NCBI RefSeq assembly: GCF_026571515.1
Contig: NW_026866038.1
Coordinates: forward strand, 62,001 to 126,000
Source of the DNA: Ruditapes philippinarum
Taxonomy: Eukaryota
Length of the DNA stretch: 64,000 bases
Direction of reading: 5' to 3'
A model generated the notes under the pieces. The model was not told the DNA's origin. It saw only the letters and a list, made by a program, of their open reading frames with translations, and did not search any database. Positions 1-64,000 of this stretch are shown piece after piece (positions within the stretch are counted from its first letter, which is position 1; the number at the start of each line of letters is the position of its first letter). The position numbers were made by a program, and so were the translations under genes.

Positions 1-38
1 CAACTTATGTACAAAAAAGAATTTTTTATTTATATAGA

Positions 39-209
39 NNNNNNNNNNNNNNNNNNNNNNNNNNNNNNNNNNNNNNNNNNNNNNNNNNNNNNNNNNNNNN
101 NNNNNNNNNNNNNNNNNNNNNNNNNNNNNNNNNNNNNNNNNNNNNNNNNNNNNNNNNNNNNNNNNNNNNNNNNNNNNNNNNNNNNNNNNNNNNNNNNNNN
201 NNNNNNNNN
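39..209. other. Assembly gap (N run)
   Basis: Run of N; ORFs spanning it are artefacts. Confidence 0.99.
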
Positions 210-515
210 AACAAAATAGAGAATAAGTTAAGCTCATGGGTAATGTTCCATTACATCTTTCGGTATTCATTTAAAAAATGTAAACCATAAAATTTGAACT
301 CTCGGGCATTTGCTTTCAAATCCAGCACTTTTTATTATGTCAATTTTAATGAGTTAACATTAGATTTCTTTCTCCAAATAGATTTCTAAACTTATCTTTA
401 AAGGCAGCATGCCTCAAGATTTATTCAAATTTTCATGGATTTAAAAAAAAATGTATTGAATAGTAGAATATTTTCAAGTGAACAAAGAAAGTAACATTAA
501 CACAGCAGCTTTAAC

Positions 516-3500
516 TCACCCATCAGGTTTTTCGCATATGTAAGGCACAATAGGATCGCTACAATGCCAATCGTTCCAGAGGCCGTTGTCGTGAATCCCG
601 TTCAATGTACCACAATTTTCATTTTGACCACCATTATCAGGCGCACCTGGCATCCAGTTTGAATATCCAGTTTGAGAAATGGGAGTTTTAGTCTCCATCC
701 ATACCCAAACCCCTTCTTCTTGTATATCACTGAGAGCTATCCAGTAGTTTTCTATGAATATTTTAATAAATTAAACAATGCAGTAGTCTAATTAAATTCG
801 GCGCGAAATGTTTGACTCATTTTACAGACTTTTTTCCTACTGTCAAACATTTCCCGAATGAAAAATATCTCAATCGTTTTATTAGCGGAACTAACAGAAA
901 AGCATACGATAGCCGAAAAATTGTCGCTATCCTCATGACTGATATATGTGACTTATTTTACTTGTTACGTATGAAATATTATTCAAAAGACACTCTTATA
1001 TTGATGTTATAAACATGTGTATATTGTCTGTAAGAATTATTAACATTCTTAAAATTTTAATTTGTTCACTTTTTGGCGCTAAAAGCTCTCGCGTCACGTT
1101 AACGTCGCCGCCTTTTTAGCGACGTCATGGACGGCAGAGTTTTCCGGAAGTTACATAAAAAGATTACAAACAAGTTTATTTTTGAAGACATTAACGGTAG
1201 CGATATTTGATGTAAAATATTATTATTACAGTAAATATTCAGGATTGAAGAAATTAATTAAATTGACAGGACACTATTGTTGAGAATCGCTACGCTACGC
1301 ATAGCTACAATTATATGAACTTTGTAGATGTAAAATAAACGAAATTACAAGATTGCAGCGCATTTCTTACTTGGTTTTCTGAATCCTGAACAATTCTCAA
1401 CAATGGTGTCGACTATATATCGCTAAAAGAAAATAATGGACTACGATACTGCACGGAAATCGCGGACAGCGCATTTGGCACGTTAACCAAGATTTATAGA
1501 GAACTTGAAGAGTTGATGTTAACCACTGAAAATGAGCAAAAAGTAAAAGAATTGTTTAATCGACTGTGCGAAAGATACGAAAAATTTTAAAACAACACAC
1601 TTTGAAAGTTTAGACTTTGCGACGATCCTAAAACTATAGAAACACTAAAGAAGAACTTTGAAAGTTGCCGAGCGAACTTTATAGAATTCAAGGAAAGATA
1701 TGCCGAATGGAATCCCGTAGCATCAATACCCAGTAGTGCAGTTTCATCAACAACTCGGCTAAGAAACGCAAAAGTTAAGCGTCTGATAGCTGAACAAAAA
1801 CTGAAGACTCTTAAAGAAAAACAAGCTTTGGAGAAGGAGAAACTGCGATTAGAGGCAATACAGAAGGAGCTCAAAGATAAATCGCAACTACTGGATCAAG
1901 AAAGTGCTGTGATGGAAGCGAGGCTGGAGGAGTCAATGTGGGCAGACGAAAGCACGGTGATAGAAGCAGACGACATATTAGAAGATGGGCATATTGTGCA
2001 GAAAAACTATGGATTTTGACATACTTATCGAAATGATAATGTAGCCGATAGCAATACGGCACGTTATTCTCGTGCTTGTCCCGTAAAGATCACGAGGCTG
2101 CAGACGCACGTAAGTTCGAAGATGTAACGCAGCAAGATGGCGGAAATAGCGCTTCCGGTTTAGAAGTGGAACGACTTGCATCAATCATTCAAGAAGGATT
2201 TAATTTACCAAAACCAGAGTTACTGACATTCAACGGTTCTGCGCTTGATTATTGTAAGTTCATTAAAAATTTTGAGACCAACATTGAGTGCAAAGTAAGT
2301 GACAATAGGTTAAGATTAAGTTATCTAATACAATATTGCAATGGTGAGGCAAAATCTTGCATAGAAGATTGTGTGTTATTGGATTCAAATGTAGGGTATA
2401 ACGAGCTAAATCAATTTTGCAATCTCGTTATGGTAGGCCACATGTTGTTGCGAGAAGTCATATTGATAAATTGTTGCTTGGCCCTAATATTAATGCATCT
2501 GATGTTAAAGGATTGTCTCAATTAGCTTTAGATATGCAAAAATGTCAAATGACACTTTCACAACTAGGGTTTGTTTCTGACGTAGATAACTCTGAGAATT
2601 TAAGGCGCATTGTAAGACGTCTCCCTATGCATTTGAGATCAAGATGGGCAGAGGTAGCCCACTCTATTTTTGAGTCTGGGAGAGAACCTAATTTCTTTGA
2701 ATTGACCAAATTTATTGATGAAAGGTCACGTGTTGCTAGTTCAGTTTACGGCATTGATGTTGTAAAAGAAAATGTCCGAGAAAATAAAGCGTCTGCGTCA
2801 GGAAATACCACAAAAGGTAAAATAACTACTCTGTCTACATACACAGAAAACCAAACGTCAAAATACAGTAGAAAATGTTTTTGTTGTTCAGGTACATGTT
2901 CGAATTTATCTTTATGTGATAAATTTAGAAAATTGTCTTTAGAAGATAGGAACAGGTTTGTCATAAAATCTAAATTGTGTTTCAATTGCCTCAAACCCAA
3001 TCATATGTCACGCAAATGTAGGCGGGATAAATTATGCACTGTGTCTGATTGTACCACTAAACACCATTTTCTTTTACACAATTGGTCCCCAAAGCGTCCC
3101 GATAATTCAATAACCCAACCTTCTGTTAATTGTGCAGCAGTTAATGGTTCATTTGCTAAAACCTGTCTAGGGATCATACCTATAACTGTAAAGGGTGGGA
3201 ACGGTTACTCTTGCCAAACTTATGCTCTGCTCGACGATGGAGCAGACAAAACGCTTTGTGATGAAAGTCTTATACAGCAGTTGCATTTGACCAGCCGGCC
3301 TGTCACCTTCCAGATATCGACCATTAGCTCGACCGGAAGTACAACTTGTGGACAGGAAGTTAATCTCAGCGTTTGCCCAGTTTCTGGAAATGGTGAAATT
3401 CACCTTAACAATGTTTGGACGGTTAAACAGTTACCTATCTCTACCCGTTCTGCAGTGACAAGTGATGACATTATTGGCGTTCCATACTTGTCCGATTTAC

Positions 3501-6500
3501 AAATTCCCAAAGTAAAGGCTAATGAAGTCCGGATTTTAATTGGTACAGATTTCCCCGAAGCACATATTCCACTTGAAGTGCGTTCTGGAAGCAGTCATCA
3601 GCCATATGCTATAAGGACACGACTTGGTTGGGCAGTTCGTGGGCCAGTCCCTCGTCCTTTTGTTGAACAGAACAGAACAAAACATAACAGAGCAAATATA
3701 AACTTTGGTCATTCAAATGACATAATGCTGCAACAACAGCTCGAGCGTATTGGGACGTGCTCTGACTTCAACGATTGTTAAAATTCTGCGATAAAGAGTC
3801 AATGTCCCATCGAAGATAAAAAGAGCGTTGACATTTGAATCATCCCTTCTATGCTAGATGGTCACTTAAGATTGGAATAACACATAATAAGACTATACTA
3901 CCAATATACAATATGCAATAGCACGTAATCCTTAAACAAATTAGTCTACTGAAAAATAATAATAACATGATAGATCCGTTAAGATAATAGAATATATGGA
4001 ATAAAATAACATACAAACTCTAAGCGCTATGTACTTAAACCAACACCCTGTGAGAACATACCCAGAAAAGTATCTATAGTATATAGAACATAGACACGAC
4101 GAAAATACAACGATACTTCAAATGAAAATAGCCAAGCCCTCAAGGTCAGATTAATGACAAATAAGTAGAGGTAACTTATTAATATCATAGAGAAAAATAA
4201 GCTCTGATACTGCTGAAAATAATAGAGCAATATAACCATCATTATATAATATACAACACACACAAATACATAACATAAATACACATACACATACATACAA
4301 CTATAAACTGTATCAAGTCAATACTAGTATAACAAAGAAAAAACACACATCTACACATACATATACAGAATATATACATAGAAAAAAAACAGCCAAAAAC
4401 AAACACGAAAAAAACACATAAATAAAAAACTGTAAGAAACTTCCTATAGTCATGATTGCCAGATCGTAACTCAAAAGGGAGAACAGACAAAGATAAGCAG
4501 CGAAAATTACATCAAGATAAAAATGAAAGAGTAGGAACATAACACGTAGGATGCACAGAATAGATCATACAAAATCATAACCAAAAATTACACGCAAGAA
4601 TACACCAAACGTTGTTAACACACAATACCACGAATATACATATATAACGTGTATTAGGCATTAATTGGAACGTTAATGACGATTTCATCACATTCAAAAT
4701 CAAGAAAAACAAATAAACCTGTAACTAGACGCGGAATGCTTTCCATAGTTAGTGCGATATTTGATCCACTAGGACTTTTAGCACCAGTGACATTACGAGC
4801 AAAGGCTATCGTTCAAAGCTTGTGTAGAAGGAAATTTGGTTGGGATGAAGCAATTCCGCAAATTGATCACGATGAATGGCAACGTTGGATATTAAACTTA
4901 CCTTGTTTGGAAAACGTTCGAATAAGCCGTTGTTTTCAACCAAAATATTTCAGTACTTTAAAAAATATACAGTTACACGTGTTCAGCGATGGTTCTGAGA
5001 CGGGTTACGGCGCATGCGCATATTTACGCATTACTGACGAAAATGATAATACTGCATGTTGTTTAGTGCTTGGCAAGTCCCGACTCGCCCCGATAAAACA
5101 AGCTTCGATACCGAGACTCGAACTGTGTGGAGCTGTTGTGTCATGCCGCCTGTATGCCATGCTGAAAGAAGAACTTGATTTGAAAATTGACAAAGTTGTT
5201 TTCTGGACAGATTCAATGATCATTCTTGGATACATAAATAACACTTCAAGACGTTTTAAGACTTTCGTCGGGAATAGAATTAGTTATATTCATGAAATGA
5301 CGAGTCCAGAACAGTGGCACTATATCGACTCCAGTTCGAACCCCGCTGACATAGCATCAAGAGGCATAGATCCTGGCGATAAAACTAGCATTTCTTTCTG
5401 GCTAAATGGACCAGACTTTCTGGCGCAGGACGAGTCTACTTGGCCTAAATTTGTAAACATAAACGATATCGCCGACGACGACTCCGAAATTAAAAGAGAC
5501 GTAGCAATAAATACCACTGGGGTATACACTGGGCTGACTATAGGAGACATTATCAACCATTATTCAGACTGGAACAGGCTACTAAGAGCATTTGCTTGGT
5601 TACAGAGGTTTGTGACATACTGCAGAAGTCAAAATAAAAATGAACAAAATTGTGAAGACCTCAAACTAGCTGAGATACAAAATGCTACTCATGAAATTGT
5701 TCGGTATGTACAGAAAATCAATTTCCAACAAGAAATAAAAGACTTATTGAAAGGAAACCCCGTAAAAGAGAACAGCAGATTAGCTATGCTTAACCCTGTG
5801 ATGAAAAATGGACTCATCCGAATGTCTGGGAGACAAATTTACACTGACTATGAAAAAGCCCTATAATTCTTCCCCACAATGATCACGTGACAGAGCTGAT
5901 AATTCACAATAGCCATAGCAGCAATGGACATGTAGGATGGCAACACGTTCTAGCAGAAATACGGTCAAAATTTTGGATTTTACGTGGTCCTAGTGCTGTT
6001 AAAAAGACCATAGGAAAATGCATTGCTTGTAAACGACAGAGAGTCCATTACTCGCTCAACAGATGGCGCCACTTATCCCAGAGCAGACGACACCTTGCAA
6101 ACCACCGTTTACATTTGTCGGAGTGGACTACTTTGGACCATTGATAGTAAAATTAGTCGATCTAGCGTTAAAAGATATGGTTGTCTGTTTTCTTGCTTGA
6201 CAACGAGACAGCAGTGCATATAGAAGTAGCCCATAGTTTGACAACAAATTCATTCATAGCTGCCTACCAGCGTTTTACATGCAGACGTGGACAACCAGAG
6301 AAAATGTTTAGTGACAACGGTACCAACTTAGTTAGTGGAGACAAAGAACTTAAGAAATCTTTAGAAGAGTGGAACCAGTCTAAGATCGGCAGATATATGT
6401 TACAGAATAAGGTAGACTGGCACTTTAATCCACCATACGCGAGCAATATGGTGGGGCATGGAGAGAATGATAAGATCTACACGCACCATTTTGAAAGCTC

Positions 6501-9500
6501 TTGCCAAGGAACAACTTTTAACAGACGAGAAATTACTCACTTTCATCGCAGAAACAGAAAGAATTCTAAATGATAGACCAATCACTTCCGTGAGTAGCGA
6601 CCCTAGAGATCTTCCAGCGCTCACACCAAATATGCTTCTTTTAATGAAAAGTAATGCGAGTATTCCAAGAGGTAGGTGTTTTTGAAAAAAGAAGATGTAT
6701 ACAGTAAAAAATGTGGAAACAGATACAATATTTGAGTGACGTATTCTGGAAAAGATGGATCAAAGAGTACTTACCTTCTCTTCAGAACCGACAAAAATGG
6801 CAGAGAGAAACAAGAAACATGAAAGTGAACGACATCGTACTTGTAGCAGACGATACCATTCCACGAGGGCAGTGGCCACTTGGCAGAGTAACTGAGGTTT
6901 TTAAGGGTAGGGATGGGCTTGTACGCAAATGCCTTGTCCGTATAAGAAATTCAAATGTCCTCAGACCAATAACAAAATTATGTCTTTTAGAAGGCACAGA
7001 GTAAATAATAGTTGCGTTAACATTTTGTCAAAATACATTTAGTGATGTACAAAAGCCTTCTTTAATTTAATTTTATTTATTTATTTTTTTTTTACGCGTG
7101 GATTAGACATTTTAACAACCCAAAAAAAAAGAATTTGATATACTATAATATGTATTGTACTTCTTGCAAGAGCATGTTCTTACCATGACTAGATAGCGGT
7201 TGTAAATTATAATAATTGCAAAATTTAAAAATTGCAATCTTTGATGATATTTATATTTGTGTCATGTTATATATTTTTCAAAATAATTACGTATATATGA
7301 GTATTGGTTGTTTTTTAAATATTTATTTTTATTTTCATTTACAAAAAATATTAAGTATGTAGATTTATACATTTTTTGATACATATACACAACGTTTTAG
7401 TATTAATTTTTTTTTTACTAGTTTTTCTTCTACATTATTTTCAAATCATATATATTTGATAAGTAAATTATTGATATTTTGAGAAAACAAAATTTGCTTA
7501 AGTGCTATTCTTATTTGATGAAATTAAGACATTTCATGGAGGGCACTGTAAGAATTATTAACATTCTTAAAATTTTAATTTGTTCACTTTTTGGCGCTAA
7601 AAGCTCTCGCGTCACGTTAACGTCGCCGCCTTTTTAGCGACGTCATGGACGGCAGAGTTTTCCGGAAGTTACATAAAAAGATTACAAACAAGTTTATTTT
7701 TGAAGACATTAACGGTAGCGATATTTGATGTAAAATATTATTATTACAGTAAATATTCAGGATTGAAGAAATTAATTAAATTGACAGGACACTATTGTTG
7801 AGAATCGCTACGCTACGCATAGCTACAATTATATGAACTTTGTAGATGTAAAATAAACGAAATTACAAGATTGCAGCGCATTTCTTACTTGGTTTTCTGA
7901 ATCCTGAACATTGTCTTGCGATCAGTAGACAGCATTGTGGCAGTATACATAAAACGTCCATCTTTACCTCAATACCTTTACCTCAATACTTTGATTTAAC
8001 CCACCATCTTTAATGAAATGTCAACGCTGTCGACATTCTCTATTTGATAGATCCTGGTCAACGTAAAGAAAGTTCTATACATTGCTACTGCTACAGAACA
8101 AAAATAAATTGTTTTAAGATAGTTTAGCAAATAATGTTAATAACCGTTTTTGTCTGTTAGGCAAATTAATCTTTTATAATGTTCTAAAAACGTATAATAA
8201 TTGATGTTGTTTTTAGTTTTTGATTTGTTTGTTTTCCCTTCTAAATCATGATTTGCTGAGGTGTAGATACTTACTGTTAAACCGCATTGCCATTGATATA
8301 AGGAAAGCGCTTTCTGCAGCTGATTCAATCTCTACTAATTTACCACCTAAAATGTGACACATTGTCTGAAACGGACAATACAATAACTTTATTAAAGAAC
8401 ATTCTTATCTTACTTTTTACAATATACTATTGCTTTAAAAAAAAAAATTCATCGTCATAAATCAAAACCATGTTTAGTGTAATAGCATACCGTAATCGGA
8501 ACACCCCGACGGTAATTTGTAATAATCCCGGAGTTATAGTTCTACCATATGTGACTACAGATATAAACAAAACAAAGGGTGTAATCTTTGTATAATGAGT
8601 AACGAATGCATTTATTGACATCCAAAGGAAAAGAAAGTAGGTATTTGTAAAATTGTGAATGAAAAATGTGTTTAGCTTAACCGTGTATGTTTTTAGCTAT
8701 GACCGTTGTCAGGGTTCTGTGTATTCATACTATTTGAGATCTTTATCCGAAAACTGACGGAAAGTGTCGAAAAGTTGCGATTGAGCATACCATAGCGTTT
8801 GGCCAATCCTCCTGGTCATGACTAAAGTGATAACAGGATTTATCATGCCGCATCCATCCGTTTGGACAAGTAGATGCATCTAGTAAATAATGAATATAAT
8901 TATCCTTCTATATATTGAGTTCATACCTCACAAGTCTACTTGGCATGAAAATATACCGAACTTTTGAGGTAAGAGTGAAGGTGTATTGGTTTAAATATAT
9001 TTATTCAACAAAACATTTAACTAGTGAACAATATTTACAAAATAAATTTTGGGATTGGACAGAAAGCTATAAAGCTCTCCCTTTTAAAACAGTTTACATA
9101 CAGTTCAAGTCATTACCATGTACAATGGTTACTTGAAATTATTATAATAATAATAATTATTTCAAGACGTTTTCATAATAATTAAGTATTTTACAATGTA
9201 ACATATGTAAGAGAAAACAGTAATAAAGAAAAAAAAGAGCAAAATGAATGAACAATGAAGCAAACTGCAGAAGATGACAAAGCTTGGAATGCGCGAAAAG
9301 AAGCACAGTAATATCTTATTTGATTGCTTTTAAGTTGCATATAAGCTAGATATACACTGAATATTTAAGGAAAAGATAAAAGAGAAAGGAAAGAAAAAAT
9401 GGATGAACAATGATGAAGCAATATCGAGGAACTTGTTAAGATGCATAATCTAATATCTGTTCAATATGTTGAATATGTTGACATTTCTGATTTTAAGATT

Positions 9501-10958
9501 AGAATCATAAGGTAAGAATGATATTGATAGAAGAATTACACAATGGGGAATAGTCCTTATTATTTCAGGTCACAGATAAGTATATTTAGGGCATTGTACG
9601 CATTTTCTCTCGCATTAAGGAGAGTCGATAATGTTCTTTCCCAATAAATCGGCAGAAAGTGAACTGTAGTCTGAAAAAAGAGTCATTTGCGCCCACGCAA
9701 AGAAAATGGGCAAGTACACTTGGCATATCAATATTTAGCAGTCGGTTAAATGATGTTAACGTTGTAGCAGTTTGTAGAGTTTAAATCCTTAATAGCATAA
9801 GGTAAGAATGCTTTAAAGTAAAATTCTGTATTGGTACGAATATTTTGTGTGCCGTCCACGTTCCGGAGAGGGCGACGATGCTAACCGACAGAGGGACACG
9901 ATCAGAAAGATAATGTGGTGTAATATTGATTTTCATGTTAAAGAAAAGAATAAGGGTTCCCAGCCAATTTAATTTTAGTTAATCAATAGACACGAGTTTT
10001 GTTGTTCCAGTAATCATTATAGCTGCTTCATTTGATCGAGCTCCTTTTTATCACTTTATGTACAATACTCATCTTCATATTCTAGAATCGGTCTTATGAA
10101 AAATTGGTAAATGACCTTTAATGATTTCCTGTCGAGTTTGAATTTTAATTTTTTTATAACATTTATTCTATTCCAAGCTTAAGCTTTATTTGAGATGTGG
10201 ACCGTCTTAGGTCATGAGCGAAAGTATTACCCAAGTATTTGTGAATACATGTACGTACTTGTTTGTGTGCCTTGCATAAAGATGGGACGATGGATATGCT
10301 TATGTTTGTTTTTCGTTATATCAATGAGGTTCTGCTTTTTGGCGGATTAAATTTACCAACCATTTTCAGGAAAGTATAGTTATCTTTTGCAGATATGTGA
10401 TACGGATAGTTGAAACAGTGGCGGGATATTCGACTACAATGAATAGGTTAGTATCGTCGGCAAAAGTCGATCGACATCTGGCTTGGAAACTTTGCACACT
10501 TGTTCACCATTGATGTCGATAACGATATCGTTAATATAAACCAGAAACAGCAAGGGCCAAGTAATTGACCCTTGCGGTACAGCAGTGGTAATAAAGTTTG
10601 GAGAATATCTGCTACCTGGTAGAACAACTCCTTGTCTTCTGTCCGATAAGAAGAAAACCAAGAGGAAAGACGCCCAGATATAACGACGCAATTTAATTGA
10701 GAAGACCCTTGTGCCATTTTTTTGGTCTAACCATATTGAATTTTCAATTCAAATGAGATGGGTTTATGTATTTTACATGAATTTATCGATTTGCGCGAGA
10801 TTTTGAAAGCTATAACATCTTAAAACGTGTTTTGTTTTTCATTATAAATTGAACACTTCACTTATTTATTCCCCTGCACTGTTTGTAATAAAAAAAACAG
10901 ACTTACGTAAGCGCCAGGATAAAGAACATAAAATCAACAAGAAATAAAAGTTCCACAT
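516..10958 (-). CDS. Perlucin-like secreted C-type lectin, copy 1 (4 coding exons, 155 aa)
   Basis: Exons complement(10907..10958, 8791..8879, 8275..8365, 516..751), all GT-AG, 468 nt in frame. Translation: signal-like [17 protein letters not shown]; [29 protein letters not shown]; [22 protein letters not shown]; [17 protein letters not shown]...APDN...ENC...WNDWHC...YICEK. Long-form CTLD with 6 Cys. Confidence 0.93.
1029..1392 (+). repeat. 5' LTR of Bel/Pao element
   Basis: Direct repeat of 7547..7910; no differences seen by eye. Confidence 0.97.
1436..7004 (+). pseudogene. Bel/Pao gag-pol polyprotein, frameshifted in this assembly
   Basis: DUF1759-like gag ([12 protein letters not shown]); Cys/His knuckles (CFCC, CFNC..H....C, C....C...HH.LLH); aspartic protease (ALLDDGAD); Pao Peptidase_A17/RNase H-like region ([27 protein letters not shown]); H2C2 integrase zinc finger; integrase core (SDNGTN); DUF5641-like tail ([10 protein letters not shown]). 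The RT interval, about 3780-4670, is unreadable. Confidence 0.9.
7547..7910 (+). repeat. 3' LTR of Bel/Pao element
   Basis: Direct repeat of 1029..1392. Confidence 0.97.
8985..10725 (-). mobile_element. Decayed 5'-truncated non-LTR retrotransposon (CR1/L2-like) in lectin-1 intron 1
   Basis: RT remnant [11 protein letters not shown]...[20 protein letters not shown] at 10434..10691. Decayed downstream coding sequence and an AT-rich tail with AATAAA near 9000. Absent from intron 1 of lectins 2 and 3. Boundaries approximate. Confidence 0.8.
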
Positions 10959-11404
10959 ATCTGAAGCGGTAGTTATTGTACATTAAACATAATCTACTTT
11001 GTTCTTATCAATTTCTTAATTTTGTCATTGTGTCCCATATATATATTTCTGTGACATTGACAGCGATAAAGTATTACATGAGTGAACAATTTACAACAAT
11101 TCCACAAAAAATGACAAAAGTCTGGATAAAGTGTGATCTCTGGGATGCATTAATATATATAAAAAATACATGAAAGTTAACTGGGTTTGATTGAGTCTGT
11201 ACATGAGGGATATTGAAACCGCATTTTATAAAAGTTAATATTGTCGCAATATGTATGCTTTAAACAAGACATGCATAAAGGAATAACAAGTATTCTTAAA
11301 ACCTGGTTTTCTCTCACTTTCGTTGATGTATTCGGAAAAAAAGATATGTCAAGATATTATATGAATTTATATTTTTCACATACATATAACAATTCATAGT
11401 CCGT

Positions 11405-11560
11405 TGTCGTCGTTGTGACCTTTTTGATTGTTGCAATTCTGTTGAATAGTTGTTTTTATATTTGCATATCCTGATATCGGGTATCGGAATTAAAACTATC
11501 GCCATAAATGCACTGGCAAAAGTATGAAAACCTTATTTTTTGATCATGAACTATATATTA
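11405..11560 (+). pseudogene. Orphan 3' UTR remnant of a deleted acidic repeat-protein gene
   Basis: CGTCGTTGTGACCTTTTTGATT...ATATCCTGATATCGGGTATCGGAATTAAAACT...GCCATAAATGCACTGGCAAAAGTAT matches the sequence just after the stop codons of gene A (36090-36240) and gene B (47597-47735). No coding exons lie upstream. Confidence 0.8.
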
Positions 11561-11769
11561 ATTAACATTCATCAAGAAATTCGATCCTTTAATTTTGCAT
11601 TACCATAAGATGTATAGTCTTAAATCATAAACAGGTTCATTTTCATGAATAGAATGCTTAATTTCTTATTGTACTTAATTAATTAGTGTTATATTCATGT
11701 ATGTTTAACTTGACCATTGCAGTGCAGTACTCTGTCATTAACATCGCAGTTTCTTAATATGCTGTCATG

Positions 11770-12240
11770 TTTGACCACCGCACGATTGTATCACAGTGTT
11801 TCACTATCGCACGATCGCATCATTGTGATTTCATCTTCGCACGGTCGCTCCATAGTGTTTCGCAATTGCACGATCGCATTAATTTGTTTCATCATCGGAC
11901 GATCTCACCTTACTGTTTCACCATCGCATGGTGCCATCATAGTTTTTCACTATGGCACGACCGCAACATCTCACGACCGCATCTTAGTGTTTCATTATAG
12001 CACATTTGCATCAAAGTGTTTCCCTGTCGCACGACCGCATCATATTGTTTCACGATGACATTATGTTTCCCCATCGCACAATCGCATCATAGCGTTTCAC
12101 TATCATGCAATCGTGATTTAACCATCGTTCTGTAGCGTTTTCATCATCGTGTAATCCTACTATTGTGTTTCCATCATCGCAGCATTTTAAATCGTGAGTT
12201 AAAGCAAATAAAAATGCCACGATTGTCGTAACAGAACACC
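11770..12240. repeat. Degenerate ~29-bp minisatellite (ATCGCACGACCGCATCATAGTGTTTCACT), unit 1 copy
   Basis: Tandem degenerate copies; equivalent arrays at 36520-37075 and 48010-48350. Confidence 0.85.
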
Positions 12241-13440
12241 GTACTCGCTACGCTACATATAAATGTGTAACGATAACATTATTTGTCTAGAAAGAGTTTT
12301 TGTAAATTGTAAGCTTTTGATTCACATTATACTTATCTTACTTTCAGATTTGATTCATTATTCTAAAATCGAGCATTTTGGAGAGAAGAGAGTCAAACAG
12401 GAAAACTATTCAATTTACTTGTAGAAACTTTTATTCTGATTAAAAATTAAAGACACTAAACTATTTTAATAGTTTATACCATCAGAGTCATTATCGGAGC
12501 AGGTTAATGTCCCTACACTTAAATCATTTAAAATTCTATCATTTTTATCTTTCTTCCCTCTCCCCCCTACCGAGCACCGACTCGGCACTACTTGAAATTC
12601 ACTATAATTAAGGATTAGGAAAATGCATGACAAAAGTGACAATCTAAAACACAAGACATACTAAATTGAGATATACCTATATAGTTACATTCTTTTTTAA
12701 ATAATATCTTTAGATATAACTTATTATCTTTCATTAAGAAGTCGCAATGTCATTTCTTGTTCGATCATTAGATATAAGACAGAGGTGCATTTATAGGCTT
12801 GCGTTCTTTTTTCTTTATAAGAATATATTCATCAGACAACTTGATGGTGCTTATAGGCATCCGTACTTGTTCTGTTGTCATTAAATACATTCATAAGACG
12901 AAATTACCATGAAAATGTTTTCCTATAGCATTAAGATAACAACAAGCCTAAGGGGACGCCGCCGACACCGCCGACAAAAGTAACCCCTATATCTTTCAAG
13001 GCGACACAAAAATGTGCAAAAAAGCAACCCTAACTGCGATAGTCCCGCGGTAAAAATGTGGTGATAAATACTGCAAAATCAATCATTCATTACAATTTAT
13101 ATGTTAATTATTACTTGAATCGTAAACATTTTTTGCTTTCCTAAAAATCTCGGTGCATTTTTCTTGAGGTTGTTTTTCTTGAGTTCTTTAGCTAGTATGG
13201 AGGCATGCAGCTTTTATACACGTAGAAAATTGGACAGTAACCCTCTACTATTGCACAAACATGTAATAAATAACGAAACATGGACTGGTAGTGTACGTAT
13301 CATCATATCGAATGTTCAGGGTTCCCGCCTTTATATTTTTCCCGCCATTCTAACATCAATTCCCAAAACAATGTTAAATATTGTGGCATTTTTCCGACAC
13401 CAGATACATGTTATTATCGCGGTTATTCTGTTTATTATTG

Positions 13441-14000
13441 TGTTTCATTAAAAGCATCATTTTATCTGTATGATATCAACTATAAATAATTGTTTGTATT
13501 TTCTTTCTATCTCGTTCACAGGCTATTGCAATACCTAATTTGAATGAATCTTAGTTTTGTTGAAATATTAAAAACACTAGATCTATCATGTAATTTTTCC
13601 AGTGCCTAAAGATTTTAAAGAAACGATAAATAGTTAGATCTACTTAACCCCTTTAATCTCATAAGTAACGCGATGATTATCTATCTCTTGTTACAAGATA
13701 TTTGATACTATAATCAAATTATTATAGTTATAACTTGTAAAGAACTTCACATTTTTTTCTCTTATGATGTCATTTCTTATATTACGTCATACATGATATC
13801 ACTTGACTTTCCTTCCCACGAAAATCTAGTCTTATCACTTGGCCAAGACAATAACAAACTATATTAGATTCTATTTTATTTTATTACCGATTTTAGAATA
13901 AAGGAGAGTGAATTACACACTTGTTTCAACATAGTTAACAGTATAGAATCATGCTGTCGCAAACATTGTGTAGAACAGTCATATTGTCATGTTGCCAGAT
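13441..14000 (+). repeat. ~560-bp direct repeat, copy 1 (copy 2 = 18308..18643 + 25107..25325, split by the Gypsy element)
   Basis: TGATATCAACTAT(A/G)AATAATTGTTTG...GATGTCATT|CTTATATTA(C/A)GTCAT...AAGACAATAACAAACTATATTAGATT is present at both places. Confidence 0.85.
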
Positions 14001-14493
14001 ACAAAATAACTACAAAATACAAAATTTTATATATAACACATTAAGAAAATTAATAAGTTTAATTTCATGTAGGAATGAAAATACCACATGTACTTTCCAT
14101 ATAGTTATTATATATACAAAGTAGTCAAGTGTTTTATTATTTTTAACATATTTTATCAGGACCACTTACGTGACTGTTAAATACCACGTGACTGTGACCG
14201 TGCAAATAGTTAAATATTTATATGAAAAAATGTCAATCAGTTTGTTCATTGGTTACATTTCTACTCTCATTCATCTTATAGTGCTGGATATAAATAAAAG
14301 ACATGCTGCTTACATATTTAATGAATTGCAATTCTGAATTGTATAATACAATAATGAATAAATGTATAACTCTGAATATATTAAAATTTTCTCCTTGATT
14401 GTCGCAAAAGAACTTCAAATTGTCTGTGAAACAACACGCAGAGAAAAAATCTATGCTAAGATATAGAAATGCCTCCAACAGATCGCTATTACA

Positions 14494-16189
14494 TTATTTA
14501 AAGTCGTATTCTTTAATGAAGTTGCGTTCTTTTGATTGACGATGTTCACTGATAAACAATTTCCGCTGATCTTCACAAATTAAAAGAGAACATGGCTCCA
14601 GCACGTTTTGCAAATGGAGATGTCTAAGTTCTCTTGAATCAGGTACAATTACCAAGATCTTGTCACTTCTTTCTGGATCACAAACAGCAACATTTCCGCA
14701 GTTGGTGAATGTTAGGCCATGTGGATATTCCATCTCCTTAGTCTTAATTGTAGTTTTCAGATGCCCTGTCAGTGTAAATTCATGCACGGCATTGTTCTTC
14801 CAGTCAGACATGTACATACTCTCATTATCGTTACTCAGAGATACATATAGTGGCTCAGCCAATATGCTTGTATCACTGACTTGATGAAGAATATAATATA
14901 TCCATGTCTATCACCTGAACAGCAGGACAAAAACCAACAAAAGTTACTGCCATTATACCGTTGTGATGATCTATTCCATAACATCCATGTTTGACTCGCA
15001 GACTGTTACTTACAGACAATCCATTTTGTGTATTTATCAACATGATTTTGCCCTCAGCAGGTAAAGTTGTTGCAGCAGACGAGGAATTTATTGTAGTGAC
15101 GTCAGCTGGCCTACTCGACGTTTTCAATGTTGATGTAATTTTACCCTCTTTATGGTTTAATACTTTTAATGATACATTATAGCTATCTGCGAATAGAATT
15201 TCAGTTTCAGACATGATTGACATTCCCGATATATAACAATCTTTTTTTGCGTTGGTATGTACGTCGATTTTCCTCACAAAACGTGTCTCATTGTCAATGA
15301 TTCTTTTTGTGCATCGTCCCGAGAATTTCTTCACTTGTCTATCAAGATTGCCAAGGCATATGTTATGCATTTTCACATCCTTCAATTCTTTAGCAGGAGT
15401 ATATTTTAAAGTGTTTATTTGACTTTTAGATGAAATTTCCCTATTGATTTCATAGCATCTTCGCAGTTTCTTTAGTATTTGTTTTGATGTAACAAATAAG
15501 TTATTGATATTGTCTTTACACTGTTCTTGTTTATTTTGAAATTGTTCGATTTCATCGTTCAAAGCCTCGCATCGACCCTGAAGCTTTTGCTGTTTAGCGA
15601 TATCGCTTGCACTGATCTTTTCAACTTCTTGTATAAGGTCTATTTCTACCCTGTCAAGATAATTGTTCATCTCTTTACGAAACGTCTTTATTTCCTTCAA
15701 TATTGTTATCTTTATCTCATCGGCTGTTACCAGACTGCATTTTATTTCTTGTTTACAAGAATCCAGGTTTTTCATAAGGTGATCAATACTGTGTTTGAGT
15801 TGAACAAGTTCATCACCGTTGTCATAGTTACAAGACACGTCTGAAACTAGTTGAACCTTGCAGGAAGTATGTTCAAGTACCGTACAATCTCCACACCCAA
15901 CACTATTGTGATCCTGACAATAAATCTTTACTATTTCGGTTTTGTGAACATCACATAGTTCAGTGCACGGATCACTTTGAGAAGACAGGACTGTCAGCAT
16001 TTCATCTTTAGATTTGATCACGTGATTCTTTGTCCCCGCCAACTTCCTGTGTGCCTTTATACAAGATGAACATATAAACTCATTACAGTTTTCACAGTAA
16101 CCCTCTGCTTGTACAATATCACCGTCACCTTTGCATGGCTGACATGATCTTATAATATCTGAAGATCCTTTACGTCCTGAAACTTCCAT
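14494..16189 (-). pseudogene. Intronless B-box / coiled-coil / NHL-like beta-propeller protein (RING-less TRIM-like), one frameshift near 14900
   Basis: B-box1 (CQPC...YCENCNEFICSSCIKAH...H), B-box2 (CDVH...YCQDHNSVGCGDCTVLEHTSC), coiled coil, then propeller blades (ILFADSYN, PADVT, CYGI, PLYVSL, YMSDW, PHGL). ORFs 14873..16189 and 14494..14862 join through ...MD/YYILHQVSDTSILAEPLY with a single indel. May be an intact ~565-aa gene with an assembly error. Confidence 0.85.
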
Positions 16190-18643
16190 TTTGTCTATAC
16201 ACTTAGTTTTTCATAAACATATTTCACCTAACAAAGAAGATTTGTCAACTATATAGTTTCCAAAAGTCATATAATCAAGGAAATAAAATTAATGTAGGTT
16301 AAGTGAAGGAAGTTAAATCTTCATATTCATTTTCAAACTGATATGTGAAAACGTGTATCCCACAATTAACTACAATAAGTTTAAAAACAATATACTTTTG
16401 AACAGTGTAAAAGGACCAAATGCCTGTAGAGAACGTAATTGAAACTAAGCTTGTACGTTGTGTTGTAAATTATCTGTAAAATCTTCAAAAAGATAACATC
16501 CGAGAGCAATGAAAACAAAGCTAACATAAAACAAAGTTTCTGTATATATTGCTTGTGAAGAAATATTTTAACGTCGGACACCCCTAATAGGCACTATAAG
16601 AAACTGTAAAATTCACTACATAGGACACCTGTATGCAGAATTTAAACAAAATTTACCGTATGGTTTATGAGTAATGGACATTTTTCTGAACTAAAACCTT
16701 GCTATTAGAACGGCTCTTTTTCAAAAATAAGGAAACTCTAGATAATCTATAATATCATCATCATGAAAAATGTTTTACTATTGATCATTGTTAAGAAAAA
16801 AAGCATACATGTTACAAACCACACGAGCAAAATGATTGTTGCTACACAAAATGTTTTAATGTGTATAAAAATGTTATAATAAAAATCAGACACTTTTTGC
16901 ATTCCATAAGGAATCTGAGAGAAACATAAATAATATTTAAATAAAAAAAATAAATGAAAGAAAAGTTGTCCATTCTAGGGTATGAACCTATGTTCCTCAC
17001 TTTTAATGCAGTTGACAGTAATTCTAGCCTATTTAGATACCCTTCAAAGCGGAGGTTATGCATTACTACTATTAATTTTACAGCTCTACTAATGCACTTT
17101 ATATATTTTAAAAGTAAAAAGTATTTTTAATGAGTTTTACTTACACAAACGGGTAAATATTTTGTTATATGGCGTAATCTTCTTATATTTTATGTAATAT
17201 AATCATTATACGTTATTCGTTAATAACACACATGTCAGATGACATCGGTTCCTGATTATGCATTTAAAAAAGAATACGGCGTACAAATGTGTGCACAAAC
17301 ATTAAAACTAGTATACCATTAAACATGTACATGAATCTCACATTTGCTGCCACTCGTCCAAGATTTGGAATTCGTTGACATATCAACAAATTGTATACTA
17401 CTTATTTACATGTGGGATTTTATATATTTACAATGCACCGACAAGATTTTGATATTTATAATAAAATAAGAAAGCGTGTCGTAAGATCAAACTTCTGTCT
17501 GACGTAAGACCTGTATGTTTATTTCCTCTAATAAACAAAAGCCACCAACAGCAACCAATAGCGGTATAAGTAGATAAATACAATAATGATTTTCACATTC
17601 CTATATTTTTGCAATAAGTTAATACAGGAAGTTTTTATATTTCATGCTCATCGGTCTGATAAAATAACTTCGTTCCAGAAGCTCCCTGGTGTAAAGTACC
17701 ATTACAACAGGACGTAATTTAATTCCCGTTCGGAATTTAAAACAGGGAAGCGAACAAATATATATGTATTAGGTATACATGGTCACATACAAGAAAAATA
17801 AATACGAAAAGGTATATAGTATCTTTATAAAGTGGTTATTTTTCCATAAACACGTTATTGTATAGGACTGATTACTTCCCTAATTTAGATATTTGGGCAT
17901 TTAGATAATTAAAGATTTAATTAATTTTGCGACTGAAATTACAAATGTTTAGTTGTAAATTAGATTACAATATCAAATTTACAAATATATCTATTAGGCA
18001 AACAAACGTGATTTTAATAGACAAACTGATTTGTAACACATTTGTTTTTTTGTATATGTACGGACATTTAGACGCACGTTTAACTTACTTCCCAACAATT
18101 ATTCAAAACACTCCACAACAACTCTCAAATAACAATTTTCCTTGATAATTAAGGAAAACGTAATTTTGATCTGATGTTTTTAATTCAGTTTTTTTTGTGT
18201 GTGCAAAAATATCGAAACATTAGCTATTACAAGTATACTAAGACAACATATAACAAATTGCATAACTAAGAAGTATGTAAATGTCTCGTTTATTCTGTTT
18301 ATTTTTGTGTTTCATGCAACAATCATCTTCGTATATCTGTGTGATATCAACTATGAATAATTGTTTGCATTTTCTTTCTATCTCGTACACAAGCTATTGA
18401 CATTGCATAACGCTGTTTTATGATGAATAAATTTAAGTTTTGTTGACATTTTATAGCCACTAGTTTTTATCATGTATTTTTTTCAGTGCCTTAAGATTTA
18501 AAAAATGATAACAGTTACTTAACCATTTTATCTGATAGTTAGCGCGATGGCTATATATCTCCTGTTGCAAAGGCAATCTGAGTAAGATATTTGAAACTAT
18601 TATAATTTTAAGACATTTATTTCTGTTTTGATGTCATTATTGA

Positions 18644-19291
18644 TGTAGATAAGGTCAATTTACTGCCTATCTGTATACTCATCCTATATTTACACACACA
18701 GATGTAATCACTGTAGTGAATTACTAACTGTACATTCTCATTCATTCAGACATAATCACATGACATCCTTTTATTCATCATTAGACTTATGGGTAATGTC
18801 TTGGTCTTGTTGTGAGTTACTATGCTCAGTGAACTGTCTCTTGTTATGTCCTGTGTTGTTAAGTGATGTCCAATAAATATCTTGTATATTTGTTAAGTGA
18901 GAATGTGATTGGATGTGAGTGATTTCATATCATTTTATGCATGGGCAATTAACAATTAATTCTAAGGCAGAAATCATTTTCAAACTTTGCATTATAAAGG
19001 TTATTTCAGTAGTTCTTCATAGAACAGTTTAAATACTGTATTTATCTAAATCAACTTACTTTTGGTTTTTATCGAACAGATTTGCTATTATTTTATATAA
19101 TAGAGGTCAGCCAGTTGCACCTGGTAAGATATGTTTTACTTTAAATAACTTAAAAGAAATGTATTGAAATGTATGAATTAAAAAAGTTGGAAATGTTTGA
19201 AATATGAAATGTTGAAATGATATTGATATTGAATTTTTATTTTAATTTGTCTTTTGTATTTCATGTATTCATAATTGTTTATTTATTTTAT
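18644..19291 (+). repeat. 5' LTR of Gypsy element (3'-truncated)
   Basis: Aligns to 24362..~25018 with roughly 5% differences counted by eye. Confidence 0.9.
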
Positions 19292-20036
19292 TTTGTGAGT
19301 TGAGGCAGATATAAGTTTAACTTATACATTCACATTAAGGTGCAATTTTTTATGCTGCATTTTTATGTTGCAATTCAGCATTTTATTTTTTTACAATACA
19401 CCTTCCTTGATCATTTATTTTACATCCCACATCATCGCTTAAATTCAGGCAAAATAATGACAAAAATATTAAAATGATCTTATGTACTTAAATCCAGCTA
19501 AAAATACTTTTCTCGATGTTTCAGCATTAATTTCTGTTTAAATTCTATATATTTTGGGTTTGAAGCGTAAATATGTCTATATATGTTGAACAAAATTTAG
19601 ACGCCAATAGAATCACCAAATAGTTTTAAAACAAGTCAGGTGACATGAACAAACCATTGAAGTTACAATGACAGATATTGTGGATATTGTATGATTGAAG
19701 CAAGCCTAAGTCATTCGTTTCCAGAGTTCACTTTGACAACTATTGTGAAATGCTAGGCCTCTAACCTGACCCACGCGGGTCAAGTTAGGAAACCACCATT
19801 TTATTCTTTAAATGGAGAAAAGTTTTGTTCCTTTGACTGTCTAATATATTTGTTTTGATGTCATTTACAGAATAATGAATGAAAAAGTAAAAACTAAGAA
19901 ATGAAAATTTTGCCTGTGTCTCCCTTTAAAGATGGAAAAAGTCTCAAAGGATGAAACTGTAGGTGCCACAGGTGAGACAAAAACTTCTCTTTCAGAAGAA
20001 GATATGCTGAAAATACTCTCCTAACCCCTATTAAGA

Positions 20037-23000
20037 TTGGTGAAAATGGAGGTACAAAACCCAAAGTTCCACCCCCTGTTACCAGCCCTTTGCTTGTTCC
20101 ACCGGACACACCTAGTCATTTTTCTTTCACTTCTCCAAGCACTCCTGCCATTGTTTCAAAGCCACGAAAGATTCCACCTTTTTCTGGTGATGAACCCTTG
20201 GCTAAGGGTGAGATCTCCTTTTATGAATGGCGTCATGAGGTACGTTGCCTTATGAGAGACTCTTATATTCCTAGACTCCAGATATAACAAGCCATAAGGA
20301 CTTCCCTTAGAGGCACAGAGAGGCGACTTGTAGTTTCTTTGGGTGATTCTGTATCTATTGATTCTATTTTTCAGAAACTTGAGTTTAACTTTGGTGAACC
20401 TGCTCGTCAAGGAAGTACTATGCGGGAATTCTTTAATTGTTCTCAACGTCCAGATGAGTCTGTGACTTTTTTGGTTGTAGGTTAGATATAACCCTTGAAC
20501 AAGCTTTTGAAGGCGGACATATACCCAGATCAGGCCGTAATGAATTACTTTGTGAACGGTTATGGTCAACTAACATTCGTCATAAATTAGACACTGCTGT
20601 AAACTATGACCATTTTCTCCGAGATGTTATTGGCAAACTGAAAAGGAACTTTCTTTAACTAACAATACCAAGGTGAAAGCTCATGCCAATTTACAAACTT
20701 CCACTTTTGATGTTAAGAGTAAAATGGAAGACCTAGAAAAGAGGTTTAATACCAAGATTAGCAACATCCAATCAGCATGTGATAAGAAATTCAATACTAT
20801 TATTGAACGTCTAGACTCTATGTCAACTTCTAACAGAGGAGGGAAATTCTCAAGGCCATCATAATTCCCTGAATAGAATAGTTTGAGATTCAAATATTGC
20901 CCCTATTGTTTTTCATCATGTAAATACTTATGGTCTTATTGATACAGATTCAATGGTTTCAACTGCGTCAAATTCATTTGATCAAGCATTGCCAAATAAG
21001 CCAATATTGTTAAACCTTGCAAATTTTGGCGTCGACCTGAATGTTTCTTTTGCCAATGGTAACCGGTTGAATATTTTTGGCTACATAGAAGTTTCCATTG
21101 CCATTCCGGAGCTCAATATTAAATTGCCAGTTCCAGTTTTAGTGGTACCAGAAATACAGGCATCTGTAACATGTCCTGTTATTCTAGGCACAAACGTTTT
21201 AAGGTACTGCAAAGCAGCTGTCTATAGTCAACCATCCAATGTTATTCCAAGTACATGGGTAATGGCTTTTAATTTTCTTGTCACTGACCAAGTACCTGTG
21301 AGATCAACTAATGATCATCCGGTGCAGATTGCTCCTTTTGAATCTGTTACTGTTCATGGCAATGCTAGAGACCTTATTAATAAACACAATGCTCAGAAAG
21401 TAATCTGTTTGTATAATATGCCATCTCAACCTGTTACTATTCAACCAAGATCTAATTTATGCGTTGTCAATGAAGTCAAGGTCGTTGACAGTGTTGCTTC
21501 TCATTCTTCTTCTTCATCTTCTTCTGAGCCTTCCTCGGACAATTTGTTTGCTGAACTTGGAATCAAAATTGACAAAAGCGCTATTTCGCCGCAACAAATA
21601 TTTAGGCTTCAACAAGTTCTTGGCAAATAGAGTCATGTCTTTTCTAGAGAACCAACTGACATAGGGCATTGCAACTTAGTCCGTCATAAAAATTTTTTAA
21701 ATTACTATAGCCCATTCAAACAACCATATAGAAAAATCCCTCCGGGAATGTATGAAGGGGGCAATCAAGGAAAGCGACAGCACCTTTTCATCAAATATAG
21801 TTTTAGTAAGGAAAAAGGATGGAACTCTTAGATTTTGTTTGGATTTTCGTATGTTAAATTCTCGGACTCGCAAGGATGCATACCAGTTACCTACGTTCGA
21901 AGACCAAGTTGATCTCCTTGTTGGTTCTAGGTTCTACTCTAAGCTTAACCTTCGCTCAGGTTATTGGAATATTGATATGGACGAGGAATCTAAACAGTAT
22001 ACAGGTTTTCCGTCGGTAATCTAGGGTTTTATGAATGTCAACGTATGCAATTCGGACTTGTTAACTCTGGCGCCACTTTTCAGCGTGTTATGGAAAAATC
22101 TTTGGGAGACCTTTTACTTAGAGAATGCTTAATTTTAATTGACGATATTTGATATTTTCTCGTACATTTGAAGATCATTTGAATCGCCTAGAAAATGTAT
22201 TTCGCAGACTTTCATATCATGGCTTAAAACTTAAAGGCTCCAAGTGTGAATTCTTGAAGAAGTCTGTGACATATCTTGGCCATGTAATCTCTGATACAGA
22301 TCCTGAAAAAAGATTAGTGCTATTATGAATTGGCCAATTCCTACCAATTTATCTCAATTTCGCTCTTTTCTCGGAACTGCAGGATTCTATCGCAGATTCA
22401 TCAAAAAGCATTCTAAAATTGCCCATATCCTTTGAATAAGTTACTTGATGGCCATGGCACAACCAAATCTAAATCAAAGATTAAAGGTAAAAAGAGTAAA
22501 TCACCAGGTTCTTGGACATGGAGTGTTGATCAACAATCAGCATTTGATACTCTTAAAGAAAAGCTATCTTCACCTCCTGCCTTAGCTTTTGCAGACTTTT
22601 CCAAACCTTTCATAGTTCATATAGATGCATGTTCTACTGGTCTAGGTGCAGTTTTACTTCAGCAGCAAGATGATGATTCAGAGCGTGTTATAGCTTACGT
22701 TAATCGTAGTTTAAGACCCAGTGAACGGAACTATCCAGCCCACAAGCTTGAGTTCATGGCACTTAAATGGGCTGTAACAATCAAGTACCATAATTATCTA
22801 TATGGCAACAAATTTGCATTCATGACAGACAACAATCCCTTTACTTATGTAATGACTACTGCAAAACTTGATGCGACAAGGCCACAGATGGGTCACTGCT
22901 CTATATTCATATGATTTTGATTTAATTTATAAATCAGGTCATTTAAATGGTGGCTGTGATGGTTTAAGTCGCAAACCTCATATGTTTGCTGATAGCATTA

Positions 23001-23979
23001 AAGCCCTCTGTCTTGATGCGGTTGTTTTTTCTTTAACTTCAGACCGTTTGTAAGGTTCTGAAGCCCCAAGCTTTGAGGATTTTACTATGCCTCCTCATTC
23101 CACTGTTATAACATTTGAACCTGTAAATTGGGCCTTCGAGCAGTCTAAAGACCTAAATATTTCAAAAGTTATTTCTATTTTGCAGTACGGTTCTCCCAAA
23201 AGGGGAGGAATATACCCAAAATGGCAAAATCGTTACTTTGTGATATGTGACGTTTGATTACTTGTATTGAAATAGGTGTTCTCTACTGTACTGCAACAGT
23301 AGATGGTGAGCCCGTCAGACAATTGATTTTGCCTGCTTCTCATCAGACCATTGCCTTTCAAGGTGTCTATGACCAGTTTGGTCATGCAGGGCATGAGAAA
23401 TCTCTTTGGCTTGCTCGACAACGTTTCTATTGGCCAGGGATGGAAGTTGATTTCAAGAGAATGATTAACTTATGCAAGTCTTGTGTCTGTGGGAAAACTC
23501 CTCAAAATTCAGCGGCTGAACTCGTACCCATTCAAACTTCAAGGCCAATGCAACTTGTTTGCATGGACTTTCTCAAGTTAGAGAAGTGCATAAGTGGGTA
23601 CGAGGATGTCTTAGTCATAACAGATCATTTTACTCGTTACGCTAATGCTATCCCCTGCCGAAACCAGAAAGCCACAACCACGGCGCGAGCCTTGTATGAG
23701 CATTTCATCATTCACTATTCCTTCCCAGAGCAGCTTCATTCTGACCAGGGTCGTAATTTCGAGAGCAAGGTGATAAAAGAGCAAGCCAATGTCAGGAAAA
23801 CAGGGACAACACCATTTCACACAATGGGTAATCCATCTGCAGAACGCTTCAATAGAACCCTTAATCGCATGCTACGTACCCTGACAGATGACCACAAAAC
23901 AAGTTGGGCTGATTATGTTCTTCCTCTCTGCCAAGCATACAATGCTACTCCTGAACTGGATTCTCACCCTACTTCTTGA
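20037..23979 (+). pseudogene. Gypsy gag-pol remnants
   Basis: PNMA-like gag (KIPPFSGDEP...FYEWRHEV); protease (LIDTDSMVST, VILGTN); RT (VLVRKKDGTLRFCLDFRMLN, LRSGYW, LIDDI); RNase H (HIDACSTGLGAVL, NYPAHKLEFMALKW, TDNNP); integrase (GHAG...FYWPGM...CKSC, MDF, HSDQGRNFES, AERFNRTL). Confidence 0.92.
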
Positions 23980-24361
23980 TGTTTGGCTGGCACCCACGCC
24001 TCTCAGTAAACGCATATGTAGGCACAGCTCCTGGAAATGGGTCTGGTGTAAGCCATGCCTCATATGTTTCCAGAATCCAAGACCGTCTGAGATATGCCAT
24101 GTCAACTTAAATTTCTTTTCATTAAACATTGACTGATCATTTCCATAGTCAATCAAATGCATAAAGTTTCTTCCTTTTATTTTATATCAATAAAAGGGAA
24201 ACAACTCAAATACCCCATTGACAAATTATATCTATTGTTAACTCCCTTGATTTTAACATCTCTAGTATACATTTACATTGATATAATTAAAAGTTTATGT
24301 GTGATTATTTTATTTTCAACATTAAGGAAATGGCGGTGCCATTTAAATCTAGTTGGGAGTG

Positions 24362-25106
24362 TGTAGATAAGGTCAATTTACTGCCTATCTGTATACTCAT
24401 CCTATATTTACGCACACAGTTGTAATCACTGTAGTGAATAACTAACTGTACACTGTACATTCTCGTTCATTCAGGCATAATCACATGACATCATTTTCAT
24501 TCATCATTAGAATTATGGGTAATGTCTTGTTCTTGTAGTGAGTTACTATGCTCAGTGAACAGTCTCTTGTTATGTTCTGTGTTGTTAAGTGATGTCCAAT
24601 AAATATCTTGTATATTTGTTAAGTGAGAATGTGATTGGATGTGAGTGATTTCATATCATTTTATGCATGGGCAATTTACATTATTTTTCTAAGGCAGAAA
24701 TCATTTTCAAACTTTGCATTATAAAGTTAATTTTAATAGTTCTTCATAGAACATTTTAAATACTTATTTATCTAAAAATCAACTTTACTTTTGTTCTTTA
24801 TAGAACAGATTTGCTATTAATTTATATAATAGAGGTCAGCCAGTTGCACCTGGTAAGATATGTTTTACTTTAAATAACTTAAATGAAATGTATTGAAATG
24901 TATGAATTAAATAGTTGGAATTGTTTGAAATATGAAATGTTGAAATGATATTGATATTGAATTTGTATTTTAATTTGTCTTTTGTATTTCATGTATTTAT
25001 AATTGTTTATTCATTTTATAGGTTTCATTTTCACATCATCAAAATAAATAGAAATTGAACACCCAGTCGGAGTTGGTCATGTATTCCATCCAAACCATAC
25101 TCTACA
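24362..25106 (+). repeat. 3' LTR of Gypsy element (745 bp)
   Basis: TGTAG/CTACA termini; the flanking 560-bp repeat resumes at 25107. Confidence 0.9.
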
Positions 25107-25875
25107 CTTATATTAAGTCATCATTTGACTTCCCTTCCACAAAAAGTCTATTACAGGATTGTTTGCTTCAGCTAAGACAATAACAAACTATATTAGATTT
25201 TATTTTATTCTTTTACCGTTTTAAGAATACAGAGGGTGAATTACACTATAGTTTCAACTATTTATCAGTATATTTATACTGCATAATTATTGTGTAGACC
25301 AGTCTCATTGCCATGCTAACAGATACTTTAAAGTCAAACAAATTAAATGTTCATGCTGCACATCAAAGACACCGCCAAATGATGTGAAAAGTCAATCAAC
25401 ATTGAAAATCGTTCTCTATTACAGTTGAATATCCGAAGCACAAAGCAATTTTATCTCCATGTTCTTGGTACGTGGTCGTTGTTTTATAATAAAGTTGCCT
25501 TTTTTTGTGACTAAGTAGAACCAAATGCATAAATTCACAAATTATTGCCATGTCTGAAATTCTGAAATGTTTGTCTGTTGCGACAAAGATTGAAATGTCT
25601 GTTCGGATTAACATAAATTGGATAACAAGTAAAATTGAAATGATTGGTATACTTAAAATAAATTCAAGACAATATGTGCCGAGAATATATCCATTTAAAT
25701 ATTGGTACGAATCGCATAATGCGTGCACGCGGCGTCTAATGGAAAATAATAAGACACGTTAGCTTAACTCTGTCCACGCTCAATATCTTCAACCGATCTT
25801 TCAAGTCAGCATTTTTATGTGTATCTATGTATTTTAGAACATCTATGATCCCCACCGGTTGTCCATATGTGTGAT

Positions 25876-26097
25876 TACTCTAGAAGAGTATTAGTAATTT
25901 GATAATTTGAAGGATAGTGCAAAATACCGATACAGAAATATGCCCCGATTCCAGAAGCTTCCCCTGGTTCTTTAACGTGCAGAATGTTAAAGCACTCATA
26001 CACGGGACCTCGATTTAAAGTCTCATCAGAAAGACTAATTAGTAAATTAATGTCGAGATTACAAGTCTCGCACTCTAACCGATTGAGCTGTGCGGGC
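25876..26097 (-). mobile_element. tRNA-derived SINE (V-SINE-like), unit 1 copy, B-box region deleted
   Basis: Minus strand CTTTCTGATGAGACTTTAAATCGAGGTCCCGTGT resembles the V-SINE central domain; equivalent to 38106..38350. Confidence 0.7.
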
Positions 26098-28875
26098 AGC
26101 ATTTTTAGTGAAAATTTCGAAAATATGAGTTAACTGAATAGCGAATAGTGAAGACCATGTGACACGTGCGGTTGGATTCAATTTCCACCGGCAGGTTGAA
26201 GGTTCATAAACACTATCAAAGCCGTTTTAAATAATGGACATTTTCTAGCTAATGTCTAAACTTAAAAAAAAACAATTGAGGCAATGATTTATTATTAAAG
26301 TTCATTTTGTACATGTTGAAAATTTACGACGTTACAGAATCTTAGAAAAAGTGTAATCATACTACTTCACTAGGAAATCCCTTGCTATTTTTTCATTGGT
26401 TTATTTCAATTCGTACTATAAAACATAAAATTATGACTTAAACTGAAGAGGGTTCAGGAAAACTTAGATTAGTTTTTCCTGTTCTGTTCTGTGTTCTATT
26501 TTTATTTGTAAATCCTAGTAAAGAACATTATACTTTTTAAATAATGATTCATAATATTCATACATGAATCGGACTAACAAGCAAAAGGGTCATTTAATTG
26601 GTAGCAATATTCATTTGATATATAGTCAGTAAATCTATGAAACGATTTCGATGCAAGTTATGATTTCTTCAAAGGGTAAAATACATCACATGGCCGTGTA
26701 GTTTTTCCCGATTAATCGAAACTTATGTAAACCACTTTGGAGTCTTTTGTCTGGTCAAGACTATAGACTGGGGTGTAGAGGTCCGAACGGCTTGAAATCC
26801 AAATCAATTCAAACATAAAATCTTGTCATCTATAATAATAATCTAATATACACTGTTCTGTAACAAAAAGTCATATTTCAACGTTTATATTAAGACATGT
26901 ATAAACGTTGAAATGCGATTTTCAAAACAGCGTATAGGATATGTTTTATTGATATATGTGATATATGTGATATATGTGATAAATTAATGTGCTTGGACTG
27001 ACAAAATTTACAAACAATTCATTTGGATTTTTTTACGTTTGGAGCTCCTCAAAGTAAGTGTTTGTGGTCCTGATCAAAACTGAAACAATAGTTGCTGGCC
27101 ATGAAGGGGATCAAACCCACTTTCGCTATGTAATACACCAAAATAACAAACCAATCTTTGTTTGTACCTCTTAATTAATATTTGAATAAACGCTTTATGT
27201 TTAAAGTGATTGGTTTCCTTACATTATAAAATACATATAATATAAATTAGTTCTAATAATATTTTTTCATCACATATGCTTGTTATATCCTTAGATATTA
27301 TATCTTCGACCTTTTCTGTAAAAGTCTAAAACAATTTATTGGTTACTTTAGGTTGCCAACTGCAAGGACAAACTATTATCATGAATGTGTATATAGCAAG
27401 CAATCTGAATGCTCGTCAGGCATAATATCTTAATAAAAGTTCATCCATCTAGTGATATGGACAAAACCATTCATTTTTCGTAGCAAAACTTTCAAAATAA
27501 GTACTGACTGAATAGAGAGAACGATGTAAACTAGGATTTGTCGTCTGATCTTGGTCTGCACTGGTGGCATGGGTAGATTCAGTCACCGCCAGCAAGTTTA
27601 GATTTAAATACGTGTTTTATATGCTTTCTTTATTTTTTTCTGTCTATTGTATTTGGCCATAGATACTACCCACAATCGCACATTTTGATTTGACTCTAGA
27701 AGAACAAAGACAATATATGGTTTATAAGATGTTTATTTCAGTTGCTTTAACACAAATTAATTCAAATGATAAAAGAGTTAACCCACTATTCCTCCAACAC
27801 TGAAAGGAAAAATATATCATAATAAAGGTTTATCAGACAAATATATCTATTTATAAATATGACTTTTACCTAACATTGTAACGTTGTGATGCGAATTTTG
27901 TTAAATATAGATGAGTTATGAACAATTTTGGTCGTTTCATTTGAAAATATGATCTTCCTTCCCTCTGCCCCCACCAATCACCGACTCGGCACTATATCAC
28001 ATGCACTATAATTAATCAAGGATTAGGAAAAATCATAACAATAGTGACAATCTTTAGATATAACTTATTATCTTTCATTAAGAAGTCGCAATGTCATTTC
28101 TCGTTCGATCATAAGAGATCTAATAAGACAGAGTGGCTTTTTATATTCTCTTTTATAATGATATATTCATCAGATAAAATTGATGGTGCTTATAGGCCTC
28201 CGTACTTGTTCTGTTGTCATTAAAATTTAACTAAATACATTCATAAGACGAAATTACCTTGAAAAGGTTTTCCAGCATTTAGATAACAATAAAATTAAGA
28301 GGTTTAAACAGAGGTTGGTTTGTGAATTTGGTGCATAACATAGCGGTAGTTGGTTTGATCTCCTTCATGGTCAGCAACTATTGTTTCAGTCTTACTCAGG
28401 TTAATAAAGATTTATCAGACAAATATATCTATTTATAAATATGACTTTTTTCAGTTGCTTTAACACAAATTAATTCAAATGATAAAAGAGTTAACCCACT
28501 ATTCCTCCAACACTGAAAGGAAAAATATATCATAATAGAGGTTTATTGTCAAAATATATCTATTTATAAATATGACTTTTACCTAACATTGTGACGTTGT
28601 GACGCGAATTTTGTTAAATATAGTTGAGTTATGAACAATTTTGGCCGTTTCATTTGTAGTTGAGTATCATCATTGTTATGGTTATGATTCTATGGCAAAT
28701 TATTTTTGTGGCAATGAATTTATTAAAATTTAATTAGGCAGACATATGCTTGATTTGGTATGCAGAGAGACAACATTATTTATTTGATTTAATATTATCA
28801 ATCATTTGATTAACTTGAGCCTCGCAAAGTGGCAAAACGTGTCGGTTTTACACGTGCTAATTGAACTTTGATTAT

Positions 28876-30235
28876 ACAAGAGGGCCATGATGGCCCTGAG
28901 GTCGCTCACCTGTATATAGGCCCCCGGAGCGGGGCCAGTTTAAACCCCAGGGCTTTTATTTGAACAAACTTGGAACACCCATTAGTAGATGTTTCATGAG
29001 TTTCATAAGTTTTTACTACACACATATAATGAAAAACAATGACCTCCTTATTTCCCCCTCCCCCCACCGACAGGGCCAATTTTAACCCAAGGGTTTTTAT
29101 TTGAACAAACTTGGTAGACACCCATAAGAAGATGTTTCATGCTAAACATCTAAGCTCTAGCTCATTGGGTTTTTTAAAAGAAGATTTTTTTAAGTTTTTA
29201 CTATACACATATAGTTTAAAACAATGACACCCCTGGGGCAGGGCCAGTTTTGACCCCAGGGCTTTTATTTGAACAAAATTTGTAGACACTTACTTGAAGA
29301 CGTTTCATGCTTAATATCTAAACTCTAGCTATTTGGGTTTTTTCAAAGAAGATTTTTAGTTTTTGCTTTACACATATAAGGAAAATCAATGACCCCCGGG
29401 GCGGGGCCAATTTTGACCCCAGGGCTTTTATTTGAACAAACTTTGTAGACACACACTAGAAGATGTTTCATGCTTAATATCTAAACCCTAGCTATTTGGG
29501 TTTTTCAAAGAAGAAATTTTTTTAAGTTTTTGATATACACATATAAGGAAAATCAATGACCCCTGGGGCATGGGCCAATTTTGACCCCAGGGCTTTTATT
29601 TGAACAAACTTGGTAGACACCCATTAGAACATGTTTCATGCTAAATATCTTAGCTCTAGCTCTTTGAGTTCTTTAAAAGAAGATTTTTTAAGTTTTTACT
29701 ATATGCATATAGGGAAAATCAATGACCCCCTAGGGTGGGGCCAATTTTGACCTCAGGGCTTTTATTTGAACAAAATTGGTAGACACCCATAAGTTGTGTC
29801 ATGCTAAACATCTAAGCTCTAGCTCATTGGGTTTTTTAAAAGAAAATCAATGACCCCTGGGGTGGGGCCAATTTTGACCCCAGGGCTTTTATTTGAACAA
29901 ACTTGGTAGACACTCACTAGAAGATGTTTCATGCCAAATATCTAAGCTCTAGCTCTTTGGGTTTTTTTAAAAGAATATATTTAAAGTTTTTTCTTTCGGT
30001 TGCCATGTCAACCAGAGTTCTGCATTGAATTAAATTCTTTGAACAGTTTTTAAAGGTGACCACCAAAGGAACATTCCTGTGAAGTTTGGATGAAATTGGC
30101 TTAGTGGTTTATGAGGAGATGTCATTTAAAGTAAAAGTTTACGGACGGACGGACGGACGCCGGACGGACGGACGGACGCCGGACGAAAAGCGATCACAAA
30201 AGCTCACCCTGTCACTTTGTGACAGGTGAGCTAAA
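28876..30235 (+). mobile_element. Non-autonomous pearl/Helentron (HINE)-like element with an internal ~165-bp satellite array
   Basis: Starts ACAAGAGGGCCATGATGGCCC. About 7 core repeats (GGGGCCAATTTTGACCCCAGGGCTTTTATTTGAACAAAC). (GGAC)n microsatellite at 30141-30185. Terminal palindrome AGCTCACCCTGTCAC-TTT-GTGACAGGTGAGCT followed by an A run. The empty site is visible at about 40775-40790. Confidence 0.85.
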
Positions 30236-30250
30236 AAATGTAGTATCTCC

Positions 30251-33200
30251 TCACATGTCTTGATTTTCGCATATGTATTGCAGAACATTACTGTTGCAAT
30301 GCCAATCGGCCCATCTCCCCTTACTGTCGTCTTTTCCGTTCAATGTACCACAGTTTTCATTTTGTTTAAAATTATCAGGTTGATGTGCAATCCAGTTTGA
30401 ATATCCAGTTTCTGAAATGGGAGTTTTTGTCTCCATCCATACCCAGACGCCTTCTTCTTGTATATCACTGAGCGCTATCCAGTAGTTTTCTATTGATATG
30501 TTATTTAGCCAATTAAAGTAATCATATACTAAAGACTCGATCGCCGCTGTGCTATACTAAATTACTTAAATTGTCTGATTTACCATTCATTACTCTTTGA
30601 CAATTATTACTGTTCAAAGAAAGTTATAAGCCCTATCTATGTATAAAATTAACTTACCAAAAGATACAAAACAGCTGATTCCTCTTATAAAAAAATAATT
30701 ATACATCTACTTATGTAAAAATGTAATAGCCTCATAAAAACAAATAATCAATAATATTTTCATTCAAAACGATAATTTGTATCATAACACGGTCATCAAA
30801 TTAACCTAATTAGCTATGTTAGTATAATTAATACGATTTGAAATTATGATAACATTCGCTATAAAGAAAGGGACGACAAAAAAGATATAAATTTCACTAA
30901 CCATTAAACCTCATCGCCATAGAAGCAAGAAACGCGTTCTCTGCAGCTGTCTCAATCTCTACTAATTTTCCTCCTAAAATGTGACACATATTCTGAAATG
31001 GAAACGCAGAAAAACATTATATGATAATTCAACATAAATTCATCATAATTAAATATTGGGTGTAATATTACAAAGGGGTTTGTAGCTGTACCAGAACTCT
31101 ATATTAGGGTCAGTTATGACGAAAATTAGGTCCAGACCGAAAAAACATGTGACAACCCTTATATATAGACAAGGGTTCCAACTCCAAATAAACACATTTT
31201 TCGCCATTAGCTTAATGAGAAGCTAATTCCTTCTCCATTTTTCAAGCAAATTATATATTTTTATGTGTACATGTAGCATTCTCATTGTACTTTCAAGAAA
31301 TGATAGCAACTTGTCCCTTTAACCATGCATATAAAAACATGTCGGACACAAACCTAACCGAAAACGACTTTTTTTGCTTAGTCCACCTAGAAGTCGCAAC
31401 ATTATAAACAACGTGGTTTATCCCGTAAAAAAATTTACAATAATGAATACGGGAAGCAAAGGCTTGAATTCAATAAAAAAGACTATTTTGCAAAACATAA
31501 ATTTATGATTACCTGTAATTGTTTCGACAGTCAACCACGCAATCGGTTGTTTTCTTTCACTTGCTATTTTTCTCCGAGAACAGCCATTCGCCTGTCACCA
31601 GCATCTGATGCATTGACCAATCAGAACTCCCGTAGTATAATATTTCTATCCTAAACGTGACAAGCGAATGGCCGTTCTCGAAGAAAAAAGGGCAAGTGAA
31701 AGAAAAAACCGATTACGGTGTTTGGGTCTGGACCTAGTTTGGGGTCACAACTGACCCTTATATAGAGTCCTGGAACCGTTACAACCCCCTTTGTAATATT
31801 ATGAACGAATGCAGACTGCTTCATAAACGATTGTATATATGGAGGCTGCACAGTCGAGCGTATAAAGGTTCGTTCCTGTTTTAAGCGACGTGACATAGGG
31901 CGAGATACGATACGGAATAATGGAAAATAACGTGAGTTCGAGCTAGTTTGTTTAAAATATTTGTTGTATGTTGTATTTTGTTGTGTTCGAAAAAGATAGT
32001 CATGCGCAGCAAAGATATAATGGTGTATAATGATCAAAAAAGAAGAATATATTACCTAGTAAGGAAAACGTTATGAATGCCAGATGCAATTTGACATACT
32101 TTTAAATAGATGTATTGAAACAGATACTTGTTCAGTTATGTCATTAACGTGTTTACTATTAATATTTATAATAAATATTTAGAAACATTGATGAAATAAA
32201 TGCATATTTTCATTTTCGTATTTTCAATGTGAAATTTTAATTTTCACAACAGCGAAACATATTTTCTGTATTTTCAATAGTGTCTTGCGGAAGTACTTTC
32301 TCCTACATTCTACTAATACACACATTTTAATAGGAGGGGTCTTTAAAATTGTAATGTCGAAAAGGAGAAAAAATATGTATAATAAACTGAAAATTCAAGC
32401 CTTTTTTAAAACTAAAGAGGATCATCAAACAACCATTCATACATAGTTTCATCAAAATCAACCCAATAGTTAAGGGGGATAAGTTGTTTAAAGAATTTTC
32501 AGATATAAGTTCTGATAGCCTTATGGTTTAGCAGACGAGAATAATAATTTGAATTATTATTATAGACGATCATCCAAGGACCATTCATTTTTATTTTCAT
32601 CAAAATCTACCCAATAGTTTTCCTGTAATAAAGAAAGACAAAGGAACTTTGAATAATAACTGAAAAAGTCATATAATAAAATAGTTATTGCATAATTACT
32701 TATTTGAATTTCCAAATCTATTGACCTTTCTTATGTGAAATTTACCTCATTATCATATAATAATTATAAAACATACCACAGCACTTGACCAATCCTCCTG
32801 GTCGTGACTAAAGTGATAACATGAATTACCATGATGCATCCATCCGTTTGGACAAGACGCATCTAAAATAAATATATATAATTATGGTCATGTACAACTT
32901 GTCAATTTAGTGTATGTCCCTGAAACATCTAAAATAACAATGAAGTAATATTTGTTTCATTGGGAACCATACTATTTACGTTAACCATTCTCCTTTTTAC
33001 TTATTTGATAGCTTTATTTCATTTTATAAAGTAATTACTGTAATTTACATTACATTTTTGAGTGTTTTTAAAATATTTGGAGGGGCCAAATATTTGTCTT
33101 TTGTTGTAGATCACCATCTTCTCTTACGTTCTCCTCGAACAAGAAACTAAAGAATTCTATGGGGTTTTTTAAAAAAAGAAAGAAAAAAACATTGATATAT

Positions 33201-33306
33201 ACTGCGTTTCTTTGATATTTGATAACTTGAATGTAAAACACAAAAGAGACTTACCCGAATACCAGAATAAAGGACATATAACCAATAAGGTAATAACGTT
33301 CCACAT
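30251..33306 (-). CDS. Perlucin-like secreted C-type lectin, copy 2 (4 coding exons, 155 aa)
   Basis: Exons complement(33255..33306, 32777..32862, 30902..30992, 30251..30489), GT-AG, 468 nt in frame. [68 protein letters not shown]...WIALSD...QPDN...ENC...WADWHC...YICE. Confidence 0.93.
31071..31793. mobile_element. MITE / non-autonomous DNA transposon in lectin-2 intron 2
   Basis: Imperfect ~75-bp TIRs (CAAAGGGG...CTCTATAT(T/A)AGGGTCAGTT...TAGGTCCAGACC) flanked by the 8-bp direct repeat TAATATTA (31063..31070 and 31794..31801). No ORF. Confidence 0.85.
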
Positions 33307-34144
33307 ATCTGAGGCGGTAATTATTGTAAAATACACATTATCTACTTTGTTCTTATCAATTGTACTATTTTGTCAGTGTCCCAGTTGTCAAAACCACGAT
33401 AACACGTAACTACATGTATTTTATGACAAACCTCGTAAAAGGGACACATCATTCTTATACTGTGTAAGTTTTAAACATGACACGCATACTTTTTTAACCT
33501 TTTGGTTTCTTCTGGCAAGGTTTGTTTGACGTTAATGAAAAACATCATACTTGCTTATGAGAATTTATGTTACCACTCATTTTAGTTCACAGTAGATTTA
33601 TGTTCATTTAGTATAAGTTCTTTCATCTTTAAAGCATATCAACTTCTAACTTATAAAGGCCCATTATGATGCTTCATAAATGTTTTTATTTTTATTTCTC
33701 AAAAGTTTTTTAAAATTTATTTTGGATGTACGTTTCTTTCCAAAATGCTATTCAATGGCCAATTACTTGGTCAGTTATTTCATTTTCTTCTGTTGCTTTT
33801 GTCAATCAGTACAGTTAGAGTGATTAAGTACGTAAGTCAAAATAGTGAAACTACATCTTTGTTAACATTTTACTATTGTTATGTCAAATAATTTCACGTT
33901 AAGCGCTTTATTAAGCAATCCGTGCAGGTCAGTTTTCACATTTGTGCTGTCCGATCGTGCATGTGCTGTTTTATTAAGTTATCGCTGTAAATGATGAATG
34001 GCTTTGTCTAGACTGAAAGATAATAATGGTAATGATAAAAGCTAATTTATATAAGAAATATTACCAATGGCATTGGTGACATTTAATATAAGTGAATGAG
34101 TGAAATAAAGACTAAGCATTTGTTTCTCGGTATTGTAACTGAAG

Positions 34145-34270
34145 ACAAGTAACATGTTATATATCATTCACTCACCCATTCTCTCACTCATTTATCCACT
34201 CACTACGTCAATCAATCGATCTATCGATCGATCAATCATTCAATCAATCAACAAATCAATCAATTAATTG
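34145..34270. repeat. Compound tetranucleotide microsatellite (CACT/CATT/CAAT/CGAT)
   Basis: Direct inspection. Confidence 0.7.
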
Positions 34271-34427
34271 CTCTATCACACACACTTGTGCATGCGCACG
34301 CGGTCGCCTACGGCCTTCGTGGTCAATTCCTACGCATCAAAACTCCAAACCGGTGTTAAATAGCCGATATACATTTCTCAGGCCGATGTTAGTTCTTAAT
34401 TATATTTTTCTTCAAGTGTTTTCCGCG

Positions 34428-34490
34428 TATAAATATTTAACAACGTTAGCTTCATTTTAACTTTGACTTTCAACAGCAAGGAAGGAAAAG
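34428..34490 (+). promoter_or_regulatory. TATA box, Inr-like TCATT and non-coding exon 1 of gene A
   Basis: TATAAAT at 34428, TCATTT at 34452, donor AAG|GTGAGT at 34490/34491. Conserved with 45834..45896. Confidence 0.75.
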
Positions 34491-34834
34491 GTGAGTATGT
34501 TATATTATTACTTAATGTGTAGATTATATACAAGATATTTGTTAGTTTTTTTTTTTAAAGTTACCTTAAAAAAGAAGAAAAAAGAACTAAAAAACTGAAA
34601 ATGTTTTATTTAGTTTTTAGCGCTGGTGAATTTAGAATTCGTATAAGATATGGTTCACATTCTTTATAAACAAGCACATTTGTATTTTGTGGAAATATAA
34701 TTGTTATTAATGAAAATCATTAATCTCTGAATGATATTTTATTATTGAAAAGATATTATTTTTGTTTATCGCTAGATTATGCCAATCACACTGTTTTCCA
34801 AAACTTTATTTTATCTTGTTGGTTTCCAGCGAAA

Positions 34835-36061
34835 ATGATGACGTCATCAAATGTGCACGTTGTATTGCTTGCCACGGCAACGCTTGTAAGTTTTGCTTGT
34901 GCTGTAGAGAATTCCACCCAAAAGCAGATAGGTGTTTTAAAAAACACATATTTCAACCATGTGTCCATTTTCTACACTGAAGTTTGAAAAATATCTTTTA
35001 CTTAACCATTTGTTGCTGTTAACTTTTCAATTATTTGTTGTTTTTGATCTTTAAAATATTTGTTCGATGTAAGTGTTATGTGAAAACTAAACAATATTTT
35101 TACAATAAATATAACGAACAACCAAGTAGGGATTCTTTATCTATTTACTGACTCAAACGTCTAAGGCCGCTCAAGGAAAATTATGTTACGGTTATGAGGT
35201 CCAATCCTTTATTGCAAGGTCTATAAACTCAGTTCAAAATCTTGCCATCGAGGTTAATATGTTTTGCCCAACAAATGTAACTCCACAAAAGTTGGAAGCA
35301 AAGTTTACGACGTTCGTATGTATCACATCACATATGTTCTAGAACATGGATTGTTGATAACGTTATCTTAAATTCGATAAAAACCAACATTAGCCGTTCT
35401 AAAATAACACCCAACGCAACACATAAGTCTCAAAAGGCGTAGTTAATGTTGCTGATATGCTGAAGGAATTGAAAAAGTTTACATTTGTTTCTTGTCTTTC
35501 TTGAAGGGATTTAGCGATAGCCTCACGAAAACACAAGACAGACTCGAAAAGTTTAATCCTTTTGACCGTTTCAAAAAATGGCCTTTCCGTAACTTTCGCA
35601 ATGAGGATGGAGGCGGAGGTGATTTTCATTACCACAAAGTTAAAGGAGATGGGACGGTTCGTAACTATCGCGTGGAGGACGGAGGTCTAGGGGACAGATA
35701 CTATCACGAGGTCGACGCAGATGGGAACGTTCGTAACTACCATGTCGAAGACGGAGGTCAGGGTGACCGAATGTACCACGAATTCGAGGCAGATGGGAAC
35801 GTTAGAAACTACAATGTCGAAGACGGAGGTCAGGGTGACATGACTTTTCATGAAGTCGACGAATATGGTAACGTTCGTAACTACTATGTTGAAGACGGAG
35901 GTGAAGGTGACAGATGCTACCACGAAGTCGAAGGTGACGGGAGTCCATTTCGTGGTAATTATTATTACAACTATGTACATGGAGGTAGACACCGTTTCTT
36001 TCACAGCGAGAGCAGCTCCTCCGAGTCTATGGATTGGGATGATTTTCTTTTCGACTTGTAA
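34835..36061 (+). CDS. Secreted acidic 24-aa-repeat protein A (5 repeats), unrecognised family
   Basis: Exon 2 from ATG 34835 encodes a hydrophobic leader. Exon 3 (35507..36061, acceptor TTTCTTGAAG) encodes GFSDSLTKTQ..., 5 x (VRNYxVEDGGxGDxxYHEVDxDGN) and ...SESSSSESMDWDDFLFDL*. The donor equivalent to gene B's is AT rather than GT at 34928; an in-frame GTAAGT at 34886 is the alternative. Confidence 0.8.
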
Positions 36062-36519
36062 GCAATTTGTTCACTGTGGGGTATTTTGGCGTCGTTGTGG
36101 CCTTTTTTATTCTGATATTTGCACGGTTGCATTTCTGTTAACTAGTCGGATCTTTTATTACATTTGTTTTTACATTTACATATCCTGATATCGGGTATCG
36201 AAATTAAACTCATCGCCATAAATTCACTGGCAAAAGTATTAAAAAACCCTACCATTTGAGAAATATATTCAACAATATTCATCAAGAAATTCGATTTAAT
36301 TTCGCATTACCATAAAATGTATAGTCTTAAATCATAACATAATGACAATATTTATTTTTTTATCAGGTTCCCTTTCATAAATAGAATGCTTGATTCTTAT
36401 TGAACATAATGAATTAGTAACATATTCATGTATATATAACTTGACCTAGTTAAAAAGCATTGCACTGAGTTACAATCTGTATTATGTCATTAACATCGCG
36501 GTTTCACAATATGCTGTAA

Positions 36520-37075
36520 TGTTTGACCATCACACGATTGAATCACAGTCTGTCACCTTTCAGGATCACACCATAGTATTTTCGCATCATTGTGATTTCA
36601 TCTTCGCACGGTCGCACATAGTGTTTCGCTATAGCACGATCGCACCTAAGTATTTCACCATTGCATGGTGCCATCATTGTTTTTCACCATCGCATGTTGC
36701 CATCATAGTATTTCACCATCGCATGAAGGCTCACAGTGTTTTACCATCGCATGGACGCACCTTAGTATTTCACTATCGCATGACCGCATCATAGTGTTTC
36801 ACTATTGCACGACCTTATAGTGTTTCATTATCGCACAACCGCATGATAGTGTTTCACTATCTCACGACCGCATCATAATGTTTCATGATCACATCAAATT
36901 GTTTCCCCATCGTACGATGGCGTTTCGCTAACATGCAATCGTGTTTTGACCATCGCTTTCATTATCTTGTACTCCTACTATTGTGTTTCCATTATCGCAG
37001 CATTTTGAATCGTGAGTTAGGTAAATTTAAGCAAAATAAAAAGCCACGATTTATATCGTAACAGAACTCCATACT
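36520..37075. repeat. ~29-bp minisatellite, unit 2 copy
   Basis: Same motif as 11770..12240. Confidence 0.85.
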
Positions 37076-38105
37076 AGCTTCGCCCCATCCTATTCTGAAT
37101 ACATATTTGTATAGAGAAGTTTTTGTAAATTGTACGAGTAAGCTTTCGATAAACATTATGCTAATCCTACTTTCAGATTTGATTCATTGTTCTGAAATCG
37201 AGCATACTGGAGAAACGAAAGCGGCAGAAAAACTATTCAGTCTACTTGTAGAAACTGTTATTCTGATTAAAAAATTAAAGACACTTCATTATGAATTTTT
37301 TCCCTTTTTTGTTATTCTATTGGTTTATACGATCGGAGGAGTAAACAACTGGTCAATATCGCCACACTTAAATTATTTGAAAATATGAGCTGTCGTCCCT
37401 TTGTCATCAACCAAGCACCGACTTAGCAATATTTGAATTTCACTATATAATTAAGTATTAGAAAAAGATATAACAAAATCTAAAATGCGTCCGTACCAAA
37501 CATGACATATAGTCTAAATCGTGCTAAATTGAGACATGTATATAGTTACATGTACATTCATTTTCTTTTAGAAATATTTACTTCAGAAATAACTTATTAT
37601 CTTTCATTAAGAAAAAAATCTGCAAACACAGTTATCCCTCGGAAACTTTAATCACAACAAAATTACATGAAAATTGCAGACTCGAGCGGTACTCAATTCT
37701 CAACACTTAATAGTGATAGCAGCAATGATCCCGAAGGAAGAAGTCGCAATGTCATCTCTTGTTCGATCGTTAGATAAATCTTTATAAGAATATATAGTCA
37801 TCAGACAACTTTGATGGTGCTCATAGGTCTCTTGTTCAGTTGTCATTAAATACATTCATAAGACAAAATTACTATGGAATGAAATAATTTGAAATAGGGC
37901 ATTGCACTAGCAATGAAAATTCATATGCAAAACAAATCTTTTTAAACAAACACAAAATTACCATGCAGGCGTTATCATTTAAAACATGTCTATAAACATA
38001 ATAAGAAAAGGGCACGTTAGCTTAACTGTTTACCACGCTAAATATCTTAAACCGATTTTTCAGTTCATTATTTTATGTGTATGTATTTGAGTTTATCTGT
38101 GATCC

Positions 38106-38350
38106 AGAAGAGTATAAGTCATTTTATATTTTGGAGGATAGTGTAATATACAGATACAGATATATGCCCCGATTCCAGAAGCTTCTCCTGGTCCTTTAAC
38201 GTGCAGAGTGTTAACGCACTAATACACGGGACCTCGATTTAAAGTCTCATTAGAAAGACTGATTAGTAATTTTAGTTGGCCAGCCCGGGAATCGAACCCA
38301 CAATGTCGAGATTACAAGTATTGCACTATAACCGACTGATTTATACGGGC
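38106..38350 (-). mobile_element. tRNA-derived SINE (V-SINE-like), unit 2 copy
   Basis: Minus strand A-box-like TCAGTCGGTTATAG and B-box GGTTCGATTCC, followed by GATGAGACTTTAAATCGAGGTCCC-like sequence. Confidence 0.75.
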
Positions 38351-39296
38351 AGCGGTTTAAGTGAACTTTTCAAAAATATTTATCAACTGATAAGCGAACA
38401 TTGAAGACCATATGACACGTGCGGATAGATTCCATTTTCACCAGCAGGTTGAAGGTTTATTAACACTATCAAAGTCGTTTAAAATAATGGACATTTTCTA
38501 GCTAATGTCTAAACTTGAAAAACAATTGAGGCAATGATTTATTATTAAAGTTCTTTTTGTACATGTTGAAAACTTGCGACGTTTCAGAATCTTAGAAAGA
38601 GTTTAACCATACTACTTTACTAGGAAATCCCTTATTTTTTTTTTCATTGGTTTATTTCAGTTCGTACTATAAAGTTTGATATCATGACTTAAACGTAAGA
38701 TGGTTCAGGAAAACTTAGATTAGTGTTTCCTGTTCTGTATTTATTTTTATTTGTTGAAGTATTTCCTAGTAAAAAACATTATACTTTTAAAATTATGATT
38801 CATAATTATATTCATAATATTCATACATGAATAGGACAAGTTTGTTAAATTAACAAGGAAAAGGGTCATTTAATTGGTAGCAATAATCAAAACATACAAT
38901 CTTGTCATATACAAAAATAATCTTATAAACACTGTTTTGTAACAAAAAGTCATATTTCAACGTTTATATAAAGACATGTATAAACGCTGAAATGCGATTT
39001 TTTTAAACAGCGTATATTATAAGTTTATATATGTGATAAATTAATGTGCTTGGACTGACAAAATGTTAGAAACAATTCATTTGGATTTTTCTACGTTTGA
39101 AGCTCAGCAAAGTAAATGTTTGTGGTCCTGATCAAGACTGAAACAATAGTTGCTGACCATGAAGTGGTTCAAGCCCACTTCCGCTATGTTATACATCAAA
39201 ATCACAAACCGACCTCTGTTTAAACCTCTTAATAATCAATCTTTGAATAAACGCTTTATGTTTAAAGTGATTGGTTTCCTTACATTATAAAATACA

Positions 39297-39800
39297 TTTA
39301 TTTCATGCTTTCCAGTGTTTTATTGTGATATATCAGATGATTATATTCTGATAAACCACTAGTTTCACTGTATCCGGACTATATCTGAATGCGGATGAAA
39401 AAAAAATTAAACTAAATGGAATAACAGGCAGAAATAAATGCCGTCATACGTAAATTTTGCTTCTTTAGGAAAAACGAGCCGATGTCACCATACATCATGT
39501 TAAACATGTAACAAAATTAGAGAAATTTAACAGAACTATATTTCAAAATTGATGATGTGACGTCATAATGTGATGACGTCACAAAGGAGAATGCGCGACG
39601 TTACGCGGCAAAATCAGTAAAAAATACTTAAAATCACTTAAAAAGCATGAAATAAAAAGAAAATTTATTTGCTTTACATATAAGATTGAAATATATATTT
39701 CATTCGTGAACACCAGCTATTATATAAAATATTGCATCTGGTGTTCACTCAGTGAAATTATATTTCAATCTTACATGCAAAACAAACAAATATCCTTTAT
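39297..39800. mobile_element. ~500-bp non-coding insertion with a long subterminal hairpin
   Basis: Absent at the equivalent site near 27237. Inverted repeat arms at 39661-39716 and 39738-39791. Confidence 0.7.
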
Positions 39801-40290
39801 GTAATATAAATTATTTCTAATTTTTTTTTCATCACATATGCTTATTATATCCTTAGATATTATATCTTCGACCGTTTCCGTAAAAGTCTTAAACAATATG
39901 TTGCTTGCTTTAGGTTGCCAACTTCACGCACAAACTATTATCATGAATGTGTATATAGCAAGCAATCTGAACCCTCGTCAGGCATAATATCTTAAATTGA
40001 TTCATCCATCTAGTGATATGGACAAAGCCATTCAGTTTTCGTAGCGAAACTTTCATATTAAGTACTGACTGAATAGAGAACGATGCAGACTAGGATTTGT
40101 CGTCTGATCTTGGTCTGTAATGGTTGCATGGGGAGATTCAGCCAGCAAGTTAAGGTTTAAATACGTGTTTTATATGCTATGCTTTCTTTCTTTTTGTGTG
40201 TCTATTGTACTTGCCCATAGATAAGACATACAATCGTTACATTTTGATTTGACTCTAGAAGGACAAAGACAATATATAATTTATAAGATG

Positions 40291-40296
40291 TTTATT
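40291..40296 (-). terminator. Candidate polyadenylation signal of lectin 3
   Basis: AATAAA followed about 20 nt later by GT-rich TTGTCTTTGTCC on the minus strand. Conserved at 27732..27737 downstream of lectin 2. Confidence 0.45.
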
Positions 40297-40799
40297 TCAG
40301 TTGCTTTGACACAAAGTCATACAAATGATAAAAGGGTTAACCCACAAATACTCCATCACTGAAAGGAAAAAGTATATCACAATAGAGGTTTGTGGTGGAC
40401 TTTCTTTAGGGATTCTTATTTTTATCTATTTATAAATATGACTTTTACCTAACATTTTGACGTTCGTCAGGTTTTCCCCCGAATTTTGTTAAATATAGGT
40501 GAGTTATGAACAATTTTGGCCGTTTCATTTGTAGTTGAGTAAGACAATTGTATTAACAGTTTAATGGTCATAATTCTTATGGTAAATTATTTTTGTGGCA
40601 ATGAAAATATTAAAAATTTAAGTAGGCAGGCACCGTCACATTCCATATCATATTTTTGATTTAGTACGCCGAAAGACAATTTTTTTCTTTTATCTAATAT
40701 CATCAATCATTTGATAAACTTGAGCCTCGTGAAGTGGCAAACGTGTCGGTTTTACACGTATTAATTGAACTTTGAATATGAAACAAATGTAGTATCGCC

Positions 40800-42881
40800 T
40801 CACGTGTCTTGTTTTTCGCATATGTATTGCAGAGTATCACTGCTACAATGCCAATCATTCCAGTGTCCATCATAGTTTATTCCAATCAATGTACCACAGT
40901 TTTCATTATTTTTCACATTATCAGGCGCACCTGGCATCCAGTTTGAATATCCAGTTTGTGACATTGGAGTATTGGTCTCCATCCATACCCAGACCCCTTC
41001 TTCTTGTATATCACTAAGAGCTATCCAGTAATTTTCTATGGATATGTAATTTAGCCAATTGAAGTAATTATACAATACAGACTCGATTGCCACTATGCTA
41101 TACTTAATGGCTATTATTGACTTATTTTGTAATTGAATAAATTCCATTCGCAGTTATTAGATATCTTACCCTTTGACAATTATTAGTGTTCAAACTTATC
41201 TAAAGCAGCTGAACACCCTGATAAAAGCCATTATACATGTACTAATATGAAAAATGAAATATCCTATTCAATACAAATAATCATTCTTTTCTTTCAAAAA
41301 TATAATTTGTGTGACAACACGGCCATCATATTAACATAATGAGCTATGTCAGTATGATTAATTATGTACGTCTTTGTTGAAAAAATGATAAAAAATATGA
41401 CCGAATATATATTCATTTCTTTTACCATTAAAGTTTATCGCCATAGACGCAAGGAAAGCGTTCTCTGCAGCTGTCTCGATTTCTACTAATGTTCCTCCTA
41501 AAATGTGACACATATTCTGAAATGGAAACGTAGACTTTACTAAATAAACGCGATATTAAAGCTTGATACATGTCTAATATTTGTTGGCCCCATCCCATAG
41601 CAATCCTTTTTTTCAGATTGTTTTTGCCGACATGATCACTACAAACGTCACAATTAATATATATTGACTGTTCGAGACAAAAAATTACAATCATTTACCA
41701 AAAGTTACCCAACATCTTATAAATATTTTATTACACTTTTTGTCGGAGATGCTCTTGACCTAATTTTCAGTAAAGTGAAACCACCTTCCATACCCAAATG
41801 AGTGATAAGTGATAACATACCATAGCGCTTGACCAGTCCTCCAGGTCGTGACTAAAATGATAACATGCATTATTGTGACGCATCCATCCGCTTGGACAAG
41901 ACGCATCTAAATGAATTAATACAATTACATGTCTGTTGTTGTTATTATATTTATCTTATGTACGATTTTGCATATTTAATTAAGTATGCCCTTAAAAGTG
42001 TTTTTAATTAATACTTAAGTAATATTTGTTTTCTTGCGAACCATTGTTAATGTTCGCTACTTGAGTATATTATTCCGTATTAGGTTAGGTGAGATTTTGT
42101 GATGGCAGTGTGTCTGTCGTCTGTAATTTGTCGTAATCCATAATAACTTAAAAGGACAGCTCCTCCTTAACCACTTGGTAGATTTATCTCTAACTTCACA
42201 GGAATAGTTTTTAGATGGTCATCTAAAAATAAATGGTTCAAGTCTGAATTTAAATATAGACTTCAAGATGAAATAATTGAAAATATTCTCCTCAAAAACT
42301 ACAATTCCCGGAACGTATATACATGACATGTAGCATCAATTTGTGGTCATGTAAATCATGAGGTTCACCCCGGCAAGAATTATTCCCAACCCGTTGTAGT
42401 CTAGACAATGTGTTTTTAAATTTTTTAAAGTTCTCCAGTTCTAGTAGTTCCTAGCGAACATCTACACACGTTTTAAAAATCATGCAGCTTGGGTAAAGAT
42501 GACAACCAAATGTGACATATTTACTGCCGTTTGCATTGGATAATTGTAACCTTTTGTAACTATGTATCTCAGATGAGCGATTATTGCCCTCTTGTTTGCT
42601 TACTTGATAAGTTTACCCTTTTTAAATAAAGTATCTTTTTAAATAAAGTAATATCTTTAATTTAGAAAATTAGATTAATATGGGAGGGAATGGTCATTTG
42701 TTTTGTCTTTAAATAGGTAACCAATCCCTTACGTTCTAAACGAGCAAAATATGCTTTGTTATTCTAAACAAAGTTTCATTGTTTCCGTACCTTGTTTTTT
42801 ATGCAAAGAAAAAAATCAAACAGACTTACCTAAACTCCAGAATAAAGAACATATAACCAATAAGATTTGAACTTTCCACAT
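40800..42881 (-). CDS. Perlucin-like secreted C-type lectin, copy 3 (4 coding exons, 154 aa)
   Basis: Exons complement(42830..42881, 41821..41906, 41426..41516, 40800..41035), GT-AG, 465 nt in frame. MWKVQILLVICSLFWSLDASCPSGWMRHNNACYHFSHDLEDWSSAMNMCHILGGTLVEIETAAENAFL...WIALSD...APDN...ENC...WNDWHC...YICEK. Confidence 0.93.
42060..42596 (-). mobile_element. Decayed pearl/Helentron-like element in lectin-3 intron 1
   Basis: Ends CAGATGAGCGA...GCCCTCTTGTT, the reverse complement of the 28876 terminus. Microsatellite-like GTCTGTCGTCTG near the other end. Confidence 0.55.
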
Positions 42882-43476
42882 CGTGCATATATCTGAAGCG
42901 GCAATTATTTATTATGAAAATTGTCCGGTTAGTTCTTATCTATCAATTTTGTCCTACATGTGCATGTACATGACCAAGATAACGCTAGCGTTATAAAGTC
43001 ACAATTCAGCAAAAAAAGTCATTCCATTTTTGATAAAAAGTACTGTATAGTTATTCTTTTGATCTTCTGGCGTCCTCTCACTTTTTGGATATATTTAGAA
43101 AAACAGATATGTAAATTGTTTACATGAATTAAAATATTCACATTCATTCCAAGCAACAGTCTGTTGTTCGTATACGTAAATATTTGAAGTAACTTCACTC
43201 GTCTTTAAAGACATTAAGATGCATGCAGGCGCTTGGTGCAATGTATATGCGGAGAGCACATTCATCGTACAACCTTCACTGCATACGCACTTAACCTCAA
43301 GCCAGCATCTGAATCTACCAGTCATATCAGTGCAGACCAAGATTATCCGCCACCTCCATGCCATCTGATCATGTCTGCAATGTTTACTATTCAGTCAGTA
43401 CTTAATATTTATACTTTTCGCTAAAAAAGTGATGAATGGTTTTGTCCAGACACACACACTCACTAAATTAATCACT

Positions 43477-43614
43477 NNNNNNNNNNNNNNNNNNNNNNNN
43501 NNNNNNNNNNNNNNNNNNNNNNNNNNNNNNNNNNNNNNNNNNNNNNNNNNNNNNNNNNNNNNNNNNNNNNNNNNNNNNNNNNNNNNNNNNNNNNNNNNNN
43601 NNNNNNNNNNNNNN
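43477..43614. other. Assembly gap flanked by (CA)n
   Basis: Run of N. Confidence 0.99.
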
Positions 43615-43669
43615 CACACACACAAGCCGCGAATGCGCACACCCACATACTCATTTATCTCTCAATGGC

Positions 43670-44870
43670 GACTTAGTCACCACTTTTGGCGTATAGTGGA
43701 TATTGTGTATGTGCGTCCGTCCATACGGATTTGTTGTGTCTATATCTTGCTCATTCTTCAAAGGATTACAAAATAATTTGGTACAAATATTCATCATAAT
43801 AGGTGCTGTGTTGAATAAAAAACACAGGTTCGTCGCTCAAAGGTCAAAGTCACAGTTGGGGTTAAGGGCAAAACCCCTGTCCGAAAGGTAACTTCTGCAT
43901 GCATGGAGGGATTTTAATATAGCCCGGTACAAATATCTCCATAGTGAGGCAGAGTGTCGCATAAAGAATTCAGGTGTCTGTGTCAAAGATTAGGGTCACA
44001 CTTAGGGGTAAAAAGTCAAATAACAAAATCAAACATTCATTTGCGAGTGTAACTTCTTTATACATGGATGGATTTAGATATAACTTTACACAAATGCTCG
44101 CGCAAAACCCGTGTTATAAGCATAACATCTACTTGCGTGGTGGGACTGAAATATATAATTATAACTAGGGTCAAATGTTCTCTACAGTAAAGCAAAGTGT
44201 CACTCGAAAAATCTAGGTGTCTGTGGCAAAGGTCAAGGTCTTACTTCAAGGATAAAGGTCATCAAGTTTAAGATTTACTTGTGAGTATCACTTCTAGATA
44301 CATGAAATGACTTTAATATAACTTAGAAAAAATGTTATCCATGGTGAGTTAAGTGGTCTTGCGGAAAATTAAGGTCAAGGTAACAAGAGGTCAAAGGTCA
44401 AATAAAACGAACAAAATTTGTTTGTCGGCACTGTATCTTGCTTATACTTTGAAGTATACAGCTAAGGTGTCAGAGGATTTTTGTCGAGCCCGCTTGCGAT
44501 GTGACATTATTGTCAAAATGGCTATTTAGTATTTGTGTGTGCGTGGGTGCGTCCAAACTTGTCCATGCCATAACTGATACGTGCATGGAGGAATTTTTAA
44601 ATAACATGAATTGAGTTTTCTAGACACAAATGTTCATCATGAGACTTCGTGTCATGCACATGAACTAGGTCGCCGGGTCAGTGGTCAAGGTCATCTTAGA
44701 TAATGCAATGTCAAGATTTTGCCTTGGGAATAAAGAGGAAGTGTTTCGCACATCTAACCTATGTATACATCTCTTTTCTTGAAGCTTATATGTTCAGGTT
44801 CAATTAAGTCGAACGGACTCGAGATTCAGCCTGTGGGCATGTGACATGTCTTGCACTTTACAATCGACCC
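43670..44870. mobile_element. Decayed Helentron/MITE-like repeats with AAGGTCAAGGTCA cores
   Basis: Recurring AAGGTCAAGGTC-like motifs and GTGCGTCCGTCC microsatellite heads near 43710 and 44535. Not present in unit 2. Confidence 0.55.
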
Positions 44871-45833
44871 TTTGACGTATTCCTGAAATCAAGTATATTT
44901 AACTACAGATGAACATATCCAATTTATTATTTAAGTGTTTTTAGTAATAAGGAAGATATAAAAGTGCAGTAACAGTACTGACATTTTGATCTGTTAAGAT
45001 TGCACTTTAAATAAAGTGTTCTTGGTAACTGGGCAAACGTAACCTTTTTTAGCTCATCGGAGCTCTTCGAAAAGTAATTGCGTCCATCAATCACAAGGAG
45101 CATGTTGTATGTGAGATATTTACATCGAGACCATGTTTTCAGCGCAATGATAACTATATTGTCCAATTTTCCTGATAGCTGTTTTGACAAAAAATAAAAT
45201 ATGTATGTCGCCTACGACAATCATTAAGAAAACCAAGTCAAATCATCCGACTCAAAGTAAGAACATAATTCCACAGAATGCGCACCATATTACTTTTAAT
45301 ATCCAATTTCATGACGTCGATTATAACTGACGTCTGTATATGATAATTGCTTTGTGTATAAAACAATTTTCAAATTATTATAGAAGTAACAAAACTTGAC
45401 CCTTTGTATAAATCAGTTAATATACTTTCCCCGTAGTAGGGTACTGCAAGTTAAGAATAATCAGTTCTAAGGAACACTTGGTTGAACTGTTCAGTTTAAA
45501 AACAATAGTATGCAAGAGACAGTCACAAACTAGATCAAACAACAGCAATAAGAACCTAAAGGTAATAGCTTTCTATTTATCTCCAAGATTAATTCGATAT
45601 TTGGTTTAAAAATGATTAAAAACGAAATAAAATAAATAAAAATAATTGTTATAAAAGCAAATACAAACAAAATTATAAAAAACGAAAAGAAAAACATCAC
45701 CTGGTTAGGGTCTTAGGTCTTAGTCTTAGGGTGAGCGTCCCCGTGTCATTATTCACTTCTTGTTGTTTGTTTTGTTTTGGTTTCATTCCAAGAAGAAATA
45801 TTGCATCATACTTTTCTTCAAGTGTTTTCCCTG

Positions 45834-45896
45834 TATAAATAGTTTACAACGTTAGCTTCATTTTAACTTTGCTTTTCAACAGCAAGGAAGGAAAAG
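45834..45896 (+). promoter_or_regulatory. TATA box, Inr-like motif and non-coding exon 1 of gene B
   Basis: TATAAAT at 45834, TCATTT at 45858, donor AAG|GTGAGT at 45896/45897. Confidence 0.75.
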
Positions 45897-46244
45897 GTGA
45901 GTATTTAATATTTTTAATGATTGTGTAGATTATATACGAGATATTTGTTAGTTTTGTAAAAGTTACCTTAAAAAGAAGAAAAAAGAAATTGAAAAAAATG
46001 AAAATGTTTAATATAGTTTTCTAGCGCTAGTGAATCTAGAAATCATAAGCGATATACATGTATTTCACATTCGTGATCTACAAGCACACTTTCATTTTTA
46101 GAAAATAATTGTTATTTAATGTAAATCATAAATCTCTGAATGATATTTTATTATTGATTAAGTTATTATTTTTACATTATCACTAGATTATGTATATATC
46201 CCAATTTTCCATTAATCTTATCCTGTTGATTTCCAGCGAGAAAG

Positions 46245-47564
46245 ATGGCGTCATCAAATGTGCTTGTTATGTTGCTTGCCATGGCAACGCTTGTGAATTT
46301 TACTTGTGCTGTAGAGAATTCAACCCAAAAACAGGTAGGTGTTTTAAAAAATGTTTCAACCATGAGTTCTTTTTCTTCACTGAAGTTTGGAGAATATCTT
46401 TTACTTTTACCATTTGTTGCTTTTAATTTCAAATATTTGTTATTTTTTATGTTTAAAATATTTGTTTGATGTTGGTGTAATTTGAAAACTAAATAATATT
46501 TTTGCAATAAATACGAACAACTAACAGACAAGTAACACTTCTGTATCTATCTACTGACATAACTATATCTTTTAACGGCTTAAGCCGATCATGAAAAATT
46601 ATGTAACGCGTACGAGTGTTCCAACCCATCTTTGCAAGGTCTTTAATCTCAGTTCAAGTTCTGGCCACCGAAGTACATATGTTTGCCCAACAAATGTCTC
46701 TTTTCAAAAGTTAGAAGCAAAATTTTCAAACTTCGTATGTATAACATTACATATGTTCTAGAAAACTGATTGTAATAACGTTTACATGAATTCGGTAAAA
46801 ACCAACATCAGCCGATCTAAAATAACACCCAATACCATACAAAGGTCTCAAAAAGCGTCAATGGTGTTGCTGGTGTTACAACGGTTAATGTTGAAGAAAT
46901 TGCTAAAGTTTAGATTTGTTTCTTATCTTTCTTAAAGGGAATCACCGACAGTCTCACGAAAACACAAGACAGACTCGAAAAGTTTAATCCTTTTGACCGT
47001 TTCAAAAAATGGCCTTTCCGTAACTTTCACAATGAGGATGGAGGCGGAGGTGATTTTCATTACCACAAAGTTAAAGGAGATGGGACGGTTCGTAACTATC
47101 GCGTTGAGGACGGAGGTCTTGGGGACAGATTCTACCACGAAGTAGATGGAGATGGGAACATTCGAAACTATGGTGTTGAGGACGGAGGTGAAGGTGACAT
47201 ATATTACCACGAAATCGATGAAGATGGGACTGTTCGTAACTACCATGTCGAAGACGGAGGTCAGGGTGACAGAGTGTACCAAGAAGTCGACGCAGATGGG
47301 AACGTTAGAAACTACAAGGTCGAAGACGGAGGCCAGGGTGACATGACATTTCATGAAGTCGACGAATATGGGAACGTTCGTAACTACCATGTTGAAGACG
47401 GAGGTGAAGGTGACAGGTACTACCACGAAGTCGAAGGTGACGGGAGTCCATTTCGTAGAAATTATTATTACAACAATGTACATGGAGGTAGAAACCGTTT
47501 CTATGACAGTGAAAGCAGCTCCTCCGAGTCTATGGATTGGGATGATTTTCTATTCGACTTGTAA
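46245..47564 (+). CDS. Secreted acidic 24-aa-repeat protein B (6 repeats, 238 aa), unrecognised family
   Basis: join(46245..46334, 46938..47564), phase-0 GT-AG intron. MASSNVLVMLLAMATLVNFTCAVENSTQKQ|GITDSLTKTQDRLEKFNPFDRFKKWP, then 6 repeats, then PFRRNYYYNNVHGGRNRFYDSESSSSESMDWDDFLFDL*. Confidence 0.9.
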
Positions 47565-48009
47565 GCAAATTATTTACTGAGGGGTTACCTTTATCGCGTC
47601 GTTGTGATCTTTTTGATTTTGATATGTGTACAAGTTGCATTTCTGTAGAATAGTCAGATCTTATATAACATTTGTTTTTATATTTGCATATCCTGACATC
47701 TGATTAAGGAATTAAAACTGTCGCCAAAAGTATAAAAAAAATCTTACAATTTGAGCAATATATTCCACAATATTCATCAAGAAATTCGATTTGGTTATTT
47801 TGCACTACCATCAGTAGAATAGCCTTAAATATTAAAATAACAACTATAATAATTTATTAACGGGTTCATTTCCATGTATAGAATGCCAATTTTCTTATTG
47901 AACTTAATTTATAAGTGGCATATGCACGTATATGACTTGAATTGTTTAAAACCTTTTGCATTGTTTGACAATCTGTATTATGTCATCAACATCGCGATTC
48001 CACAATTAT

Positions 48010-48350
48010 GCTGTCATGTTTCAGCATTACAGGATTGAACCAAAGTGTTTCACTTTCGCAGGGTGCCATCATAGTATTTCACCATCGAATGTTGCCATCA
48101 TAGTGTTTCACTATCACACGATCGCATCATAGTATTTCACGATCGCATCAAATCACGATTGCATCATAGCGTTCCACTATCGCAGGATCGCATCATAGTA
48201 TATCACTATCATGCAATCGTGTTTTAATCCTTGTTCCGAAGTGTTTTCATCATCGTGTTATCCTGCTATTGTGTTTCCATCATCGCAGCATTTTGAATCG
48301 TGTGTTATGCAAATTAAAAAAGCAACGATTGTCGTAACAGAACACTGTAC
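48010..48350. repeat. ~29-bp minisatellite, unit 3 copy
   Basis: Same motif as 11770..12240. Confidence 0.85.
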
Positions 48351-49334
48351 TCGCTACGCTCCATCCTTTTCTTATAAGTGTATAACGATAACATTATTTG
48401 TGGTAAATTGTAAGCTTTTGATAACCATTATGCTTTTCTTACTTTCAGATTTGATTCATTATTCTAAAATCGAGCATTTCGGAGTGAAGAAAGCCAGGAA
48501 GATTATTCAGTTTGCTTGTAGAAACTTTTATTCTGATTAAAAAGTTAAATACACTCTTATAATTCTTTTATTGTTATTCAAGTAGTTTATACCATCAGAG
48601 TTATGATCGGAGCAGTAAACAAATGGTTAATGTCGCCACACTTCAATCATTCGAAAGTATACTCTTTCCTCTGCCTCAACCAAGCACCGATTTGGCACTA
48701 TTTGAAATTCTTTATAATTAAGGATTTTGAACATTGATGACAATACTGACAATCTAAAATGCATTTTTACCAAACAAGACATAAATCGTGCTAAATTAAG
48801 ACATATAGTTACATTCATTTTTTTAATATTATCTTTAGATAAAACTTATTATCTTTCATTAAAAAGTCGCAATGTCATCTCTTGTTCGATCATTAGATAT
48901 ATAAATAAGACAGAGTGGCATTTATAGGCTTCCATACTTTATCCTTTATAATAATAGATTGACAATTATATAATTTATTTGGATTTCAAGTCGTTCGGAG
49001 TTCTACTACACCCCAAGTGTCTATAGTCCTGACCAGACAGAAGACTACAAAGTGGTATACATTAGTTTCAATCTTTTACCATAATCGAGATGAAATATAC
49101 AGTTTTAAAGCAAAAACATGAATAATTTCTGACTACATGACAAGCTTTTATCCATGATGGTTATTTCCTTTGAGCATCGCTCTGAGTTGTAGTGGGATGA
49201 GGGAAAGAAAAGTGTACATCCTTAAATAGCGTTAGCTTAACTCTTACCACGCTTAATTTTCAATACATTCTTTTTATGTGTATGTATTTGAGTATATCTA
49301 TGATCCCCACCGATTGTCCAGATATGCGAGTCCT

Positions 49335-49588
49335 TCAAAAGAGTATTAGTAATTTTATATTACAATTATATAGTACAAGATACAGATACAGGAAGATGCC
49401 AAAATTCCAGAAGCTTTCTCTGGTTCTTTAGCGTGCCAAGTGTTAAAGCACTTATACAAAGGGGCTCGATTTTAAGTCTCATCCGAAAGACTGATTAGTT
49501 ACTTTTAGTTGGTTGGTCAGTCCGGGAATCGAACGCTCAATGTTGAAATTACATGCCTCGCACTCTAACCGTGTGAGCTATGCGGGCA
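49335..49588 (-). mobile_element. tRNA-derived SINE (V-SINE-like), unit 3 copy
   Basis: Minus strand GTTCGATTCCCGG B-box and CTTTCGGATGAGACTTAAA. Equivalent to the other two copies. Confidence 0.7.
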
Positions 49589-50779
49589 GAATTTTTAGTG
49601 AAACTTTCAAAAATAAGTATTAACTGAAAAGCGAACAGTGAAGACCATGTGACACGTGCGGGTAGATTCAATTTCCGCCAGCAGAAAGTTAATCAACACT
49701 AACAAAGTCGTTATTAACAATTGTCATTTTCTTGCTTATGTCAAAATTTGAAAACTTATTGAGGCAATGATTCATTATTAAAGTTCATTTTGTACATGTT
49801 CAAAACTTACGACGTAACAGAATCTTAGAAAAGTGTAACTAAACTATTTTAGTTTACTAGGAAATCCTTTGGTGTTTTTTCATAGGTTTATTTCAATTAC
49901 TATAAAACATATTATTATGACTTAAACCTAAGAGGTTTAAGGAAAAGTGATGTAAGTTTTTCCTGTAATATAAGTTATAACAATTTATTCAAGTGTTTCC
50001 TAGTAGATAACTACAATAATACATTATTATACTCTTAATTATTTTTATTATACATACATTGTATATACATAAACCGGATAAGTTTTCTTAATCAACAAGG
50101 AAAAAGGTCGTTTTATTGGTAGCTAAGTTTAATAATATTTTATTGCCTAATAGTATATAGATATACATTAATTCACTTATATCAACAAAATTACACAATA
50201 TACAAAAGGGTTGGGCCAAAAGCTATATGTATTTAATATAATATTCAGTAGATCTAATGTGGTTACGATATATTTGGTAGATACAATACACCATATGATA
50301 ATCTAAGAGAAGTGATGATTCTAAACTATATTATAAACTACAATTACCATATTGCTATCCAAATTGCACAAAAAAGGAAAGTATCCAAATTGCTTACATG
50401 CCAGTATATGAAAGAATATGTCCATTTTTGTAAAAAGTGCATTAAGACAGAAATGCATATTTATTACAATGCCCTCTCTTTATATTAAAATACGTAATAT
50501 CATCTATTGTGAGAAAGCTTAATCTGTAGATGATGGTTTTTTATGAGATGCCTGGAAATGACATGTTTGTAGACATGTTCTATCCCAAAGACATGCAAAA
50601 TCCTGCTGTGATGAATTAAAACTGAGAAATAATACTTGTAGTATCATTTAGAAGGTCCCCACCCCGATATTTTGCTCCAAGATAAAAGAAATGGCAGGGC
50701 GGGATCCTCGGATCCTTAAGATTTGTCCTTTGGGGTTCCGCTCAAGCGTAAAAAGGGGAGATAAACGTAAACATTTGTT

Positions 50780-51277
50780 CAAAAACTATTGGCATCAAAA
50801 GTTCCTTAAAGTTTGCAAGTGCGCAAAAATCAGTCAAAGACCAACGAAATGGACTCTGAAGTGTCCTTATATGTAAATAATATCATTTTCACCATTGGCA
50901 CCAAACTTCCTGAAAAGTCTACGATTTCCCCAGAATCAGTCGCAGACAAACCAATGGATTCTGGAGGGTCCCTATATGTCAAAAATGTCATTATCTCAAT
51001 TGGTACCAAAATTCCTGAAAGTCAGCGAATGTCCCAAAATCAGTCGCAGACCAATCCAATAGACTCTGGAGGCTCCCTAGATGCCAAAAATTTTATCATC
51101 TCAATTGGAACCAAAAGTTTCTGAAAGTCTTCGACTATCCCAGAATCAGTTGCAACCAACGAAAAGGACTTTTAAGGGATACTAGAACAAAAAATAGATT
51201 TTAAATCAATTGGCACCAAAATTCCTTGAAGTCTTCAACGATGTTAGAAACAGTAGCAGACCAGTGAAATAGATCCT
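50780..51277. repeat. Degenerate 105-bp tandem repeat (~5 copies)
   Basis: ATTGG(C/T/A)ACCAAAA-like motif at about 50788, 50894, 50999, 51104 and 51209. Confidence 0.85.
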
Positions 51278-52190
51278 GGTATAATAGTTTGGATGAACTT
51301 TAACAATACATCGTTCAGAGTTATCCGTCGCATGGTATAACAGTTTGAATGTACTTTAACAATACATCATTAAGAGTTGTCCGTCGCAACGTATAAAAGT
51401 TTGAATGTACTTTAACAATACATCGTTTGGAGTTATCTGTCGCAAGGTATAAAAATTTGAATGTACTTTAAAAAAACATCGTTTGAAGTTATATGTCGCA
51501 AGGTATAAAAGTTTGAATATACTTTAACAATACATCGTTTGGAGTTATCTGTCGCACGGTATAAAAGTTTGATTGTACTTTAACAATACTACGTTTGAAG
51601 TTATCTGTCGCACGGTATAAAAGTTTGAATGTACTTTAACAATACATCGTTTGGAGTTATCTTTCGCACAGTATAATAGTTTGAATGTACTTTTACAATA
51701 CATCGTTTGGAGTAATCTGTCGCACGGTATAATAGTTTGAATGTACTTTTACAATACATCGTTTGGAGTAATCTGTCGCACGGTATAAAAGTTTGAATGT
51801 ACTTTAACAATACATCGTTTGGAGTTATCTGTCGCACGGTATAAAAGTTTGAATGTACTTTAACAATACATCGTTTGGAGTTATCTTTCGCACGGTATAA
51901 AAGTTTGGATGTACTTTAACAATACATCGTTTGGAGTTATCTGTCGCAAGGAATAAAAGTTTGAATGTACTTTAACAATACATCGTTCAGAGTTATCTGT
52001 CGCAAGGAATAAAAGTTTGGATGTACTTTAACAATACATCGTTCAGAGTTGTCTGTCGCAAGGTATAAAAGTTTGGATGTTCTTTTACACCTGTCACACG
52101 GTGTAAACGTTTGGATGTTCTTTTACAATATATGGTTAAGAGTTATCTGTCACACTGTATAAAAGTTTGGATGTACTTAAACTATACATT
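51278..52190. repeat. 56-bp minisatellite (~16 copies)
   Basis: Unit GTATAAAAGTTTGAATGTACTTTAACAATACATCGTTTGGAGTTATCTGTCGCACG. Confidence 0.95.
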
Positions 52191-53384
52191 GTTCATCGTC
52201 AAATGAAGCTTTTAAAATCAGCTCCTTTAAATAACGTTACGCTTTAGGATCTGACATCCACCCATAGGTAGTCACCTTCTCGTTGCCAATCATTGGCGTG
52301 CTCTCTCTATTTTGAAGGCGATCCGGTTTCCAATTTAACCATTGGAAAACCAATAATGAGAAGGTAAGTTTCACACATTTATCACTAGCAACCTTTATCA
52401 CTATACAACCTCTCGTTGTACTTCTTAATCATCATTTGAATTCAAGCTGTATTTTAAAGGCATTTTAAACATGTATGTATACATGTTTACATAGTTATCA
52501 GTTCCTTGCTTGCGAAAGTGCCGTGCTTCGAAGGTTAAACTACCGCTACCACCACCACTAACACAAAATCGTATTTTACCTTCGAGTCGACGGATTTTCT
52601 GCAAAAGATGGTCCGAGTGGGTGCATTCAGCAGGTGCGCGACGACGTAGTAGTCTACCATTGTAACACCACCAAGCATTATTTCGGTCAAGAGCAGGCGC
52701 CTGAAAAGAATCACTGATCCAGCTACATGGATTGAGCTCTTCCATACATGTAATAATCCAAAGACCGTAGCGGGATTGGAATCAACGTGTGCAACGACCG
52801 TTACCACTCTTCCGGAGAGATTCTCAATATAAAACTATACAATACAACGTCAATACACATTGATGAGCAAAACAAGGTGTGGAATATGGTAAAATAATTA
52901 ACCATTGTATGTAATTCATCAGCCGAAAATGATCGTATTTTCATTAGAAATCTTAAAAGAATTTAGTAGGCTACAAACTAGTTGAATACAACACTATTCA
53001 TAAAAGAAAGAAGTAGATCAAGTAAAAAACAACAACAAAAAAAACACAAAAAAAACACACAAACAACAGAAGAGTAGTAAAAGTTTAAAATCACAGACAC
53101 AGTTTTTTTAAGTTTGTACACGATGGTTCATTGAAAGAAGTCGACTAGAGACAGAAACGGCCTGCCATAAATTACAGTATGCATATTTTCATTATGCATT
53201 GGTCTTTGAAATTGAAAACGATTTCCGTCTTTATGGTAAAAATTTAACTGAAGTGGGTTCATTAATTTTAATGTTGTTAACAACTTTTGTTGATTCCTTC
53301 TTTTTACGTAAACGAGGAAAATTCCAAAAAGCCACTTCATTTATTTTTAAGAGGTTCCGTGAAGACTTCCGCGAGAACATGCAG

Positions 53385-53450
53385 TATATAAAAACTGACC
53401 GGTTAATTGTTTATCATATACTTATATTGTAAAAAGCACAAAATTGCAGG
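53385..53450 (+). promoter_or_regulatory. TATA box and probable non-coding exon 1 of gene C
   Basis: TATATAAAAA at 53385, TCA at 53414, donor CAGG|GTGCGT at 53450/53451, acceptor TCTAG ending at 53560. Confidence 0.6.
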
Positions 53451-53569
53451 GTGCGTGCTGATTATTATATGCATTCTATAATTTGATTTATAGGAAAAGC
53501 CATAAACTTCCAGATTTTCATTTTATTTCATATTTTTATATATTCTTTGCTGGTGTCTAGGTTGCAAAA

Positions 53570-54686
53570 ATGAAGTTAACAACTTTGATTGCAGTCGGCG
53601 TTCTTGTGGCAATGTTTGCAAGCGTCTCTTGGGCAGATTCCTCGTCCTCGGAAGAGGTAAGCATAATTATGTCTTATCAATCTTTTTATTCTATATAAAC
53701 AAGTATAGGATTTTTGAATTAGAAAAAAAAACTAGAAAAGAAACAAATAATTTGTTTGTTTGATTGGTGTTTACGCAAATTTTATATGGTCATATCTCGG
53801 AAAGCGATTCACTTAAAGGGTTTTCCCGGATAATTGACCAGTAATTAACAATTGCTTCTTATGTGACCGGCTACTTATCCCACATGGTTTTTGAATCAGC
53901 TGTGAGAGACAAGTGTCTGTGGAAAACATTCGTCTCTATCGAGGACCCCTTGATTAAAAGAAAGTTTTATGTTGTCCGTATTGAGCTTAGAGAGATAAAA
54001 AGAACAAATAAACACGCACAAAACATAACATAACAACGTTTAATACAAGTTCGTGATCTTAACTGTGGTCGCCAACAACAAGTCACTAAACGTTAAAATT
54101 TCACCAGGAATGCTTGAGTTTGACATCTGAGGAATATATACACCAAATATCGATGATTTTTCACAGGATATTTATGGTAAAACTTGAAAAAAGAAGGAAT
54201 TATAATTTATACATAAACAATAAACTTGTTGCGTTTACCTCAACAAATAACGAAATAAATGATGGATCTAATAGATCTAATATAATACATTTAAGTATAT
54301 ACCGTGGATACTCATAGGCAAGAATGGTTACGCATTATTTTTCTTAAGAAAAAACTACATGCTAAAACCAATAATGCAATAAGATTAAACTCAATACATG
54401 TTGTAGTTCATTTTTTATATCATTATTAAACATCTTGATTTCATTTTTAAAACAGAGGGATCGCTATTACGAAGGCTATGGGCGAGGTTATCCCTCAGAG
54501 AACATCCAACAGGGTGGCCGTTACTTTGGCGACAGAGACCTTGACCGTCGCCACCACTTCCATCGTAATCCTTTTCGAGAGGACCGTCACTACTACAATG
54601 TGCACGGAGGGAGACCTAGATACGTGAATAGGGACAGCAGCGATTCAGCATCTATTGACTGGGATGAGTTTCTCATAGCTTTGTAA
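53570..54686 (+). CDS. Small secreted R/Y/G/H-rich protein C, candidate phosphoprotein (105 aa), repeat-less paralogue of A/B
   Basis: join(53570..53656, 54456..54686), phase-0 GTAAGC...AACAG intron. MKLTTLIAVGVLVAMFASVSWADSSSSEE|RDRYYEGYGRGYPSENIQQGGRYFGDRDLDRRHHFHRNPFREDRHYYNVHGGRPRYVNRDSSDSASIDWDEFLIAL*. The last 38 aa align without gaps to the A/B tail. Confidence 0.88.
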
Positions 54687-54959
54687 GTCTCTTATTTTCC
54701 AGATATTTTTATATTCGCAACAGTAATTTGTAACCGGTAGGTAATATGTACCAAACGTTTCATAGCGCAAAGAGATATTGCCAATTTTGCCATACCTACC
54801 AACCTACCTACCGACCGACCTAGCTTCTTTTGGTTGCCAATGCTCTATTTTTCTTTTCTTTTTTCTTTTGTTGTCAGTGCTCTAGAGGGTTCTCCTAAGT
54901 CCCATAATTTCAATATCTGCTTTCATATTTGCTTTAAACTGCTTTCATATTTGCTTTAA

Positions 54960-55335
54960 TTTAAAAAGGAAAATGTTGCGTATATTGTTTGATAGACTTG
55001 TGCTGATAGCACGTTTTTATGGAATTAGAAGCATAAATTTTATATACATGTTTTCTACACACGGTAAGCTTCTAAGAGGTTGTTTTAGTGCTTTAAAGTC
55101 ATTATATCATTTTGAGTAAGATTACATGGCATGTATACAGATTGGTTTTATGATTCATGTGGTTTTCGTCAAGGATGTGCCTTATCGCCTTTGTTATTTT
55201 ATCTATTTTGAAATGTTCTAACTGTACAGATAAAAGCTACCAGTAGAGGTGTTCACATATACACCGTTTAAGGTTGTATTTCCTTATATGCCGATGATGT
55301 TGTGATAATTTCTGAGAAAGAATCAGATCTGCAAT
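54960..55335 (+). mobile_element. LINE reverse-transcriptase fragment
   Basis: Decayed translation LKSLY...VRLHGMYTDWF...GFRQGCALSPLLF...LYADDVVIISEKESDLQ. Confidence 0.8.
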
Positions 55336-55539
55336 ATTTATGAAGTATGAAGAAGTGAAATAGTTTTTAAATCATCATCTGTGGCAAGATCAACACAACT
55401 CTATGAACAGGCTCAATCAAAGAGCCTGCAACATGTTCAATTTTGTCGTTTTGAGCGTTCTTTGGGGATTCCGTTTTTCTCTGTTTTACACCTGGTCAAC
55501 ATAGTTTAAATATTGTCAAACAGTACTCTTATATCAGTA

Positions 55540-56178
55540 TTCGTTCAGATAAGCATTTAGGTTTTGGGAAAACTGCCAAATGTGTTGAAAAAATTCGTTC
55601 AGATGAGCATTTAGGTTTTGGGAAAACTGCCAAATGTGTTGAAAAAAATCGTTCAGATAATCATTTAGGTTTTGGGAAAACTGCCAAATGTGTTGAAAAA
55701 ATTCGTTCAGATGAGCATTTAGGTTTTGGGAAAACTGCCAAATGTGTTGAAAAAAATTCGTTCAGAGAAGCATTTAGGTTTTGGGAAAACTGCCAAATGT
55801 ATTGAAAAAATTCGTTCAGATGAGCATTTAGGTTTGGGAAAACTGCCCAAATGTGTTGAAAAAATTCGTTCAGATAAGCATTTAGGTTTTGGGAAAACTG
55901 CCAAATGTGTTGAAAAAATTCGTTCAGATGAGCATTTAGGTTTTGGGAAAACTGCCAAATGTGTTGAAAAAATTCGTTCAGATAAGCATTTAGGTTTTGG
56001 GAAAACTGCCAAATGTGTTGAAAAAATTCGTTCAGATGAGCATTTAGGTTTTGGGAAACTGCCAAATGTGTTGAAAAAATTCGTTCAGATAAGCATTTAG
56101 GTTTTGGGAAAACTGCCAAATGTGTTGAAAAAATTCGTTCAGATGAGCATTTAGGTTTTGGGAAAACTGCCAAATGTT
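55540..56178. repeat. 54-bp minisatellite (~12 copies) with dimeric alternation
   Basis: Unit TTCGTTCAGAT(A/G)AGCATTTAGGTTTTGGGAAAACTGCCAAATGTGTTGAAAAAA. Confidence 0.95.
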
Positions 56179-57798
56179 TTGCACAAAGTGCACAAAGATA
56201 ATAGGCCAAATCGTGCTGTCGTAAAAATTGGTTTAACCTTAAAAGGCATTCCCTCGAGACATTCTGACTCCGCTATCAAAAATCATAGAGCGCAACCAAA
56301 TTAATGAATATTGTAGGTAAAAACTTGATAATACATGTTTGTAAATGCAAAAAATGGAATAAATTCAAAAAATAATTTTTTTAAATTATGTGAAAATTTA
56401 CAAAAATTTTTATAAATTAAAAAATTTTAAAGGTATTAATAAAAGGAAAATCAAGTGTCAATCATATGGGGTTAAAAGTCTATTTGGAAAGGGGGATTTT
56501 AAAGCAAGTTTTAAAAGAAAAGGGTTTTAAAAAAAATCATAAAATTTTTTTCTAAAAACAAAAAAAAATAAAAAAATCCCTAAAAAAAAACAAACACAAA
56601 ATTAAAATGTTGCAGGTTTGGGGTTACTGGGCCCGTTTTGGGGGGTAGAAAGTGAGTTTCGTCAAAGCTCAAAACGGGTTAAAAGGATTCAAAAACAAAA
56701 TTTTGAAAACCCGTAAATTTTTACGATTTTTGCCGCAAGGGGGACTAATTAAAAAGGGGGCCCTTTCGTAAAAATGGGATAATTACTGGTTAGTTAATCA
56801 GAAAACCGGTAATGTGGACCAACCGCTGAGATTTGACCAAAAAATGTATTAAAATCGCTATAAAAACAGGAAAAAAAGAATTAACAAAAATAAAAATCTT
56901 ATTTCTTTTCAGGTTAAATGACCTATTTTAGAAGAAACAGAAAGAAGAGGTGCTCTCCAATGAGTGTCGGGATATGTAACAATAATCCAAACTGACAACA
57001 TGATTTTCTAACTGACAACACTATTTTTCAACTGACAACATTATTTTCAACGTTACAACATGTTTTAAAATAAACTATTTTACAATTTCAAAGTCAATAA
57101 AATATTTAAATCCTAAAATCTAGTTATTTAATATAGGAAAATACGCTATACGACGTAATCCTATCCTATGCAAACCACCTGCGAAATTAAATAGATGATA
57201 TCATAATCATGCACAAGGACCGAAGCCAGGACATGTCATCTGGAAAAGGACTTTGTTTAAAACCCAAAACGATAAACGATACTCCTCCCTAAAAGGGTGT
57301 TGTTTTACAAACGTTTACTTATCCAGGCAAGTTGCTTATAATAACTATCACATGTAACAGAAAATAGTAATCTGGGGTCTCCAAGATATTCGCACACTTT
57401 GGACATTTGACCTTGAATGTTAAGGTAATTTATGGATGAAGGCCAAGGTAAGTCTGGTCTACTAAAAGGCCTTGTCCCACAAATATGATCAAGGTAACGT
57501 GGACGGCAACGGCAACGCCGACATGACTGTAACAAAACCTCTATTTATTTATTTATTATTAAAGGTCAAGCTAAAAATGACCCAAAATTGAAAAGCGTTG
57601 CAACGTTTTTAAATCCAATCGGACTAAGAATAGCACATAAAAAATTTCTTCAGTTCATTTTTTGTAATATTTCTTAATTATCTTTTGCGTATCTTTCTAG
57701 CAGATCTACGAAAGTAATTTATATTTTGATATAGGCTTTGGACCTCAGAGGTGCTTTAAATACAGTTACTGTAAAAAAACGATGTTATGATAAATCAC

Positions 57799-60700
57799 TG
57801 TGATAAAACTAAAATTTAAAATATTGAAATAGACAAAATATTTCTCTGTATATTTTTACAAATTATGATTAATGTCTTACATTAACTTTCTATCTGGGTT
57901 TTACAAATATGGCGGAAGCTTCGGGGATTATAGGGGATAAAAACATGTGTAAATCCTGTATTTCCAAAGCATTACAGGGGATTAGCGAGGGTTACTGGCG
58001 ACAGTTTATCAGGCCGGTATATTACGTATATATTTCGGTTGAAAAATTGAGTTTGAAGTGTCGATAACAAAGTGGGATTTATTGGTAAATTTTCCTAAAA
58101 AGTAATCGATGAGGTAAATCCCAATTTTCTTTTTTTAAACGTATATATAAGTTCTCATTTAAGAAGGACTGCATTATAACTGATGCCAACCCCGACCACC
58201 TCCTTCTCTTTAAAAAAAAGCCCACTAGCAAATCAAAACTCATTGTTAAATTATCATGACAGATTTTTAGAAAAGTTCAATAACTGCTTTGCTATTAGAA
58301 TGGATTACTTTTTTGGTATTTTCCCTTAGATAAATATCCTAAAACAAGTAATTATCTGATAACAAAAATCTGCTGGTGAGGCCTTTCATTTTTCTACAAA
58401 ATGACAAATCAAAAGTCATATTTACTAGATAAAGTTGAAAAGAAATTATATTAAAATATGTTTAATACAATTTGGTATGAGTTAATACAGTGAGGAAAGA
58501 TTGATAAGTATTGCTTGATATTTTGAAGCTGTCTTTTCTCATTTTACTTGTGTGTATGTCTTAGAAATATTATTCAACCATCTTTTAAATTAAAGAAATA
58601 CATCTGATTGGTCAGTTTGTCTGAAAATAAATGGCTTTGACAATTTGTGTAGAATTGGAGTAGCGTTTATTGAACGCCGCTTTCCTTGTTGATCTTGTTT
58701 ATCATATTTTATAAAGGAGCCGTTATGCAAGGGAGGCAAACTAAAGCGTAAAATTTTCCAAAAGCAAAACAGTTATGAATCTTTGTCTTGTCGAGTTATG
58801 TAATACAATGAAAGTTGATTTACTGCATATTGTTGTGAAAAAAATGCAACAAAATTATGTCATCGCAACGAGTTTTGCAATAAGTTATAAATAATAGCAA
58901 AACTCGTTTTATTGCAAAACCGGTTGTAACAAGGCTGCGATAAAAATTAAATTTAAAATATTGAAATAGACAAAATATTTCTCTGTATATTTTTACAAAT
59001 TATGATTAATGTCTTACATTAACTTTCTATCTGGGTTTTACAAATATGGCGGAAGCTTCGGGGATTATAGGGGATAAAAACATGTGTAAATCCTGTATTT
59101 CCAAAGCATTACAGGGGATTAGCGAGGGTTACTGGCGACAGTTTATCAGGCCGGTATATAACGTATATATTTCGGCTAGAAAAATTGAGTTTGAAGTGTC
59201 GATAACAAAGTGGGATTTATTGGTAAATTTTTCTAAAAAGTAATCGATGAGGTAAATCCCAATTTTCTTTTTTTAAACGTATATATAAGTTCTCATTTAA
59301 GAAGGACTGCATTATAACTGATGCCAACCCCGACCACCTCCTTCTCTTTAAAAAAAAGCCCACTAGCAAATCAAAACTCATTGTTAAATTATCATGACAG
59401 ATTTTTAGAAAAGTTCAATAACTGCTTTGCTATTAGAATGGATTACTTTTTTGGTATTTTCCCTTAGATAATTATTCTAAAACACGAAATTAACTGATAA
59501 CAAAAATCTGCTTGTGATGCCTTTCATTTTTCTACAAATTTACAAATAAAAAATCATATTTACTAGATAAAGTTCAAAAAAAAATATATAAAAAAATGTT
59601 TAATACAATTTGGTATGAGTTAATACAGTGAGGAAAGATTGATAAGTATTGCTTGATATTTTGAAGCTGTCTTTTCTCATTTTACTTGTGTGTATGTCTT
59701 AGAAATATTATTCAACCATCTTTTAAATTAAAGAAATACATCTGATTGGTCAGTTTGTCTGAAAATAAATGGCTTTGACAATTTGTGTAGAATTGGAGTA
59801 GCGTTTATTGAACGCCGCTTTCCTTGTTGATCTTGTTTATCATATTTTATAAAGGAGCCGTTATGCAAGGGAGGCAAACTAAAGCGTAAAATTTTCCAAA
59901 AGCAAAACAGTTATGAATCTTTGTCTTGTCGAGTTATGTAATACAATGAAAGTTGATTTACTGCATATTGTTGTGAAAAAATGCAACAAAATTATGTCAT
60001 CGCAACGAGTTTTGCAATAAGTTATAAATAATAGCAAAACTCGTTTTATTGCAAAACCGTTGTAACAAGGCTGCGATAAAAATTAAATTTAAAATATTGA
60101 AATAGACAAAATATTTCTCTGTATATTTTTACAAATTATGATTAATGTCTTACATTAACTTTCTATCTGGGTTTTACAAATATGGCGGAAGCTTCGGGGA
60201 TTATAGGGGATAAAAACATGTGTAAATCCTGTATTTCCAAAGCATTACAGGGGATTAGCGAGGGTTACTGGCGACAGTTTATCAGGCCGGTATATAACGT
60301 ATATATTTCGGCTAGAAAAATTGAGTTTGAAGTGTCGATAACAAAGTGGGATTTATTGGTAAATTTTTCTAAAAAGTAATCGATGATGTAAATCCCAATT
60401 TTCTTTTTTTAAACGTATATTCATAAGTTCTCATTTAAGAAGGACTGCATTATAACTGATGCCCAATCCCTCCCCCCCCCTCCCCCCAAATCCCCCTCTT
60501 AAAAAAACCCCTAGGGAAATCAAAAAATCTGATAAAAATCATTGTTAAATTTTCATGAAATAATTTTTGGGAAAAATTCAATAACTGCTTTTCTTTTAAA
60601 AAATGGAATTTTACTTTTTTTGGGGATTTTCCCTTTTGATAAATATCCTAAAAAAACCGGGAATTATCTGATAACAAAAAAATCGCTAGTGGGGCCTAGC

Positions 60701-62130
60701 ATTTTTCTCAAATTGACCCAATTTAAAAGTCAATTAAATAGTAAAGGTTTAAAAAAAATTATATAAAAATTGTTTTTTACAATTTAATATTTTTTAGCCA
60801 TTGGGGTTTTAAAATTTCATTTTGGGGAAGTTGATAAGTAGTGATTTGTACATGTAAATAGATACTTTGAAACTGCCTTTTCTCATTGTACTTATGTGTA
60901 TTAAAAAATCATCTTTTTTAAGTAAAGAAATAAATCTGAATGGTAAGTTTGTCTTAAAATAAATGGATTTTTACAATTGTGTAGAATGTTTTATAATGGG
61001 AGTCATTATGAAGGGGAGGCAAACTAAACTGTAAAATTTTCCAAAAGCTAAACAGTTATGAATCCTTGTCTGTTGAATTATGTAATACAATGAAAGTTGA
61101 TTTACGACACATAAAATTTCAATTGTTTTTTTTTTTTTAAACATGATTCTTGGTTTAAGTTTTCTTCCATTTTTTAAAATTTATAATGTTGGAGAAAATA
61201 AAAATAAATGGATCGAAAATTTGAAAAATTAATAACAATAACTTGAAAGAATTGTGGATAAACATAAATCACACTTTCTTATCGACATATCAAATCTTCA
61301 TTTTTCCGGTGTGTCTTATGCGTATCTTTCTGTTTTGTGTGCCCAGGCTATCTAGAGAGATATTCAAATTTTGCTTTTAGGCTTTTGGACCTTAGTGGGG
61401 AATTGTTAAATTTACAATTACTTTTAATTTACCACTGCATATTTATTCAACCGACACAAACAAACGGATGACGGATAAGAGACTTTATATAAAATAAAAC
61501 TTTTAATATGGAAATAGAAAAAAATTTTCTCAGCATATTTTTAAAAATTTATGAAATTTAAGTTCCCTTACATTAACTATTCTATCTGGATTTTTACCAA
61601 ATATGGGCGAAAGCTTCGGCGATTATAGGGGATTTAAAAAAAAAAAATTTTCTTTGTGTATATTCCCCCCCGGGGGGGGGGGGGGCCAACTTTTTTTCCC
61701 AAAGCAATACAGGGATTAGCAAGGGTTACTGCGCGACAGTTTACAAAGGATTGGTTATTATAACTTATAATTTTTTGAAAAAATGGTTTTGAATAGTTTT
61801 TGGGATAACAAAGTTCGAGTTATTGGGGTTTAATTTTTTCTTATAGAAAAAGAATAGATATGGTCTTTGAAACGTAATTTTTAAGATGCTCAATTTTAAG
61901 AAGGACTGTTAACAAATGAATGCCAACTTCAACAGGGCCCCCGACCCCCCCTTCATCTCTTTAAAAAAAATGACAGCTAGCAAACCAATACTCATTGACA
62001 TGTTTAATAAAAGTTCAATAACTGCTTTGCTATTAGAAAATATTTCTTTTTTGGGGATTTTCCCCTTTGATAATTAATTTTACCCAATCCCTAAGTCTAT
62101 TTAGTAGATAAAAGCTGGAAAAAAAAAAAT
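57799..62130. repeat. ~1.14-kb tandem repeat (two clean copies, then two progressively degraded)
   Basis: AAATATGGCGGAAGCTTCGGGGATTATAGGGG near 57905, 59042 and 60178, with a variant near 61599. Confidence 0.9.
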
Positions 62131-64000
62131 ATATTGAAATATTTTTGAATACCAATTTTTTTGGAACATTGTTTTAAAATAAGCCATGAGTTAAAAAATG
62201 TTTGGGGCCGTTAAAAAGTCGGGAACCCCGGGTAAAAAGTCGCACTTGCCGCTAAATGTCGCACCAAATTTACCTTTAAAGTCTCAACCGCCGTAAAAGT
62301 CGCAAAACATTTCCGTTAAAATTTGCAATGGTTTTAACGGGGTTTAAAAGTCCGGGGACGAATTTCCCCTACCGGTTTAAAAAGTCGGGAACATACCGTT
62401 AAAAAAGTGCCCAAAAATTTTAAATTCTTGTTAAAAAAAAGTTTAAAATAGAATTTTATTCTTTTTAAAATTCTCATAGTTTTTTTTAATTATAATTGCC
62501 ATTTCACAAAAATTATCTTTTTTCTTACTTGGTTTTCTTTAATTACTATTTTTAATTGATCTTTAGGCTAGGGAAAAAAAATTGAACTAAAATTTTCAAA
62601 AGATAAGGGATTTTTCTTTTGTTTAACATTTTCATTTGTTTAAACCCTGATTGACAAAAGAAAAAAAGGTATTAAAGGTATTTTCACTTTTTCAGGGGGG
62701 TTTGGGGGGTTTTTAAATAATTTCATTTATTTTTTCCCCGAAACCCACCGGGTTTACTTTTAACGTGGTTTTTGTTGTTAACTAATTTATCATATGGGGG
62801 GCAACATCAAAAGGCAGATAATCCCAGTTTTTATTTTTTCCATGTTATTCCCCTTAATTTTTTTTTCTCTAAATTTTTTCAAATTTTTAAATATTTTACT
62901 TTTTAAAAAATTAAAAAATTATTTTTTTATGAAAGACTAATGCATTTCTAAAGGAAACAGATGACCCTGAAAGGTTTTTTTTTCTAAAATATTCTCCCCC
63001 TTTTTAAAATATTTTCAAAAAAAAAAAACAAAAAAAAAAAAAAAAAAAAAGAAAAAAAAACAAAAAAAAAAAACATCCCAAATATTAACTTCAACGTGAA
63101 ATTTGATTTAATATCAAGGCAAATTTTTTATTTTCAACAGCAACGGCAAATACGAAAAGACGTGAAAAACATAGTATGAAATGCACCCGTCAAATACGAA
63201 ATGACGCAAAAATTCATAGAGTACCTTATCAATGTAAGTATCGTATCCGCATCGGTGCTAGATATTGAGCGATTTTACGTATAATATGCACCGCGAACTT
63301 TTTGAAGCATGCCAGCCGATAGAGCGACGTGACTTGTACTCGTACCTTGTTGTTCATTTTCCCAGGTGGCCCCAACTTAAAATATGATCAGTCTTTCGAT
63401 AATTACTTAAAATCGAGTCCCGTATATGGTGTGCTAACACACTTTGGCACGTTAAAGAAAGGGGAACTCTTCTGAAATCGAGGATCTTTCTATATCTGTA
63501 ACTGCATTTGCCAAACCACTATTATCGCTTTGACATCATGTGCAAGTGATATTTCACTGCCAAGTTCTCTTATACTATAGAAAAAATTCTCAGTAAACTA
63601 TCATATAATAAGAATACAAATAATTGATTAAGCTCATATTGGCCTTGCTGTTTGGAGAAGATAATATCTCCCTGCAGTTTGCCATACCGGGGCTTAGACC
63701 TTCCCGCGCAAGGCACAATACCTGCTACAAAAAATGTACGACCTTTTGTACGTCAGGCGTAATCGTGTGGACGTGCCCACGTTTAACCGGAAGAATGACA
63801 AATTTAAATTTAAAGTATCAATGTATATCATGTATTATCTTTGTCGTGTATGTTTAGCATCCTATAGACTTTTGTATCATAAACTAATATTTATAATTAT
63901 ATAAGAATGATCTATATATTTCAAGTTATAAATTTGTAATCGTAAATTAACCAATATTCTGGACATAATGCTGATCCTTTATGTGATTTCTTCGTTATCG

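What the first reader, a model, noticed from the sequence alone, without database searches (positions are those of the whole stretch)
30251..54686. Co-duplicated head-to-head module: perlucin-like lectin plus novel secreted acidic repeat protein (candidate biomineralisation cluster)
Seen in sequence: lectin 2 (-) and gene A (+) start about 1.1 kb apart and face away from each other. Lectin 3 and gene B repeat that arrangement, unit 1 keeps the lectin and the partner's 3' UTR, and paralogue C follows. Established: perlucin is a mollusc shell C-type lectin that modulates CaCO3 precipitation, and shell matrices are rich in secreted acidic low-complexity repeat proteins. Inference: the divergent pair may be co-regulated and co-secreted as a two-component matrix system. 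Mucus, adhesive or immune secretion is the alternative.
Basis: partly seen in the sequence, partly recalled or inferred. Interest (0 to 1): 0.85.

Follow-up and report, generated by a model that had tools for sequence, protein, structure and literature searches.

The report
Clam lectin plus orphan acidic-repeat gene duplication
In the Manila clam genome, a tandem duplication at the end of a C-type lectin gene array carried a species-restricted gene for a secreted acidic repeat protein along with it; both genes are real and expressed, but nothing yet shows that they work together or build shell.

Summary
The window is Ruditapes philippinarum contig C14525. It holds three tandem units, each with a perlucin-like C-type lectin gene on the minus strand.

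- Units 2 and 3 each carry a divergently oriented partner gene, gene A and gene B.
- Unit 1 keeps only the partner's last coding exon and 3' region.
- Gene C, a shorter paralogue without repeats, follows.

Genes B and C and all three lectins are already RefSeq models. B is LOC132731081 and C is LOC132731087, both 'uncharacterized'. Gene A has a G>A change at the +1 position of its intron-1 donor and has no protein model.

RNA contigs confirm that gene B and lectin 3 are spliced as modelled, in one library at similar depth. Two deep RNA runs show neither gene. One run shows gene B only.

The partner family has no detectable relative outside this locus. At least five more lectins upstream, and three on another contig, have no partner. 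The conserved promoter blocks are separate, and the N gap is intergenic.

The pairing is best read as inheritance from one segmental duplication. A shell-matrix role is plausible from composition: signal peptide, pI about 4.6, 24-residue beta-hairpin repeats and a serine cluster. It is untested, because the tissue of expression could not be read.

Earlier scan notes concern this same window only.

The parts
522..10958 (-). Lectin 1, a perlucin-like C-type lectin (P0017, XP_060573174.1). Exon 1 is at 10958-10907, exon 2 about 8880-8794, exon 3 about 8365-8279 and exon 4 about 754-522. Exon 5 was not found in the window. The 7.5-kb intron between exons 3 and 4 holds a BEL/Pao retrotransposon.
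   Evidence: tblastn and splice-site reading; Lectin_C on exon 4; Peptidase_A17 at E 2.4e-50
11450..12829 (+). Unit 1 relic of the partner gene. It keeps part of intron 2, an intact 5-codon exon 3 with its acceptor (12348-12366) and the 3' region. The promoter, exon 1 and exon 2 are deleted.
   Evidence: Self-alignment; exon 3 scan; genome-wide DNA search finds three copies of the 3' region but only two of the promoter plus exon 1
27781..33306 (-). Lectin 2 (P0018, XP_060573175/6, isoforms X1 and X2). Exon 1 is at 33306-33255, exon 2 about 32862-32777, exon 3 at 30992-30902 and exon 4 about 30489-30255. Exon 5 is alternative, at 28515-28494 or 27802-27781. The sugar-site motifs read QPD and WAD.
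34399..34834 (+). Conserved proximal promoter block of gene A, 82% identical to 45805-46244 upstream of gene B.
34835..37195 (+). Gene A. Exon 1 starts at 34835, and the position homologous to gene B's donor reads AT instead of GT at 34928-34929. Exon 2 is at 35507-36057 and holds five 24-aa repeats and the tail. Exon 3 is at 37177-37195. No protein model exists, so it is probably a young pseudogene or a poorly spliced copy.
   Evidence: Sequence reading; absent from the protein databases; dN/dS 0.22 against gene B; exon 3
40337..42881 (-). Lectin 3 (P0009, XP_060573179.1). Exons are at 42881-42830, 41906-41821, 41516-41426, 41035-40804 and 40358-40337. The sugar-site motifs read APD and WND.
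   Evidence: An RNA contig in run X1 joins exon 1 to exon 2, and its loose end reads into exon 3, at depth 33
43477..43614 (.). Assembly gap of 138 N in the lectin 3 / gene B intergenic spacer. It is outside all exons and conserved promoter blocks. It was not filled.
43670..44843 (.). Dispersed repeat inserted in the unit 3 spacer. It accounts for most of the extra intergenic length and for stray RNA reads and joints there.
   Evidence: 1120 first-look candidates genome-wide, 72-82% identity among the long matches; partly fitting reads in X2, X20 and X22
46245..48467 (+). Gene B, LOC132731081 (P0001, 243 aa). Exon 1 at 46245-46334 encodes the signal peptide. Exon 2 at 46938-47560 encodes six 24-aa repeats, a Gly/Tyr/His/Arg stretch, a serine cluster and an acidic-aromatic end. 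Exon 3 is at 48449-48467. The exon 2 donor GT overlaps an in-frame TAA.
   Evidence: The X1 RNA contig spans exons 1, 2 and 3 with a GT..AG joint at depth 26.6, and X2 shows depth 25
47061..47445 (+). A 72-bp coding tandem repeat in gene B (5.3 copies, 75% matches). The counterpart in gene A is at 35647-35931 (4.0 copies).
   Evidence: repeat units listed
53570..56931 (+). Gene C, LOC132731087 (P0019, 110 aa). Exon 1 at 53570-53656 encodes the signal peptide and then a run of four serines and two glutamates. Exon 2 is at 54456-54682 and exon 3 at 56913-56931. It shares only the C-terminal module with genes A and B, has no 24-aa repeats, and has no lectin facing it.

Best explanation
The region is the distal end of a tandem array of perlucin-like C-type lectin genes in Ruditapes philippinarum. 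A lineage-restricted family of small secreted-protein genes (A, B, C) sits there.

An ancestral head-to-head pair of one lectin and one partner was copied by tandem segmental duplication, in units of about 11 kb, most likely through unequal crossing-over. The result is:
- unit 3, intact (lectin 3 and gene B);
- unit 2, with lectin 2 intact and gene A carrying a mutated intron-1 donor;
- unit 1, with lectin 1 intact and the partner reduced to its last exon and 3' region.

The repeated divergent layout is therefore inherited, not independent evidence of functional coupling.

The partner protein is real. It has a signal peptide and an N-x-T sequon. Five or six 24-residue units follow, and they are predicted to form an up-and-down beta-hairpin sheet. 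Acidic Gly-rich turns (a D-G-G-x-G-D type and a D-x-D-G-N type) line its two edges. Next come a Gly/Tyr/His/Arg stretch, a serine cluster with S-x-E sites, and a short acidic-aromatic helix.

Inferred, not shown: the protein is secreted, phosphorylated on the serine cluster by a Golgi casein-kinase-type enzyme, and binds Ca2+ or a calcium mineral or polycationic surface through the periodic acidic turns. I give a Ca2+- or mineral-binding activity about 40%, and an actual role in shell formation about 30-35%. A required partnership with the neighbouring lectin I put at about 10-15%.
For: - Three-unit duplication.
- Exon models agree with RefSeq proteins.
- RNA contigs confirm both splice patterns in one library at depths 26.6 and 33.
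- Lectins 2 and 3 are sister copies (support 88/98).
- The partner promoter plus exon 1 exists in two copies, and the partner 3' region in three, all inside the window.
- Other lectins have no partner.
- Purifying selection on the partner's exon 2 (dN 0.040, dS 0.185, ratio 0.22).
- Composition: pI 4.55-4.79, 21-23% Asp plus Glu, 15% Gly, 8% Tyr.
- A single-sequence AlphaFold2 model gives regular strands of 10 and 7 residues per repeat, at pLDDT about 75 over the repeats.
- The C-terminal module is conserved across A, B and C.
- Orphan status.
Against: - The tissue of expression is unknown, so a shell role is only compositional inference.
- No shell-proteome evidence was found.
- The structural model comes from a single sequence (mean pLDDT 56.5), and its matches are only generic beta-meander sheets.
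- Co-occurrence of lectin 3 and gene B in X1, and joint absence from X20 and X22, leave some co-regulation possible.
- dS differs between the partner (0.185) and lectin exon 4 (0.38). A single co-duplication therefore needs rate heterogeneity or gene conversion to explain it. The lectin estimate rests on only 77 codons.
Confidence: 0.65

Rival explanations
1. Lectin and partner form a co-regulated, co-secreted two-component shell-matrix system. The acidic repeat protein binds mineral, and the perlucin-like lectin nucleates or organises CaCO3 or binds the partner's glycan.
For: - The two were duplicated together.
- Both are spliced and present at similar depth in RNA run X1, and both are absent from X20 and X22.
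- The partner is acidic, repetitive, has a signal peptide, carries a serine cluster and is lineage-restricted, as many shell matrix proteins are.
- The partner has a conserved N-x-T sequon that a lectin could bind.
- Lectins 2 and 3 sit on longer branches than the unpaired copies.
Against: - The conserved promoter blocks are separate, with unrelated sequence between them.
- Run X2 has gene B at depth 25 but no lectin 3 contig.
- The partner was lost from unit 1 and is probably disabled in unit 2, while the lectins stayed intact. Gene C has no lectin facing it, and eight or more related lectins have no partner.
- 'Perlucin-like' is an automatic name. In published Manila clam work, genes with that name respond to Vibrio challenge in haemocytes, or are listed among differentially expressed genes read as an anti-pathogen response (PMC4234419, PMC8674894).
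- There is no shell-proteome or mantle evidence.
Confidence: 0.12
2. An immune or mucosal secretion locus. The lectin array serves recognition of microbes or particles, with diversifying sugar-binding motifs. The partner family is an unrelated secreted component of mucus, haemolymph or a digestive secretion, for example a metal- or Ca-binding or adhesive protein. It only happens to lie at the edge of the array.
For: - The sugar-site motif varies among paralogues (EPD, QPN, QPD, APD; WND or WAD) while the scaffold is nearly invariant.
- dN/dS is 0.41-0.47 for lectin 2 against its paralogues.
- The closest solved relatives are mannose-receptor, CD23 and DC-SIGN type domains.
- Published immune induction of perlucin-like genes in this species (PMC4234419).
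- The RNA runs that hold gene B with certainty are labelled 'mollusc metagenome'.
Against: - The tissue is unknown.
- The serine cluster, the Gly/Tyr-rich stretch of gene C and the acidic periodic turns fit mineral-associated proteins at least as well.
- No antimicrobial or mucin-like features were found (Pfam gave nothing).
Confidence: 0.2
3. The partner genes are transcribed, but they are young genes with no function or are decaying, and their repeat structure is a by-product of a 72-bp minisatellite.
For: - Orphan status.
- One copy is deleted and one carries a donor mutation.
- Repeat number differs between A and B.
Against: - dN/dS of 0.22 over 184 codons, with exon identity of 94% against 71-82% in the flanks.
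- The C-terminal module is conserved in the much older paralogue C.
- Clean splicing and moderate depth in at least two RNA data sets.
- The repeat model is confident for a single sequence.
Confidence: 0.03

Closest known systems
Perlucin (Haliotis nacre C-type lectin) and the bivalve 'perlucin-like' lectin expansions
   Same: A single secreted C-type lectin domain of about 140 residues with the conserved cysteine and WIGL-type core. Lectin 2 has the QPD motif. The genes lie in tandem arrays.
   Different: - Lectins 1 and 3 have APD at the sugar site, and lectin 2 has WAD instead of WND.
- The C-terminal tails are 6-7 hydrophobic residues on a separate mini-exon. They are not the two 10-residue repeats of perlucin (that comparison is from my knowledge of perlucin, not tested here).
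- Orthology to perlucin, presence in shell and an effect on CaCO3 were not tested.
Lineage-restricted acidic, repetitive shell matrix proteins of molluscs (for example Asp-rich, Gly/Tyr-rich framework proteins such as prismalin-14 or the N16/pearlin type)
   Same: Signal peptide, small size, acidic pI, tandem repeats, Gly/Tyr-rich stretch, no homologues outside a narrow lineage, rapid change in copy number.
   Different: - No sequence homology.
- Only moderately acidic (pI about 4.6).
- The repeats are predicted to fold into a regular beta-hairpin sheet, not a disordered low-complexity region.
- No proteomic or mantle evidence.
Vertebrate secretory calcium-binding phosphoproteins (SCPP: statherin, histatins, caseins)
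   Same: Small clustered genes. The signal-peptide exon ends in phase 0. A serine-glutamate cluster of the S-x-E type lies directly after the signal peptide in gene C and near the C-terminus in genes A and B. Tandem duplication and fast divergence are shared features.
   Different: No homology and a different phylum. The serine cluster of gene C lies on the signal-peptide exon itself. Phosphorylation and calcium binding are inferred only. This is an analogy, not membership.
Beta-hairpin repeat proteins such as MORN repeats, Rhs/YD shells and the OspA single-layer sheet
   Same: A repeat length of about 23-24 residues giving one hairpin per unit and an extended antiparallel sheet. These are the nearest structural look-alikes.
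   Different: No Pfam match to MORN or any repeat family at E up to 1. Foldseek best E is 0.013 and TM is at most 0.26. VIA-align Z of 8-10.7 falls on generic beta-barrels. This shows a common architecture, not kinship.

Membership tests
C-type lectin domain (Pfam PF00059) | Profile match above the gathering score | tested here: met
   P0009 scores 76.8 bits against a cut-off of 22.6, E 2.6e-21. Exon 4 of all three lectins scores 38-42 bits.
C-type lectin domain (Pfam PF00059) | Canonical Ca2+ and sugar site (EPN or QPD, plus WND) | tested here: inconclusive
   Lectin 2 has QPD with WAD. Lectins 1 and 3 have APD with WND. Upstream paralogues have EPD or QPN with WND. Each window lectin has one ligand position changed.
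Perlucin proper | Orthology to Haliotis perlucin, with its C-terminal 10-residue repeats | not tested
The tails here are 6-7 residues. The name comes from RefSeq's automatic naming.
Perlucin proper | Occluded in shell and promotes CaCO3 precipitation | not testable with these tools
   Needs shell proteomics and in-vitro assays.
Shell matrix protein (operational class) | Secreted: N-terminal signal peptide | tested here: met
   Hydrophobic N-termini of about 22 residues with small residues at -1 and -3 before the predicted cut, in P0001 and P0019. I judged this by reading; no predictor was run.
Shell matrix protein (operational class) | Expressed in the shell-forming mantle epithelium | not testable with these tools
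   The gene is expressed in some RNA runs and silent in others. Run and sample labels are coded, so the tissue is unknown.
Shell matrix protein (operational class) | Peptides identified in shell extracts | tested here: inconclusive
   The searchable paper library has no hit for the gene identifiers or six diagnostic peptides. The 2011 Manila clam shell proteome paper is not in that library.
Bidirectional-promoter gene pair | Divergent starts less than about 1 kb apart sharing one promoter | tested here: not met
   The ATGs are 1.53 kb apart in unit 2 and 3.36 kb apart in unit 3. Only the gene-proximal 70 bp and 440 bp blocks are conserved. True transcription starts were not mapped.
MORN repeat (PF02493) or other known hairpin repeats | Profile match | tested here: not met
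   No repeat family at E up to 1. The only hit was a sub-threshold PknH_C match.
SCPP family | Homology and location in the vertebrate SCPP/SPARCL1 cluster | tested here: not met
   No sequence relative of any kind was found. The resemblance is in layout and composition only.

The most novel reading that the evidence does not exclude
The A/B/C genes encode a previously undescribed fold class of mollusc mineral-binding protein. It would be a folded beta-hairpin-repeat sheet with strictly periodic acidic turns and a phosphoserine cluster. It arose recently in the Ruditapes lineage and works with its co-duplicated lectin as a matched pair in shell or extrapallial mineral control, for example by the lectin binding its N-glycan.
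Probability: 0.08. Interest if true: 0.65.

Novelty: new member of a known kind. Interest (0 to 1): 0.3.

Why it matters
If the partner proteins prove to be mantle-secreted and occluded in shell, they would be an example of a young, folded mineral-binding repeat protein, as opposed to a disordered one. Its birth, duplication and decay could all be read within a single 60-kb locus. That would be useful for studying how shell secretomes turn over.

As it stands, the finding mainly documents an ordinary tandem duplication in a lectin array, plus an expressed orphan gene family that RefSeq lists as uncharacterized.

Tried and rejected
- **Complex prediction.** I submitted lectin 3 with gene B. The tool did not fold it, because it treats chain 1 as close to a protein class it does not fold.
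- **Encoding contigs.** Sample accessions that might have led to a tissue could not be obtained.
- **Partner-like hits on contig C9297**. These are a 26-bp satellite read in frame and were rejected.
- **Weak phmmer hits P0003-P0005**. These are bacterial or unknown low-complexity repeats and were rejected as relatives. P0002 is a truncated 81%-identical fragment from a metagenome contig. It adds no other species that I could name.
- **Fold searches** (Foldseek PDB, VIA-align wide, ESM Atlas). They returned only generic beta-meander or barrel look-alikes.
- **Paper searches.** Searches for gene and protein identifiers and diagnostic peptides gave nothing. Searches for Manila clam shell proteomes and metatranscriptomes gave nothing usable.
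- **Joined spliced models.** I did not search any. Exons were searched separately by reference, and whole proteins were taken only from database records returned by the tools.
- **N gap.** It was not filled.

Full report
**Identity of the window.** A protein search with gene B's main exon returned one hit, at 100% identity: XP_060573173.1, 'uncharacterized protein LOC132731081' of Ruditapes philippinarum. The window is contig C14525:62001-126000 of a 1.41-Gb assembly.

**Check of the observation.** Self-alignment shows three tandem units.
- The lectin exons were located by tblastx and tblastn and by reading splice sites. All lie on the minus strand.
- They reproduce three RefSeq 'perlucin-like' proteins: P0017 is lectin 1 (window 10958 down to 522), P0018 is lectin 2 (33306 down to about 27781) and P0009 is lectin 3 (42881 down to 40337).
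- Each lectin gene has five exons: signal peptide, three exons for the lectin domain, and a mini-exon for a 6-7 residue tail.
- The partner genes are on the plus strand with three exons.
- Gene B runs 46245-46334, 46938-47560 and 48449-48467, and equals P0001.
- Gene A is its paralogue, with ATG at 34835, exon 2 at 35507-36057 and exon 3 at 37177-37195.
- Gene C runs 53570-53656, 54456-54682 and 56913-56931, and equals P0019, LOC132731087.
- Unit 1 keeps only 11450-12829 of the partner. This includes an intact copy of the 5-codon third exon with its acceptor.

Three details need changing. The ATG-to-ATG spacing is 1.53 kb in unit 2 and 3.36 kb in unit 3, not 1.1 kb. The '3' UTR' is largely intron 2. 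The stated limits cut off the last exons of lectin 2 and gene C.

**The assembly gap.** The 138 N at 43477-43614 lie in the spacer between lectin 3 exon 1 and gene B's conserved promoter block (45805-46244). They touch no reading frame. Directly after the gap, 43670-44843 is a dispersed repeat with 1120 first-look candidates in the genome. It explains the longer spacer in unit 3 and the partly fitting RNA reads and odd joints there. I did not test continuity across the gap and did not fill it.

**Transcription.** One run search and one read-laying run were allowed.
- Eighteen listed runs from seven studies hold at least 88% of gene B exon 2's sampled words. Four of them are RNA by record.
- On window 41601-47600, an RNA contig of run X1 joins gene B exon 1 to exon 2 with a GT..AG joint. 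It continues into exon 3, at depth 26.6.
- Another X1 contig joins lectin 3 exon 1 to exon 2 (CT..AC on the plus strand, which is GT..AG on the minus strand). Its loose end reads into exon 3, at depth 33.
- Run X2 has gene B exons 2-3 at depth 25 but no lectin 3 contig.
- Raw RNA reads of X20 and X22 (1.9 and 1.1 Gb read) show essentially no coverage of either gene.

Both genes are therefore real, spliced as RefSeq models them, and not expressed everywhere. Three libraries agree with joint expression and one does not. Sample labels are coded, so the tissue is unknown.

**Extent of the lectin array and of the partner family.**
- Lectin exon 4 has 43 matches in the genome at E up to 1e-10. Five further copies lie upstream on the same contig, all on the minus strand, and three lie on contig C4712.
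- Partner exon 2 occurs only in genes A and B. Its other hits are a weak match to gene C and matches to a 26-bp satellite on C9297.
- The partner promoter plus exon 1 exists twice, and its 3' region three times, all inside the window.
- Gene C is unique in the genome.
- A tree of exon 4 puts lectins 2 and 3 together (support 88/98), on longer branches than the other copies. Lectin 1 is nearest to an upstream copy at 90% identity, and a clade of lectins 1-3 is neither shown nor rejected.

The partner therefore joined the last lectins of a pre-existing array and was copied with them. The repeated head-to-head layout is one inherited arrangement.

**State of the copies.**
- Gene A differs from gene B at the first intron base after exon 1. 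Where B has the donor GT, A reads AT at 34928-34929. The only in-frame alternative donor nearby is weak.
- No gene A protein exists in the two protein collections searched, although it would be 91% identical to gene B.
- Gene A's exon 2 is nevertheless open. Against gene B it shows dN 0.040, dS 0.185 and a ratio of 0.22. Exon identity is 94%, against 71-82% in the flanks.
- The family has thus been under purifying selection, and gene A is at most recently disabled. This is inference, because gene A's RNA was not examined.

**Promoters.** Between units, only about 70 bp upstream of the lectin ATGs and about 440 bp upstream of the partner ATGs align. The sequence between them does not. This fits two separate proximal promoters better than one shared bidirectional promoter.

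**The partner protein.**
- Gene B's product has a hydrophobic N-terminus and a conserved N-x-T sequon.
- It then has six 24-residue units (five in gene A) encoded by a 72-bp coding repeat.
- A Gly/Tyr/His/Arg stretch follows, then a run of serines flanked by glutamates, and a short acidic-aromatic end. Gene C shares this end.
- Exon 2 has pI 4.55, 23% Asp plus Glu, 15% Gly, 8% Tyr and no cysteine.
- Pfam gives nothing.
- Exhaustive phmmer against 1.84 billion representatives gives only the protein itself, one 89-aa metagenome fragment at 81% identity, and low-complexity noise.
- The ESM Atlas gives no hit by features.
- A single-sequence AlphaFold2 model has a low overall mean pLDDT of 56.5. 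Over the repeats it gives pLDDT of about 75, with a strict pattern of a 10-residue and a 7-residue strand per unit. This forms an up-and-down antiparallel sheet.
- Structure searches find only generic sheets of that kind: OspA at E 0.013, MORN- and Rhs-type clusters, and beta-barrels at Z 8-10.7.
- In that model the two Gly-rich acidic turns of each unit would line opposite edges of the sheet. That is my reading of the sequence against the strand pattern, not a measured property.

**The lectins.** They are ordinary single-domain C-type lectins. The closest solved relatives are mannose-receptor, CD23 and DC-SIGN domains. Across six paralogues the scaffold is almost invariant, while the sugar-site motif varies: EPD, QPN, QPD, APD, and WND or WAD. 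That pattern is usual for recognition lectins. In published Manila clam work, 'perlucin-like' genes rise 8- to 39-fold in haemocytes after Vibrio challenge (PMC4234419). They are also listed among differentially expressed genes read as a response to pathogens (PMC8674894). Which paralogues those were is not known.

**Interpretation.**
- Well supported: a tandem segmental duplication at the edge of a lectin array carried an expressed, selectively constrained, lineage-restricted secreted-protein gene, followed by loss (unit 1) and probable disabling (gene A) of copies.
- Inferred: secretion, phosphorylation of the serine cluster, and Ca2+ or mineral binding by periodic acidic turns.
- Not supported by any test here: a shell-matrix role, and a functional lectin-partner pair.

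**Novelty and score.** All intact genes are already in RefSeq, two of them as 'uncharacterized'. No paper in the searchable library mentions them. The locus is a new member of known kinds: a tandem lectin array and an orphan acidic repeat secretory protein. Interest is modest, at 0.3. It would rise if mantle expression or shell occlusion were shown. Earlier scan notes s1-803940 and s1-804045 concern this same window, not other DNA.

Noticed in passing
window 761-8270, with 1028-1392 and 7546-7910: Lectin 1's 7.5-kb intron holds a BEL/Pao-type retrotransposon (Pao peptidase ORF at 4676-5863, E 2.4e-50). It is flanked by two 365-bp segments that are 100% identical. This points to a very recent insertion or an assembly duplication. 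I observed it only.
   Followed up: partly
window 18644-25019: A second LTR-type element. Flanking repeats at 18644-19291 and 24362-25019 are 93% identical. Between them lie ORFs with RT-RNase H and integrase domains. It sits in the 13-kb insert that separates the unit 1 partner relic from the next spacer.
   Followed up: partly
window 14876-16189 (-): A single-exon 438-aa ORF with a B-box zinc finger (E 1e-08) and a coiled-coil-like region. It is a TRIM-like gene or retrocopy inside the same insert.
   Followed up: no
window 47558-47565, 36055-36062, 54680-54687; lectins at 40800-40806 and homologues: In both gene families the penultimate exon's donor GT overlaps an in-frame TAA. Intron retention would therefore end the protein 5-7 residues early instead of disrupting it. 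The mini-exons encode short hydrophobic tails.
   Followed up: partly
window 55539-56187, 51278-52089 and 57798-61105: Three repeat arrays. A 54-bp tandem array (12 copies, 95% matches) lies inside gene C's second intron. A 56-bp satellite (14.5 copies) lies between genes B and C. Tandem units of about 1.1 kb lie downstream.
   Followed up: no
protein P0002 (JGI metagenome contig, 1576 bp): An 89-aa fragment, 81% identical to gene B's last repeats, runs straight into sequence matching gene B's intron 2 / 3' region. The C-terminal tail is deleted. It is probably a further decayed copy from another clam haplotype or a related species. Its origin is unknown.
   Followed up: partly
This could be a polymorphism or a short upstream non-coding exon, so the true transcription start is not mapped.
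   Followed up: no
window 27781-27802 and 28494-28515: Lectin 2's terminal mini-exon and its acceptor are duplicated about 700 bp apart. This matches RefSeq's two isoforms, X1 and X2.
   Followed up: partly

Follow-up and report, generated by a model that had tools for sequence, protein, structure and literature searches.

A conserved, acidic 24-residue tandem repeat in a small gene family of the clam Ruditapes philippinarum and its possible role in calcium binding

A stretch of 64,000 nucleotides from the genome of the clam Ruditapes philippinarum (contig NW_026866038.1, positions 62,001 to 126,000 of the forward strand; hereafter the window, to which all coordinates refer) contains an open reading frame at 46938-47564 that encodes tandem copies of a 24-residue unit. 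A preliminary description of the sequence could not assign this unit to any family, which raises the question of what gene harbours the array, whether the repeat is maintained as protein, whether it has relatives and what such a protein might do. The interval corresponds to exon 2 of a three-exon gene, LOC132731081 (gene B), whose product of 243 amino acids bears the NCBI label "uncharacterized protein" and which, thus, has a gene model though no name. The translated stretch matches XP_060573173.1 (243 aa) at 100 % identity. The following features were assigned to gene B, P0001 denoting its protein and X1, X2 and X23 RNA data described below:

46245..46334, + strand, coding part of exon 1; 30 codons, MASSNVLVMLLAMATLVNFTCAVENSTQKQ; 100 % identity in tblastn of P0001
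46335..46937, + strand, intron 1; 603 nt, GT..AG; joint 46332->46936 in contig X1, a cut shifted by +2 fitting equally
46938..47560, + strand, exon 2; defined by translation, 100 % identity to P0001 and RNA contigs X1 and X2
47016..47447, + strand, six repeat units R0-R5, in frame, 72 nt or 24 aa each
47448..47560, + strand, seventh, degenerate unit (PFRRNYYYNNVHGGRNRFY) followed by the tail DSESSSSESMDWDDFLFD(L), which gene C has as well
47561..48448, + strand, intron 2; 888 nt, GT..AG; joint 47560->48449 in X1, X2 and one raw read of X23
48449..48530, + strand, exon 3; completes a Leu codon, followed by FDSLF, the stop codon at 48465-48467 and the 3' UTR

The stretch was contained in 19 of 24 listed sequencing runs (8 studies), 4 being recorded as RNA, and four runs were aligned to 45900-50700 with respect to the splicing of gene B. 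RNA contig X1 (788 nt) joins 46235-46332 in exon 1 to 46936-47560 and further to 48449-48495, where it ends; contig X2 (708 nt) maps to 46936-47560 and 48449-48530, extending to the latter position in exon 3. Since an intron-free contig cannot arise from genomic DNA, spliced transcription of gene B on the + strand is established. Over 46936-47560 the contigs show one differing letter; both carry 47190 G>C, which changes Glu to Gln at the free position 11 of unit R2. Depth over exon 2 was near nil in the 2026 RNA runs X21 and X23 (raw reads, about 4-6 % of each sampled), with one X23 read spanning the second joint, which indicates that expression of gene B is not general.

Translation of the spliced transcript yields P0001 with the C-terminal end ...FDLFDSLF. 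The in-frame TAA at 47562-47564, with which the interval of the preliminary description ends, is not used, as the GT donor at 47560 is spliced to 48449. An antisense ORF at 46932-47483 (183 aa) was dismissed as a by-product of the repeat, because both introns of gene B are of the GT..AG type on the + strand. Chance is not the origin of the frame and its repeat, given 208 open codons at a regional GC content of 33-35 %, the spliced transcript and purifying selection on both gene copies (see below). In the product of exon 1, MASSN precedes a hydrophobic core of 12 residues, and this hydrophobic stretch is the reason for reading that product as a putative signal peptide. The product of exon 2 comprises 26 N-terminal residues, the six 24-residue units, a degenerate seventh unit (RRNYYYNNVHGGRNRFY, lying within the tail region) and a Ser-rich, acidic tail. 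Intron 2 additionally harbours a 29-nt satellite at 48033-48211.

Two gene copies carry the array. Tandem Repeats Finder detected a 72-nt period at 47061-47445 in gene B (5.3 copies, 75 % matches, score 313) and at 35647-35931 in an upstream paralogue, gene A (4.0 copies, 78 % matches, score 321). When the units are cut in register, from 47016 in gene B and from 35585 in gene A, each measures exactly 72 nt with zero indels. The indel-free periodicity with five copies in A and six in B, as initially noticed, was confirmed. The consensus of the gene B units reads VRNYxVEDGGxGDxxYHEVDxDGN, and the first unit of each gene is its most divergent one (FRNF.NEDGGGGDFHYHKVKGDGT). Across the 11 units of both genes, 9 of the 24 positions are invariant (R2, N3, E7, D8, G9, G10, G12, D13 and G23), and positions V/I/F1, Y/F4, Y/F16 and E/K18 are nearly so. 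High retention is also found for V6 (9/11), H17 (10/11), E18 (9/11), V19 (9/11) and D22 (9/11), and the pair Y16-H17 is kept in 9 to 10 of the 11 units, with positions 5, 11, 14, 15 and 21 being free. Six of the nine invariant positions fall into the seven residues EDGGxGD, and this putative turn is more conserved than the geometry of a turn alone demands. By comparison, position 20 is occupied by D (6), E (3) or K (2) and position 22 by D (9) or Y (2), so that acidity is not a constant feature of the second loop. The motifs RN(Y/F), EDGGxGD and (Y/F)(H/Q)(E/K) named in the preliminary description are indeed retained, but the DxDG turn of its consensus is present in strict form in only three of six units of gene B and one of five of gene A.

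The mature protein of gene B has a pI of about 4.5, lacks Cys and is hydrophilic (GRAVY -1.3), with Gly, Asp and Glu together accounting for 37 % of its residues (Gly 14.5 %, Asp 13.6 %, Glu 9.1 %) next to Tyr (7.7 %), His (4.5 %) and Lys (3.6 %). Within the 144 residues of the repeat block, 37 Asp and Glu stand against 13 Lys and Arg, resulting in a net charge of about -24.

The proposal that selection acts on the protein while third codon positions vary is supported at two levels. Among the units of gene B, pN (0.11-0.36) was lower than pS (0.31-0.88) in 15 of 15 pairs, with pS often past the reach of Jukes-Cantor correction. High pS combined with lower pN implies that the units are old and that their protein sequence has been conserved. 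The second level is the comparison of gene B with gene A, which is unannotated and located 11.4 kb upstream, and to which a third gene can be added:

34838..34927, + strand, gene A exon 1; MTSSNVHVVLLATATLVSFACAVENSTQKQ; 80 % identity in tblastn to residues 1-30 of P0001
35507..36057, + strand, gene A exon 2, which contains the five units; end placed by analogy to the donor site of gene B
35585..35944, + strand, five units of gene A, 72 nt each, in frame
53570..54686, + strand, gene C, LOC132731087, 110 aa; exon layout like gene B, one degenerate unit, common tail, no array

Genes A and B lie in a duplicated block (about 34399-38881 versus 45805-50123) with 75-82 % identity outside the exons and 83 % in intron 1. 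Their units pair one to one (A0-B0, A1-B1, A2-B3, A3-B4 and A4-B5) at 89-99 % nucleotide identity, leaving R2 of gene B (47160-47231) as the unit without a counterpart in gene A. The best agreement of both genes, 93.7 % nucleotide identity, was found for exon 2 after omission of R2, where dS amounts to 0.185, dN to 0.040 and dN/dS to 0.22. The one-to-one pairing of old units indicates that the array is older than the gene duplication, and the low dN/dS shows that both copies have been under purifying selection since.

Gene C shares 42 % identity with gene B over 72 aa (P0008, E 2e-14), comprising one degenerate unit and the tail, which in both genes follows the pattern ...NVHGGRxRY...S-rich...DWDxFL...LF. 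The family, thus, consists of three tandem genes with five (A), six (B) and about one (C) units. In the 1.41-Gb assembly of the clam, protein and DNA searches revealed A and B as the only carriers of the unit. Four protein matches on contig C9297 proved to be translations of a 26-nt satellite, each of them crossing 4-7 stops, and were discarded.

No credible homologue outside R. philippinarum emerged from the collections searched, and the repeat has remained as unassignable as at first sight. In a word search of 5.8 billion proteins, which covers only those of 0.55-1.75 times the query length, the proteins of genes B and C each retrieved only themselves and the gene A protein was absent. Pfam, queried with the whole exon products and with nine 48-residue double units at E values up to 10, yielded no credible family; a PknH_C row (E 0.0055-0.21) was below its cut-off and is regarded as chance. 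Likewise, the repeat protein gave nothing above chance in NCBIfam, where a PetP row reached 17 bits and so fell short of its cut-off (65), and the sequences of the PDB gave a best E of 0.53 with single protein and profile. A search of the ESM Atlas by features gave no usable match, and neither the LOC and XP identifiers of gene B nor the repeat motifs were found in any relevant paper of the literature searched.

A profile search with the nine double units against 1.84 billion representatives (no length limit, E <= 0.001) returned seven matches, one of which is the gene B protein itself. Two are "hypothetical" proteins from JGI/IMG (P0002, 89 aa; P0005, 77 aa), each located on a contig of 1,576 nt, presumably one and the same. 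P0002 has substitutions at positions that are invariant in the 11 units and continues into sequence that forms the 3' flank in gene A, and P0005 starts in the repeat's +1 frame; taken together, they look like fragments of one decayed additional copy, derived from clam DNA in a metagenome. The bacterial surface protein P0003 (5137 aa) contains the motif VFDELDTDGIIRNFKITDGT 15 times (total of 99.7 bits, E 6e-24). These 20 residues align with profile positions 15-34 (xYHEVDxDGNVRNYxVEDGG), contributing about 6.6 bits per copy, with the E-value inflated by the 15 near-identical copies. In P0003 there is one motif for each unit of about 300 residues, adjoining DUF11/DUF7619 domains outside the Pfam-matched part, whereas the clam repeat is a 24-residue tandem. 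Homology was set aside in favour of convergence on a hairpin turn. The remaining bacterial matches (P0004, P0006 and P0007) have Gly/Asp/Arg-rich repeats of their own and are compositional. A pattern scan of metagenomes gave 592 stretches, none of which was confirmed as a relative; a second scan gave seven contigs with GC contents of 55-65 %, a single match each and a best tblastn E of 0.19, i.e., chance matches.

Structure prediction points to a succession of beta-hairpins. For the exon-2 product of gene B, with gene A as the only other row of the alignment, AlphaFold2 gave a mean pLDDT of 52.3 and a pTM of 0.40; the repeat block reached 60-65, with strands at 51-60, 63-69, 75-84, 87-93 and so on. 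Each unit is modelled as one hairpin, with strand VRNYxVEDGG, a two-residue turn xG, strand DxxYHEV and a five-residue loop DxDGN. A four-unit fragment with a self-alignment of shifted units gave the same pattern (pLDDT 47.6), confidence not being raised. The ESM Atlas model of the gene B protein is likewise a beta-hairpin meander (pLDDT 0.59). Hence, the antiparallel sheet suggested at the outset is reproduced by two predictors, but weakly, since no residue attains a pLDDT of 70; a beta-meander is consistent between methods at low confidence and, on these models, weakly supported. Should the register be right, Y4, V6, position 15, H17 and V19 would lie on one face and the charged residues on the other, and a sheet with one charged and one Tyr/Val/His face may need a partner or curl.

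Structural neighbours in the ESM Atlas were hairpin-repeat proteins: over the repeat block, bacterial ones reached a TM of 0.80-0.82, whilst LESV scored 0.66 and MORN proteins 0.44-0.59. Foldseek against the PDB gave no match at E <= 0.001, its best rows being beta-propeller lectins, Rhs shells and OspA variants (best E for Rhs/OspA 0.025-0.1). VIA-align against 48,161 chains ranked Tom40 highest (Z 10.5, rmsd 4.8, 178 aligned), placed porins and TonB-dependent receptors next, and also returned the Rhs protein 8qjc (Z 8.0, rmsd 3.9, 109 aligned). Judged from the models, these matches are to generic up-and-down sheet walls, and the VIA-align Z values lie in the range of the tool for common arrangements.

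A loose resemblance of GGxGD and DxDG to RTX nonapeptides and DxDxDG calcium-binding loops had also been suggested. The RTX pattern GGxGxDx(hydrophobic)x, applied in its generally known form, has no match in A and B, and the same holds for DxDxDG and for the 12-residue EF-hand loop in a PROSITE-like form; only a relaxed pattern, D.D.[DNST]x6E, fits three of six units of gene B and one of five of gene A. Pfam provided no match to EF-hand or to other calcium-binding families including HemolysinCabind with the exon products and double units at E up to 10. The likeness, thus, fails at pattern level, with a period of 24 instead of 9. RTX beta-rolls (consensus GGxGxDxUx) are Cys-free, rich in Gly and Asp and fold upon Ca2+ binding outside the cell. 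The clam repeat resembles them in its tandem Gly/Asp-rich, Cys-free units, its conserved Gly-Gly-x-Gly-Asp turn and, as the leader suggests, its probable extracellular site, and differs in the Asp located one place earlier (GGxGD) and in the predicted antiparallel hairpin meander as opposed to a parallel beta-roll. Folding upon Ca2+ could be a mechanism common to both, and the comparison is meant as functional analogy and not as a claim of membership.

MORN proteins share units of about 23-24 residues and one beta-hairpin per unit within an elongated antiparallel sheet, features that are predicted for the clam protein. They are intracellular and not acidic, their conserved positions differ from those of the clam unit, and PF02493 gave no Pfam match to exon products or double units. 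Rhs/YD and OspA proteins are similar in their hairpin repeats, turns of the aromatic-x-Asp-x-x-Gly type and single-layer sheets, and neither PF05593 nor the NCBIfam YD-repeat models matched; the generally known core YxYDxxG was found zero times.

A third comparison is with the repetitive, low-complexity domain (RLCD) proteins of molluscs. According to PMC5400390, much of the mantle secretome of molluscs consists of lineage- or species-specific secreted proteins that have repeat domains and lack known relatives, shematrins and KRMPs being named as RLCD-type repeat proteins. Like these, the product of gene B has a tandem repeat domain lacking similarity to known proteins. As such proteins are abundant in these secretomes, an orphan secreted repeat protein is to be expected in a clam. 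Further likenesses are that the clam protein is, within the collections searched, species-restricted, probably secreted and composed of a tandem repeat with no other domain, and that its genes form a small tandem cluster with gain or loss of units (five in A, six in B, about one in C). Unlike RLCD proteins, the clam unit is 24 residues long and not of low complexity, goes back beyond the gene duplication and shows residue-specific conservation. What appears less usual about it is the combination of a long, indel-free unit far older than the duplication with conservation highest in the acidic, Gly-rich turn.

From these observations it is tentatively proposed, at somewhat less than an even chance, that the gene B product, confined to the clam and devoid of Cys, is secreted, is built of hairpin repeats and binds Ca2+ through its invariant EDGGxGD turns, its place of action being an extracellular matrix or a mineral surrounding. 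The leader would act as signal peptide and direct the protein out of the cell. Each unit would form a beta-hairpin of strand VRNYxVEDGG, a tight xG turn, strand DxxYHEV and loop DxDGN; with one hairpin per unit, the array would become an antiparallel meander displaying the E-D-G-G-x-G-D turns along one edge, spaced at roughly one per 1 nm. Three carboxylates and the Gly backbone carbonyls of each turn could coordinate Ca2+, which may stabilise the fold in analogy to the Cys-free RTX beta-roll outside the cell. The regular acidic edge might, in turn, bind Ca2+, CaCO3 or a matrix surface, in the shell matrix, the extrapallial fluid or another secretion, and the Ser-rich, acidic and hydrophobic tail common to gene C could serve as docking or phosphorylation element. 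The clustering of invariant positions in EDGGxGD, the acidic, Cys-free composition, the predicted hairpins and the allelic change in the RNA, falling on the free position 11, count in favour of this proposal. Against it count the missing RTX, EF-hand and DxDxDG patterns and calcium-binding Pfam families, the low pLDDT, the generic nature of the fold matches, the variable acidity of the second loop and the near-nil depth over exon 2 in X21 and X23.

Three other explanations have to be weighed. The protein might be intrinsically disordered and belong to the acidic matrix proteins of the repetitive low-complexity kind of molluscs, in which composition and charge spacing matter, the fold is not fixed and the hairpins are an artefact. 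The pLDDT is indeed low throughout (AlphaFold2 means of 52.3 and 47.6, Atlas 0.59), the composition (GRAVY -1.3, 37 % Gly, Asp and Glu, no Cys) is compatible with disorder, and mantle secretomes of molluscs commonly include lineage-specific secreted repeat proteins that lack known relatives (PMC5400390). The nine positions that stayed invariant despite near-saturated synonymous sites, among them R2 and N3, and the alternating hydrophobic pattern argue against it: residue-specific constraint is atypical of repeats selected for composition only. The lack of indels in the 24-residue period also speaks against disorder, which is deemed unlikely, though it is a serious competitor.

Somewhat less probable still is a ligand-recognition hairpin module comparable to MORN, choline/cell-wall-binding or YD repeats, in which the acidic turns are only structural and a Tyr/His/Val ladder on one face binds protein, glycan or lipid, e.g., in humoral immunity or mucus. 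Secreted recognition proteins specific to single lineages abound in clam genomes, Y/F4, V6, Y/F16, H17 and V19 are conserved, Rhs shells appeared in both fold searches, and MORN (TM up to 0.59), LESV (0.66) and bacterial hairpin-repeat proteins (0.80-0.82) are among the Atlas neighbours. Yet none of the MORN, RHS_repeat and CW_binding models matched at E up to 10, conservation peaks in the acidic Gly-rich turn and not at the aromatic positions, and a net charge of about -24 per 144 residues is unusual for modules of the MORN, YD or choline-binding type. Finally, the content of Tyr, His and Gly (7.7, 4.5 and 14.5 %) and the persistence of the pair Y16-H17 in nearly all units (9 to 10 of the 11) could be taken to indicate a structural protein of periostracum, ligament or byssus that is cross-linked via Tyr and His (DOPA or metal), such cross-linking having been raised in the preliminary description. 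DOPA proteins are mostly basic, however, whereas the clam protein is strongly acidic and poor in Lys (3.6 %), and in word and profile searches it did not resemble any adhesive or periostracal protein that bears a name. This explanation is the least probable of the three, with only a slight chance.

The proposed calcium-binding hairpin protein can be taken one step further. The EDGGxGD unit may represent an undescribed Ca2+-binding repeat, a 24-residue antiparallel counterpart of RTX that folds only on Ca2+, holds ions about 1 nm apart and arose in the venerid lineage by amplification of a single unit like that of gene C; this extension is speculative and considered rather improbable. If the turns do not bind Ca2+, the protein would be one more lineage-specific secreted repeat protein of molluscs, a class already known to be large, and the main gain would be the annotation of LOC132731081, the unannotated paralogue A and LOC132731087. 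If EDGGxGD does bind Ca2+, the repeat would be a novel type of compact scaffold that depends on calcium and does without Cys, and it could be of interest to protein design and to research on biomineralisation; the family would be a clean case of a structured repeat that was born and amplified within one bivalve lineage.

Two relatives of gene B (LOC132731081, six 24-aa repeat units) and an open reading frame antisense to its repeat were located in the window:

34838–36057: paralogue A, the five-unit copy, with an intact leader exon and an exon 2 open over 184 codons
53570–54686: gene C (LOC132731087), a short gene related to A and B, product of 110 aa
46932–47483, − strand: antisense open reading frame of 183 aa spanning the gene B repeat

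Exon 2 of paralogue A is constrained (dN/dS of 0.22 versus gene B). A word search of 5.8 billion proteins yielded no match to the product of A, the gene B product being the sole return, and the paralogue may be missing from public annotation. Gene C possesses the three-exon layout of A and B and a single degenerate unit, and shares with them the tail …DWDEFLIALLNDLF; the word search yielded no relatives of gene C elsewhere. The antisense frame was rejected as a gene and is taken as a by-product of the codon make-up of the repeat, since splice signs and RNA contigs indicate the + strand.

Besides these genes, the window harbours tandem arrays, retrotransposon remains and one further open frame:

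2076–6573, + strand: retrotransposon remains, ORF for Pao-type peptidase A17 (E 2e-50)
20953–23979, + strand: retrotransposon remains, ORFs for RT-RNase H and integrase (H2C2, rve)
14873–16189, − strand: 438-aa open frame, N-terminal B-box zinc finger (E 1e-8)
11768–12053, 36582–36885 and 48033–48211: 29-nt satellite, unit like TCGCATCATAGTGTTTCACTATCGCACGA
29071–29844: tandem array, 168 nt × 4.7
50828–51233: tandem array, 105 nt × 3
51278–52089: tandem array, 56 nt × 14.5 (92% matches)
55539–56181: tandem array, 54 nt × 11.9 (95% matches)

Two of the three satellite arrays locate within the duplicated block, just 3' of exon 2 in A and B, the one downstream of B exon 2 residing in B intron 2. 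The four sizeable arrays (168, 105, 56 and 54 nt) are placed between and after genes A, B and C; a 182-aa ORF (55661–56209, − strand) was dismissed as the 54-nt array read through. The 438-aa frame is of the TRIM-like kind, and TRIM-like B-box proteins are common in bivalve genomes.

Among the proteins matched by a profile search of 1.84 billion representatives with clam double units, P0002 and P0005 each derive from one JGI/IMG metagenome contig of 1,576 nt, presumably one and the same. Judging from their sequences, they appear to be two pieces of one further, decayed copy of the repeat gene, in which invariant positions are altered, the frame is changed and the tail is lost. This copy was not found in the R. 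philippinarum assembly analysed here and would therefore derive from a different individual or a near relative. Another match, P0003, is a bacterial surface protein of 5,137 aa carrying the motif VFDELDTDGIIRNFKITDGT at about residues 1700–1719 and at 14 other places, one per unit of ~300 residues. The motif bears a striking likeness to YHEVDxDGNVRNYxVEDGG of the clam unit, which we take as convergence on a hairpin turn.

Follow-up and report, generated by a model that had tools for sequence, protein, structure and literature searches.

SCPP genes open with a noncoding exon 1, which is followed by a signal-peptide exon. In bivalves, the phosphoprotein Mfp-5 begins with a short Ser/Glu motif. 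The SCPPs are described as descendants of SPARCL1 in bony vertebrates (PMC10888740), with introns that are "virtually all" phase 0 (PMC6732285). The account of histatins in PMC12155162 defines these peptides by His richness, an ATCUN motif, and HExxH and reports that a phosphorylated S-x-E at position 2 of histatin-1 promotes adsorption to hydroxyapatite. Mfp-5 is an 8.9-kDa protein with 4.8 His, 19.6 Gly, and 4.8 phosphoserine per 100 residues, and its phosphoserine has been compared with statherin and osteopontin (PMC5132118), so the literature already likens a bivalve phosphoprotein to statherin. The kinase Fam20C is expressed in the mantle of molluscs and is high at the pearl-oyster mantle edge (PMC5824888), and 16 of 46 phosphorylation sites reported from limpet shell fit S-x-E-like motifs (PMC4094399). 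The myticalins of Mytilus are described as having a noncoding exon 1, a short intron right before the ATG, and an exon 2 that carries the signal and mature peptide, with three exons and a phase-1 intron in all (PMC5577615). According to the same source, their signal peptide is conserved, their middle is Arg/Tyr rich and variable with a pI over 11 and over 10% Arg in the mature region, and a Lys-Arg site precedes a conserved anionic C-terminal extension.

We analyzed a 64,000-nucleotide window of Manila clam (Ruditapes philippinarum) DNA. A preliminary description of this window had likened one of its genes, gene C, to SCPP genes of the statherin/histatin type, without claiming homology. The sequence bears out part of the gene structure that it proposed. 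The 29-codon exon that starts at the ATG at 53570 ends S-W-A-D-S-S-S-S-E-E and abuts a GTAAGC donor at 53657, the first coding intron is phase 0, and the acceptor (AG|54456) keeps the frame into a body that carries both of the motifs first noted there. Four of 24 sequencing runs were examined for RNA support, two as assembled contigs (X1 and X2) and two as raw reads; X2 is RNA, and X1 was taken as RNA by guess. The 53656/54456 junction, which had been proposed as a check on the gene and which skips 799 nucleotides between GT and AG, was present in both contigs, that is, in two of the four runs. The signal exon had zero depth in the two raw-read RNA runs, of which ∼4% and ∼6% were sampled, which indicates that expression of gene C is confined to some libraries. 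A transcript that reads through the signal exon without splicing was considered and rejected, as it reaches a stop after 13 further codons.

The 3′ end of the gene differs from the one first described. Past 54684, both contigs diverge from the window, and the loose end of each corresponds to an exon at 56913 that is preceded by a good acceptor (TTTCAG). The supposed stop codon at 54684 to 54686 is part of a GTAAGT donor, and coding resumes at 56913. Joining 53570 to 53656, 54456 to 54682, and 56913 to 56931 gives exactly the NCBI protein of 110 amino acids, with intron phases 0 and 2; support for the 54682/56913 joint comes from the splice sites, the loose ends of both contigs, the matching NCBI model, and the paralogues, which are arranged alike. 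The NCBI entry is an uncharacterized R. philippinarum protein (LOC132731087, XP_060573181.1) in a cluster of one. We conclude that gene C is a genuine spliced Manila clam gene (Table 1). A 54-bp tandem array (55539 to 56181) lies inside the phase-2 intron, and the last exon, whose 3′ end is given approximately, has AATAAA at 57069 and 57096. The protein encoded by contig X1 departs from that of the window at residues 7, 43, and 55, and in the last exon one residue in both contigs differs from the window; these differences point to high allelic variation in the 110-residue protein.

A noncoding exon 1 of gene C is plausible from the TATA-to-donor spacing that it nearly shares with its paralogues A and B. 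Its start at 53415 is a guess, placed ∼30 nucleotides past the TATA box. The two RNA contigs start at 53447/53450 and keep 53451 to 53560 unspliced, and assembled contigs can drop a short 5′ exon.

Table 1. Positions of gene C, its paralogues, and neighboring features in the window
Feature	Position	Strand	Basis or remarks
TATA box of gene C (predicted)	53385..53392	+	66 nt to donor (GTGCGT) versus 63 nt in A and B (GTGAGT)
Candidate short noncoding exon 1	53415..53450	+	Paralogous TATA-donor spacing
Candidate 110-nt 5′UTR intron, GTGCGT..TAG	53451..53560	+	Retained in both RNA contigs
Signal-peptide exon	53561..53656	+	ATG 53570, predicted 22-aa signal, mature start D-S-S-S-S-E-E
799-nt phase-0 intron	53657..54455	+	Junction in X1 and X2 RNA contigs
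Body exon	54456..54682	+	Arg/Tyr/Gly/His segment, then YYNVHGGR, serine cluster, DWDxFL helix start
2,230-nt phase-2 intron, GTAAGT..TTTCAG	54683..56912	+	Contig ends and NCBI model
Last exon	56913..57101	+	Five more codons, stop 56929-56931
Paralogue B, LOC132731081, 243 aa	45834..48467	+	Sequence comparison and NCBI entry; TATA 45834, donor 45897, ATG 46245, body exon 46938-47560, last exon 48449
Paralogue A	34428..37195	+	Sequence comparison; TATA 34428, donor 34491, ATG 34835, body exon 35507-36057, last exon 37177
Remnant of fourth copy, reduced to its last intron and its last exon (12348)	11431..12366	+	Sequence comparison
Three C-type lectin genes	519-770, 30254-30556, 40803-41153	−	Pfam Lectin_C, E about 1e-10 to 1e-11
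B-box zinc-finger (TRIM-like) gene, long single ORF	14497-16210	−	
Two degenerate LTR-retrotransposon-like stretches	1390-6682, 19976-23976		ORF list, by eye

The signal peptide of gene C, judged by eye, has Lys2, a hydrophobic stretch at residues 6 to 17, and small residues at −3/−1, and the structural model places a helix at residues 3 to 22. From these features, the protein is probably secreted, with the signal cut after residue 22. The predicted mature protein has 88 residues, including 13 Arg (14.8%), 11 Asp (12.5%), 9 Ser, 8 Tyr (9.1%), 8 Gly (9.1%), 6 Glu, and 5 His (5.7%), and has a pI of 5.7 and a net charge of about −4; the earlier label of His rich was thus overstated. Charge is distributed in blocks, with an acidic head, a basic middle at residues 30 to 88 (pI 9.97, net +5, 13 Arg in 59 residues, or 22%), and an acidic tail (net −6). 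The S-x-E motif noted at the exon end is present twice, as S26-S-E28 and S27-E-E29, immediately ahead of the 53657 donor. When we shuffled mature C 100,000 times, 4.2% of the shuffles had an S-x-E within the first 8 residues and 48% had one anywhere. The S-x-E head is therefore mildly unusual against chance but not striking.

Neither HExxH, an N-terminal XXH (ATCUN), nor R-x-K/R-R occurs in C, and its sole dibasic site is RR60-61 in the middle of the body. The tail ends without an amidation signal, and no conserved cleavage site would release it. A neuropeptide precursor was considered and rejected, as the protein lacks repeated dibasic or amidation units. The AlphaFold2 model (whole-model mean pLDDT of 51.6) has a signal helix, a region at residues 35 to 94 with pLDDT below 50, and a tail helix at residues 98 to 109; the last block has a mean pLDDT of 75, and the tail helix is the only confidently modeled part of the mature protein. 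Mature C is predicted to be disordered over residues 35 to 94.

A tblastn search of the window with the body exon of gene C matched paralogue B at 47370 to 47561 (E = 1e-13) and paralogue A at 35867 to 36058 (E = 7e-11). The alignment of mature C with mature B scored 148, and the best of 2,000 shuffles scored 76. Identity between C and B is confined to the tail, where 23 of the last 44 residues are the same (52%). This family-conserved tail consists of YYNVHGGR, a serine cluster, and a DWDxFL..LF helix. A, B, and C have a common plan of four exons (counting the putative noncoding exon 1), intron phases 0 and 2, and the shared tail, and last exons of five codons lie at 37177 (A), 48449 (B), and 56913 (C), with an orphan at 12348. 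By sequence comparison, C is the short member of a tandem family with A and B, whose copies were counted within the 64-kb window. The tblastn search with the C body exon found no body exon at the fourth-copy remnant. The signal-exon donor of A (34925 to 34935) reads AT where B has GT, so A may be a pseudogene or contain an assembly error.

The body exons of A and B carry 24-residue acidic repeats rich in Gly, Asp, Glu, Tyr, and His that are absent from C, and B has a net charge of −25. The model of B (mean pLDDT of 40.7, low confidence) has a β-meander followed by the tail helix. The repeats of A and B are predicted, again with low confidence, to form a single-layer β-meander, and the Atlas model resembles MORN, RHS, and LESV-type sheets with a TM of about 0.5 to 0.6. 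No homologue was found, and these two proteins may outrank C in interest as mineral- or metal-templating proteins. The signal exons of A and B end V-E-N-S-T-Q-K-Q, with a phase-0 intron at the same place as in C and no serine cluster or S-x-E. Between C and B, the signal exons show no significant similarity, as 214 of 2,000 shuffles scored as high. The preliminary description had made conservation of the N-terminal serine cluster a test of its proposal, and this cluster is missing from A and B, the only relatives available. The statherin-like head is therefore private to C, and what the family conserves is the opposite, C-terminal end.

The search for relatives that had been suggested yielded the paralogues A and B and no orthologue among 1.84 billion representative proteins. 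A profile of the three tails (69 positions) against these representatives returned four proteins, namely, B, C, a clam-like fragment (P0003), and a repeat protein (P0004). P0003 is a fragment 84% identical to the repeats of B and runs into intron-like sequence, which marks it as clam-like DNA; this metagenome protein looks like another deleted copy of the family. P0004 was rejected on inspection as an unrelated repeat protein and a spurious match. The profile search found no relative outside clam-like sequences, although a profile of three sequences is weak and diverged venerid orthologues could escape it. In word-based searches, exon 3 (the body) of C matched only C, and the body of B matched only B among 1,952 candidates. 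A longer-protein search with the C tail scored none of three candidates and was insensitive, missing even B.

No Pfam family matched C at the cutoff; pancreatic-hormone (E = 0.37) and PknH matches fell below it and were rejected. No relative turned up in the PDB, and in the ESM Atlas the best feature score for C was 0.81, which is at chance level, with none of at least 0.9 and no usable feature match for B. Pattern scans gave 45 matches in prokaryote genomes, 600 in viral sequences, and 185 in metagenomes, none of which was confirmed. A search by accessions and two tail motifs found no paper naming C or B in the main text of CC-licensed PMC and bioRxiv articles; tables of clam shell or mucus proteomes may list C. 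The family is apparently undescribed and restricted to Ruditapes. With no Pfam, PDB, or Atlas match, the function proposed for C rests on composition.

Elsewhere in the window, the C-type lectin genes appear to have been co-duplicated head-to-head with the family copies, and A and B alternate with them. The LTR-retrotransposon-like stretches contain gag/pol/integrase-like frames with breaks, and the stretch at 1390 to 6682 is flanked by a 365-nucleotide identical direct repeat (1028 to 1392 and 7546 to 7910). A 105-bp tandem repeat at 50810 to 51233, just upstream of a 56-bp satellite, has a possibly coding open frame of 35-residue units that had no match in Pfam. From 57780 to 64000, tandem units of about 1,137 bp become progressively degraded and are accompanied by long stretches rich in homopolymers; the assembly looks to be of poor quality there and around 56300 to 56800.

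The reading of gene C that we favor, which we give an even chance of being correct, is that it encodes a secreted peptide, specific to its lineage, that forms part of the matrix or coating of shell, periostracum, or mucus and whose acidic head is likely phosphorylated. The protein combines several traits of the matrix-protein class: a signal peptide (judged by eye), biased composition, predicted disorder, and lineage restriction. Once the signal is removed behind residue 22, Ser26 and Ser27 and then the upstream serines would be phosphorylated by a Fam20C-type kinase of the Golgi, and the phosphorylated acidic head, private to C, could bind calcium or mineral, which is plausible by analogy with Fam20C-type S-x-E proteins. 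The Arg/Tyr/Gly/His middle might give cohesion through cation-π, metal, or Tyr cross-links, and the acidic amphipathic C-terminal helix common to A and B may be the family's assembly, sorting, or pro-piece element. The strongly acidic charge of B and its predicted repeat β-meander are easier to reconcile with a matrix protein than with a cationic antibiotic. Against the matrix reading count its basis in composition, the lack of an S-x-E head in A and B, and the ease with which S-x-E arises by chance. A conserved acidic tail with a variable middle is also typical of myticalin precursors, as PMC5577615 describes them. Those precursors suggest another role for C, as a linear antimicrobial precursor that releases its cationic Arg/Tyr/His middle, with the acidic head and tail as neutralizing pro-pieces. 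The described myticalin layout matches in the Arg/Tyr middle, the anionic tail, and, for the candidate upstream structure of C, exon 1 and the intron before the ATG (PMC5577615), and the Arg count and positive charge of the C body, the alternation of A and B with lectin genes, and the residue differences between the contigs and the window (X1 at 7, 43, and 55; both contigs in the last exon) are in keeping with it. However, C has no Lys-Arg before its tail, only RR60-61 as a dibasic site and no R-x-K/R-R, its body pI is lower than the myticalin value, its signal peptide is not conserved with that of B as it is among myticalins, its intron plan is unlike theirs, and B is strongly negative. On balance, we regard an antimicrobial precursor as unlikely.

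A soluble, convergent counterpart of statherin that inhibits mineral precipitation in extrapallial fluid or hemolymph through the phosphorylated head would account for D-S-S-S-S-E-E at the predicted mature start and for its two S-x-E sites, a placement infrequent among shuffles, and the reported effect of the phosphorylated S-x-E of histatin-1 on hydroxyapatite adsorption (PMC12155162) lends it some precedent. We think it distinctly improbable, as the paralogues conserve the tail and not the head, and the gene layout is not SCPP specific, with a second coding intron of phase 2. The restriction of C/B identity to the tail could instead mean that C works through its 44 conserved C-terminal residues, in signaling, sorting, or binding of partners such as the neighboring lectins, and that the rest is a fast-drifting spacer that remained when the A/B repeats were lost. 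Within the mature protein, only the tail helix is modeled with confidence, and all four copies retain the last exon as a separate unit, but no conserved cleavage site frees the tail, its end has no amidation signal, the pancreatic-hormone match is far below the cutoff, and the lectin adjacency may be passive co-duplication, with no lectin gene next to C; we consider this very improbable. A further reading, which we also hold to be distinctly improbable, is a modular clam family with a fixed C-terminal module and exchangeable fronts. A and B would carry an acidic β-meander mineral template, and C a newly gained phosphoserine head and cationic middle, with which C would have reached independently, in shell-forming fluid or mucus, a dual action like that of statherin and histatin, namely, control of mineral growth and antimicrobial fragments. 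If C does control CaCO3 growth and kill microbes, this would be a functional convergence with saliva peptides and would bear on shell disease in an aquaculture species. The gene model of C is corrected, an undescribed local family with a recognizable tail motif is identified, and this family offers a natural contrast between long acidic repeat proteins and a short peptide with a putative phosphorylated head.

In comparison with SCPPs, C is similarly small, secreted, and disordered by prediction, lies in a tandem cluster, and has an S-x-E at the mature N terminus, at an exon end before a phase-0 intron. It differs in the phase of its second coding intron and in having no Pfam or profile match to SCPP members, and these two differences indicate that C is not an SCPP, in line with the preliminary description. 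SCPPs diverge fast, so the clam origin of C argues more strongly against membership than the missing homology does. The evidence does not mark the SCPP-like gene layout claimed earlier as special: a phase-0 intron stands at this place in A and B too, without S-x-E, and the candidate upstream layout is also that of myticalins. On the sequence, what remains of the architectural likeness is a single phase-0 intron and a single motif; this likeness is superficial, and no convergence of gene architecture between C and SCPPs is shown. The likeness to histatins fares no better, since His makes up 5 of the 88 mature residues, the ATCUN and HExxH hallmarks are absent, the mature start is D-S-S, and the mature protein is net acidic.

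Molluscan proteins offer closer comparisons. C and the myticalins and modiocalins are cysteine-free, combine a variable middle rich in Arg and Tyr with an anionic C-terminal region that is conserved, and belong to multigene families with broken copies; the exon 1 layout also agrees if the candidate exon of C is real. Measured against the myticalin values with assumed cut sites, residues 30 to 88 exceed the Arg level (22% against 10%) and fall short of the pI (9.97 against 11). Unlike the myticalins and modiocalins, C has intron phases 0 and 2, lacks the Lys-Arg before the tail, shares neither a conserved signal with B nor sequence similarity with these peptides, and has acidic paralogues. Like Mfp-5, an example of the low-complexity matrix and adhesive proteins that molluscs secrete and that are restricted to single lineages, C is a protein of about 9 to 10 kDa in which Tyr, Gly, His, and basic residues are abundant. 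However, no sequence similarity between the two was found, and C has a DWDxFL tail helix, is net acidic and Arg rather than Lys rich, and contains ∼9% Tyr compared with ∼30% Dopa in Mfp-5. Mineral-binding proteins with phosphorylated S-x-E have already been described from molluscs, and C is a mollusc protein of an ordinary kind.
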